Source: an uncultured bacterium (GTDB lineage Bacteria; CAYJRR01). Taken from it: a stretch of DNA of 47,411 bases. This document shows, piece after piece, positions 1-47,411 of the stretch; within the stretch, counting starts at the first letter, position 1, and each line of letters opens with the position of its first letter. The notes under the pieces are model-generated. The model saw only the letters and a list, made by a program, of their open reading frames with translations. It ran no database searches and was not told the origin of the DNA. The DNA is taken from NCBI GenBank assembly GCA_964372275.1, contig CAYJRR010000018.1, positions 1 through 47,411 of the forward strand, given 5' to 3'. A program made the translations under genes and the position numbers.

Positions 1-1066
1 CCCGATGTACTTCCTGATCGGGATCTGGGGCGGGAAGTCGGCCGAGCCGCGGCGGACCAAGGAGTACGCGGCGATCAAGTTCTTCCTCTTCACCATGGCC
101 GGCTCGGTGCTGATGCTGCTCGGCATGCTGGCGCTCTACTTCGCGAGCGACCGGTCGTGGGACCTGACGCGCCTGGCGGAGCTGGGGGCGGCGGGCACGT
201 TCACCGGGACGTTCTGGACCTACGTCTGGTGGGGGCTGTTCATCGGCTTCATCGTGAAGGTGCCGTCGGTGCCCCTCCACACCTGGCTCCCCGACGCGCA
301 CGTGCTCGCGCCGACGCCGATCTCGGTGATTCTGGCCGGGGTCCTGCTCAAGATGGGGGGCTACGGCATCCTCCGCGTCTGCCTGCCGGTCTTCCCGCAG
401 ATCAGCCAGGAGATGGCGATCTGGATCGCCGTGCTGGGGGTGGTCTCGATCCTCTACGGCGCGCTGTGCGCGATGGCGCAGGAGGACTTCAAGAAGCTGG
501 TCGCCTACGCCTCGATCTCGTCGATGGGCTACGTGATGCTGGGGACCGCCTCGATGACCGAGGCCGGGATCAACGGCGCGATCTTCCAGATGTTCGCCCA
601 CGGCCTCTACAGCCCGATGCTGTTCCTCCTGGTGGGCGTGATCTACGACCGCGCCCACCACCGCGACCTGAACGCCTTCGGCGGACTCGCGGCGCGGATG
701 CCGATCTACGCCGGCGTCTCCGGGGTGGCGTTCATGACGGCGCTGGGGCTCCCGGGGCTGTGCGTCTTCGTCAGCGAGGCGCTGGTGCTGCTCGGGAGCT
801 TCCGGACCTTCCCCGCGCTCGCCGTCCTCGCGGCGACCGCCGTCGTCTTCACCGCGGCCTACCTTCTCTGGACGATGCAGCGGGTCTTCCTCGGGAAGCC
901 GAATCCGCGATACGAGGGCTACGCCGACCTCTCGGCGCGGGAGAAGTTCACCCTCTACCCGCTCGCGGCCGGGGTGGTGGTGCTGGGCTTCTATCCGATG
1001 CCGATCCTGAACGTGATCGGCGGGTCGGTGCGGAAGCTGGTGGGCCTGTTCGGGGCGGGGATGTAG
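1..1066 (+). CDS. nuoM: NADH-quinone oxidoreductase subunit M (copy 1, 5'-truncated by window edge)
   Basis: Motifs PMYFLIGIWG, KVPSVPLHTWLPDAHVLAPT, LLKMGGYG, KKLVAYASISSMG, LGLPGL; multi-TM protein; frame is open at window start. Confidence 0.93.
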   Translation, partial: PMYFLIGIWGGKSAEPRRTKEYAAIKFFLFTMAGSVLMLLGMLALYFASDRSWDLTRLAELGAAGTFTGTFWTYVWWGLFIGFIVKVPSVPLHTWLPDAHVLAPTPISVILAGVLLKMGGYGILRVCLPVFPQISQEMAIWIAVLGVVSILYGALCAMAQEDFKKLVAYASISSMGYVMLGTASMTEAGINGAIFQMFAHGLYSPMLFLLVGVIYDRAHHRDLNAFGGLAARMPIYAGVSGVAFMTALGLPGLCVFVSEALVLLGSFRTFPALAVLAATAVVFTAAYLLWTMQRVFLGKPNPRYEGYADLSAREKFTLYPLAAGVVVLGFYPMPILNVIGGSVRKLVGLFGAGM

Positions 1067-1069
1067 CCG

Positions 1070-2611
1070 ATGGACGCGACCCTCCTCGTGCAGGGGAACT
1101 GGGAGAGCCTCCCCTACTTCTGGCCGTCGATCTTCGTGGCGCTCGCTGCGGGGTTGGTGCTGGTGCAGGACCTGTTCGAGGACCCCAAGGCGTCGGCGAG
1201 CGGCGCGGCCCCGTTCCTCTCGTTGTTGGGCCTCGGGCTGGCCGGGTTGATGCTGCTTCGCACCCCGCCCGACCAGACGGTCGAGCTGTTCTCGGGGATG
1301 ATCGTCTCCGATCCGTTCTCCTGGTTCTTCCAGGCCTTCTTCCTGGTGGTGGCGGCGATCGCCGTGGCGATGAGCGCCCGGAGCCGGGAGATCCGCGAGA
1401 ACAAGGCGGAGTTCTACGCGATCCTGCTCGTCCTCACGGTCGGGATGATCCTCCTCGCGTCGGCGAACGACCTGCTGATGCTGTACCTCGCCTTGGAGAC
1501 GGTCTCGATCTGCTCCTACATCCTCACCGGCTGGTCGCAGCACAGCCGGAAGAGCTCCGAGGCGTCGCTGAAGTACCTCCTCTACGGCGCGGTCGCCTCG
1601 GGGATCATGCTCTACGGACTGTCGATCCTCTACGGGATGACCGGGGCGACCGGATTCCACGAGGTCGCGGCGCGCCTGGCGGAGTCGACCAGCCCGGCGA
1701 CGGCGACGATCGCGGCGCTGCTGGTCTTCGCCGGCTTCGCCTACAAGATCGCCTCCGTGCCGTTCCACATGTGGGCCCCCGACGTCTACCAGGGGGCGCC
1801 GACGCCGGTGACCGCCTTCCTGACGGTCGGTCCCAAGGCGGCCGGCTTCGCGGCGCTGATCCGCTTCTTCTACGGCGTGCTCGCCACCCCCGGCGCCGCC
1901 GCCGCGGACGGCCAGTCGTGGACGGCGTCGCTCGCGCCGGCGTGGCCGCTCCTGATCGGCTTCCTCTCGATCGCCACCATGACGGTCGGGAACCTCTCCG
2001 CAATGCACCAGACGAGCGTGAAGCGACTGCTCGGCTTCTCCAGCATCGCGCACGCCGGATACCTGCTGATGGGGTTCGTCGTGCTGTCGCAGGCGGGCTT
2101 GCGGTCGGTGCTGTTCTACCTGATCGCCTACTGCGCGATGAACATCGGCGCCTTCCTGGTGACGGCGGCGGTCTCCGACGAGACCGGAAGCGATGAGATC
2201 ACCGCCTTCCGGGGCTTGAGCGTGAGGAGCCCCTTCGCCGCCGTCTCGATGGCGATCTTCCTCTTCTCGCTGGTCGGACTGCCGCCTCTCGCCGGTTTCA
2301 CGGGGAAGCTGCACCTGTTCGCCGGGGTGATCCACCGCGGGCTGGAAACCGGGGGCGGTCTCAACTGGTACTACGTCCTGGCGCTGGCGGGGATTGCGAA
2401 CAGCGTGGTGTCGCTCTTCTATTACATGCGGATCGCAAGGGCGATGTTCCTCGAGCAGGCTTCGGAGGGTGAATCCCTGGCACCGCTGCGCGTCGAGCCG
2501 GTGTTCCTGATGCTGATGGGCTTCCTGGTGCTCCCGACGCTGGCACTGGGCCTGTTCTGGGGAACGACGATGGAGTGGGCCCACCGCTCGATCCAGCTGT
2601 TCACCTCCTGA
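1070..2611 (+). CDS. nuoN: NADH-quinone oxidoreductase subunit N (copy 1)
   Basis: [60 protein letters not shown]. Confidence 0.93.
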
Positions 2612-2979
2612 TGGAACAGTACGGACCGCTCGCGCTGCTCATGGCCGTCGCCGTCGGACTCGGCGGCGTCCTGCTCCTGGTCTCGACCGCGTTCGGACCC
2701 AAGCGTCCGAACCCGATCAAGGCCTCCCCCTACGAGTGCGGCGTCGAGCCGGTGGGGGACGCGCGGGCGAAGGCACCGGTTCGGTACTACCTGGTGGCCC
2801 TGATCTTCGTCATCTTCGACCTGGAGGCGGTCTTCATCTATCCCTGGGCCGTCTCCTTCCGCGGCATGGCCCACGAAGGGTTGGGGCTCTTCGCGTTCCT
2901 GGAGATGCTCGTCTTCCTCGCGGTGCTGGCGGTCGGCTTCGTCTATCTTTGGTCGCGCCGCGCGCTGGAGTGGGAGTGA
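2611..2979 (+). CDS. nuoA: NADH-quinone oxidoreductase subunit A
   Basis: ATG overlaps nuoN stop (TGATG); [28 protein letters not shown]-terminal GALEWE-like RALEWE. Confidence 0.95.
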
Positions 2980-3680
2980 TGGGATCCGAACGCGACAACC
3001 CGGGTCCCTTCCTCACGACCAAGCTCGCCTCCCTGGTGAACTGGGGGCGCAAGAACTCCCTCTTCCCGCTTCCCTACGGCACCGCGTGTTGCGCCATCGA
3101 GTTCATGGGTGACGTATCGGCGCGCTTCGACATTGCTCGTTTCGGGGCAGAGGTCGTTCGCTTCTCGCCGCGACAGGCCGACCTGCTGCTGGTGCTGGGG
3201 ACGATCAACTACAAGATGGCGTGGGTGCTGAAGCGCATCTACGAGCAGATGCCGGAGCCCAAGTGGGTGATCTCCGTCGGCGCCTGCGCCAGCTCCGGCG
3301 GCTTCTACAACAACTACACCGTGCTCCAGGGGATCGACCAGGTGATCCCGGTCGACGTGTACGTCCCCGGCTGCCCGCCGCGCCCCGAGTCGATCCTCTA
3401 CGCCGTGATCAAGCTGCAGGAGAAGATCGAACAGGAGACCCTGTCCGCGCACGGCAAGCGGGCCAAGGTCCCGTTGCCGGTCTACGCGCACGGCGAATCC
3501 CCCGACCCGATCGGAAAGAGTACGCAGCGCGTGTGGGCGCCGGAGCCTGGACCGGACACCATTTGGCGCAACGAGTTTGGGACGCACGAGCGCGCCTTGA
3601 GAGAGAACAGGGCGGCGGGCCCGCAGCCGGCACCCGAGGGCGACGCCCCGCCGTCGCTGCCCGAGAAACCCGCGCTCTAG
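2979..3680 (+). CDS. nuoB: NADH-quinone oxidoreductase subunit B
   Basis: ATG overlaps nuoA stop; [48 protein letters not shown]; Pro-rich C-terminal extension. Confidence 0.96.
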
Positions 3681-3726
3681 CGCCAACTGGATTCGGCGCA
3701 GATTCGGGAATGACGATACGCCCGTG

Positions 3727-4230
3727 ATTGAACACGGAGGACACCGAGGTCACGGAGAACTGCGAGTGAGTCCGTGTCGCGGGAACTTCGTGGCAGCGAA
3801 ACCAAGCCCGTCGACATTCCCGGCATCTTCGGCGGTCATGGGTGACACGGCTCGGCGGCGCGGAACGCCGCCTCGCACCCACCCCGCGCGGAGAGAGGGT
3901 CCGAGGCGGTCGGAGTCCACGGAAAGGCCACCGAGGACCGTCGACACTCCCAGCACCGAGGCCTCCGTGTTCTCTTCCGTGATCTCACTTCACCTCGGAC
4001 GTTTTCCTCGGATGCGAATCGAGTGCGAGGCGCNNNNNNNNNNTACACCACAACAACCGCGCCCCCATTTTACTCTTCCTTAATCCCCAACACCCTCGAA
4101 CTTTTCCCTCCTCCGCTATTCTTTTCAGTCGCGCTGTTAAAAGCGCGCCTCGCCGCACCGTACGTGAGAAGACGTGCCTTTCGACGACGTCCTCCCCCAA
4201 CTCCGAGTTCTCCGTGTCTCCGAGTTGAAT
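3727..4230. repeat. Element bounded by imperfect inverted 9-bp-period repeats (CACGGAG-type), spanning the assembly gap
   Basis: 3727-3760 attgaacacggaggacaccgaggtcacggagaac resembles the reverse complement of 4199-4230 (attcaactcggagacacggagaactcggagtt); internal hairpin at 3918-3981 uses the same unit. Confidence 0.6.
4034..4043. other. Assembly gap (10 N)
   Basis: Run of N; the following ~120 bp is atypically pyrimidine/AT-rich and may be low quality. Confidence 0.99.
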
Positions 4231-4246
4231 TCCGGCTGTTCGTCCC

Positions 4247-5656
4247 TCAAAAGCGAACGCTGGTGGTGAGGGAAAAGCGCATCGACCTCGCCCGGTAGAC
4301 GCCGTTGCCCGTCGGGTAGGCGAAGCCCGAATCGACCGGCGCGTCGCTGCGAAAGCGGCTCGATTCGATGCGGCGGTCGCGGGGAAAGTACTGGATCATC
4401 GACAAACCGAACGTCGCGGGCCACGCCTCCGGCGCCCAGGTCGCTCCGGCGGTGAGGATCCAGGCGTCGAAGTCCATGTTGCCGACGTTCATGTAGGCGT
4501 CGGGGACGGTGTTGCGGGTGAAGCCGACCTCGCCGCGCGGGCGGAGGCGGCCGTTCGCGAGCGCGCCCCCCAGCACCACCGTCCAGCCGTCGTGGTATCC
4601 GCGCAGGCTGGTCTGGTCCTTGTCGAGCAGTTCGACCAGGCTCGATTCGTTGATCTCCAGCGCGTCGAGGAGAGCCTCCAGGTCCTCCTGCGTGGCGCGG
4701 ATCCGCGATCCCGCGACCTTCGAGCGGGTCACCGAGTTGGTCGACCAGCCGATCCATCCGGCCTCCAGCGATAGCTCGACCGCGTCGTCCGGTCGCCAGC
4801 GCGCGCCGGCGTGGGCCACCGGCGGGAGGTACTGGAGATAGGTGAAGCCGGCGTCGCTCACGACGTTGAAGTCGAGCGACGGCGTGAAACGCGAGCGGCC
4901 CCGTTGCTCGACGAAGGTCCCGGCGGTGTACGACGCGCCGAAGCGCCAACGGGGACCGGGCTCGTAGAGGAAGCCGGCCGTCACGGTCGGCGCGATCCCG
5001 TTCGGGTCGTCGATGCGGAACTCCCCCTCCAGGAGCCCGGTCTCGGGGGCGCGCGGCGGGTCCTGCGGGTCGAGCTCGTTCAAATTGGGGGCGATGTCGG
5101 TGCGCAAGCGCGCCGAGAGAAGCGCCACCGCCAGCACCGGTCCGGCCCCCAGACGGAGGTTCGGACCGGCGCGGAGGGCGACGACCGGCGCAACGTAGAC
5201 CGCGTAGCTGGTGGCGCGGATCATGTGGTAGCGGCCGGGTCCGTCCGCCGAGAACTCCACGCCGCTCCCGTAGGGGACCGAGACCGACGCCCCGAGCCCC
5301 CAACGCGCCGGCTCGGTCGCTCCGGCCGCGCGCCGCCGGAGTTCGGTCCGCACGGCGAAGAATGGGACCCGCGCCGTCATGAACCGCTCCTCCGGGTCGA
5401 ACGTGCGGTCGGGATCGCTCACCGGATCGGTGCCGTCGTAGGGGGCGCGGCGGTATTCGATCCACGCCAGGCGCTGCTGCAGCTCGACGGCGATCTCCGT
5501 GCCGTCGGCGCCGACCGCCAGCGCCGGATTGGCGGCCAGGCTCATCGCCCGGGAATCGGCGGCGCCGACGCCGAGCGTCCCGGCCTCGGCAGTCGCCGCC
5601 GAGGCCGCGATGAGACCGCCGGCCACCAGCGCGCGCGGAATCGCGGTCACCGGCAC
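4247..5656 (-). CDS. OmpP1/FadL-like outer-membrane beta-barrel transporter (paralog 2)
   Basis: Signal peptide, N-terminal NPA hatch motif, PYG motif, amphipathic strands, C-terminal Phe (TTSVRF). Confidence 0.75.
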   Translation of the reverse strand: MPVTAIPRALVAGGLIAASAATAEAGTLGVGAADSRAMSLAANPALAVGADGTEIAVELQQRLAWIEYRRAPYDGTDPVSDPDRTFDPEERFMTARVPFFAVRTELRRRAAGATEPARWGLGASVSVPYGSGVEFSADGPGRYHMIRATSYAVYVAPVVALRAGPNLRLGAGPVLAVALLSARLRTDIAPNLNELDPQDPPRAPETGLLEGEFRIDDPNGIAPTVTAGFLYEPGPRWRFGASYTAGTFVEQRGRSRFTPSLDFNVVSDAGFTYLQYLPPVAHAGARWRPDDAVELSLEAGWIGWSTNSVTRSKVAGSRIRATQEDLEALLDALEINESSLVELLDKDQTSLRGYHDGWTVVLGGALANGRLRPRGEVGFTRNTVPDAYMNVGNMDFDAWILTAGATWAPEAWPATFGLSMIQYFPRDRRIESSRFRSDAPVDSGFAYPTGNGVYRARSMRFSLTTSVRF

Positions 5657-5658
5657 CC

Positions 5659-7068
5659 CTAGAAGACGACGCCGGTCGTGAGGGCGATCCGCATCGACTT
5701 CGCGCGGTACGTGCCGTTGCCCGACGGCAGCGCGAAGCCGGAATCAGGCGAGGCATCGCTGCGGAATCGGCTGTTGTCGATCACGCGGTCCTGCGGGAAG
5801 TACTGGATCCACGACAGACCGACCCGGTAGGGGAGATTCCGCGGTTCCCAGGCGGTCCCGACGGTGAAGATCCAGGAGTTGAAATCGAAGTTGCCGGCGT
5901 TGACGTAGGGATCGGGGACCGCTCCCCGGGAGAAGCCGAACTCGCCGCGGGTGCGGAACGATCCGTGGTGGACGTCGGCGCCGGCGACCAGGTTCCAGCC
6001 GTCGTGGTAGCCGCGTTGCGAGACCTGGTCCCGGTCGAGGATCCCCTCCACCAGATCGCCTTCGTTGATCTCGAGCGTCTGCAGGAGCGCTTCGAGGTCC
6101 TCCTGGGAGGCGTGAAGCTCGGAGTTCTGGATCTTGCTGCGGGGGGTGGCGTTGGTCGACCACCCCGCCCAGTAGCCCTCCAGCGACAGCTCCACCTCGG
6201 GCGTCACCCGGTAGCGCGCCCCGGCGTTGGCGATCGGGGGGAGGTACTGGGTGTAGGTGAAGTCGGCGGTGCTGTAGACGTTGAAGTCGAGCGAGGGGGT
6301 GAACCGGGACCGGCCGTGCTGCTCGATGCGTGTCCCCGCGACGTAGGAGGCGCCGACGCGGAACCGGTCGTTCACGTCGTAGAGGAAGCCGGCGGCAACC
6401 GTCGGGGCGTATCCGGTGGCGTCCTTCATCTCGAACTCCCCTTCCAGGAGCGCGGTCTCGGGGCCGTAGGGCGGATCGCCGGGGGAGATCTCGTTCAGGT
6501 TGGGGGCCAGGTCCTTCCGAAGTCGTATTGCCAGCTTTCCGATCGCCAGCACCGGCCCGGCGCCGAGCGTGAGCCGTTGGCCCGCGCGAACCGCGACCAC
6601 CGGATTGACGTACATCGCGTAGCTCCGCGCGTCGATCATGTGGTAGCGGCCGGCGCTGTCGTCCGCGAGGTGCACGCCGCTCGAGGTCGGAACCGATACC
6701 GAGAGACCGACGCCGAAGCGGGCCGGCTCGCGCTCCGGCCCGCCGCGGAGGCGCAGGTCGGAGCGGACGGCGAAGTAGGGGTAGTAGGGGAAGAACTCAC
6801 GGTTCTCGCGATCGAACGTCCGATCGGGATCGTTCTCGGGGTCGGTGCCGCGGTACGGAGCGCGCTGGTACTCGAACCAGACCAGGCCCTGGAGGTACTC
6901 GGCCGAGATCTCGGTTCCATCGCTGCCGACCGCCGCCGCCGGATTGGCCGCGAGGCTGCGGGCATTCCCGGTGGCCGCACCGACGCCGGTCACACCGGCG
7001 CGGACGGGGGCGGGGGAAAGGGCAAGGGAAACGAGGAGGAGCAGGAGGAGGAAAGGATGGGTGCGCAC
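5659..7068 (-). CDS. OmpP1/FadL-like outer-membrane beta-barrel transporter (paralog 1)
   Basis: Signal peptide, SLAANPAA, C-terminal Phe (TTGVVF); colinear with 4247-5656. Confidence 0.75.
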   Translation of the reverse strand: MRTHPFLLLLLLVSLALSPAPVRAGVTGVGAATGNARSLAANPAAAVGSDGTEISAEYLQGLVWFEYQRAPYRGTDPENDPDRTFDRENREFFPYYPYFAVRSDLRLRGGPEREPARFGVGLSVSVPTSSGVHLADDSAGRYHMIDARSYAMYVNPVVAVRAGQRLTLGAGPVLAIGKLAIRLRKDLAPNLNEISPGDPPYGPETALLEGEFEMKDATGYAPTVAAGFLYDVNDRFRVGASYVAGTRIEQHGRSRFTPSLDFNVYSTADFTYTQYLPPIANAGARYRVTPEVELSLEGYWAGWSTNATPRSKIQNSELHASQEDLEALLQTLEINEGDLVEGILDRDQVSQRGYHDGWNLVAGADVHHGSFRTRGEFGFSRGAVPDPYVNAGNFDFNSWIFTVGTAWEPRNLPYRVGLSWIQYFPQDRVIDNSRFRSDASPDSGFALPSGNGTYRAKSMRIALTTGVVF

Positions 7069-7148
7069 GACGGAAGAGTACCACCGCTTTGCCGGCGTTG
7101 ATCTCCCGGTCCGACCCGATATCCTTGGGGCCCGTCGAGGGACTCCCC

Positions 7149-8879
7149 ATGACCGCCAGGACCGAAATGCTCGAACTCGTGAAGACGAAACTCGGCGACA
7201 AGATCAAGGACTCGCACGAGCGGTTCGGCGACGCGACGGTGGTCGTGGAGGCGGCCGACCTTCGCGCGGTCCTCGAGGCGTTGAAGAGCGATCCAAAGCT
7301 CCGCCTCGACTGGCTGATCGACGTCACCGGGGTCGACTACCAGGAGATCGCCAAGCTCGATGCCTCGTACGGCGCCCTTCCCCGGACCCGCTTCGAGGCC
7401 GTCTACCACCTCTACTCCTTCGACACGAACCGGCGCCTGCGCGTCCGCGCCCGACTCGACGACGCCGATCCAGAAGTCGCGTCGGTCGCCGACCTTTGGG
7501 CGGTGGCCGATCCGATGGAGCGCGAAGCGTGGGACATGTTCGGGATCCGCTTCGTCGGGCACCCGAACCTCCGGCGGATCTTCATGCACGAGCGGTTCGA
7601 CGGGCACCCGCTGCGGAAGGACTACCCGATCGACAAGCGGCCCGGCATCTGGGCGCCCGTCGATCTCCTCGGCTACACCCCCGAGGACCTGGAGGAGCTG
7701 GGTCGCGAGGCCGACGGCAATCCGCTGGTGATCAACCTCGGTCCCAGCCATCCGGCGATGCACGGCGTCTACCGGGTGGAGGCGCTCGTCCACCACGAGA
7801 CGATCCTGCGCGCGGAAGGGGAGACCGGATACCTGCACCGCGGCTTCGAGAAGTCGTGCGAGAAGGGCCCCTGGAACGATCCGATCCCCTACGCCGACCG
7901 GCTGAACTACGTCTCGGCGCTGATGAACAACGTCGGCTACTGCATGGCCGTCGAGAAGCTGATGGGGATCGAGATCACCGAACGCTGCAAGTTCGTGCGG
8001 GTGATCGTCTGCGAGCTCAACCGCATCATGGACCACCTGGTGAACGTCGGGACCAACCTGGTCGACATCGGCGCGCTCACCAACTTTTGGTACTTCTTCA
8101 ACGTCCGCGAGAAGATCTACCTGCTGATCGAGAAGCTGACGGGCGCGCGCCTGACCAACTCGTGGGGCCGGGTCGGAGGGGCGATCCGAGACCTCACCCC
8201 GGAATGGATCGACGAGCTCCTCGCCCTGCTCGACGACGTGCAGAAGGCGGTCGAGGACGTGATGGGTCTGGTGCGGCGGAACCGGATCTTCTACGACCGG
8301 ACGGTCGGCATCGGGCGATGGTCGCGGTCGCAGGCGATCTCCTGGGGCTGGACCGGCCCGTGCCTGCGCGCCAGCGGCGTCCCCTACGACCTCCGCAAGA
8401 CGGCCCCCTACTACCACTACGACGAGTTCGATTTCGACGTGGCGGTGGGGGAGAACGGCGATGCCTACGACCGGATCATGGTGCGCGTCGAAGAGATGCA
8501 CCAAAGCGCCCGCATCGTCCGCCAGGCGGTGAAGAGGCTCCCCGGCGGTCCGATCAGCGTCCCCGACAAGCGTCTGACGCTTCCGCCGAAGAAGCAGGTC
8601 TACACGTCGATGGAAGCGCTCATCAACCACTTCATGCTGGTCTTCGAAGGGATGCGCCCCGACCCCGGCGAGGTCTACAGCTACACCGAGGCGGCGAACG
8701 GCGAGCTGGGTTTCTACGTCGTCTCCGACGGCAGCCCGCATCCCTACCGGGTGCACGCGCGGGGCCCGTGCTTCCCGATGTGGTGCAGCTTCCCGAAGAT
8801 GATCGAAGGGCTGATGGTGCCGGATGCGGTGGCGGTGTTCGGAGGCTTGAACATCATCGCCGGGGAATGCGAACGCTGA
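7149..8879 (+). CDS. nuoCD: Fused NADH-quinone oxidoreductase subunit C/D
   Basis: NuoC part (DVTGVDY, EREAWDMFGI, GHPLRKDYP) fused to NuoD part (NLGPSHPAMHG, GYLHRGFEK, DRLNY, EAANGELG, IIAGECER); SD-like GAGGG before ATG 7149. Confidence 0.95.
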   Translation: MTARTEMLELVKTKLGDKIKDSHERFGDATVVVEAADLRAVLEALKSDPKLRLDWLIDVTGVDYQEIAKLDASYGALPRTRFEAVYHLYSFDTNRRLRVRARLDDADPEVASVADLWAVADPMEREAWDMFGIRFVGHPNLRRIFMHERFDGHPLRKDYPIDKRPGIWAPVDLLGYTPEDLEELGREADGNPLVINLGPSHPAMHGVYRVEALVHHETILRAEGETGYLHRGFEKSCEKGPWNDPIPYADRLNYVSALMNNVGYCMAVEKLMGIEITERCKFVRVIVCELNRIMDHLVNVGTNLVDIGALTNFWYFFNVREKIYLLIEKLTGARLTNSWGRVGGAIRDLTPEWIDELLALLDDVQKAVEDVMGLVRRNRIFYDRTVGIGRWSRSQAISWGWTGPCLRASGVPYDLRKTAPYYHYDEFDFDVAVGENGDAYDRIMVRVEEMHQSARIVRQAVKRLPGGPISVPDKRLTLPPKKQVYTSMEALINHFMLVFEGMRPDPGEVYSYTEAANGELGFYVVSDGSPHPYRVHARGPCFPMWCSFPKMIEGLMVPDAVAVFGGLNIIAGECER

Positions 8880-8891
8880 GACAGCGCGGCC

Positions 8892-9011
8892 GGAAGAAAA
8901 TCCAATTGAAAATGGGAAATTGGAAATTGAAAACCGACAATCACGCCCGGACGATTCCGGACATTGTCGGTTTTCCATTTCCAATTTCCAATTTTCAATT
9001 GTCGTTTTTCC
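8892..9011. repeat. ~50-bp imperfect inverted repeat built from AAATTGG/AAATTGA heptamers
   Basis: ggaagaaaatccaattgaaaatgggaaattggaaattgaaaaccgacaat ... attgtcggttttccatttccaatttccaattttcaattgtcgtttttcc; AT-rich island in GC-rich DNA. Confidence 0.85.
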
Positions 9012-9075
9012 GTAGAGCGCTACTCGTCTGCGGAGCCAGGTCCTCCGCCCTTCCCTCCTCGCCCATTCCCGCCTC

Positions 9076-9975
9076 ATGAGAATCCTCGACCGCGTCCTCG
9101 CCGCCGCCGAAGGTCGGAAGCCGCCCTGCTTCAGCTTCGAGTTCTTCCCGCCAAGGACGCCGGAGGGGGAGGCGAACCTCTTCGAGGCGATCGCCGACTT
9201 GACGGCGCTCGCGCCCGGGTTCGTCTCGGTCACCTACGGCGCCGGCGGCTCCACCCGGGAGAAGACGGTCGACCTGGTGACCCGCATCAAGCGGGACGTC
9301 GGGATCGAGGCGATGGCCCACTTCACCTGCGTCGGCCACGCGCGCGAGGAGATCCGGGACACGCTTCGGCGGCTGGCCGATGCCGGGGTGGAGAACGTGA
9401 TCGCGCTGCGAGGCGATCCTCCGAAGGGGCAGTCGGCGTTCGTCCGACCCGCCGGAGGCTTCGCCAACGCCAACGAGCTGGTCGGCTTCATCCGCCAGGA
9501 GCGCCTGCCGTTCTGCGTCGCCGCGGCCGCCTACCCCGAAGGGCACATCGAGTGCGTCGACCGCGACGCCGACCTCCGCAACCTGAAGCGAAAGGTCGAT
9601 GCCGGCGTCGACCTGCTCATCACCCAGCTCTTCTTCGACAACGCCTTCTACTTCGACTTCGTGGAGCGCGCGCGCAAGGCCGGGATCGGCGTCCCGATCG
9701 TCCCGGGGATCATGCCGATCACCAACGTGGTGCAGATCGAGCGCTTCACCCGGATGTGCGGCGCGACGATCCCGATGCGCCTGCAGCTCCGGCTGGAGAC
9801 GTTGCGCGACGACCCGGCCGGGGCGATGGACCTGGGCGTGACGCACGCCATCGCGCAGTGCGCCGAGCTGCTCGCCCGCGGCGCCCCCGGGATCCACTTT
9901 TACACCTTGAACCGGTCTCCTGCCACGCGACGGGTCGTCTCCGCGCTCGGATCCGCTCCCTCCGCCAGCCCCTGA
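9076..9975 (+). CDS. metF: 5,10-methylenetetrahydrofolate reductase
   Basis: FSFEFFPP, FVSVTYGAGGS, AHFTC, ALRGDPP, YPEGH, ITQLFFD, PGIMP, GIHFYTLN. Confidence 0.96.
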   Translation: MRILDRVLAAAEGRKPPCFSFEFFPPRTPEGEANLFEAIADLTALAPGFVSVTYGAGGSTREKTVDLVTRIKRDVGIEAMAHFTCVGHAREEIRDTLRRLADAGVENVIALRGDPPKGQSAFVRPAGGFANANELVGFIRQERLPFCVAAAAYPEGHIECVDRDADLRNLKRKVDAGVDLLITQLFFDNAFYFDFVERARKAGIGVPIVPGIMPITNVVQIERFTRMCGATIPMRLQLRLETLRDDPAGAMDLGVTHAIAQCAELLARGAPGIHFYTLNRSPATRRVVSALGSAPSASP

Positions 9976-10134
9976 TCGCGTTCCGGGCCCAGCCGGCGGA
10001 CCCTTCCGGACGGCGAGGGACAGCCCGTATCCGGACGGACAGAATCCGGTGTCGGGTATCGTTTCGAGTAAGAACGTTTCCCGGCGACGCCGCCGAGACA
10101 TCCCGATTCGCTGCGATTCCCGGCGGGTCGGTGA

Positions 10135-10150
10135 TGGCACCGTCGTTGCT
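10135..10150 (+). promoter_or_regulatory. sigma54 (-24/-12) promoter
   Basis: TGGCACCGTCGTTGCT is near-consensus TGGCAC-N5-TTGCW, 51 bp before ATG 10202. Confidence 0.75.
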
Positions 10151-10201
10151 CCACCGTTGTGTCCGCCCGGTCACGCCGGCCGGCGGGTGGGGAACACCGA
10201 C

Positions 10202-10723
10202 ATGAAGACGATCCACGCGCTTCTTTCGAAATCGACGCTCGCCTGGACCGTGGCCATCGCGATGCTCTCGGCCTCGGTGGCCCAGGCCGATCCGCCGCCG
10301 ATCACCGCCGAGCGGTTGAACGTCGGACCCGAGGCGCTCGCTGCCGCTCGCGAACTGGTCGCCGAGCGCCGGCAGTACGATCGCGACTCGCTGCTGGGGC
10401 TTGCGGCGGCTACCGCCGGCTTTTCGGGCGCGGTCGTCGCAGCCGGTGTGACTGCCTCGGCCCTCACGCCGATCGGGCTCCTGATGGTCGGAATGGCCGG
10501 AGTGGCGACCATCTTCTACGCCGGACTGAAACGGGCAGAACGGAACCGGCGCGAAGCCCTTTATCGCGAACTCTTCGGCGAAGAGTTGGACCGCGCCCTC
10601 CTCCTGGCCGAATTCGAAGCGGATCAGGGGATCAACGTCCCTCGAGACGCCGATACCGTCGCGTCGTCGGCAGAGCCCGAGCGCCGGGGATTGACATCGC
10701 TCGGCGCCGGGATTCGACGCTGA
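10202..10723 (+). CDS. Exported hypothetical protein with hydrophobic Gly/Ala hairpin, ending GAGIRR
   Basis: Sec signal MKTIHALL...VAQA; hydrophobic stretch LLGLAAATAGFSGAVVAAGVTASALTPIGLLMVGMAGVATIFYAGL. Confidence 0.75.
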   Translation: MKTIHALLSKSTLAWTVAIAMLSASVAQADPPPITAERLNVGPEALAAARELVAERRQYDRDSLLGLAAATAGFSGAVVAAGVTASALTPIGLLMVGMAGVATIFYAGLKRAERNRREALYRELFGEELDRALLLAEFEADQGINVPRDADTVASSAEPERRGLTSLGAGIRR

Positions 10724-10801
10724 CGACTTGCAGAGGCCGAAATCGTGAGCACCGGTAGGTAGCGGCGGAGGCTGCACGCAAAGGTCGCGCGGGGGCGTAC
10801 G

Positions 10802-11398
10802 ATGATCGACGAGACGGCCGGAGCCGACCCAGCCATTCGCGCGTCGCGCGTGCCGAGCGAGAGCTACGTGCCGGACGGCGTGTGGGAGGAGGAGCGGATC
10901 ATGCGCGAGCGCGCCGCCCTGCCGCCGTCGTTCGACGCCGATTCGCTCCGCGTGCCGGTCACGCGTCTGAATCTACGTTCCCCGACGACGCTCCCCCACG
11001 ATGCGACCGTGCTGGAAGCGGTCCGTGCAATGCGCGGCGGAGGGTTCGGCTGCGTCCTGGTGGTAGCCCTCGGACGACTGGTCGGGATCGTCACCGAGCG
11101 GGACGTCCTCTCGCGCGTCGACCACGCGCCGGCGGACTGGCTGCGACACCCGCTTTCCTCGATCATGACCCCCGACCCGGAGACGCTGACCGAGAACGCG
11201 AACCTCGCCTTCGCATTGAACGTGATGACGGTGGGCGGCTTTCGGCACGTTCCGATCGTCGATGCCGACGATCGCCCCGTGGCGGTGGTCTCGATCCGGG
11301 ACATCGTGGCCTACATCTGCAGCTTCTTCCGCGAAGAGGTCGCCAACCTCCCTCCGCGGCCCTCCATCCTCCACCCCACCACCCGCGAGAGCGTGTGA
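10802..11398 (+). CDS. CBS-domain pair protein (paralog 1; true start may be GTG 10850)
   Basis: GCVLVV, LVGIVTERD, IMTPDPE, GFRHVPIVD, VVSIRDI. Confidence 0.88.
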   Translation: MIDETAGADPAIRASRVPSESYVPDGVWEEERIMRERAALPPSFDADSLRVPVTRLNLRSPTTLPHDATVLEAVRAMRGGGFGCVLVVALGRLVGIVTERDVLSRVDHAPADWLRHPLSSIMTPDPETLTENANLAFALNVMTVGGFRHVPIVDADDRPVAVVSIRDIVAYICSFFREEVANLPPRPSILHPTTRESV

Positions 11399-11538
11399 AC
11401 GTCGGGTGAACGGGTCGGTCCACCCGTTCGGGCTTCCTCGGGGCTCCCCGAACGCCTCGCCCGGGGCGGCCGCTTGGCTTCTGGTGGAGGGCCGGTGCTA
11501 ACATCCGGGACCCACACGATTCGGAGGCGGAGACGAGG

Positions 11539-12114
11539 ATGTCCAAGAAGCCCGGCCCGGAGAACGATTTCGTGGAGTCCTACCTCGGCGATGAAATGTA
11601 CGAAGAGGAGCGGATCATGGCGGAGCGCGCCGCCAAGCCCCGCACCTTCGACACCAACACGCTCAAGGCGCCGCTCCGGACGATCCACCTCCCGACGCCC
11701 GTCTTCGTCTCGGCGAAGACGACGATCGGCGACGCGATCAAGGCGATGCAGGAGGGACACTTCGGTTGCGTCCTGGTGGAACAGAGCGGAAAGCTCGCCG
11801 GGATCTTCACCGAGCGGGACGTTCTGTTCAAACTCGCCGGCAAAGGAAAGGACTGGGGCACGTCCACGGTCGGCGAGTTCATGACCCCGAACCCCGAATC
11901 GCTCCCGGCCGACGCGAGCTTCGCGTTCGCGCTCAACATGATGACCGAGCGGAGCTTCCGGCACATCCCGATCGTCGACAAGGAAGGCAAGGCGGTCGGG
12001 ATTCTGTCGATGCGCGACGTGATGAAGTACATCGCCGGCTTCTTCGAGAAGGAGGTCAAGAACCTCCCGCCGCGTCCCGACCTGCTGAATCCGACGAAGA
12101 CCGAAGGCGGATAA
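11539..12114 (+). CDS. CBS-domain pair protein (paralog 2)
   Basis: GCVLVE, LAGIFTERD, FMTPNPE, FRHIPIVD, GILSMRD; SD upstream. Confidence 0.9.
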   Translation: MSKKPGPENDFVESYLGDEMYEEERIMAERAAKPRTFDTNTLKAPLRTIHLPTPVFVSAKTTIGDAIKAMQEGHFGCVLVEQSGKLAGIFTERDVLFKLAGKGKDWGTSTVGEFMTPNPESLPADASFAFALNMMTERSFRHIPIVDKEGKAVGILSMRDVMKYIAGFFEKEVKNLPPRPDLLNPTKTEGG

Positions 12115-12134
12115 ACCCCCGCCACGTCGTGGCT

Positions 12135-12163
12135 TTGACTCGTTCCGACATTCGCGCTATGAC
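12135..12163 (+). promoter_or_regulatory. sigma70-type promoter of the nuoE-N operon
   Basis: TTGACT-N17-TATGAC, 9 nt before GTG 12173. Confidence 0.55.
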
Positions 12164-12172
12164 GCGCGTCCG

Positions 12173-12679
12173 GTGTCGGAAATCGCCTTCCAGGAAGCCG
12201 CCGAGCTGGAGATCCAGAAGACCCTCGCCCGCTATCCGAACAGGGCGGCCGCGACCCTCCCGGTGCTGTGGATCGCCCAGCGCCAGTTCGGATGGCTCTC
12301 CCCCGAGGTGCTGAAGCTCGTCGCCGACCGGCTCGAGCTTCCGGCCGCGCGCGTCGCCGGCGTGGCGAGCTTCTATACGATGTTCAAGCTCAAGCCGACG
12401 GGGAAGTTCCACGTCCAGATCTGCCGGAATCTGTCGTGCGCGATGCTCGGCGCCGAGCGGATCACCGAGCGCGTCTGCAAGAAGCTGAAGGTCAAGCCCG
12501 GCGAGACGACGGCCGACCGGCTCTTCACGGTGGAGCAGGTCGAGTGCCTGGCCGCCTGCGGCATCGCGCCGGTGGTGCAGATCAACGAGGAGTACCACGC
12601 CCGCATGGGGGGGGAGAAGCTCGACCAACTGCTCGACGTGTTGGTGGAGAACGAGAAGCGCAGCGGAGGGACGCCGTGA
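12173..12679 (+). CDS. nuoE: NADH-quinone oxidoreductase subunit E
   Basis: VASFYTMF, CRNLSC, ECLAACGIAP (2Fe-2S N1a ligands). Confidence 0.95.
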   Translation: MSEIAFQEAAELEIQKTLARYPNRAAATLPVLWIAQRQFGWLSPEVLKLVADRLELPAARVAGVASFYTMFKLKPTGKFHVQICRNLSCAMLGAERITERVCKKLKVKPGETTADRLFTVEQVECLAACGIAPVVQINEEYHARMGGEKLDQLLDVLVENEKRSGGTP

Positions 12680-13992
12680 CCGCGCCGGCGACGGGCGGCG
12701 CGGGCAGCAGCGACTTCCCGCGCGTCCTGACCTCGACCTGGGAGATACCCGACTCCTGGTCCTACGAGATCTACCGCGAACACGGCGGGTACCAGGCGCT
12801 TGCGAAGGCGCTCCGCGAGATGAAGCCCGACGACGTGGTCAACGAGGTGAAGACGTCGGGGCTGCGCGGGCGTGGCGGCGCCGGCTTCCCCACCGGCACC
12901 AAGTGGGGCTTCGTCCCGAAGGAGTCGAAGAGGCCGAAGTACGTCGCCATCAACGCCGACGAAGGGGAGCCGGGGACGTTCAAGGACCGGGAGCTCCTGG
13001 CGCGCGATCCGAACCGGATGGTCGAAGGGGCGCTGCTCACCGCCTACGCCATCGGCTCCAGCGACGTCTACGTCTACGTGCGCGGCGAGTTCTTCGCCGA
13101 GATCAAGAAGGTCGAATACGCCGTCGAGCAGGCCTACAAGCATGGCTGGGCGGGGAGGAACGTCAAGGGAAGCCCCTTCTCCTGCGAGATCCGCATCACC
13201 AAGGGGGCCGGCGCCTACATCTGCGGCGAGGAGACGGCGATGCTCTCCTCGCTCGAAGGCTGGAAGGGGTGGCCGAAGCTCAAGCCTCCGTTCCCGGCGG
13301 TGCAGGGGCTGTTCGGCGGACCGACCGTCGTCAACAACGTGGAGACGGTCGCCGCCGTGCCGTGGATCGTGACCCACGGCGGCAAGGCCTACGCCGCGAT
13401 CGGGACCGAGAAGTCGACCGGCACCCGGCTCTACGGCGCGTCGGGGCGGGTCAAGAAGCCGGGCGTCTACGAGCTTCCGATGGGCTACAACCTGAAGAAG
13501 TTCGTCGACGTCGTCTGCGGCGGATTGTCAGGACCCCGGCGGTTGAAGGCGGTGATCCCCGGCGGAAGCTCGACGCCGATCGTGACGGCCGAGGAGGCGG
13601 AGCGGGTCGGGCTGGACCACGAGTCGCTGGCGACGGTCGGCTCCTCGCTCGGCACCGGCGCGGTGATCGCGCTCGACGAGGGGGACTGCATGGTGCGGAC
13701 CCTGTCCACCTTCCAGAACTTCTACGCGCACGAAACCTGCGGGCAGTGCTCCCCCTGCCGCGAAGGGGTGCCGTGGATCGCCAAGATCTGCCGTCGCATC
13801 GAGAAGGGGAACGCCGAGCCGGACGAGGTCGACCTGCTGCTCCGGATCTGCGATCAGATGATGGGAAAGACGATCTGCGCCTTCGCCGACGGCGCCGGGA
13901 TGCCGGTCGTCTCCTACCTCAAGAAGTACCGGTCGGAGTTCGAGCTGCACATCCAGAACCGCGGCTGCCCGTATCCGGCGTGGGGGGGCTGA
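12676..13992 (+). CDS. nuoF: NADH-quinone oxidoreductase subunit F
   Basis: GTG overlaps nuoE stop; SGLRGRGGAGFPTG, NADEGEPGTFKDR, GAGAYICGEET, HETCGQCSPCREG. Confidence 0.97.
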   Translation: MTAPATGGAGSSDFPRVLTSTWEIPDSWSYEIYREHGGYQALAKALREMKPDDVVNEVKTSGLRGRGGAGFPTGTKWGFVPKESKRPKYVAINADEGEPGTFKDRELLARDPNRMVEGALLTAYAIGSSDVYVYVRGEFFAEIKKVEYAVEQAYKHGWAGRNVKGSPFSCEIRITKGAGAYICGEETAMLSSLEGWKGWPKLKPPFPAVQGLFGGPTVVNNVETVAAVPWIVTHGGKAYAAIGTEKSTGTRLYGASGRVKKPGVYELPMGYNLKKFVDVVCGGLSGPRRLKAVIPGGSSTPIVTAEEAERVGLDHESLATVGSSLGTGAVIALDEGDCMVRTLSTFQNFYAHETCGQCSPCREGVPWIAKICRRIEKGNAEPDEVDLLLRICDQMMGKTICAFADGAGMPVVSYLKKYRSEFELHIQNRGCPYPAWGG

Positions 13993-13997
13993 CGACG

Positions 13998-15608
13998 ATG
14001 CCGAAGATGACGATCGACGGCGTCGACTACGAGTTCAAGGCCGGGCAGACCGTCCTCCAGCTCGCGCACGAGAACGGGATCGACGTCCCCTACTTCTGCT
14101 ATCACCCGGGCCTGTCGATCGCCGGCAACTGCCGCATGTGCCTGGTCGAGGTCGAAGGGCAGAAGAAGCCGGACATCGCCTGCAACATGACCTGCCGCGA
14201 TGGGCTGAAGGTCCTGACGCAGACCGAGGGCGTCAAGAAGATGCGGGCCGGGGTGATGGAGTTCCTGCTGCTGAACCATCCGCTCGACTGCCCGGTGTGC
14301 GATCAGGCGGGGGAGTGCTGGCTGCAGGAGTACTACATGGACTACGCGCGGCATCCCTCGGCGCTGCGCGATCCGAAGGTCGAGAAGCGGAAGGTCGTAC
14401 CGCTCGGACCCCAGGTGATGCTCGACGCCGAGCGTTGCATCCTCTGCACCCGTTGCATCCGTTTCCTCGACGAGGTGACGCACACCTCGGAGTTGACGAT
14501 CGTCGACCGCGGAGGGCATGCCGAGATCTCCCTGTTCCCCGGCGGCCGGCTGGAGAACCTCTACAGCGCAAACGTCGTCGACATCTGCCCCGTCGGCGCG
14601 TTGACCAACCGCGATTTCCGCTTCCAGCAGCGGGTCTGGTTCCTCAAGACGACCGACTCGGTCTGCAACGTCTGTTCGAACGGCTGCAACCTGCACGTCG
14701 ATTCGAACGCCGTCGACCGCAACGTTCACCGCGTGCGTCCGCGCCGCAACGACGCCGTGAACGCCTTCTGGATGTGCGACCTGGGCCGGACGTGCCACAA
14801 GCCGACGCACGCCGAGACGCGGATCCCGCAGCCGACCTCGGGACGGCGGCCGGCGACGTGGCGCGCCGCCGCGGCCGACGTGGCGGAAGCGACCCGGCGC
14901 ATCGTCTCCCAGCACGGGTCGGAGGCGATCGCAGTCCTCGCCAGTCCCCACGCCACCAACGAGGCGCTCTGGGCGCTGAGCCGCTTCGCCGACGAAGTCC
15001 TCCGGACCCCGCTGATCGCCGTCGACGTCGACCCCGGAATGGAGGAGACGGCGCAGTCCGACGACCTCCTCCTCAAGGCCGACAAGACGCCGAACCGCTC
15101 CGGATTGGAGGCGATCGTTCCGGCACGGCGGGCCACGCCCTTCGCATCGATCCGGGAGGGGATCCTCGCCGGACGGATCCGGGGCCTGTTGGCGCTGGAG
15201 CGCGATGTCGTCCGGCTCTCGAAGAACCCCGACGAGGCGCGCGAACTGCTCTCGCGGCTGGAGCTCCTGGTTTCCATCGCCTCCAACCGCACCGAGACGA
15301 CGGAGCTGTCGCACGTCGTCCTGCCGGCGGCGACCTTCCTGGAGATCGACGGCACCTTCACCAACCACGCCGGTCACGTCCAACGACTGAAACCGGCCTT
15401 CCCGCCGCTCCACGACAGCCGTCCCTCGTGGGCGATCCTCGACTTCCTCGCCGCCGCCGTGCGCGCCGACGGTACGGGGCTGGGGTTCCGTTCGGCGGAG
15501 GCGGTCTTCGACGAACTCGGCCGCCGCGTCCCGGCCTTCGGCGGACTCTCCTTCTCGAAGATCGCGGCGGGCGGCGCGCCGCTTTCGAGCTCCGCGGCCG
15601 CCGCCTGA
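13998..15608 (+). CDS. nuoG: NADH-quinone oxidoreductase subunit G (short form, N7-type Cys motif)
   Basis: FCYHPGLSIAGNCRMC, NHPLDCPVCDQAGEC, RCILCTRC, DICPVGAL, CNVCSNGC...CDLG. Confidence 0.95.
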   Translation: MPKMTIDGVDYEFKAGQTVLQLAHENGIDVPYFCYHPGLSIAGNCRMCLVEVEGQKKPDIACNMTCRDGLKVLTQTEGVKKMRAGVMEFLLLNHPLDCPVCDQAGECWLQEYYMDYARHPSALRDPKVEKRKVVPLGPQVMLDAERCILCTRCIRFLDEVTHTSELTIVDRGGHAEISLFPGGRLENLYSANVVDICPVGALTNRDFRFQQRVWFLKTTDSVCNVCSNGCNLHVDSNAVDRNVHRVRPRRNDAVNAFWMCDLGRTCHKPTHAETRIPQPTSGRRPATWRAAAADVAEATRRIVSQHGSEAIAVLASPHATNEALWALSRFADEVLRTPLIAVDVDPGMEETAQSDDLLLKADKTPNRSGLEAIVPARRATPFASIREGILAGRIRGLLALERDVVRLSKNPDEARELLSRLELLVSIASNRTETTELSHVVLPAATFLEIDGTFTNHAGHVQRLKPAFPPLHDSRPSWAILDFLAAAVRADGTGLGFRSAEAVFDELGRRVPAFGGLSFSKIAAGGAPLSSSAAAA

Positions 15609-15612
15609 CGCC

Positions 15613-16932
15613 ATGGAACTCCTCTCCCGCCTGCTCGCCAATCCGCTGGTCGTCGCCGGCCTGAAGATCGCCTTCGTCCTCGGGTTCGTGCTGCAGGTCG
15701 TCCCGGTGATGGTCTGGCTGGAGCGGAAGGTCTGCGCCTACATCCAGGACCGGATCGGACCGAACCGCGCCACCGCGCTCAAGGCGATCCGGCTCGGCGG
15801 GATGGTCCACAGCCTCACCGACGCCATCAAGCTGGTGTTCAAGGAGGACGTGCGGCCGGCCAAAGCGCACCGTTTCTTCTACTGGCTGGCGCCGTTCCTG
15901 GTGGTGACCCCCGCCTTCCTGACGGTGGCGGTGATCCCCTGGGCCGACGACCTGCACGTGCCGCACGGCGAGTGGCTGCCGCCGGGACCGCTGCCGCTGC
16001 AGATCGCGCGACTCGACGTCGGCGTCCTCTACGTCTTCGCCATCGCCGGCCTCTCGGTCTTCGGGATCATGCTGGCCGGCTGGTCCTCCAACAACAAGTA
16101 CTCGCTCCTCGGAGGTCTGCGCAGCGCCTCCCAGCTCGTCTCCTACGAGATCGCGCTGACCCTGTCGGCGGTGAGCGTGATGGTGCTGTACGGCACGGTC
16201 CGGCTCGAGGAGTTCGTCCTGCTCCAGGAAGGATCGCCGCTCCACTGGGGCGTCGTCCGCCAGCCGCTCGCCTTCCTCGTTTTCCTGGTGGCGGTTTTTG
16301 CCGAATCGAATCGCCTGCCGTTCGACCTGCCCGAGGGGGAGAGCGAGCTGGTGGCCGGGTACCACACCGAGTACTCCGGGTTCAAGTTCGGGATCTTCAT
16401 GATGTCGGAGTACGTCCACATGGTCGTCGCCTCGGCGGTGGTGGCGGCGATCTTCCTCGGCGGTTGGCAGGTGCCGTTCCTCCCGACCTCCACGCTCCGG
16501 CAGCACCCGGAGACGGTGGTGCGGGCGATCGTGGCGGCGCACGCCCTTCCGCTCGCCATCCTCTCCGTCGTTCTCTTCCGTCGGCACCTCGCCGGCCCGA
16601 GGAGGTTCGGCGATCTCCGGGACCAGGAGCCGGCGATCTTCGCCGTCGTGACGGCGGGGCTTTCGCTGGCGGGGGTGGCGTTCCTGCTCCTCGGTCTCCC
16701 GGGCGCTCTCTCTCCCTTGGCCGGCCAGGCGGCGGTGGCCCTGCTGCAGTTCATGACGTTCGTGGCGAAGATGGGGATCTTCCTCTTCCTCTTCATCTGG
16801 GTCCGATGGACGCTGCCGCGGTTCCGCTTCGACCAGGTGATGGCGCTCGGCTGGAAGCGGTTGATGCCGCTGGCGCTGGCCAACATCGTCGTCACCGCGG
16901 CCTACGTGCTGTGGCGGGAGGGGACGGCATGA
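15613..16932 (+). CDS. nuoH: NADH-quinone oxidoreductase subunit H
   Basis: ERKVCAYIQDRIGPNR, SNNKYSLLGGLR, RLPFDLPEGESELVAGYHTEYSG, RWTLPRFRFDQ. Confidence 0.96.
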   Translation: MELLSRLLANPLVVAGLKIAFVLGFVLQVVPVMVWLERKVCAYIQDRIGPNRATALKAIRLGGMVHSLTDAIKLVFKEDVRPAKAHRFFYWLAPFLVVTPAFLTVAVIPWADDLHVPHGEWLPPGPLPLQIARLDVGVLYVFAIAGLSVFGIMLAGWSSNNKYSLLGGLRSASQLVSYEIALTLSAVSVMVLYGTVRLEEFVLLQEGSPLHWGVVRQPLAFLVFLVAVFAESNRLPFDLPEGESELVAGYHTEYSGFKFGIFMMSEYVHMVVASAVVAAIFLGGWQVPFLPTSTLRQHPETVVRAIVAAHALPLAILSVVLFRRHLAGPRRFGDLRDQEPAIFAVVTAGLSLAGVAFLLLGLPGALSPLAGQAAVALLQFMTFVAKMGIFLFLFIWVRWTLPRFRFDQVMALGWKRLMPLALANIVVTAAYVLWREGTA

Positions 16933-17651
16933 ACGCCGCGGACCTCGTCTTCTACCTCTTCGCCGGGCTCGCGGTCGCGGCGTCGGTCGGCGTGGCGATC
17001 TCGCGCAACCCGATGGTCGCCGCGACGTCGCTCCTGCTGTCGCTTTTCTCGGTCGCGGCGCTGTTCGCCTGGGCGGGGGCCCACTTCCTGGCGGCGATGC
17101 AGGTGCTGGTCTACGCCGGCGCGATCGCCGTCCTGTTCGTCTTCGTCATCATGCTGTTGAACCTCCGCCCCGGAGAGCTGGGCGGACGCGATTGGCAGCC
17201 GTCGCACGCCGTGGCGCTGGTGCTCGTGGCGCTCGTCCTGGGTGCTCTGTCGGCCGCGGCCACACGCGCCGCGAGCCGCTTCCCCGCGCTGCGCGACGAG
17301 ACCGGGTTCGGCACGACCGCGGTGGTCGGCCGAGCCCTGCTGACCGACTACCTCGTCCCGTTCGAAGTGATCTCCCTCCTCCTGGTGGCGGCAATGGGAG
17401 GGGCGGTGATGCTCACCAAGCGCGCGCAGGTCGGGGAGGCGCTCGACGCAATCGATCGCGCCCGCCGCCGGATCGATCCGCTGTCTCGGAAGCGCGCCTT
17501 CGTCCCCGACCCCACGTTGCCCGACCAGCAGGGGTTGCCGCCGCGCCAGGTGGCGAAGGCTGCATCCGCGGGAACGGGCGAGTCCGCCGAGCCGGAGGCG
17601 CCGCTCGCCGGAATCGTTCCGCGGCCGCTCGAACCGGGGGAGACACTGTGA
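16929..17651 (+). CDS. nuoJ: NADH-quinone oxidoreductase subunit J
   Basis: ATGA overlap with nuoH; QVLVYAGAIAVLFVFVIMLL, YLVPFEVISLLLVAAMGGAV; long C-terminal tail. Confidence 0.93.
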   Translation: MNAADLVFYLFAGLAVAASVGVAISRNPMVAATSLLLSLFSVAALFAWAGAHFLAAMQVLVYAGAIAVLFVFVIMLLNLRPGELGGRDWQPSHAVALVLVALVLGALSAAATRAASRFPALRDETGFGTTAVVGRALLTDYLVPFEVISLLLVAAMGGAVMLTKRAQVGEALDAIDRARRRIDPLSRKRAFVPDPTLPDQQGLPPRQVAKAASAGTGESAEPEAPLAGIVPRPLEPGETL

Positions 17652-17956
17652 GCCCGATCGGCACCCAGCATTTCCTGTTCGCCGCGGGGTTGATGTTCGC
17701 CGTCGGCGTGCTCGGCGTCTTGTGGCGGAGGAACGCGATCGGCGTGTTGCTCTCGGTCGAGGTGATGCTCAACGCCGGGAACCTGGCGCTGGTCGGATTC
17801 GCCCGGGAGCGCGGCGACGTCGACGGACAGGCGCTGGCGCTGTTCGTGATGGCGGTCGCGGCGGCGGAGGCGGCGCTCGGACTGGCGTTGATCCTCACCG
17901 TCTACCGGACGCGCCGGACGATCGACCTCGACCTGCTGCACGAGCTCAAAGGATAG
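17648..17956 (+). CDS. nuoK: NADH-quinone oxidoreductase subunit K
   Basis: GTGA overlap; RRNAI, SVEVMLNA, VAAAEAALGLA, LKG end. Confidence 0.95.
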   Translation: MSPIGTQHFLFAAGLMFAVGVLGVLWRRNAIGVLLSVEVMLNAGNLALVGFARERGDVDGQALALFVMAVAAAEAALGLALILTVYRTRRTIDLDLLHELKG

Positions 17957-17959
17957 GGC

Positions 17960-19972
17960 GTGACCGGTCAAGCCTGGCTCTGGTGGATCCCCGCACTGCC
18001 GCTCGCCGGCGCCGCCGTGAACGGCGCGGTCGCGCTCTGGAAGCGGTGGACGCCGGGCGAGCGTCACACCGACACGACCGGGCGGTGGCCAGCGGGCTGG
18101 ATCGCCTCGGCGGCGATGTTGGGCGCCTTTTTCGTCGCGCTCTACGGATTCGCGCGACTGACGGGCCTGCCGCTCGAGGACCGCGCGCTGGCTTCCACCG
18201 CCGTCTCCTGGATCCGCGCCGGCACCGTCGACGTGCGCGCGGCGCTGGTGCTCGACGCGCTGTCGGCGGTGATGGCGCTGGTCGTCACGGGCGTCGGTTT
18301 CCTGATCCACGTCTACTCGGTGGGCTACATGGCCCACGATCCGGATCGCGACCGCTACTTCGCCTACCTGAACCTGTTCGCAGGGCTGATGCTGGTGCTC
18401 GTCCTCGGCGACGGTCTTCCGCTCCTGTTCGTCGGTTGGGAGGGGGTCGGCCTGTGCTCCTATCTCCTGATCGGCTTCTGGTATCGGGACGAGGCCAAGG
18501 CCAAGGCGGGGAAGAAGGCGTTCGTGGTGAACCGGGTGGGGGACTTCGGCTTCCTGCTCGGGATGATCGTCCTGTTCCTCGTCTCGCCGCCGGGTCGTCC
18601 CACCCTCGCCTTCGAGACGCTGCGCGAGCTCGGACCGGTCGCGCCGGGGATGCTGACGGCGGCCGCGCTGCTCCTGTTCGTCGGCGCCTGCGGCAAGAGC
18701 GCGCAGTTCCCGCTCTACCTGTGGCTCCCCGACGCCATGGCCGGCCCGACGCCGGTCTCGGCGTTGATCCATGCCGCGACGATGGTCACCTCCGGCGTCT
18801 ACATGATCGCCCGCCTGTCGTTCCTGTTCGAAGCGAGCGAGACCGCCTGCGCCGTGATCGCGTCGGTCGGCGCCTTCACCGCGCTGATCGCCGCGACGAT
18901 CGGCTTCGTCCAGAACGACATCAAGAAGGTGCTCGCCTACTCGACCGTCTCGCAGCTCGGGTTCATGGTGCTCGCCGTCGGCGTCGGCGGATACGCCGCC
19001 GGCGTCTTTCACCTCACCACGCACGCCTTCTTCAAGGCGCTCCTGTTCCTGGCCGCGGGCTCGGTCATCCATGCGATGGAACACGCCCTCCCGCATGGCG
19101 ACGATCCCAACGACATCCGCCGGATGGGGGGGTTGCGCACCCGACTTCCGGCGACCTTCTGGGTCTTCCTCGCCGGCTGGGCGGCGATCGTCGGCATTCC
19201 GGGCACCTCGGGGTTCTTCTCGAAGGAGGAGATCCTCGTCTCGGTGCTGCGGGCCGAACGGATCCCCGCGTGGCTCGTCGGTCCCCTGTTCGCGGCGGCC
19301 GTTCTCGCCGCCGGCTGCACCGCCTTCTACATGACGCGCCTCCTATGGCTCGTCTTCCTGGGCCGCCCCCGCATGGAGCCCGCCGTGGCGTCCAAGGTGA
19401 AGGACGGCGGCCCGACGATGCAGCTACCGCTCGTCCCCCTGGCCCTGTTGTCGATTGTCGCCGGGTTCGGCTGGACGTCGTTCGAGGGGTGGCTGGCGCC
19501 GCTCCTCCACGGGGTGGTGGAGGCGGCGCACCGGGGGGTCGAGGCCGCGGCGCACGCCCATCCCGGGGTGGGAGGGCACGGGAATCCGGCGCCCTGGGCG
19601 CTGGCGGCGCTGGCGATCGGTGCGGGCACGGCCTACGTCGTCTACGACAGGCGTCCGGAGCTTGCCGCCTCCTGGAGCGCGCAGTTCCGCGGATGGCACC
19701 GCCTGCTCCAGCGGAAATACTGGCTCGACGAGATCGCCGAGGGGCTCTTCGTGCGACCGATCCACGCCCTCTCGAAGGGCTTCCTGTGGCGGGCCGTCGA
19801 CGTTCGCGTCGTCGACGGGACCGTGAACGGCGTCGGGCGCGCGGCGCGCTCCGGCGCGGCGTTCGTCTCGCGCCTGCAGACCGGCCGGATCCAGCGCTAC
19901 GCGCTCGGCGTCGCATCCGGACTCGCTGCCGTCTCGATCTACGTCGTCGCGCGACTTCGCGGAGGGGGCTGA
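17960..19972 (+). CDS. nuoL: NADH-quinone oxidoreductase subunit L
   Basis: IHVYSVGYM, GWEGVGLCSYLLIGFW, GKSAQFPL, LPDAMAGPTPVSALIHAATMV, HAFFKALLFL. Confidence 0.96.
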   Translation: MTGQAWLWWIPALPLAGAAVNGAVALWKRWTPGERHTDTTGRWPAGWIASAAMLGAFFVALYGFARLTGLPLEDRALASTAVSWIRAGTVDVRAALVLDALSAVMALVVTGVGFLIHVYSVGYMAHDPDRDRYFAYLNLFAGLMLVLVLGDGLPLLFVGWEGVGLCSYLLIGFWYRDEAKAKAGKKAFVVNRVGDFGFLLGMIVLFLVSPPGRPTLAFETLRELGPVAPGMLTAAALLLFVGACGKSAQFPLYLWLPDAMAGPTPVSALIHAATMVTSGVYMIARLSFLFEASETACAVIASVGAFTALIAATIGFVQNDIKKVLAYSTVSQLGFMVLAVGVGGYAAGVFHLTTHAFFKALLFLAAGSVIHAMEHALPHGDDPNDIRRMGGLRTRLPATFWVFLAGWAAIVGIPGTSGFFSKEEILVSVLRAERIPAWLVGPLFAAAVLAAGCTAFYMTRLLWLVFLGRPRMEPAVASKVKDGGPTMQLPLVPLALLSIVAGFGWTSFEGWLAPLLHGVVEAAHRGVEAAAHAHPGVGGHGNPAPWALAALAIGAGTAYVVYDRRPELAASWSAQFRGWHRLLQRKYWLDEIAEGLFVRPIHALSKGFLWRAVDVRVVDGTVNGVGRAARSGAAFVSRLQTGRIQRYALGVASGLAAVSIYVVARLRGGG

Positions 19973-19973
19973 C

Positions 19974-21536
19974 GTGACCGATCACCTCCTGACGGCGATC
20001 ACCTTCACCCCGGCGCTCTTCGCGCTCCTCGTCTCGGTGGTCGGCGGCGGCGACCGCCGGATTCGCGCGGTCTCGATGACCGGATCGCTCCTTTCGTTCG
20101 CGCTCTCGGCCTGGCTCTTCGCCGAGTTCCGCCCGAGCCGCGCGTCGATGCAGTTCACCGAGACGATCCCGTGGATCGATGCCTACGGCGTCCGCTACGC
20201 GCTGGGGGTCGACGGCATCAGCCTCTTCCTGGTGCTGCTGACGACGGTCCTCACCCCGGTGGTGATCGCGTCCTCCCGCACGGCGATCGCGCGCCGCGTG
20301 CGCGAGTACCATGTCTTCCTGCTCCTCCTCGAGACGGCGATGCTCGGGACGTTCTTCGCGCTCGACGCCGTGCTGTTCTACGTCTTCTGGGAGGCGATGC
20401 TGGTGCCGATGTACTTCCTGATCGGCATCTGGGGCGGGGAGCGGCGGCTGTACGCCACCATCAAGTTCGTCCTCTACACCGCCGCGGGCTCCCTCCTGAT
20501 GCTGGTGGCGTTGCTCTACGTCGTCGTCGCGCACAAGACGCAGACGGGGAGCTACTCCACCCTGCTCGCCGACCTCTACCGGGTGCAGCTTCCGCTCGCC
20601 ACCCAGGTCTGGCTCTTCGGCGCCTTCGGGCTCGCCTTCGCAATCAAGGTACCGATCTTCCCGTTCCATACCTGGCTTCCGGACGCCCACGTCGAAGCCC
20701 CCACCGGAGGCTCGGTGATCCTCGCCGGCGTGCTCCTCAAGATGGGAACCTACGGATTCCTTCGTTGGGCGATGCCACTCTTCCCGGCGGCGGCGCTGGC
20801 CTATGCGCCCTGGATCGTCCTGCTCGCCGCGATCGGCATCGTCTACGGCGCGCTCGTGGCGCTGGTGCAGCCCGACGTGAAGCGGCTCGTCGCCTACTCC
20901 TCGGTGAGCCACCTGGGCTACGTGATGCTGGGCCTGTTCGCCCTCGACCCGGAGCGCGTCTACGACGCCGTCCCGCAGGTCACAGGTAGCGTGCTGCAGA
21001 TGGTCAACCACGGTCTGTCGACCGGGGCGCTCTTCCTCCTGGTGGGGATCCTCTACGAGCGGCGCCACACCCGCGAGATTGCGGCCTTCGGGGGACTGGC
21101 GCGCACGATGCCGATCTTCGCCGCCATCCTCCTGTTCGTGACGCTCTCCTCGATCGGGCTGCCGGGCCTGAACGGTTTCGTCGGCGAGTTCCTCATCCTC
21201 CTCGGATCGTTCCGCGCCGCCCCGGTGGCGACGGTTGCCGGAGCGTTCGGTGTCGTCTTGGGGGCGGTCTACATGCTCTGGATGTTCCAGCGGGTGGCGC
21301 TGGGGGAAGTGACGCGCGCCGAGAACCGCACCGTGACCGATGCGTCGGGGCGGGAGGTCGCCTACCTGCTGCCGATCCTGGCGGCGATCGTGGCGATCGG
21401 CGTTTACCCGCGCCCGCTCCTCACCCGGATCGAAGGGTCGGTCCGGGCGACGCTGGAGCGGGTCGAAGCCGCGGGAACGCCGGCGCGCGTCGCCGCCGCC
21501 TCGGGCGGGGTCGTCGACGGAGGGGGATCCCGATGA
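19974..21536 (+). CDS. nuoM: NADH-quinone oxidoreductase subunit M (copy 2)
   Basis: GVDGIS, FWEAMLVPMYFLIGIWG, FHTWLPDAHVEAPT, AYSSVSHLG, GLPGLNGFVGE. Confidence 0.96.
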   Translation: MTDHLLTAITFTPALFALLVSVVGGGDRRIRAVSMTGSLLSFALSAWLFAEFRPSRASMQFTETIPWIDAYGVRYALGVDGISLFLVLLTTVLTPVVIASSRTAIARRVREYHVFLLLLETAMLGTFFALDAVLFYVFWEAMLVPMYFLIGIWGGERRLYATIKFVLYTAAGSLLMLVALLYVVVAHKTQTGSYSTLLADLYRVQLPLATQVWLFGAFGLAFAIKVPIFPFHTWLPDAHVEAPTGGSVILAGVLLKMGTYGFLRWAMPLFPAAALAYAPWIVLLAAIGIVYGALVALVQPDVKRLVAYSSVSHLGYVMLGLFALDPERVYDAVPQVTGSVLQMVNHGLSTGALFLLVGILYERRHTREIAAFGGLARTMPIFAAILLFVTLSSIGLPGLNGFVGEFLILLGSFRAAPVATVAGAFGVVLGAVYMLWMFQRVALGEVTRAENRTVTDASGREVAYLLPILAAIVAIGVYPRPLLTRIEGSVRATLERVEAAGTPARVAAASGGVVDGGGSR

Positions 21537-23017
21537 GCGAACTCGGTCCGCTGCTGCCGCTCGTCTTGCCGGCGACCGCCGGGCTGGTCGCCCTGGTGAT
21601 CGCCGGCTTCCGGCCGGACGACCGCGCGCTCTCTCCGCTCGTCGCCGCCGCCGGAATCGCGGCAGGGTTGGTCGCCCTGCGGGTCGGTGGTCCGGCGACG
21701 ACGCCGATCCTCTCCGGGATGGTGGCCGTCGACCCGTTCGCCGCCTACGTCGCGCTGCTGGTGCTCGCGCTCACGCTGGGGGCGGCTTGCGTCGGCGTCG
21801 CCGGGTTCCGCGCGGCGCGCGTCGCGCACGGAGAGTACTGGGCGCTCTTGCTGTTCGCGGTTTCGGGGATGGTGCTGGTGGCCTCCGCCCACAGCCTGGT
21901 CACCCTGTTTCTCGGCGTGGAGACGATGTCGCTGTCGGTGTACGCGCTGGTCGGCAGCGATCGCGCCACCACCCGCTCCCCCGAAGCCGCGCTCAAGTAC
22001 TTCCTCCTCGGCAGCGTCTCGTCGGCCGTCCTCCTGTTCGGCATCGCGTTTGTGTACGGAGCCACCGGCTCGATGTCGCTCGCCGAGGTGAATGCCGCCT
22101 TGCGCGCGGGCCTGGCCGAGGGCCACCGCGCCGAGATGATGGTCGGAACGGTGCTCCTCCTCGCGGGCCTGGCCTTCAAGACGGCGGCGACGCCGTTCCA
22201 CATGTGGGCCCCGGACGCCTACACCGGCGCGCCGACGGCGGTGACCGCCTTCATGTCGTCGGCCGTCAAGGCGGCCTCCTTCGCGGCGTTGCTCCGCCTG
22301 TTCGCCGCCACCCTCCTCCCGACGGCGGGATTCTGGTCCGACCTGCTCGCCGTCGCCGCGGGGCTGACGGTGGTCGTCGGGAATCTGGGCGCGGTGGTCC
22401 AGAGCGAGCTGAAGCGCCTCTTCGCCTATTCGAGCATCGCCCATGCCGGTTACCTGCTGATCGGCGTGCGCGCCGCCTCGATCGATCCGACGTCGGCGAC
22501 TCCGGCCGTGCTGTTCTACCTTTTCGCCTATACCGTCACCTCGCTCGGGATCTTCGCGGCGATTGCGGCGGCGGAGCGTTGGCAAGGCCGGGAACTTTCC
22601 CTGGACGACCTCGCCGGCATGTCGCGCCGGCACCCGGTCGTGGCGGCGGTGACGACCGTCTTCCTCCTCGCGCTGGCCGGCGTACCGCCGACGGGCGGCT
22701 TCACGGCCAAGCTCTTCGTCTTCGGAGCCGCGGTGAAGGTGGGGGATCTCCTCCTCGCGATCCTTGGGGTCGTGGCTTCGGCGGTGAGCCTCTACTACTA
22801 CCTGCGCGTGGCGGTCTATCTCTACATGCGCGAACCGGAGGAGGTCTCCGCGCGATCGCCGCACGCGGAGCCGTTCGCGCGGATGCCGTCCATCTACGCC
22901 GTGCTGGGGATTGCGGCCGCGATCGTGATTGCCACCGGAATCCTCCCGGATACCTTTCTCCGGGGCGCTCGCGAGGCGGCGGTCTCGGCGAAGGTGACTC
23001 GCGCCGCCGGCCTGTAA
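21533..23017 (+). CDS. nuoN: NADH-quinone oxidoreductase subunit N (copy 2)
   Basis: [53 protein letters not shown]. Confidence 0.95.
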   Translation: MSELGPLLPLVLPATAGLVALVIAGFRPDDRALSPLVAAAGIAAGLVALRVGGPATTPILSGMVAVDPFAAYVALLVLALTLGAACVGVAGFRAARVAHGEYWALLLFAVSGMVLVASAHSLVTLFLGVETMSLSVYALVGSDRATTRSPEAALKYFLLGSVSSAVLLFGIAFVYGATGSMSLAEVNAALRAGLAEGHRAEMMVGTVLLLAGLAFKTAATPFHMWAPDAYTGAPTAVTAFMSSAVKAASFAALLRLFAATLLPTAGFWSDLLAVAAGLTVVVGNLGAVVQSELKRLFAYSSIAHAGYLLIGVRAASIDPTSATPAVLFYLFAYTVTSLGIFAAIAAAERWQGRELSLDDLAGMSRRHPVVAAVTTVFLLALAGVPPTGGFTAKLFVFGAAVKVGDLLLAILGVVASAVSLYYYLRVAVYLYMREPEEVSARSPHAEPFARMPSIYAVLGIAAAIVIATGILPDTFLRGAREAAVSAKVTRAAGL

Positions 23018-23058
23018 GGCTTATGCTCCGGTCCGACGTCCGGAGGGGGAATCGAGCG

Positions 23059-23529
23059 ATGGCGAAAGCGACGGCCAGGAAGAGGAAGGAGCGACCCGGT
23101 CTCCCGTTCAAGCTCCGCAAGGGGACGACGGCCGACGCGAGCCCCCTCTACCCGCTCTACCGGACGCTCCGACCCAAGGACAAGGTCTCGGAGTCCGACT
23201 TCGCGCGGCTGCTCGGCGCGGTGTTGATGGAACAGACCGAGTTGTGGATCGCCGAAACGGATGAACAGCCGATCGGCTTCCTCACCTTGAGGATCGGCAC
23301 CACCCTGCACGGGCGCCGATCCGGCACGATCGAAGAGCTGGTGGTCGATCCGAAGGTCCGTCGTGGGGGGATCGGCACGGCGCTGATCCACAAGGCGATC
23401 GAGCGGGCCCGCGCCGCCGGTTGTTGGAGTCTCGAGCTCGCGACCTATCCCGGCGGGTTGGACGTGCCGCAGTTCTACGAGAAGTTCGGCTTCAAGAGCT
23501 CGTCGACCTTCTATCGCCTGAGCATCTGA
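23059..23529 (+). CDS. GNAT-family N-acetyltransferase
   Basis: IEELVVDPKVRRGGIGTAL (acetyl-CoA motif A), FYEKFGF; SD GGAGGGG upstream. Confidence 0.88.
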   Translation: MAKATARKRKERPGLPFKLRKGTTADASPLYPLYRTLRPKDKVSESDFARLLGAVLMEQTELWIAETDEQPIGFLTLRIGTTLHGRRSGTIEELVVDPKVRRGGIGTALIHKAIERARAAGCWSLELATYPGGLDVPQFYEKFGFKSSSTFYRLSI

Positions 23530-23566
23530 TGGCGCGGGCCGTGTTCGCCACCGCGCACCCGTCGCC

Positions 23567-24382
23567 GTGGAAGGGGCGCTGACCCGGCTTCGATCGCACC
23601 GCCTTCGATTGGCGGCGCTCGAGGCGATCGCGGAGAAGAGCGAGCGCGCCACGGTCGCCCTTGCGGCGGTCGCGCACGAGTCCGGCTTCCGCCCGCTCGC
23701 GGAGTTCCCCGATCCCGACGTGCGCGGCCTCGTCGCGGACGCGGCGATCATCGCCGTCCGGAGGGAGCGGGCGGCGAACGAACGCCTCGCGCTGCAGGCC
23801 GGAATCTGGGTCCTGTTCGTGGCGGGGCTCCTCTCGATCGGCGTCCCGCTGACGAGCGGAGTCGCCGTCGTCGCGCTGGTCCTCGCCGCGCCGACCTGGG
23901 CGCTCCTGACGGGCGCACCGGACGCGATCCTCGACCTGCTGGTGGCGATGCCGATTGCGGGACGACCCGCTGCCGACCTCCTGCACGCGCGCCATCTCCT
24001 TTCGCTCGCCGCGTTCCTGGGCGCGGGCGTCGATCCGGCGCTTGCCACCGGGTTGGCCCGCCTTCACGCCGGTCGCCCGCTGCCGGATCGCGTCCTGAGG
24101 GATGCGCTCGCGGCGCGGTTCGGAGAGAGGATGCCGCTCGGACCCGATGCCGAAAGCCGCCTGCTCGGCGCCGCCGCCCGTTTGGAGCGCGGCGCACAGC
24201 GAAAGAGCCGCCTGATCTGTCTCGGGCTGGCGGCCGTGGCCATGGCCGCGGTCGTCGGGCGGGCGGTTCGGGACGAGCCCACGCTTCGGGGCCCGTTCGC
24301 GCCGACTCCGACCGCCACCCGGCCCAGCGTGGAGGACGGGGAACGACCCGGTCGATTCGAGCCTACTTCGTCACCGCCTTGA
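23567..24382 (+). CDS. Hypothetical membrane protein
   Basis: Two to three hydrophobic segments; fills the intergenic space; start uncertain; 20-bp overlap with the convergent gene. Confidence 0.5.
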   Translation: MEGALTRLRSHRLRLAALEAIAEKSERATVALAAVAHESGFRPLAEFPDPDVRGLVADAAIIAVRRERAANERLALQAGIWVLFVAGLLSIGVPLTSGVAVVALVLAAPTWALLTGAPDAILDLLVAMPIAGRPAADLLHARHLLSLAAFLGAGVDPALATGLARLHAGRPLPDRVLRDALAARFGERMPLGPDAESRLLGAAARLERGAQRKSRLICLGLAAVAMAAVVGRAVRDEPTLRGPFAPTPTATRPSVEDGERPGRFEPTSSPP

Positions 24383-24947
24383 GCTTCGCCGTCCCTCCCT
24401 CGATCACCACCCGGAATTCGACCGACCGGCAGTTGAGCTTTTCCTTCAGCGCCCGCGTCTGCTGATCGAGGAGCACGGCCACCTTGTCCCGGGTGAGCCC
24501 GACGACGCTCTCGTTGAGCTGGCGCTTGGCCTGCACCAGCTGCTCGAAGATCTCCTGCGCCCGGTCGCGCGGCGGCGGAGCCGCGGAGGCCGGCTCCTTC
24601 GCGCGGTCGGCCCTCCGCCGCGCCCTCTCCTCCCGCTCGCGCTCGTGGAGCTCGGCCTTCACCCGGTGCCCATGGAACGTCCCCTCCTCGATCTGCTTGA
24701 GCACCCGGTCCCAGTAGCGCTGGAAGGAGAGGAACTTGGCTCTCAACTGCTCGCGCCGGAACTTCGCCCCGGTGTTCCGCACCGACTTCCGGTCGATCTC
24801 CTCCACCAGCCGCTGCACTTCGGTCCTCGCCCGGAGCGGCTCGATCTTCTCCATGCCGAGGAAGTACTGGTCGTAGGCGACGCGCAGATCGGCGATCCGC
24901 TTGTCGAGCTGGTCGAGTTCCCGTTGAATGTCGTCCGGCGCCGCCAT
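24363..24947 (-). CDS. Stand-alone MXAN_5187 C-terminal-domain-like protein
   Basis: YDQYFLGMEKIEP, YWDRVLKQIEEG and terminal VEFRVVIEGGTAKLKAV resemble this myxobacterial family; TTGACC-N18-TACAAT upstream. Confidence 0.7.
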   Translation of the reverse strand: MAAPDDIQRELDQLDKRIADLRVAYDQYFLGMEKIEPLRARTEVQRLVEEIDRKSVRNTGAKFRREQLRAKFLSFQRYWDRVLKQIEEGTFHGHRVKAELHEREREERARRRADRAKEPASAAPPPRDRAQEIFEQLVQAKRQLNESVVGLTRDKVAVLLDQQTRALKEKLNCRSVEFRVVIEGGTAKLKAVTK

Positions 24948-24958
24948 CGGAAAAATCA

Positions 24959-25828
24959 TTGTACGGTTCGCGGAAAAATCGGGTCAAACGTCGTCGCGAC
25001 CCGACACCGGGTCTCGCCTACGACCCGGCGTTCGTCGGCCCCGGCGAGGAGCGCCGGATCCTCGATTGGCTGGCCACCCTTCACCCGCTCTGGGAGCTCC
25101 GCTATCCGACCCGCGGACCCAGGCCGCGGGAGCAGCGCCGCCTGCTCCGGCCCGTCTACTGGCTCGGAAGCTGGCAGTTCGCTTGCCTCGACTACTATCG
25201 TCCACCGGCCGGCGTCCGCGATCGGTGCGTCCGGGCCGAACCGTTCCCCGACGTGCTGGCGCGTCTCGTGGAACGGATCGACGCGCGCGTGCGGGCCATG
25301 TTCGCCGGGCCCGACCTCCCCCCGCGGTGGCGCCTCAACACCTGCCTGGTGAATCTCTACGGCGATCGGCTGGACGGCGGGCATCCCGTCGACGCCGCCC
25401 GTGTCGGAGAGCACCGCGACTTCGAGCCCGGTCCGGTGGCGTCGGTCTCCCTCGGGGAGCGCGCGCTTTTCCAGTTCGTGGATCGCGTCCCCGCGGCGGC
25501 GCGCCGGGCCGGGGTCTCGGCGCCGGTCGTCGCACAGCAATGGCTCGGGCATCGCTCGTTGCAGATCTTCGGCGGCGACACCTGGAAGAGACGTACACTG
25601 CACCGGGTTCAGCGGGTCGAGCGCCGCGGCGGAATCCACCTCCCGCCGGACCTGGCCGAGTTCCGCACCCGGCGGGTCAACTTCACCTTTCGATTCGTCC
25701 CGGACGAGCACGTGGTGCCGTTCGCCCTCCTCGCCGACGACGCGCGGCAGGAGGTTCGCGCCTACGTCGAAACGCTCGCGCGTCACTCCCCGTTCTTCGC
25801 GGGGGAGCTGGCCCGATCTACGGGGTGA
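24959..25828 (+). CDS. AlkB-like 2OG-Fe(II) dioxygenase (start uncertain)
   Basis: CLVNLY, HRD (HxD), VASVSLG, distal H in LHRV, RRVNFTFR. Confidence 0.82.
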   Translation: MYGSRKNRVKRRRDPTPGLAYDPAFVGPGEERRILDWLATLHPLWELRYPTRGPRPREQRRLLRPVYWLGSWQFACLDYYRPPAGVRDRCVRAEPFPDVLARLVERIDARVRAMFAGPDLPPRWRLNTCLVNLYGDRLDGGHPVDAARVGEHRDFEPGPVASVSLGERALFQFVDRVPAAARRAGVSAPVVAQQWLGHRSLQIFGGDTWKRRTLHRVQRVERRGGIHLPPDLAEFRTRRVNFTFRFVPDEHVVPFALLADDARQEVRAYVETLARHSPFFAGELARSTG

Positions 25829-28298
25829 GGCAGCAACGAAATCCTACGTCGTCGGTACCCTGGTCCGGGCCGAGGAGATCGCGGTAGGCGCAGCGCCCGC
25901 CCCACGCCGGGAGCTTTGCCGAGCCGCCCTTGATCACGCGCGCCGCCGGTTGGTCGTCCCATGCGCTGGCGGTGATCTCCCAGACGTTTCCGGAAAGGTC
26001 GAACGGGCCGTCGAGAGCGCCGCACCGCGGGAAGGCCCCGATCGCCATCGACCGTCCGGGCGCGTCGCCGGTCGCGAGGTTGCAGATCCCCGCCTGGAAC
26101 GCGTTCCCGTACGGGAACCGGGACCCGTCGAGACCCTTGCAGGCCCGCTCCCACTCGCGCTCGCTGCACAGGCGCTTTCCGACCGCCTCGCATGCGCGCG
26201 CCGCCTCCGCGGAGGTGACGCCGGTGGTGGGCAACACCCCTTTCACGTTTGGGTGCTCGTAGCGATCGATGCAGAATCCCGCCACGTCGACCGGATGTAG
26301 GATCGGTTCCCAGATGTCGCGGTCCGGATCCTCCCGTTCGGATCCGATCGGGAAGCGCCCACGGGGAAGCGCGACCATCCCCTCGGGGCACACCAGGGCG
26401 GCGGTCCGCGACGGGACGAATCCGAGTCGGGTCGCCTGCCGGTAACCCACCCATCCCCCCCCGGCGACGACGACCACCGCCGCCACCTTGAGCGCGATCC
26501 CGATGCCGCCGCTCCGTCGCGGGGCCGGCTGGACCCTCGCGGCGACCGCGGCGGCATCGAGACCGCGCAGGGTCGGCCGGCGGTTCTGGGGTGGATCGGT
26601 GGGAAGGTCCGACGAGGGCACGTCGGCGGAAACCTTGACGCCGGAGACCCACCGGGGCTCCGCCGCAGGATTGGTCGGGTCGGCGTCGTCGACGCGCTGG
26701 CGCGATCCGCTGATCCGCTCCGGTGCCGGAATCGGCGCCCGCGAGCGACGGTCGGGATACTCCGCTTTCAAACGCATTTCGGCGTCGTCCCGCGTCGGAC
26801 GATCGACGATTGCGGAAGCGACCGGCGGCGCCGGACGGAACCCCGCCGGTGTCGCGCTCGGTTCCGCGAGATCGAGGCTCAGGTGTGCGGGAGGAGGGAC
26901 CGCCGGCGTCGGCTCGCCGTCCTGCGACACCTCGTGAAGTCGTCGGGAGGTGCCGGCCAGCTCGGTCACGTTCCAAAGCGGCTCGTGCAGCTCGATTGCT
27001 CCACGCCGGAGCGAGGTACGCGTCGACGCGTCCGGCGCATCGAGTCCGGCCGCAGGCCCGAGGTAGGCGATCTCGATCCCGCCGTCGTCGGGCGCGCGGG
27101 CGCTCGACTCCGCGATCGGCGGCGATTCGAGATCTTCGGCGAGGATGTCGCCGCCGAGGACTCGCAGCACGGCCTCCTTCAGCTCCGCCGCGCTCTCGTA
27201 CCGGTCCGCCGGATCCGCGGCCAACGCCTTCGTGACGAGACGGTCGACCGCGCGCGGAACGGAGGGATTGAGGGCCGACACCGGCGGCGCGTCGGGACCC
27301 GACGGACTGCTGCCGGTCAGCATCTCGTAGAGAAGCGCCCCCACGGCGTAGAGGTCGGCGCGACGGTCGATCACCGGGCGGTCGGCCGCGAACTCGGGCG
27401 CCAGGTGTGGCGTGGCGCGCCCCCCCCGCCGCTGCGAGACCCACCATTCGGCAGGCGAGAAGAGCCGCGCGAACCCGACGTCGATCAACTTCAACGAATC
27501 GACCTGGACGAAGACGTTCTCGGGCTTGAGCGCGCCGTGCACCAGCTCCGACGTTCCGGCGGGCAGACCGTGTGCGAACTGTAGACCCTGGCAGATCTGC
27601 ACCACGATCGGCTCGGCCTCCTCGAAGGTGAACGTCCCGCCGTTCTCCCGTTTGACGTCGAGCAGCGCGCGGAGCGGCAACCCCTCCAGGTACTGCATGA
27701 TGACGAAGGCGGTCTCCCCTTCACGCCCCGCTCCGTGGACCTTCACCAGGTTCGGATGCACCAGGGACTTGAGCTGGCCGACCAGCTCGGCGAACCGCCC
27801 GGCGAGCGCCTCCGCCGGTAGACGCGAGGCCGGAATCGCCTTCACCGCCACGACCGATCCCTTCTTGCGATCGATCGCCTTGAAGACCCGCCCCAGCGGA
27901 CCTCCACCCAGATCCGCGACCAGCTCCAGTCGGCCGGACAGCACCGTCCCGACCGCCATGTCGAGTTCGGCACGGTCGTCCTCGTCCCGTACGACGTGGG
28001 TGCGCGTCCCTTGTCGCGCCGAGCCCGAGCCGCTCGGTTCCGCGCCGACCGGGACGGTGTCCCCCTTCGAGCCCGCAACGCTCCGGGAAAGCTCGAAAAT
28101 GCTTTCGCTCAAGCCCGATACGGGGACGGCGCCGGCGATCGTCGGAAGGGGGGGGACGACGGCGGGCGCGGCCGGTGCCTCCGGGCCGGACAGCCCGGGA
28201 AGTGCGGACGTCTCGGCGCCGTAGTTGAACTTCTGCCCGCAGTTGTCGCACTGCGGAGAGCGGTCCGGCACGCGCCGGCCGCATCGATAACAATGCAC
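25818..28298 (-). CDS. Zn-ribbon / Ser-Thr (pseudo)kinase / TM / FGE-sulfatase (SUMF1-like) domain protein
   Basis: N-terminal CxxC..CxxC; VAVK, HGALKPEN, DVG, APE; TM segment; CPEGM, FCIDRYE, KRLCSEREWERAC, DLSGNVWE, GFRCC. Confidence 0.88.
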   Translation of the reverse strand: MHCYRCGRRVPDRSPQCDNCGQKFNYGAETSALPGLSGPEAPAAPAVVPPLPTIAGAVPVSGLSESIFELSRSVAGSKGDTVPVGAEPSGSGSARQGTRTHVVRDEDDRAELDMAVGTVLSGRLELVADLGGGPLGRVFKAIDRKKGSVVAVKAIPASRLPAEALAGRFAELVGQLKSLVHPNLVKVHGAGREGETAFVIMQYLEGLPLRALLDVKRENGGTFTFEEAEPIVVQICQGLQFAHGLPAGTSELVHGALKPENVFVQVDSLKLIDVGFARLFSPAEWWVSQRRGGRATPHLAPEFAADRPVIDRRADLYAVGALLYEMLTGSSPSGPDAPPVSALNPSVPRAVDRLVTKALAADPADRYESAAELKEAVLRVLGGDILAEDLESPPIAESSARAPDDGGIEIAYLGPAAGLDAPDASTRTSLRRGAIELHEPLWNVTELAGTSRRLHEVSQDGEPTPAVPPPAHLSLDLAEPSATPAGFRPAPPVASAIVDRPTRDDAEMRLKAEYPDRRSRAPIPAPERISGSRQRVDDADPTNPAAEPRWVSGVKVSADVPSSDLPTDPPQNRRPTLRGLDAAAVAARVQPAPRRSGGIGIALKVAAVVVVAGGGWVGYRQATRLGFVPSRTAALVCPEGMVALPRGRFPIGSEREDPDRDIWEPILHPVDVAGFCIDRYEHPNVKGVLPTTGVTSAEAARACEAVGKRLCSEREWERACKGLDGSRFPYGNAFQAGICNLATGDAPGRSMAIGAFPRCGALDGPFDLSGNVWEITASAWDDQPAARVIKGGSAKLPAWGGRCAYRDLLGPDQGTDDVGFRCCLTP

Positions 28299-28343
28299 GG
28301 CCCGTTCGCCCTTTGCAGCCCCGTAGAATCCGCGGGACCGGCG

Positions 28344-28407
28344 AGTATAGGCAGGAGCCGTTCACCCCGGCAAGCCGGTTGCGCCGGAGCGGGCGCCCGT
28401 TTAGACT
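28344..28407. promoter_or_regulatory. Back-to-back divergent sigma70-type promoters
   Basis: Minus: TTGCCG-N18-TATACT (28373-28344); plus: TTGCGC-N17-TAGACT (28379-28407). Confidence 0.6.
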
Positions 28408-28417
28408 TCTCCGCTTC

Positions 28418-30019
<1,602 letters not shown>

Positions 30020-30056
30020 GCCCGGACGGGCCTGGCGGTTGCAGGAGAACGAGCGC

Positions 30057-30632
30057 ATGTCGAACCTGATTCGAATCAACCTCCCGTACGTCCTCCTCCT
30101 CGCAGCGCTCGGAACCGGCTGCGGTGGCGGCGTTTCGTCCTCCCCGGCGGGCGGAGACGACGACGACGGCGACGCCACGTACACCCTCTCCGACGGGATC
30201 TACACCTATACCCTCTCCGAGGTTCCGGCCGACACCTGCTGGGCTCCGCCGAAGGAGAACCCCGACGTCCCGATGACGATCGAGGCCGAGGTCACCTCCG
30301 CGGGAAACACCGTCACAATGAGCGCCAGCTCCGACCTGGGAGATTTCCACCTGGAGCTCGCGCGCGACGGAAACCAACTCCTGGGCGGCAGCTCCGACGT
30401 GCTCGACTTGAACGAAAGCTACGGCCTCGACTGCGTGCTGCAGATCGATTCGCAGCTCGAGGGGACGATCACCGGCGACGACCGGTTCGACGCCACCCAC
30501 ACCATCGACCTCGCGCAGCAGTCGGGGAACGACTGCGCGGCCTTCCTGGTCGGGAACCTCGATCCCAACCAGCTCGACCAGCTCCCCTGCTCCGTGACGC
30601 TCGCGGGGGACGTGGTCAAGAACGCGATCTAG
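30057..30632 (+). CDS. Hypothetical lipoprotein
   Basis: Lipobox-like LGTGC, acidic linker GGDDDDGD, four further Cys; SD AGGAG. Confidence 0.75.
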   Translation: MSNLIRINLPYVLLLAALGTGCGGGVSSSPAGGDDDDGDATYTLSDGIYTYTLSEVPADTCWAPPKENPDVPMTIEAEVTSAGNTVTMSASSDLGDFHLELARDGNQLLGGSSDVLDLNESYGLDCVLQIDSQLEGTITGDDRFDATHTIDLAQQSGNDCAAFLVGNLDPNQLDQLPCSVTLAGDVVKNAI

Positions 30633-31579
30633 TTCCCGGCGAGCCGGACGATGTCCTTGATCTCGACCGCGGGGCAGTTCACGTTCTGGGCGACCGCGCC
30701 GTCGTCGCCGAAGTACTCCACGACCTTCACCGTGCCGACGCGGGTCGTCGTCTCGCCCATCGACCGGCCGGTGGTGGGGGAGATGATCTCCTTTCCCGGC
30801 CGCATCACCTCCAGCTCGCTCCCCAGCGGCAGACCGGTGGCGCGCCCGGCGTCGATGTAGATCCGCCCGGCATCGACCTGGGCCACCCTCGCGCTCCACG
30901 GAACCGTGCCCATCCGATCGACGATGTTCTTCGTGAACTTGAAGATCGCCGCTCGCAACGCCTCGCCGGCGAGGGTCGAGTCGTAGCTCGTCCGCCCGCC
31001 GAGCCCCATGCTCCCGGTGATCGTCGTCTCGGCGCGTCCCCGCCCGCTGTCGGCGACGAGGACCTCCCCCGTCGACACGTCGACGATCCGGACGTCGACC
31101 GTCGCGTCGGCGACCTGTGTCCGCCGCTGGTAGACGATGGTGTCCATCCCTTCCTCTTTCTGGCCGAAGTCGGTGATGCTGCCGGTCACGATCGCCTGGA
31201 CCCCGAGCATGCGACCGACCTTCGCGGCGGTCGCCGGTTCCGCCATCTCCGATCCGGTGAATCGCTGCTCGTCGAGGATCTTCTGCACCTTCTCCCGCTC
31301 GAGCAGGATGAACTGGCCGGTCTTCTGGAGCTCGGTGATCAGGATGTCGGTCGCCGAATCTCCGAGCTCGCGCCGCCCGGTCGCGGTGCGGTTGACGAAG
31401 TCGACGACCGCGATCCGCCGCTTCGGGCCGCGGTACGTCTCCACCGTGCTGGGCGCGGCCTCGCGTCCTCGCATGTAGGCCGGCTCGCCGCGTGTAGCGA
31501 CCGAGCTGTGCACGGAGCACGCGGCGAGGCCAAAGATCGAGAACGGAACGACGAGCAGGCGTTTCACGTGATACCTCAC
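30629..31579 (-). CDS. CsgG/HfaB-family lipoprotein
   Basis: LAAC lipobox; RIAVVDF, FILLERE, GSITDFG, VDVRIVDVSTGEV; C-terminal FlgT-like domain (IYIDAG). Confidence 0.85.
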   Translation of the reverse strand: MRYHVKRLLVVPFSIFGLAACSVHSSVATRGEPAYMRGREAAPSTVETYRGPKRRIAVVDFVNRTATGRRELGDSATDILITELQKTGQFILLEREKVQKILDEQRFTGSEMAEPATAAKVGRMLGVQAIVTGSITDFGQKEEGMDTIVYQRRTQVADATVDVRIVDVSTGEVLVADSGRGRAETTITGSMGLGGRTSYDSTLAGEALRAAIFKFTKNIVDRMGTVPWSARVAQVDAGRIYIDAGRATGLPLGSELEVMRPGKEIISPTTGRSMGETTTRVGTVKVVEYFGDDGAVAQNVNCPAVEIKDIVRLAGN

Positions 31580-32376
31580 GGGGTGGAAGAAACGTTTGGA
31601 AGGTCGGCGGTGACGGCGTCTTTGGGGACGATGGCGCGAGCGCGGGTCGCGTCGGAGCCACCGATCGCCGTCAGCCCTTCATAGGCCGGCGTGACGTCGA
31701 CCGCCGAGGCGAGCTCCGCCAATGTCACGGCGCCGAGCGGCGGATTCTCGGGCGGACCCGGAGGCGGCATCGCGCCGCAAAGCGAGAACGCCAGCATCTC
31801 GCTCTCCTGACGCAGCTCGTGCTGCGCCGCCCCTGCGAGCAGGCCCACGGCACCGAAAAACAGGCAGCCGGCCGCGCCGGTCCTGCTGTCGGCGGCCGCC
31901 CCGGCCATGTTGTCCATGCGCTGCACCCGGTCGCGGCGGTACCACAGCACCTTTCCGGAGCGCAGGTCGGTCATCGCCACCTCCGCCTCGGCGGTGCGAA
32001 CGTTGACCAGGCCGGTGATCACCCCCGAATAGGTCAGGATCCGGCCCGAGAGAACCGCGTCGACGTCGAGCGCGGACTTGAGCTCGGCGATCGACGCGGT
32101 CGGCACCTGCCCTCCCAGCGTCAGGCCGATCTCGCGCAGCGGCCCGTCGGTGGCGGCGATCGACTGGACCTCGTAGCCCCGGGCCGCCGCGGCGCGCTGC
32201 AGGTTCGCCTGCAGGATCCGCGGGGCGTCGATCGCGACGGTGTCGTTCGCGAGCGGCAGGACGGCGACCGTTCGGGGCGCGCCCGGGATTCCCGGCGGGA
32301 GGCCGGCGACCTTCGGTCCGCAGCCTGCGGCGAAAAGGCCCGCGACGGCGAAGGCGATCGGGCGTACGGGGCGCAT
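31576..32376 (-). CDS. DUF799/GNA1162-like lipoprotein
   Basis: AAGC lipobox; VAVLPLAN, RGYEV, VDAVLSGRI, DLRSGKVLW; coupled to the CsgG gene; TTGACG-N18-TACGAT upstream. Confidence 0.7.
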   Translation of the reverse strand: MRPVRPIAFAVAGLFAAGCGPKVAGLPPGIPGAPRTVAVLPLANDTVAIDAPRILQANLQRAAAARGYEVQSIAATDGPLREIGLTLGGQVPTASIAELKSALDVDAVLSGRILTYSGVITGLVNVRTAEAEVAMTDLRSGKVLWYRRDRVQRMDNMAGAAADSRTGAAGCLFFGAVGLLAGAAQHELRQESEMLAFSLCGAMPPPGPPENPPLGAVTLAELASAVDVTPAYEGLTAIGGSDATRARAIVPKDAVTADLPNVSSTP

Positions 32377-32501
32377 CGACGCCACCCGATCGTACGGGGA
32401 TCCCGGAAAGCCCGTCAATTTCGCCCTCTCGAGTGTGCTAGCGTTCGTGCCCGAACCGTTCGACGGAGCCTTCCCCCCGAATCTTCGATCCTGGAGGAAC
32501 C

Positions 32502-33686
32502 ATGAAGAACGAGATCGTCTTCCTGTCCGGGAAACGCACTCCGTTCGGCGCCTTCGGTGGCTCCCTGAAGGAGTTCAGCGCCACCGACCTCGCCGTCGTG
32601 GCGTCGAAGGCGGCGTTGACCCAGGCGTCGATCCGTCCGGAGGAGGTCGACCACGCCGTCTTCGGGAACGCCCTGCAGACCACCGCCGACGCGATCTACC
32701 TGGCGCGCCACGTCGCGCTCAAGAGCGGCGTGCCGAAAGAGGTCCCGGCGCTGACGTTGAACCGGCTTTGCGGTTCCGGATTCCAGTCGCTCGTGACCGC
32801 GGCGCAGATGCTCCAGTTGGGCGAAGCGGAGATCGTGCTCGCGGGCGGCGCGGAGAGCATGAGCCAGGCCCCCCACACCGTGCGGGGCGCGCGCTGGGGG
32901 ATCCCGCTCGGCAAGTCGGCGATGGGGGACCTGCTCTGGGACGCGTTGCTCGATCCCTACGTCGACATGCCGATGGCGCTCACCGCCGAAAAGCTCGGCG
33001 AGAAGTACGGCATCACCCGCGCCGCCGCCGACGAGCTCGCGGCGCGGTCGCAGTCGGCGTGGAAGGCCGCGGCCGACGCCGGTCGCTTCGCCGACGAGAT
33101 CGCGCCGGTGGAGGTGAGGGACCGGAAGGGAAACGTCGCGTCGTTCGCCGTCGACGAGCATCCTCGCCCGCAGACGACGGTCGAAGGTCTGGCGAAGCTC
33201 CCCCCCTACTTCAAGAAGGACGGAATCGTCACCGCCGGCAACGCCTCGGGGATCTCCGACGGCGCGGCGGCGATGGTCCTCACCACCGCCGAGATCGCGA
33301 ACCGCCGCGGAGCGAAGCCGCTGGGGAAGCTGCTCGGATGGGGGATCGTCGGCTGCGACCCCTCGATCATGGGGATCGGGCCCGCGCCGGCGATCCGTCG
33401 TGCGCTGGAGCGGACGGGATTGAGCCTCTCGCAGATCGACCTCGTCGAGGTGAACGAAGCGTTCGCGCCCCAGTACCTCGCGGTGGAGAAGGAGCTGGGC
33501 CTCGATCGCGCGCGCACCAACGTCAATGGCGGCGCGATCGCCCTCGGCCATCCGCTCGCCGCCTCCGGCACCCGCATCACCTCGACGCTCCTCTACGAGC
33601 TCAAGCGTCGCGGGAAACGCCTCGGCATCGGTTCGGCCTGCATCGGCGGAGGCCAGGGGATCGCCGTCGTCGTCGAAGCCAGCTGA
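32502..33686 (+). CDS. Acetyl-CoA C-acyltransferase (thiolase)
   Basis: RTPFG, NRLCGSG, NEAF, GHPLAASG, CIGGGQG; SD GGAGG. Confidence 0.96.
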   Translation: MKNEIVFLSGKRTPFGAFGGSLKEFSATDLAVVASKAALTQASIRPEEVDHAVFGNALQTTADAIYLARHVALKSGVPKEVPALTLNRLCGSGFQSLVTAAQMLQLGEAEIVLAGGAESMSQAPHTVRGARWGIPLGKSAMGDLLWDALLDPYVDMPMALTAEKLGEKYGITRAAADELAARSQSAWKAAADAGRFADEIAPVEVRDRKGNVASFAVDEHPRPQTTVEGLAKLPPYFKKDGIVTAGNASGISDGAAAMVLTTAEIANRRGAKPLGKLLGWGIVGCDPSIMGIGPAPAIRRALERTGLSLSQIDLVEVNEAFAPQYLAVEKELGLDRARTNVNGGAIALGHPLAASGTRITSTLLYELKRRGKRLGIGSACIGGGQGIAVVVEAS

Positions 33687-33743
33687 CAGGGTGACAATTC
33701 GCTTTACGTCGACGCCGGAGCGCAGGCGAACGAATTCGCGGCG

Positions 33744-34841
33744 TTGAAGCGCCGCACGGGACCTGCAGGCGAACCGGGCGTGCGCCCACTCCTCCTCGCC
33801 GTCGAATTGGTCTCCGTCCCTCTCCTCTCCGGCGACACCCGCTCGGCGACCCCCGATCACAAGCGAGTCCGACAGGACACCCCGGTCGATCTCGTCGTCG
33901 CCGTGGTGGCGGAGGACCACGGTGAGAGGCTCCTCCTTGCCGGGGCCGAGCGCGTCGATCTCGGCGACGGACTTGGACTCCGGGCGGCGCGTCCCTGGCC
34001 TGCCTCCGAGCCGATCGCGATCGACTGGTTCAAGATCGAGCCGACGGTCGGCTGGGTGGACAACGAGGCCGGCGGCTTCCACTGGGCGAACATCCCCTAC
34101 GCCGAGACCCCCTGGCCTTCGGATCGGTCCGCCCGTCGGTCTTCCTCGGAAGACCCGGCCCCCTGGTTGCGGCTCGCGCGTCGCGCCGACGTGCAGACGA
34201 CGATCCTGCCCGATCGCGGCGGACTCGGAACGATGGCGTTCAAAGTGAGGGTGACCGCCGGCGGTCGGTCGCGTTCGACCCCCGGCGCGGAGTCGCGCTT
34301 TCGCGGCGGCCTCTCGCCGAGCGTCGCGCGGGTGACCGTTCGGCGCGACGACGACTTTCTCGGCTACCTCACCGAGCTCTACAACACGCCGTACGTCTGG
34401 GCCAGCGCCGGAAGCGACGATACGCACCAGGCGGAACGAAACGTCGGAAGCGACTGTGCCGACTTCATCGCCTACGGCCTTCGCCGCGCCGGCCGGGCGA
34501 TCTCGTACGGATCGACCTTCGACGTTCCACGCTGGGGCGGCGGCCGTCCGATCGCGCGCATCGCGGCGATCGATCGCGACGGGCGATTCCTCGACGACCG
34601 TGGCGGTCTCGTACGCGTCGGTCGCGACGGCGTTCAGCCGGGCGATCTGCTGCTGTTCCATCGGCACGTCGGCGCCTTCTCCGAGGACCGTCCCCCGCGC
34701 GGGGTGCTCGACGGCGGCGACCTGCTGATGCACACGGCGTGGGCGCCACCGGTCGAGGAGACGCTCTTCGAATCGCGTCGCTTCACCGCTCCGCCGTTCA
34801 CCGTTTGGCGCGTTCCGGAATCACCCAACTATTCGAAATAA
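33744..34841 (+). CDS. Hypothetical protein with C-terminal NlpC/P60-like (papain-fold) domain
   Basis: TPYVWAS...GSDCADF...PGDLLLFHRHVG. Confidence 0.6.
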   Translation: MKRRTGPAGEPGVRPLLLAVELVSVPLLSGDTRSATPDHKRVRQDTPVDLVVAVVAEDHGERLLLAGAERVDLGDGLGLRAARPWPASEPIAIDWFKIEPTVGWVDNEAGGFHWANIPYAETPWPSDRSARRSSSEDPAPWLRLARRADVQTTILPDRGGLGTMAFKVRVTAGGRSRSTPGAESRFRGGLSPSVARVTVRRDDDFLGYLTELYNTPYVWASAGSDDTHQAERNVGSDCADFIAYGLRRAGRAISYGSTFDVPRWGGGRPIARIAAIDRDGRFLDDRGGLVRVGRDGVQPGDLLLFHRHVGAFSEDRPPRGVLDGGDLLMHTAWAPPVEETLFESRRFTAPPFTVWRVPESPNYSK

Positions 34842-34962
34842 AAATAGAATTTCTACCTTGCGCGCGGTCCCCCCGGTCCGATCGCCGGGGCCTTGCATTC
34901 CGATCGAGGATTCCCTACAACCGCCTGCGTTCTCGATATTCCAGGCGCGGAGGGTTCCTAGG

Positions 34963-35277
34963 ATGGCCAAGAAGAAGAAGAAGGCCGCGAAGAGATCGGC
35001 GGCGAAGAAGAAGCCGGCCAAGCGCGGCGCGAAGGGGAAGCGCGGAGCGGCTCGCAAGGCGGCTCCGAAGCGCGGCGCCAAGCGAGCGGCGGCGAAGAAG
35101 AAGGCGCCGGCGCGCAAGGCGCCGGCCCGCAAGAAGGCGGCCGCGAAGCCCGCGGCCCCCAAGCCGACGCCCGCACCGGCGTGGTCGACGCAGGCCGAGG
35201 CACCCGCCGCGGCGGCAGCCGGCTCGCCCGGCTTCTCCTGGAGCAGCGGCGCGGCCGCCTCCAGCGAAGAGGAGTAG
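34963..35277 (+). CDS. Histone H1-like Lys/Ala-rich basic protein
   Basis: MAKKKKKAAKRSAAKKK..., KAPAR repeats, acidic EEE end; TTGCAT-N17-TACAAC and GGAGG upstream. Confidence 0.8.
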   Translation: MAKKKKKAAKRSAAKKKPAKRGAKGKRGAARKAAPKRGAKRAAAKKKAPARKAPARKKAAAKPAAPKPTPAPAWSTQAEAPAAAAAGSPGFSWSSGAAASSEEE

Positions 35278-35290
35278 GCGCTCGGACATG

Positions 35291-35331
35291 CGAAGGGCCT
35301 CGGAAGCGAGTTCCGAGGCCCTTCGTGTTTT
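35291..35331 (+). terminator. Intrinsic terminator
   Basis: Perfect 15-bp stem cgaagggcctcggaa/ttccgaggcccttcg followed by tgtttt. Confidence 0.85.
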
Positions 35332-35341
35332 CCGAAATCAA

Positions 35342-35532
35342 TGTCGGGTCATCGCGCTCGCCGTGTGGAGGACCGGGTCGAAGCCTCCCTTGATGGAAGG
35401 TGGGCTTCGTAAGGCTGCTTCAGGCTTCCCTGTCAGAAGGGCATGCACACCGCAGCCGGAGTACAAATCCCGGGATCCGAAGTAGGAGCTCGACCGTCGT
35501 CCCCCATCACGCACGAGGTAGAAGACCCGACA
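35342..35532 (-). ncRNA. ssrS: 6S RNA
   Basis: Terminal stem tgtcgggtc/gacccgaca; core ggtgtgcatgccc...gggaagcctgaa...cacctt resembles the conserved 6S core; ~190 nt. Confidence 0.85.
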
Positions 35533-35538
35533 AGGGAC

Positions 35539-35567
35539 AGGCTACCGCGGCCACGCCCCCCTCGCAA
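35539..35567 (-). promoter_or_regulatory. sigma70 promoter of 6S RNA
   Basis: TTGCGA-N17-TAGCCT, 6 nt before the predicted 5' end. Confidence 0.65.
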
Positions 35568-35594
35568 GCGGCGGTCCGACCATCGGGCTTCTTC

Positions 35595-38500
35595 CTAGAA
35601 CGCCTCTTTCATTTCACGGGTGATCTCGCGCACGTAGCGGTCGAGGCCGAGGTCGCGCGCGTAGCTGAGCGCGCGCACGTAGTGTTGGTTGGTCGGCCCG
35701 ACGCGGCGCGCCATCTTGTAGGCGTTCCCCAGCAAGAGCTCGGCCTGCAGCAGTCCCAGCTTGTCGGGCTGGTCCTTCTCCCACCGGGCCACCGCCGATT
35801 CGAGCGTGCGGATCCCCTCCTGCAAGTCGGTGGTGTAGGCGGCGAGCGCCGCGAGGTAGACCGACGCCAGGTTGTACAGCGCGCTCAGTCCGAAACGCTG
35901 CGCCAGCGTCTGTCCCTCGACGAGCAACGCCTGCGCCGGCGCGTACTGCCGCGCCTTGAGATGGGCCTTGGCGAGCAGACACAGCAGGCGGATCGTGCCA
36001 TCGACATCCCCCGTCTCCCGGGCGAGCTCCAACGCCTCGCGCAACAGGTTCTTCGCCTCCTCGAGCTCGCCTTCGTCGACCTGCATCGAGCCGAGCGATT
36101 CGTAGGTGCGCATCAACGCCCGCTTCTCGCCGATCTTCTTCCAGATCGCGGCGGCCATCCCCCACATCTTGATCGCCGCCGGGTAGTCGCCGAGTCTCTC
36201 CTGGATCATCCCCAGTTCGTCGCGCGCGGCTCCGACGCGACTCGATTCCCGGAGCTCCTCGGCAAGCTCCAGGGCATCGCGACATCGCCGGAGCGCCCGG
36301 TTGGCATCTCCGGCGACGCGCAACTCGATCGCCACCTTCAGCTCCAGGTCGACCAGTTCCCGCTGCCGGCGGAGTTTGAGACCTTCGTCGGCCACCCGCT
36401 CGAGCTCTTCCTGGGCCAACCGGCGCGCGCGCTCGAAGTGCTCGGCGGCGACCTCCCGGCGGCCGCGCCGCACCGCCTCTTCGCCGAGCGCCTGTTCGAC
36501 GTCGATCAGCATCGACGGCTCGTCCGCCGCCTCGGCGGCCGCCCGGGCGCGGTCGATCGCCACCCGTGCGCGGTCGAGCTCCCCGGCGTTGCTCAACAGC
36601 TCCGCGTGGCGGAGGTGGGCCCGCCCGCGAAGCGCCGGCGGCGCGTCGGCGAGCAGGGTACACGCCTGTTCGGAGGCGGCGAGAAGCGCGCCCCCCGCCC
36701 CTTCGACCAGAAGCGACTGCGCCGCGCGCTCGAGCGCCTCGAGCGCGAGGATCCGTTCGCCGGCGGCGAGGTAGTGCCCGAACTGGGATGGCGCGTGGTC
36801 GAGGCGCGCCAGATCGGGAAGGTCGGCGATCGCCTGGGCGATTCGGCGACGGATGGCGGCCGACTCCTCCTTCGGCAACGACGGGGCCGCGGCATCGCGG
36901 AACGCCCGGTGGGTGAAACGCCACGTCCGCGCCGTCTCGCGAAGCGACCCTTCTTCCGGCTGAACGATCCCCGCTTGCGCCAGCGGATCGAGCGAGGATT
37001 CGATTTCGTTGCCGGCCGCCGCGGCGAGAATCGACGCGTCGAAACGCTCCCCGATGACCGCCGCGATCGACGCCACGCGCATCGCCCCCTCGGGAAGCTT
37101 GGCCAGGACGTCGGCGGCCAGCATCGCCGTCGTCGCCGGCACGTAGAGCGCGTCGGGCGCGCCGTCGAACAGAACCCTCCCCTTCTTCACCTTGAGTGCG
37201 CCCGTGCCGAGCAGGAAGCGGATCACCTCCCGCACCCGGAACGGATTGCCCGCCGACTTCGACTGGATCAACGCCGCGATCGGCCCCGCCAGCTCCTCCA
37301 CCTCGAGGACCTCGCAGGCGAGCTTCTCCACCGCCTGGCTCGAAAGCGGCTTGAGCCCGATCCGGTGGAAGCGGCCCGCCGCCGCCGCGCCGCGCACGAA
37401 CGCCCTCTCTTCGTCGGAGACGGTCGCCATCACCAGCACCGGGAACCCGGAAAGACCGGCGGCGAGGTGGTCGAGGACGCCTCGCGAAAGCTCGTCGGCG
37501 ATGTCGAGGTTGTCGACCGCCATGATCATCGGTCGTTCGCGCGCCAGGTTCTGTATGATCTTCTCGATCGCCGCGGTCAACGCGCGCCGCCGTTCCGGCC
37601 CGCGGAACGAATCGATCGAGCTGCCGGTGTAGGCGAGGCCGAACAGGGCCCCGACGAAGTGCTGCTCCGCCGGAGACAGACCGAGTTGCGCCAGCCGCGC
37701 CAGACGCTCGCGCATCACCTCTTCGGTATCGCCGCCGCGGATGCCGACGACCCCTCGCAACAGGTCCCGCACCGTCGAATAGGGCGCGGCGGTCAGCTCG
37801 GGCGCGGCGCGCCCGACGTAGAACGCCACCTCCATCTCGCGCGAGACCTGCATCAGCTCGGCGAGGAGCCGGCTCTTTCCGATCCCGTCCTCGCCGACCA
37901 GGAGCAGGATCTGCCCTTCCCCCTTGGCGACCTTCCCGAGCGTTTCCCGGATTTCGCGCAGCTCCTCCAATCGGCCGACCAGGCGTCCTTCGCTCCCGAT
38001 CGCCGTGCCGGCCGATCCGGCGTCGACCGCTTGGGTGTTCCGCGTCCGCTCGTCTGCGGACCTGGGAACGGCGGCGTGGTGCTCGGGCGTCAACCGCCCT
38101 CCCAGCGACGCCGCCTTCGCCGATTCGGTGCGCTGCTTGCGTTCGAGCGCACGCCCTTCGATCTTGGTCGGTTCGTCCGCCGAGGAGGTGCGCAGGCGGC
38201 GCCGGCGACTGGCGGAATCGCTGACGCCGGTCAACGGTGCCCGGTTCGATTTGGGCTCGCCGATCTCCTCGATGGCGTTCACGAACGCGTCGAAGTCGGT
38301 GGTGCGGTCGATCTCCCCCTCGGAGGGGCCGAGCACCTTCGCCACCCAGGCCGAGAGCTCCGAGCCTCCGACCTTCTCGCCGGAGGAGAAGAGGTACGAC
38401 GTGAGGTCGTCGTAGAGCTCGCTGGCCCACTGGTACCGGCGGGTGACGTCGCGCTCGAGCGCCCGGAAGACGATCGCCTCGAGCGGAGGCGTCACCTCCG

Positions 38501-39248
38501 GATTGATCCGTGAGGGCGGGGTGATCGGTGCGGTTTGCACCCGCTTCAGCGTCTCGATGTCGTTCTTCGCCTTGAACAGGCGCGTACCGGTGAGCGCTTC
38601 GTAGAGCACGATCCCGAGCGAGAAGACGTCGCTTCGCCGGTCGATCGACTCGCCACGCGCCTGTTCCGGGCTCATGTAGGCGAACTTCCCCCGGATGATC
38701 CCGCTGCGCGTGATGTTCACCTTCGACGTGGCCCGGGCGATCCCGAAGTCGGTGATCTTCACCTCCCCGGCGTGGCTGACCAGGACGTTGTGCGGGCTGA
38801 TGTCCCGGTGGACGATCGCCAGGTCCCGCCGCTGCGCGTCCTTCCGGCGGTGCGCGTAGTCCAGCCCCTTGGCCACTTCGCTGGCGATGTAGACCATGAA
38901 GTTGACCGGCACGCCGCGGCGGGTCGTCCGCGCCGTCTCCACCAGCGACTTCAGATCGGTTCCGTCGACGTACTCCATCGCGATGAAGTAGTCGTCGTCC
39001 TGGCTCCCCAGGTCGAAGATCTGGACGATGTTGATGTGCGAAAGGGTGCTCGCGATCTTCGCCTCGTCGATGAACATCTCGACGAACTTCTTGTCGCTCG
39101 CCAGGTTCGGAAGGATCTTCTTGATGACGAGCGTCTTCTCGAACCCGGCGACGCCGTAGCTCTTCGCCCGGTAGACCTCCGCCATCCCCCCGGTCGCGAT
39201 CCGGTCGACCAGGTGGTACTTCCCGAAGATCATCGGTTCAACGGCCAT
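35595..39248 (-). CDS. Ser/Thr protein kinase with AAA/STAND-type ATPase and TPR repeats
   Basis: IATGGMAEVY, HRDISPHN, DFG, YMSPE; Walker A GEDGIGKS, Walker B-like MAVDNLD; C-terminal helical repeats. Confidence 0.92.
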   Translation of the reverse strand: MAVEPMIFGKYHLVDRIATGGMAEVYRAKSYGVAGFEKTLVIKKILPNLASDKKFVEMFIDEAKIASTLSHINIVQIFDLGSQDDDYFIAMEYVDGTDLKSLVETARTTRRGVPVNFMVYIASEVAKGLDYAHRRKDAQRRDLAIVHRDISPHNVLVSHAGEVKITDFGIARATSKVNITRSGIIRGKFAYMSPEQARGESIDRRSDVFSLGIVLYEALTGTRLFKAKNDIETLKRVQTAPITPPSRINPEVTPPLEAIVFRALERDVTRRYQWASELYDDLTSYLFSSGEKVGGSELSAWVAKVLGPSEGEIDRTTDFDAFVNAIEEIGEPKSNRAPLTGVSDSASRRRRLRTSSADEPTKIEGRALERKQRTESAKAASLGGRLTPEHHAAVPRSADERTRNTQAVDAGSAGTAIGSEGRLVGRLEELREIRETLGKVAKGEGQILLLVGEDGIGKSRLLAELMQVSREMEVAFYVGRAAPELTAAPYSTVRDLLRGVVGIRGGDTEEVMRERLARLAQLGLSPAEQHFVGALFGLAYTGSSIDSFRGPERRRALTAAIEKIIQNLARERPMIMAVDNLDIADELSRGVLDHLAAGLSGFPVLVMATVSDEERAFVRGAAAAGRFHRIGLKPLSSQAVEKLACEVLEVEELAGPIAALIQSKSAGNPFRVREVIRFLLGTGALKVKKGRVLFDGAPDALYVPATTAMLAADVLAKLPEGAMRVASIAAVIGERFDASILAAAAGNEIESSLDPLAQAGIVQPEEGSLRETARTWRFTHRAFRDAAAPSLPKEESAAIRRRIAQAIADLPDLARLDHAPSQFGHYLAAGERILALEALERAAQSLLVEGAGGALLAASEQACTLLADAPPALRGRAHLRHAELLSNAGELDRARVAIDRARAAAEAADEPSMLIDVEQALGEEAVRRGRREVAAEHFERARRLAQEELERVADEGLKLRRQRELVDLELKVAIELRVAGDANRALRRCRDALELAEELRESSRVGAARDELGMIQERLGDYPAAIKMWGMAAAIWKKIGEKRALMRTYESLGSMQVDEGELEEAKNLLREALELARETGDVDGTIRLLCLLAKAHLKARQYAPAQALLVEGQTLAQRFGLSALYNLASVYLAALAAYTTDLQEGIRTLESAVARWEKDQPDKLGLLQAELLLGNAYKMARRVGPTNQHYVRALSYARDLGLDRYVREITREMKEAF

Positions 39249-39429
39249 GCGGATCGCGATCGACGATGGCCGTCACGTTCGTCGTTGTATCCGCCGCGCC
39301 CGCCACGGTCAAGGAAGCCACCCCCCGTGGGTCCCGCCCCCTCCAGGACCGCAGAGAAAAAGTCGCGGAACCGCATCCTAAACGAGACATCTTGGCGCGA
39401 ATGCGACAGCCAGCCGAGTACAGATTCCG

Positions 39430-39517
39430 TATTACTTTTTTATATTAATTACTTACTCAATTCGACCCGGCGTGCGAAAGACGACCAACTGGACCCGTTC
39501 GGGGCACGCAGATTGCT
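39430..39517 (+). promoter_or_regulatory. IHF-like AT tract plus sigma54-type promoter
   Basis: TATTAATTACTTA (39443-39455, one mismatch to WATCAANNNNTTR) and GGGCACGCAGATTGCT (39502-39517, GG-N10-GC). Confidence 0.65.
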
Positions 39518-39546
39518 CATTATCCCCTTCGTCTGGGGGATCGCCG

Positions 39547-40914
39547 ATGAAGGGTCGAATCGCGCGCCGGATACTCCTACCGCTCTTGCTCGCCCTTCCA
39601 GGGGTGGCTCTTGCGGACGGGGGGAATACCGGTCCCTCCGATCCGAACGTTACCTTCAACGGAACGACATTCAAGCGGGACAGTGTCCATCAGCGGCCCG
39701 CGATCAACTCCAAGAAAGGCCACACCCTTCCCGGCGGTCGCACGAGCGCCAACGGCTGGGCCGTCAACAGCGATCCGGTCGTCGCCGAGAATCGGAACCG
39801 CCGCTTATACGACAAACGCAACGGTCAGTTCCTCAGCCAGAGCCAAGCCGAAGCGGCCAAGCGTTCGAGCAAATACTACGAGGCCGGAACCGGCGTCACG
39901 CTCTTCGAGCTCAAGACCGGCACGCAGGACATCAACGGCAACTACCAGCCCGATGCCACGGGCCTGAACGCCGGCGGGTTCAAGGACGGCCGTTACAACA
40001 TTCTCCACGAGGCCGGCAGTCCGAACGCAGGAACGATTCCGAATCGTCTCAGCGTCGACGTTCTGCGGGCCGAAGGCCAGGGGACAGTCAAGGTCGGCGT
40101 CATTCCGGGTGGCGTCGCGGCGGCGGCCCAGCTTCGAGGGCAGGCGACGCTGATCGGTCTCAGCGGCGAATACACGCGTTCGTTCGGCGATTCAGATTCG
40201 ATCAACACGGCACAGGTTTCGACGAAGGGTCAGGCCTTCGTCGGAGCCGCCGGCGAACTGCAGGCGGTAGCAAACGTGTCCAATCGCGGCGCGTTGCTCA
40301 CCGGCCGTGCCGGCGCCTTCGTCGGTGGCCGGGCGGAGGGCGAGGCGGGAGGGTCGGTGACGATCTGCGGCGTCCAGATCGGCGCCAAGGGGGTCGGCGA
40401 AGTCAGCTACGGCCTTGGTGCAGCCGCCGAAGGCTACATGGTCGTCAACTGGAGCACGATGACCGTGAAGTTCGGCGGCCGCGCCGCGGCGACGCTAGGG
40501 TTGGGCGCTGGCGTTGGCGGCGAGGTCGAGATCTCCCTCCAGAAGGTGCTCGAGAATCCGGCGATGGCGGCCCGCTGCGCTCTTCAGCCGCTGGCCGATC
40601 TCGCCGTGGCGGCCTATGAGACCGGGCGCGACCTGGTCCTCGCAGCGCGCGATCTCGGCGCGCAGGGGATCGAGCAGCTCACCAATGCCTACGACGCGGT
40701 GTCGAGTTATGTCGGCGACACGCTCAGCCAGGCGAGCGACTTCGTCTCCAACGGCATCCAGAGCCTCTGCTTCTGGTGCAGCAAGAGCGCGCCGGCGCCG
40801 AACGCGGTGGCAACCAACTCCCAGGGACTGCAACTCCCCCGGAACTCGAGAACCGTGGTGAGCGGCCCCTCGCAACCGGGCTCGGGCGGCCCCAGCATCG
40901 GTCTCCGCCGCTAG
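39547..40914 (+). CDS. Exported Gly/Ala-rich beta-strand protein (paralog A), ending SIGLRR
   Basis: Signal MKGRIARR...GVALA; long AGAFVGGRAEGEAGG-type region; homologous to 43300-44394. Confidence 0.85.
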   Translation: MKGRIARRILLPLLLALPGVALADGGNTGPSDPNVTFNGTTFKRDSVHQRPAINSKKGHTLPGGRTSANGWAVNSDPVVAENRNRRLYDKRNGQFLSQSQAEAAKRSSKYYEAGTGVTLFELKTGTQDINGNYQPDATGLNAGGFKDGRYNILHEAGSPNAGTIPNRLSVDVLRAEGQGTVKVGVIPGGVAAAAQLRGQATLIGLSGEYTRSFGDSDSINTAQVSTKGQAFVGAAGELQAVANVSNRGALLTGRAGAFVGGRAEGEAGGSVTICGVQIGAKGVGEVSYGLGAAAEGYMVVNWSTMTVKFGGRAAATLGLGAGVGGEVEISLQKVLENPAMAARCALQPLADLAVAAYETGRDLVLAARDLGAQGIEQLTNAYDAVSSYVGDTLSQASDFVSNGIQSLCFWCSKSAPAPNAVATNSQGLQLPRNSRTVVSGPSQPGSGGPSIGLRR

Positions 40915-41013
40915 GGTCGAGGGCACGGTTCCGGTTTCGAACGCGCCGGCGAGCGCGTCCTACCGTGGCGTTCGCCCGCGCGCGTCGACTCGGGTGCTAC
41001 ACTCCGAATCACG

Positions 41014-42297
41014 ATGGTTCCGGGTTGGCTCCGCCGGCGAATCGGTCGAACGATCGCGAGCGCGGCGGCGCTGCTCCTCCTCCCGCGGGCCGAAACGGCG
41101 ATGGCGGCGTCCGGACAGCGATACTTCCAGGAGGCCGAGGCGGCGCTCGCGCGCAACGACCTCGGCACCGCCAAGGAGAAGATCGTCCAGGGCCTCGAGC
41201 TCGAGCCGGATCACGCCAACGCGATGGTCAACCTGGCGAACATCCACCTGCTGGAGAAGAACAAACGCGAAGCCAAGGCTTGGTTCGACCGCGCGCTCAA
41301 GATCGACCCGACCAACGCGATCGGACTCAACGGCCGGGCTCTGCTTCACCTGGAGGACGGAAACTTCGACAAGGCGGTCGAGATGTTCGTCGCCGCGACC
41401 AAGTCCGATCCGACCAATCCCACGCCTGTCGTCAATCTCGGCGATCTTTCGATCCGGCTCGGGGACGCGGTCAACGCCATTCGCTACTACGACCTCGCGC
41501 TCCAGATCGATCCGACGAACGTGCGGGCGACGTTGCAATTGGCGGAGCTCCAGGCCGCGGCCGGATTCGGCGAGAAGGCGGTCGAGCTCGCCGAATCGGT
41601 CCTCAAGCGGCAGCCCAAGAACTTCACCGCCATGGCCGCGGCGGGAAAGGGCTACGCCGCCAAAGGGAACTGGCTTCGCGCGGTCGACCTCCTCTTCGAC
41701 GCCGCCAAAGGGATGCCCAAGGACGACTCGGTCCGCTTCGCGCTGGGCGTGGCGTTGATGAACTCGCGTCAGTTCAACGCCGCGGCCGACGCCTTTCTCG
41801 AGGCCCTCGACCTGAACGACGCCGATCCGAGATTGCACCTGCAGCTCGGGATCGCCTACTACATGTCCGGAAACCCGGAGCTCGTCGACTACGCACGGAA
41901 GGAGTTCCAGCACTCCCTCGACCGCAATCCGACGGCCGACGACCGCGCGTCGGTCCACTACCACCTCGCACTGATCGCCGACGATGCGGGGAAGTTCGCG
42001 GACGCGATCAAGAGCTACGAGCAGGCGCTGCGGTTCAAGCCGCAACACGTGGGCGCCTCCAACAACCTCGGCCTGATCTACGCGCAGCAAGGAAAGTTCA
42101 GGGAGGCCGTCCCGTTCTACCAGCGGGCGCTCAAGTCGGACCCCGCGTTCACGGCGGCCCGATTCAACCTCGGCTATGCGTTTCTCCGCCTCGGTCAGGA
42201 GAAGGAGGGGCGCGCCGAGCTGGTGAAGCTGATGTCGCTGCCCGACGGCGATCCGTTCAAGAACCAGGCGAAGGAGATCCTGGCGGGTCGGCCTTGA
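41014..42297 (+). CDS. Exported tetratricopeptide-repeat protein
   Basis: N-terminal signal-like segment; about ten TPR-like repeats (ALKIDP, NNLG, FNLG). Confidence 0.9.
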   Translation: MVPGWLRRRIGRTIASAAALLLLPRAETAMAASGQRYFQEAEAALARNDLGTAKEKIVQGLELEPDHANAMVNLANIHLLEKNKREAKAWFDRALKIDPTNAIGLNGRALLHLEDGNFDKAVEMFVAATKSDPTNPTPVVNLGDLSIRLGDAVNAIRYYDLALQIDPTNVRATLQLAELQAAAGFGEKAVELAESVLKRQPKNFTAMAAAGKGYAAKGNWLRAVDLLFDAAKGMPKDDSVRFALGVALMNSRQFNAAADAFLEALDLNDADPRLHLQLGIAYYMSGNPELVDYARKEFQHSLDRNPTADDRASVHYHLALIADDAGKFADAIKSYEQALRFKPQHVGASNNLGLIYAQQGKFREAVPFYQRALKSDPAFTAARFNLGYAFLRLGQEKEGRAELVKLMSLPDGDPFKNQAKEILAGRP

Positions 42298-43060
42298 GCC
42301 GCCACGCAACGGCGAAGGTCCCGGCCGTGAGACCCGCGAACGCGAGCTCCATAGCCACGAGCAGCGACAGCGCGCGCGACGCCGGTCCCTCCTCCAGGGC
42401 GACGTTCGCCGGCACGTAGAAGGCACGCACAACCGCGTCGACGACGGCGTGGACCGCAACCGCGGCCGCGAACGCGCCGACGCGAGCCGCGCCTCCGCTC
42501 CTCGACGCCGCGCGCACCGCCCAGGCGGAGATCGACACGTGGAAGACGATGGCGATCCACCGCTCGACGGCGCTCATCAACGGGAGCAGCGGCATGTTCA
42601 CCGCCCATGCGCCCGCTTCCGACGACAGCGTCTGCGCGAATTCCGAAGCCGCCCGAAGGCCGACGAGGGCGGATTCCATCGCCCCCCAGCCGAGTCCGAA
42701 GAGGAGACCGGTCTCCAACGGCCGGCAGCGGCCCGCACGCCGGAAGATTGCCGAGCAGGCGCCGAATCGGATCGACTCCTCGGCCACCCCCGCGAGAAGT
42801 CCCACCCCCAGCGCGTGCAGGAGGAGCGACCCGGCGAGACCGTCGCCCAGGATCGGCTGCAGCCCGGCCATGAGCGCGAGCTGCTTCGCGATCCAGGCCA
42901 GCAGGAACAGGCCGGCCCCGGCCGCCGCCCCGGAAAGCCCGGCCGCCCGGACGCCGCACCGATCGCGCGGACGGCGCACGAGCGCGACGACGCCGACCAC
43001 GATTGGAGGGGCGACGAGCTGGGCGACGAGGGTGGCGATCGCCGCGACCAGGAAGAGCAT
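42257..43060 (-). CDS. YhfC/PrsW-like glutamic-type intramembrane protease
   Basis: AGVAEESIRF (EExxR), GLGWGAMES, ERWIAIVFH, HAVVD; multiple TMs. Confidence 0.8.
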   Translation of the reverse strand: MLFLVAAIATLVAQLVAPPIVVGVVALVRRPRDRCGVRAAGLSGAAAGAGLFLLAWIAKQLALMAGLQPILGDGLAGSLLLHALGVGLLAGVAEESIRFGACSAIFRRAGRCRPLETGLLFGLGWGAMESALVGLRAASEFAQTLSSEAGAWAVNMPLLPLMSAVERWIAIVFHVSISAWAVRAASRSGGAARVGAFAAAVAVHAVVDAVVRAFYVPANVALEEGPASRALSLLVAMELAFAGLTAGTFAVAWRLKADPPGSPSPGS

Positions 43061-43146
43061 CGCGCCGGAGACGATACCATCCGGGACAGAAATCTGTTGC
43101 GGGCCGCCGGCCGCTTTCCTAGATTCACCGCCTCTCGAGCACCGAC

Positions 43147-43228
43147 GCCCGGGTGGTGAAATTGGTAGACACGCTAGCTTGAGGGGCTAGTGGGTAAAAC
43201 CGTGCTGGTTCGAGTCCAGTCCCGGGCA
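43147..43228 (+). tRNA. tRNA-Leu (GAG)
   Basis: gcccggg/cccgggc acceptor stem, D loop TGG, anticodon arm ctagc-ttGAGgg-gctag, long variable arm, GGTTCGAG; CCA not fully encoded; TTGCGG-N17-TAGATT upstream. Confidence 0.97.
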
Positions 43229-43299
43229 CCCGACACGAGGAGAAGCGGCGCCGGCCTTCACGGGCCAGCGCCGCCATCCACTTCCCCTTCGTGCGATCG

Positions 43300-44394
43300 T
43301 TAGCGCCGCATCCCGATCCCCGCGCCGGGGACCGAAGCGATCGACGGCCCACTTCGCGTCGAGGCGCTCCGTTCGATCTGCGTTCCGGTTCGGCGCGGCC
43401 CGTCGAGGAAGCGGGCGAGGTGCAGAACCGAAACGGCCGCCGGCTCCGACATCGCGTTGCGGATGGCCGTCACCGCGCGGGAGAGCGGGCGAACCCCGGC
43501 CTCCCCCAGGATCCGCAACCCCTCCGCGAGATCGACGCCGCGCCGACGCACGAAGGCCGCCGCCTTCCCGAGGCCGCGCTCGAGGCACTCCTTGGCGACC
43601 TTCGGATCGTTCAGCAGCGCCTCCAGCGAGAGCTCGTGCTCCACGCCGGCACCGATCCCCAGCCCGGCGGTCAGCGCGGCCCGACCTCCGTAGCGGACGG
43701 TCATCGTCGACCAGTCGAGCTCGAAGGCGTAGCGCGCCTCCGCGCCGATCCCGTAGCTCGCGTTCCCCGTCACCTTCAGGGCATTGGAGATCCCGCATAG
43801 GGTGATCGATCCGCCCGTCTCGCCGGAGACCTTCCCCCCCGCGAAGGCGCCGGCATCGAGCTCCGCCACCGCGCCGTTCTCGCTCAGGCCGATCGCCCCG
43901 CCCGCCTCGGCCTCGGATCCGATCATCGCCTCCCCCGCGGTGAAGACGCGGGCGTTGTTGAGGTCGTCGCCGATCTGTCGAGCGTAGTCGACGCGCGCGC
44001 CGGCGACGATCGCGCGGGCCTGGACGCGACCCGACGCGGAGCTCGTCCCGATCCGACCCTCGGCCGACGCCTCGGCACGGAGCAGCTGGACGGCGAACGA
44101 GCCATGTTCGCCCTGGAACGCCGCCTCTCCGGTGCCTCCGAGTCCCCGTTCGAGCGTCGCCTCGGCGTCCCGAATCGTCGCGTCCGCGAGGCGGGAGCCG
44201 ATTCGATTTCCAGTGCGCTTGTCGTAGACCTCCCCGTCGGCGGTTTCGGCGAGGAACGCCGACGGTTCGGTTCGCCAGGAGCGAACCGTCGGGCGTGGAT
44301 GCGAGAACTCCTTCGCCGACGATTCGGCCGGACGCGCGAACGATCCGGCGACGACGGCGGCGACGACGACGAGCATGCGGCCGAAGGCGTTCAT
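43300..44394 (-). CDS. Exported Gly/Ala-rich beta-strand protein (paralog B), ending GIGMRR
   Basis: Signal MNAFGRMLVV...; shares YDKRxG, GAFxGG, GSxTxCG, SYGxGA, WSTMTV, GGRAA with paralog A; SD GGGAGG. Confidence 0.85.
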   Translation of the reverse strand: MNAFGRMLVVVAAVVAGSFARPAESSAKEFSHPRPTVRSWRTEPSAFLAETADGEVYDKRTGNRIGSRLADATIRDAEATLERGLGGTGEAAFQGEHGSFAVQLLRAEASAEGRIGTSSASGRVQARAIVAGARVDYARQIGDDLNNARVFTAGEAMIGSEAEAGGAIGLSENGAVAELDAGAFAGGKVSGETGGSITLCGISNALKVTGNASYGIGAEARYAFELDWSTMTVRYGGRAALTAGLGIGAGVEHELSLEALLNDPKVAKECLERGLGKAAAFVRRRGVDLAEGLRILGEAGVRPLSRAVTAIRNAMSEPAAVSVLHLARFLDGPRRTGTQIERSASTRSGPSIASVPGAGIGMRR

Positions 44395-44418
44395 CAGAAA
44401 CCTCCCGACGCCTCCAGG

Positions 44419-44473
44419 AGCGGATCGCGGGCCCGACCGAAGAAGAAAAATCACTTTATTTATGAATAAGTTA
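44419..44473 (-). promoter_or_regulatory. Degenerate sigma54-type element plus IHF-like AT tract
   Basis: Minus-strand GGGCCCGCGATCCGCT (GG-N10-GC) 24 nt before ATG; TATGAATAAGTTA at 44461-44473. Confidence 0.4.
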
Positions 44474-44595
44474 CGTATTTCCAGCGAGCGGGCCGTCCGC
44501 TCCGCCGAACGACCCCCGATCGGGATCCGGACGCGATCGTCCGCGTCGTGGACACGCGCGAAGAGGGCCCTACCGGATCGACGGGAGGTCGGAGA

Positions 44596-45132
44596 ATGTC
44601 GTTCGCCGATCCGCGCCGATTCGCGCGAGCCCGCCGCACGTTGGGACGATGGGCCGTCGCGGCCTCCGTGGCGTGCGCGGCGCGACCGTTCCCGGAGCTA
44701 CCGCGTGCCTTCGACCTCGTCTTCGACGGTCGCTTGTCCCCCTGCTATCGGACGGCGCTCGGCGTCGAGGTGACGGCGGAGGCCGGGCGCTGCCCGGACG
44801 AAGGGGCGGTCGACGGATCGATCTGGGAAGCGATCCTGGTGACCGACTCGCCGCCGGAGCGGATCCACGGGGTCCGATTGGCGTTCGTTCGGACGCGGAT
44901 CGCGTGCGCGGGCGAGGAGGCCTACGGGTGCGCCGCCGCCGATCGAATGGTCGTCCAGGCGGGCGACGGGTGGCGCCGGACGCTCGTCCACGAGACGGCG
45001 CACGTTCTCCTGATCCGGCGTGGGAAGGGGGGCGGCCACGAGGACGCGGCGCTCTGGCGCCGGATCGACGGCGCGGGGCGAGTCGTTCCTTCGCGCCGCC
45101 AAGCCGATCCGCGCCCCGAAAAAACTCGCTAA
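44596..45132 (+). CDS. Small putative lipoprotein with HExxH zincin motif
   Basis: SVAC possible lipobox; TLVHETAHVLL...GGGHE; several Cys; SD GGAGG/GGAG. Confidence 0.6.
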   Translation: MSFADPRRFARARRTLGRWAVAASVACAARPFPELPRAFDLVFDGRLSPCYRTALGVEVTAEAGRCPDEGAVDGSIWEAILVTDSPPERIHGVRLAFVRTRIACAGEEAYGCAAADRMVVQAGDGWRRTLVHETAHVLLIRRGKGGGHEDAALWRRIDGAGRVVPSRRQADPRPEKTR

Positions 45133-47411
45133 CGATGGCGGCGGCGCGACCGCATCGCGGCGAGCGAGATGCCGGCGAGGATCGCGGCGAGCGTCCCTCT
45201 CGCGGTCACCGCCCCCGGCCGCGCCAGCGCGGCGCGGCACCCGAACAGGCCCTTCGACTCCTTCTCCTTCGCGACCGACAGCGTCACGGTCACGGGATCG
45301 GAGGTGACGAACCCGTCGGACACCTGGTACTCGAACGTCTCGACGCCGTCGAACCCTTCGTCGGGCGTGTAGGTGAACGAGCCGTCGTCGTCAAGCTCGA
45401 GCGTGCCGTTGTTGACGTCGTCGACCAGCAGGGCACGGAGCTCGTCGACGTCGTCGTCGGTGTCGAGGTCGTTGGCAAGAACCCCGTCCTCCTCGTCGAC
45501 CGACAGCTCGGATCCGGCCTCGTAGTCGTATTCGTCCTCTTTCCCGACCGGGGGCTCGTCGACCACCACCTGGAAGCTGGCGACGGTGGTGTTCTGTCCG
45601 CCGTCGGCCGTTCCACCGTTGTCGACCAGGGTCAGGCTGATCGTCGCCGAGCCGCTCTCGTTCGAGGCGGGGGTGAACCGAAGCGTCGAGGTCGACCCGC
45701 TGACGGCGTCGACCGACAGGCTCTGCACGATCGTGGAGCTGCTGGCGGAAGCGGTGATCGACACCGTTTGGCCGGACTCCCCTCCGGCGGTGATGCCAGT
45801 CAGCGGCAGGGTCTGCGGACCGGCATCGCGTCCGAAGACGACGTCCTCGACCGGATCGAGCGTCGGCGGCCGATTCGACAGCGTCACGCGCCCCCACCAG
45901 GTCCCCCACCGGTCGATTCCACTGCTCGGCGCCGCGGCGTACTCCAGCACCGTCCACAGGTCGACGTCGTTCGTCGGATCGACGACGGCGCTGCTGTAGT
46001 CCCCCCATCGGTTGCGCCCGGAGCCGTAGTCCTTGTCGTACTTGGCCTCGCCGCCCTTCAGCGTGACCTCGCCGCGCATCGTGCTCGCCGCGTCGCTACC
46101 GGCGCGAAACGCGTAGTTGGCGCTGGGGAACTGCCCCGCACCGAAGCGGGTGTATCCGACCAACGCGTCGTCCAACCGGTTCACCGCGATCGCCGGGAAG
46201 GCGTAGAAGAGGTTCCCGGTGCCGTCGTCGATACGACCGAACTGGTTCACGGTGCCGCCGTCGGCAATGTTCGCAGCCGGTGTCGCCTGGACCCACTGCA
46301 CGGCGCTTCGGGTGGGGGCCGATGCCGGGAGGAAGACGGTGTGGGCGAACCAGAGCTTCCCGTTCCGGTAGACCAGGTTCTGGGTGCGCGAGTCGTTGTT
46401 CTGGATCTTTCGCGACGAACCCATCTGCGGCGCGAAGTCGGCGCTCCCGGGGTAGTCGCTCCACTCGTCGGCGTGAACGAGGAACCCGCCGGCGGTCAGC
46501 GTCTCGCTGCCGACCGCGCCCGAGATGGTGAAGAGTCGATGGTAGCCCTGGCCGCTCGAATTCCCGTTGTAGGTCTGCGCAAGGTAGATCTTGTCGAGGG
46601 TGTTGTCGTAGGTGATCGCCGGGACGATCGTCCCTCCGATCGTGGTGTTGTAGATGCGCGTGTGCGTGGCACCGACGTTGGCGTAGAGGTCGGCCTTCTT
46701 GAAGACCCAGAAGGCGGCCCCTTGGAAGGCGTCGTTGGAGACGGCGAACATGTTCATGTTCACCACGATCCAGTCCTTGTTGAAGCCGAGGCTGGGGTAG
46801 TCGGCCCAGGCGACGTTGCCGGAATCGGCGTCGACCTTGAAGAGGTTCCACGTTCCGGTCGGATCGGTCGTCTGCGAGACGCCGATCAGAACCGCCGAGT
46901 TGGCGGAGCGCGCCGCATCGCACGCGGTGAAGATCCAGCGCTGGCCGAAAGGGTCGTAGAGGACCTTGGGATCGAACGCCGCGGTTGCAACGGACGACCA
47001 GAATCCGTTGAGGGTCGTCCGGCTCATCGAGGAACCGGTCCGACTCTGGATCCGGACCTCGGAGTTGAGCACCGTCATCACGTGGTTCGGTCCGACGGCG
47101 CCGTGCGTGTCGGGCGGGATCCGAACGTCGATGTCGTCGAGCGCCTGGAACGAGGTCGCCGGTTGCGGGGAGTTGACCGAGCCCATGAACGACGGGATCG
47201 GCCGGGAGACGACGCGCGGGTGCACCACGCGCGCGGTCACGCTCGCGGGATCGGGGAGGAGGATCGGCGTCGAAAGCCGATCGAGCGGACGCTCGCGCCT
47301 CGGCGGCCCCGCGAGGTCGGCGCGCTCTCCGAATCGCACCTGCACCCCGGCGGTCGCGGTTCCGTGCGTGATCTGACTGCCGGCGGACGGATCGAACGTG
47401 CTGCATCCGAC
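45129..47411 (-). CDS. Large surface protein with Ig/cadherin-like domains and MYXO-CTERM-like tail (5' end outside window)
   Basis: PPDTHGAVGPNH, WADYP, RWGDYS; NRPPT and GVLAND...DGSFTYTP domains; C-terminal GC + hydrophobic segment + RSRRRHR; frame open to window edge. Confidence 0.85.
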   Translation of the reverse strand, partial: VGCSTFDPSAGSQITHGTATAGVQVRFGERADLAGPPRRERPLDRLSTPILLPDPASVTARVVHPRVVSRPIPSFMGSVNSPQPATSFQALDDIDVRIPPDTHGAVGPNHVMTVLNSEVRIQSRTGSSMSRTTLNGFWSSVATAAFDPKVLYDPFGQRWIFTACDAARSANSAVLIGVSQTTDPTGTWNLFKVDADSGNVAWADYPSLGFNKDWIVVNMNMFAVSNDAFQGAAFWVFKKADLYANVGATHTRIYNTTIGGTIVPAITYDNTLDKIYLAQTYNGNSSGQGYHRLFTISGAVGSETLTAGGFLVHADEWSDYPGSADFAPQMGSSRKIQNNDSRTQNLVYRNGKLWFAHTVFLPASAPTRSAVQWVQATPAANIADGGTVNQFGRIDDGTGNLFYAFPAIAVNRLDDALVGYTRFGAGQFPSANYAFRAGSDAASTMRGEVTLKGGEAKYDKDYGSGRNRWGDYSSAVVDPTNDVDLWTVLEYAAAPSSGIDRWGTWWGRVTLSNRPPTLDPVEDVVFGRDAGPQTLPLTGITAGGESGQTVSITASASSSTIVQSLSVDAVSGSTSTLRFTPASNESGSATISLTLVDNGGTADGGQNTTVASFQVVVDEPPVGKEDEYDYEAGSELSVDEEDGVLANDLDTDDDVDELRALLVDDVNNGTLELDDDGSFTYTPDEGFDGVETFEYQVSDGFVTSDPVTVTLSVAKEKESKGLFGCRAALARPGAVTARGTLAAILAGISLAAMRSRRRHR

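Follow-up and report, generated by a model that had tools for sequence, protein, structure and literature searches.

A two-part C-terminal tag on about 60 signal-peptide proteins of an uncultured, myxobacterium-like bacterium

Three genes in the window, the whole stretch of 47,411 nucleotides that was analysed, encode proteins with the same kind of short C-terminal tail. On balance, the tails of these genes (A, B and C) appear to be copies of a lineage-restricted tag that is spread across the proteome on approximately 60 Sec-exported proteins, probably serves as a handle for one envelope factor and is encoded by genes of a putative sigma-54 regulon. The tag is bipartite. It consists of a G-[SA]-N-V-x-R-x-A-x-T box, a linker and a G-[AV]-G-x-x-R-COOH end, and its form suggests an address or processing tag of an undescribed kind. 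The features of the window are:

10135..10150, + strand: sigma-54-type element of gene A, TGGCAC-N5-TTGCT, 11/11, 51 nt before the ATG
10202-10723, + strand: gene A, 173 aa, C-terminus SLGAGIRR in translation
Residues 1-29 of gene A, + strand: signal peptide, Sec-type N-terminus
Residues ~64-109 of gene A (nt 10391-10528), + strand: Gly/Ala-rich, two-segment hydrophobic hairpin, from hydropathy segments
10628..10720, + strand: tag of A, GINVPRDADT, linker, LGAGIRR-COOH, residues 143-173, 42.3 bits against the tail profile, from alignments
39502..39517, + strand: sigma-54-type element of gene B, GGGCAC-N5-TTGCT, 10/11, 29 nt before the ATG
39547-40914, + strand: gene B, 455 aa, C-terminus GGPSIGLRR in translation, Sec-type N-terminus
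40825..40911, + strand: tag of B, GLQLPRNSRT, linker, GPSIGLRR-COOH, residues 427-455
41014..42297, + strand: exported TPR protein with Pfam TPR matches, downstream of gene B
42257..43060, - strand: YhfC-like (CPBP-superfamily) intramembrane protease gene, PF10086, downstream of gene C, between B and C
43300-44394, - strand: gene C, 364 aa, C-terminus GAGIGMRR in translation, Sec-type N-terminus
43303..43386, - strand: tag of C, GTQIERSAST, linker, GAGIGMRR-COOH, 38.9 bits against the tail profile, from an alignment
44434-44419, - strand: weak GG-N10-GC element of gene C, GGGCCC-N5-CCGCT, 7/11

The coordinates, the endings and the Sec-type N-termini of the three genes all read as the first-pass annotation had described them. 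Gene A has no sequence relation to B or C, as it had stated, whereas genes B and C are paralogous, with 32% identity across 337 aa. The tail profile matches only the A, B and C tails on the window's contig, in agreement with its statement that no other CDS there has such an end. Gene A is composed, in order, of the signal peptide, the hairpin, a charged helix and the tag, and is a member of the most numerous carrier class (27/59). It matches no Pfam or NCBIfam family, and no homologue was found among 5.8e9 proteins. Gene B is composed of a signal peptide, an antiparallel beta meander (167-330), a long helix (349-400), an LCxWC motif and the tag. Its AlphaFold2 model has a pLDDT of 70-85 for the beta region and less than 50 for the tail. 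In the alignment of the B family (10 members), columns G427, T436, G452 and R455 are invariant. Directly 3' of B-like genes in three other genomes there is an orthologue of the TPR gene (32-33% identity, E 1e-49 to 1e-59), and in one of these genomes the B-like gene has no tail. The TPR gene is a conserved partner of the B family, not of the tag.

The first-pass annotation had defined the signal as a terminal G-[ILM]-R-R, which is too narrow. It had overlooked the second conserved box, GxNVxRxAxT; the actual unit is approximately 30 residues long (about 28-35), and the G-[ILMV]-R-R ending is one variant of its x-R end. Among 3895 called proteins, 13 end in G[ILMV]RR, with 0.49 expected from the internal frequency (Poisson p ~1e-14), and 45 end in G[AVG]GxxR, with 0.79 expected. 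The strict bipartite pattern occurs at the C-terminus of 51 proteins and in 0/2825 internal control windows ending in R. Including variants there are 59 carriers, approximately 1.5% of the proteome. Most matches of the box in the proteome (40/48) lie within the last 60 residues. The last residue is R in 58/59 carriers and Gly is at -4 in 58/59; only these two positions are near-invariant. The box lies 28-49 residues from the C-terminus, and in the 59 carriers this separation is never below 28 residues, with a median of 31. The linker, of approximately 18-25 residues, is rich in Ala, Gly, Pro, Ser and Thr and is not hydrophobic (A 18%, G 16%, P 14%, S 11%, T 9%, R 9%, L 2.4%, F 0.4% and Cys 0.1%). 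Its sequence is not conserved among carriers. Selection on the tag acts at the protein level, because the Gly, Arg and stop codons all vary synonymously and the DNA 3' of the genes is not conserved. Conservation of the box at alternate residues suggests an extended strand. The tail is disordered (pLDDT <50) in both structure models, those of the B and C109 families. When 27 tails were compared with Pfam and NCBIfam at E <= 10, no match was found apart from one chance row. Across the whole genome, Arg is the commonest last residue (755/3895), and 137 proteins end in RR.

The 59 carriers form 19 phmmer clusters and span at least three unrelated folds or architectures. The largest class, 27 carriers, consists of small hydrophobic two-helix membrane hairpin proteins. 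The others of known build are the B family (a beta meander and a helix in the AlphaFold2 model), the C109 family (tandem OB-like barrels in a structure model) and one relative of M23 peptidases. Paralogues without the tag exist, for example among M23 peptidases and beta-propeller proteins. A strict heuristic finds a signal peptide in 48/59 carriers and in 881/3836 other proteins (p = 9e-21), and by eye 58/59 carriers have one, so that the predicted genome-wide enrichment among signal-peptide proteins is borne out. The tag is modular across unrelated folds, strictly C-terminal and restricted to signal-peptide proteins. This agrees with the earlier view of an undescribed tag on otherwise unrelated Sec-exported proteins; no model in the searched copies of Pfam and NCBIfam matches it. 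No direct evidence supports the suggested effector role of the carriers in predation or competition, and 0/27 scanned carriers contain a Pfam domain. For approximately half of the carriers, which may be hairpin proteins of the inner membrane, no further export would be needed. Two proteins consist of a signal peptide, a Cys and the tag and nothing else. One is a 55-aa mini-protein of this genome (C8:47744) and the other is encoded in another genome, G307 (L134 530-934).

The sigma-54 consensus TGGCAC-N5-TTGCW was scored over 11 positions, and a score of at least 9/11 was counted as a motif. GG-N10-GC elements are located upstream of A, B and C as had been claimed; the -24 GG / -12 GC feature is present for A and B and lacking for C, whose element is at background. 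At 7/11, the modal background score, the gene C element is unsupported as a promoter. An AT-rich tract (39428-39470) lies just upstream of the element of gene B. In the genome, 34/59 tagged genes and 169/3688 others have the motif upstream (p = 5e-29), which upholds the proposed co-occurrence of tail and motif. Among untagged signal-peptide genes the motif is found in 85/871 (tagged genes against these, p = 1e-17). The elements of the tagged genes are mostly located 12-90 nt upstream of the start codon, and most of the genes are single and stand behind long intergenic gaps. A score of 10 or higher is reached by 82 untagged genes, many of which encode lipoproteins. Because untagged exported genes also have sigma-54 motifs, the link to the promoter is not exclusive to the tag. 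No upstream activator site common to the tagged genes was found. The genome encodes an RpoN-like N-terminus and approximately 44 NtrC-like or receiver homologues. Judged from their predicted promoters, the tagged genes would be part of a large sigma-54-dependent regulon.

The tag is known from one near-complete genome (94.6% complete), that of an uncultured, myxobacterium-like organism, and from a few metagenome contigs. Against 1.84e9 representatives, the tag profile matches this genome's proteins and two outsiders only. Approximately 570 other genomes, among which G+C-rich Myxococcota are numerous, yield no match to the profile, and 401 sampled Myxococcota genomes were searched for the tag without success. 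The tag is lineage-restricted and, within its genome, proteome-wide. Metagenome orthologues conserve a tail: 5/5 homologues of B from the database retain the box and an end of the G..R type, as does one JGI orthologue. In two Myxococcota genomes (G307 and G377), B-like genes and a tag-only mini-protein carry the variant GxNVPLxAxT ... RQAYPH-COOH, and 3/3 genes with this variant have a sigma-54 motif upstream. A third genome has two untailed B-like genes with no sigma-54 motif within 300 nt. The tail and the motif therefore co-occur in other genomes, and this gives an experimental handle on regulation.

In the preferred reading, the carriers would first be exported by Sec. Most likely, one envelope factor would then recognise the tag as a common handle, and this factor could sort, secrete, retain or process the tagged proteins. 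The box and the free C-terminus would be two short linear motifs joined by a disordered linker. From these patterns we infer a dedicated partner that reads the tag, and the subsequent fate of the proteins. No tag reader, sortase or transporter was identified in the genome, and the second export step that the first-pass annotation had proposed is still a supposition. Its observation is confirmed and its interpretation is partly supported. No gene family recurs beside the tagged genes except abundant regulators and glycerolipid acyltransferases; the recurrence of the latter is odd. Shared short C-terminal tags have earlier led to sorting enzymes, namely sortase, exosortase, rhombosortase and myxosortase. 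Because the membrane-spanning part that these systems need is missing from the new tag, its reader probably works differently. More tentatively, a two-motif address tag without a transmembrane segment could mark a new envelope pathway of deep-branching Myxococcota, one that is wired to sigma-54, leads to outer-membrane export, surface retention or peptide release, and uses the tag-only peptides as regulators or signals. The tag also provides an annotation for approximately 60 'hypothetical' proteins.

Two other kinds of system share parts of this plan. Colicin translocation domains contain Tol or TonB boxes, which are short linear motifs in a disordered segment. In both colicins and the tag, a pair of short conserved epitopes is embedded in a disordered segment rich in Gly, Ser, Ala and Pro, and one epitope shows alternate-residue conservation like that of a strand. 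Unlike the tag, the colicin motifs are N-terminal, act on a target cell and occur without signal peptides. PTS1, read by PEX5, is an address tag anchored at the C-terminus, of a type read by TPR or PDZ domains. It likewise needs a free C-terminus and has a few positions fixed from the end. Unlike the new tag, it is cytosolic and eukaryotic and has no second box, and the TPR neighbour here follows the B family rather than the tag.

Alternatively, cleavage at or near the box could release the tail as a peptide that is itself the product, whether a signal, a RiPP-like core or a pro-peptide. A single pool of such peptides would then be supplied by many precursors and possibly sensed by kinase and activator pairs that drive the same sigma-54 promoters. 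The tag-only mini-proteins of two genomes, both encoded behind strong sigma-54 motifs, are consistent with this, as are an 84-aa outsider protein that carries two boxes and the genes for sigma-54 activators and kinases that adjoin several tagged genes. This account is nevertheless unlikely. The linker is unconserved, so the released peptides would all differ, and the neighbourhoods of tagged genes show no recurrent modifying enzyme or peptide exporter. The adjoining regulators come from families with approximately 44 members in the genome, and their adjacency may be due to chance.

A degenerate tripartite sorting signal of the MYXO-CTERM or PEP-CTERM type is judged improbable. It would be cut at the box by an intramembrane sortase-like protease, for which the YhfC-like protein is the candidate, and the terminal Arg or Args would hold the tail during translocation. 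The layout and size of the tag agree with such signals, in which a signature motif is followed by approximately 20 residues and then by a basic end. According to Haft et al. (2006; PMC1569441), the PEP-CTERM/exosortase system with its PrsK-PrsR-PrsT regulation likewise comprises, in each genome, dozens of small exported proteins that are lineage-specific and have a common short C-terminal tag, mostly encoded as single-gene units behind long intergenic regions, and 99/167 have a sigma-54 -24/-12 motif upstream (34/59 here). Unlike PEP-CTERM, the new tag contains neither a Pro-Glu-Pro motif nor a hydrophobic helix. Neither an exosortase (EpsH, TIGR02602; no match at E <= 0.01) nor a PrsT above cut-off was found in the genome, and no activator site common to the tagged genes was found. 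The PEP-CTERM model TIGR02595 matches 0/27 tails at E <= 10 and nothing in the genome, and control genomes likewise gave no positive.

The MYXO-CTERM/myxosortase system (TIGR03901) occurs in the same phylum-level neighbourhood as the new tag and also acts on exported proteins, with a Gly-rich signature, approximately 20 residues and Arg at the end. Such a system is present in this genome, where four other proteins exceed the TIGR03901 cut-off; it acts on proteins other than the carriers and coexists with the new tag. One MYXO-CTERM tail of the genome reads GSCDVGR, close to the box GSNVGR. Unlike MYXO-CTERM, where a signature with an invariant Cys precedes a TM helix and an Arg cluster, the new tag has no invariant Cys and no TM helix. 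TIGR03901 matches 0/27 tails, and the search of 401 sampled Myxococcota genomes did not turn up the tag. Myxosortases are reported to be CPBP-family enzymes, and the YhfC-like gene between B and C is single-copy in the genome. Its product matches PF10086 with 28.9 bits (cut-off 24.2; E = 1e-6) over residues 80-140 only. EExxxR and H motifs are present, as judged by eye, and no relative of solved structure was found by sequence. A search of 201 Myxococcota genomes did not find the protein, and this query did not find it in G212 or in G307 and G377, both of which have tailed B-like genes. That the protein is linked to the tag is doubtful.

A C-terminal degron or quality-control handle would deliver the sigma-54-induced proteins to a periplasmic PDZ-type or tail-specific protease and give them a short, regulated lifetime. 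Domains that bind C-termini, such as PDZ and those of tail-specific proteases, read a free C-terminus with fixed positions. The tag strictly requires that its C-terminus be free, its positions 0, -3 and -5 are fixed, and the tail is disordered in models. This reading has a low probability, as such proteases usually prefer non-polar C-termini and a simple degron would have no use for another box placed far upstream, at a fixed minimum distance of 28 residues.

It is very improbable that the tails are encapsulin cargo-loading peptides. In Myxococcus, the loading peptides of EncB, EncC and EncD reportedly also have G-x-hydrophobic-R-R-type ends, and this genome encodes a Linocin_M18 shell (C87:3061-3942, 190.9 bits). 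Encapsulin cargo is cytoplasmic and usually encoded beside the shell gene, whereas signal peptides are present on 58/59 carriers, many carriers contain membrane hairpins and the ferritin-like gene beside the shell gene has no tag. Loading peptides have no counterpart of the upstream box, and 59 cargo types would be unprecedented.

A functionless by-product of compositional bias in a 70% G+C genome, of a DNA repeat at gene ends or of plain paralogy is hardly credible and, despite the frequency of terminal Arg and RR noted above, is already contradicted by the counts (13 against 0.49, 45 against 0.79 and 0/2825 control windows), by the synonymous codon variation and unconserved flanks, by the unrelated folds of the carriers and by the lack of any match to the tag profile in approximately 570 other genomes, which include many G+C-rich Myxococcota.

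A tag that is real, strongly non-random, undescribed and bipartite is found at the C-terminus of about 60 exported proteins in this genome and is tied to sigma-54 promoters. The window is the entire contig C18 of an assembly of 4.64 Mb (225 contigs, 70% G+C, rated 94.6% complete), in which a simple codon-likelihood caller identifies 3895 genes that together span 88% of the bases. Three genes of the window, here A, B and C, are exactly as the first-pass annotation stated in their reading frames, N-terminal signal peptides and C-terminal endings.

10202-10723, forward strand: gene A, Sec-type signal peptide, ends SLGAGIRR
39547-40914, forward strand: gene B, signal peptide, ends GGPSIGLRR
43300-44394, reverse strand: gene C, signal peptide, ends GAGIGMRR

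A G-[ILMV]-R-R C-terminus is present in 13 of the 3895 proteins, where the rate of this word inside proteins predicts 0.49. A wider ending, G-[AV]-G-x-x-R-COOH, emerged from reading those 13 and near variants. The second element is a box, G-[SA]-N-V-x-R-x-A-x-T, located 28-49 residues ahead of the C-terminus. A strict regular expression of box and ending matches 51 proteins and none of 2825 internal control windows ending in R; once recognisable variants are counted, the tagged set is 59. At the C-terminus, G-[AVG]-G-x-x-R is observed 45 times versus 0.79 expected, and 40 of 48 proteome-wide box matches are no more than 60 residues from a C-terminus. The G-[ILM]-R-R ending that the first-pass annotation took for the shared signal is therefore real and enriched, but it represents a single form of a two-part tag, about 30 residues long, that 59 proteins carry.

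Conservation within the box is highest for G (53/53), R (51/53), T (48/53) and N (45/53), followed by V (33/53) and A (28/53). In the ending, G is conserved in 45/59, A or V in 44/59, and the second G and the final R in 58/59 each. The box never lies closer than 28 residues to the C-terminus, a sharp lower limit, and the median distance is 31; the linker is rich in Ala, Gly, Pro, Ser and Thr, contains 9% Arg and is almost without Leu or Phe. The boxes of B (GLQLPRNSRT) and C (GTQIERSAST) are both slightly degenerate. There is free variation across the 59 tails in the codons used for Gly, Arg and stop, the DNA 3' of the stop is unrelated, and stop-codon usage of the tagged genes equals the genome background. 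The tag is a feature of the protein, and it is modular. It is not covered by any model in Pfam or NCBIfam (27 tails scanned, E <= 10); the sole row is VPEID-CTERM at E = 0.15. A literature search by meaning, which cannot pick up sequence motifs as such, over papers outside subscription journals found no description of the motif.

The link between tail and signal peptide holds genome-wide, with signal peptides in 48 of 59 carriers versus 881 of 3836 other proteins (p = 9e-21). The signal-peptide heuristic is deliberately strict. Ten of the 11 carriers that it misses prove on inspection to have a signal peptide when read from a nearby start, and the eleventh, C4:11945, looks N-terminally truncated.

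With signal peptides and tails removed, the 59 carriers form 19 phmmer clusters. The largest contains 27 small proteins, including A, built of a signal peptide, a charged helix, a Gly/Ala-rich two-segment hydrophobic hairpin, a helix and the tag. The remaining clusters are eight Cys-containing proteins, the 5-member family of B and C, a trio, a pair and 14 singletons. The separate clustering of A from B and C agrees with the first-pass statement that A is unrelated to them. Untagged paralogues of known fold exist for some carriers, among them M23 peptidases and beta-propeller proteins; a Pfam scan of 27 carriers finds no domain, its sole output being two weak rows (E 0.002-0.006). The AlphaFold2 model of B is a beta meander, whose six strands are 20-25 residues long, leading into a helix of 50 residues. 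Foldseek with this model finds nothing in the PDB at E <= 0.001, with outer-membrane beta-barrels making up most of the weaker rows; the B family also has no sequence match in the PDB. The 8-member family is modelled as tandem OB-like barrels (pLDDT 75) and resembles tandem-OB proteins of the PDB at E of about 1e-4 with low TM-scores. The tail is disordered in both models. One carrier, at C8:47744-47911 on the forward strand, has 55 residues comprising a signal peptide, one Cys, the tag and nothing else, and its gene lies behind a strong sigma-54 motif. In most B-family members a conserved L-C-x-W-C motif directly precedes the Pro-rich beginning of the tag (window 40750-40790, alignment A3).

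A GG-N10-GC element had been reported upstream of all three window genes. All three are present at the places given, but the element of C does not stand out from the genome.

10135-10150, forward strand: sigma-54-type element of A, a perfect TGGCAC-N5-TTGCT
39502-39517, forward strand: sigma-54-type element of B, differing from TGGCAC-N5-TTGCT at one position
44434-44419, reverse strand: GG-N10-GC of C, 7/11 consensus positions, the commonest score of any upstream region in the genome

The proposed co-occurrence of tail and sigma-54 motif is supported at genome scale. A score of at least 9/11, taken from the best TGGCAC-N5-TTGC[TA] match in the 250 nt ahead of the gene, is reached by 34 of 59 tagged genes, compared with 169 of 3688 others (p = 5e-29) and 85 of 871 untagged signal-peptide genes (p = 1e-17). 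In 33 of these 34 genes the element is 12-81 nt ahead of the start codon. Tagged genes are mostly solitary and are preceded by gaps of 100-400 nt. The link is not exclusive, because equally good motifs occur on many untagged exported genes: 82 untagged genes score at least 10/11 within 150 nt of the start, many encoding lipoproteins or secreted proteins, and they include two Flp-type pilins, one type IV pilin and rpoN itself. K-mer enrichment from -200 to -10 of the 34 promoters gives no convincing shared activator site, the best k-mer being TCCCGA (16/34 promoters versus 29/167). Activator and kinase genes lie near several tagged genes, but their family has about 44 members in the genome. The sequencing runs containing the stretch are four DNA metagenome runs from two studies, with no RNA run listed. 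Just upstream of the B and C elements are short, strongly AT-rich tracts (39428-39470 and 44452-44490) in DNA of otherwise 65-70% G+C; these could be bending-protein sites of sigma-54 promoters.

A taxonomy search at phylum level returns only the assembly itself and no relatives. The N-terminal half of its RpoB shares 71% identity with those of Cystobacter and a Myxococcales MAG. The tail profile has no match in 40 unrelated genomes, the five RpoB-nearest genomes, further sets of 22 and 101, and 401 Myxococcota genomes, where only 17 candidates were scored per genome. Among 1.84e9 representative proteins it has 13 matches at E <= 0.001, 11 of them from this genome; the other two are an 84-residue protein with two boxes that ends GGGQPR and a repeat protein with INVPRTxxTT units. 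Searches with A and with the OB family return the query itself only, and the ESM Atlas gives no usable match to one tail or to protein A.

In 5.8e9 proteins B has five homologues, and a sixth is the only gene on a JGI contig. That orthologues keep the tail, as expected by the first-pass annotation, is true of all six, which retain the box together with an end of the G..R type (ITR, ISR, IDR, QKR; two end RN), with the last Arg kept and the penultimate Arg not. It is not true of two relatives in the Myxococcota genome G212, which are both without a tail. The B-family profile finds relatives in 12 of 401 Myxococcota genomes. The G307 and G377 relatives bear a variant form of the tail, GYN[VA]PLxxxT ... 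RQAYPH-COOH. G307 has this form a second time, on a mini-protein (L134, 728-934, forward strand) of signal peptide, Cys and tag only, paralleling the C8 mini-protein. The three tailed genes of G307 and G377 have upstream sigma-54 motifs scoring 10, 9 and 11 of 11; the two untailed G212 genes have none within 300 nt. This pairing of tail and sigma-54 motif is independent of the discovery genome, though the numbers are small. The JGI scan also gives one distant domain match. On JGI contig L107, positions 4377-6985 encode a distant relative of the B-family beta-domain (36% identity over 107 aa) without signal peptide or tail. Its neighbours are DcrB-like and EspG-like genes and one that weakly matches WXG100, which places it in a type VII secretion (ESX) context.

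The tag has the same plan as classical sorting signals: a motif, about 20 residues and a basic end. Most likely, with moderate confidence, it acts as a common recognition handle within the envelope, which may lead to sorting, to tail cleavage and release, or to controlled turnover; no machinery reading it was found in the analysis. Among the closest known systems is PEP-CTERM, whose genetics, as described by Haft and colleagues (PMC1569441), are closely paralleled by the tagged genes: solitary genes, sigma-54 motifs and many lineage-specific small proteins. However, the tag lacks the PEP motif and the hydrophobic helix, and relative to MYXO-CTERM it lacks the signature Cys and, again, the helix. 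The models TIGR02595 (PEP-CTERM) and TIGR03901 (MYXO-CTERM) have no matches on the 27 tails scanned, no exosortase is found in the genome, and no PrsT scores over its cut-off. The defining features of both systems fail for the tag. A MYXO-CTERM-like tail (GCRAALARPG..., a hydrophobic stretch, RSRRRHR) is present on the 738-aa product of window gene 45129-47345 (reverse strand). With about 20 others outside the window, the classical myxobacterial tag is thus found in this genome alongside the new one. Encapsulin cargo-loading peptides have endings resembling those of the tag, and the genome has a shell gene (locus C87:2010-4289, with a 116-aa ferritin-like gene upstream and a 342-aa gene downstream), but the signal peptides of the carriers, their sheer number and the untagged neighbour of the shell gene argue against loading peptides.

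Two genes of the window adjoin B and C.

41014-42297, forward strand: exported TPR protein after B
42257-43060, reverse strand: gene after C matching the YhfC intramembrane-protease family over the family cut-off, single copy in the genome

A TPR orthologue (32-33% identity, E 1e-49 to 1e-59) directly follows the B-like gene in G307, G377 and G212. Since that of G212 follows an untailed gene, the TPR protein is a partner of the B family rather than of the tag, and it is rejected as a tag receptor. An uncontrolled, uninformative complex prediction of its residues 31-427 with the tail alignment scored 0.00. The YhfC-like gene is not found in 201 Myxococcota genomes or in G307, G377 and G212, and its protein has no PDB sequence match. 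CPBP-type genes adjoining secreted membrane-active proteins can be immunity genes, and an immunity role would be a local explanation for its position beside C.

Five of the seven PF01553 glycerolipid acyltransferase genes of the genome, PlsB- or PlsC-like and one fused to HAD-IB, lie within three genes of a tagged gene.

C8:22103-24940, acyltransferase gene
C31:17094-18425, acyltransferase gene
C21:21237-22040, acyltransferase gene
C21:26627-28195, acyltransferase gene
C91:15183-16595, acyltransferase gene

The background is 7.6% of genes, giving a binomial p of about 5e-5 in a post hoc test in which two of the five share one tagged neighbour. Their orientations are mostly convergent.
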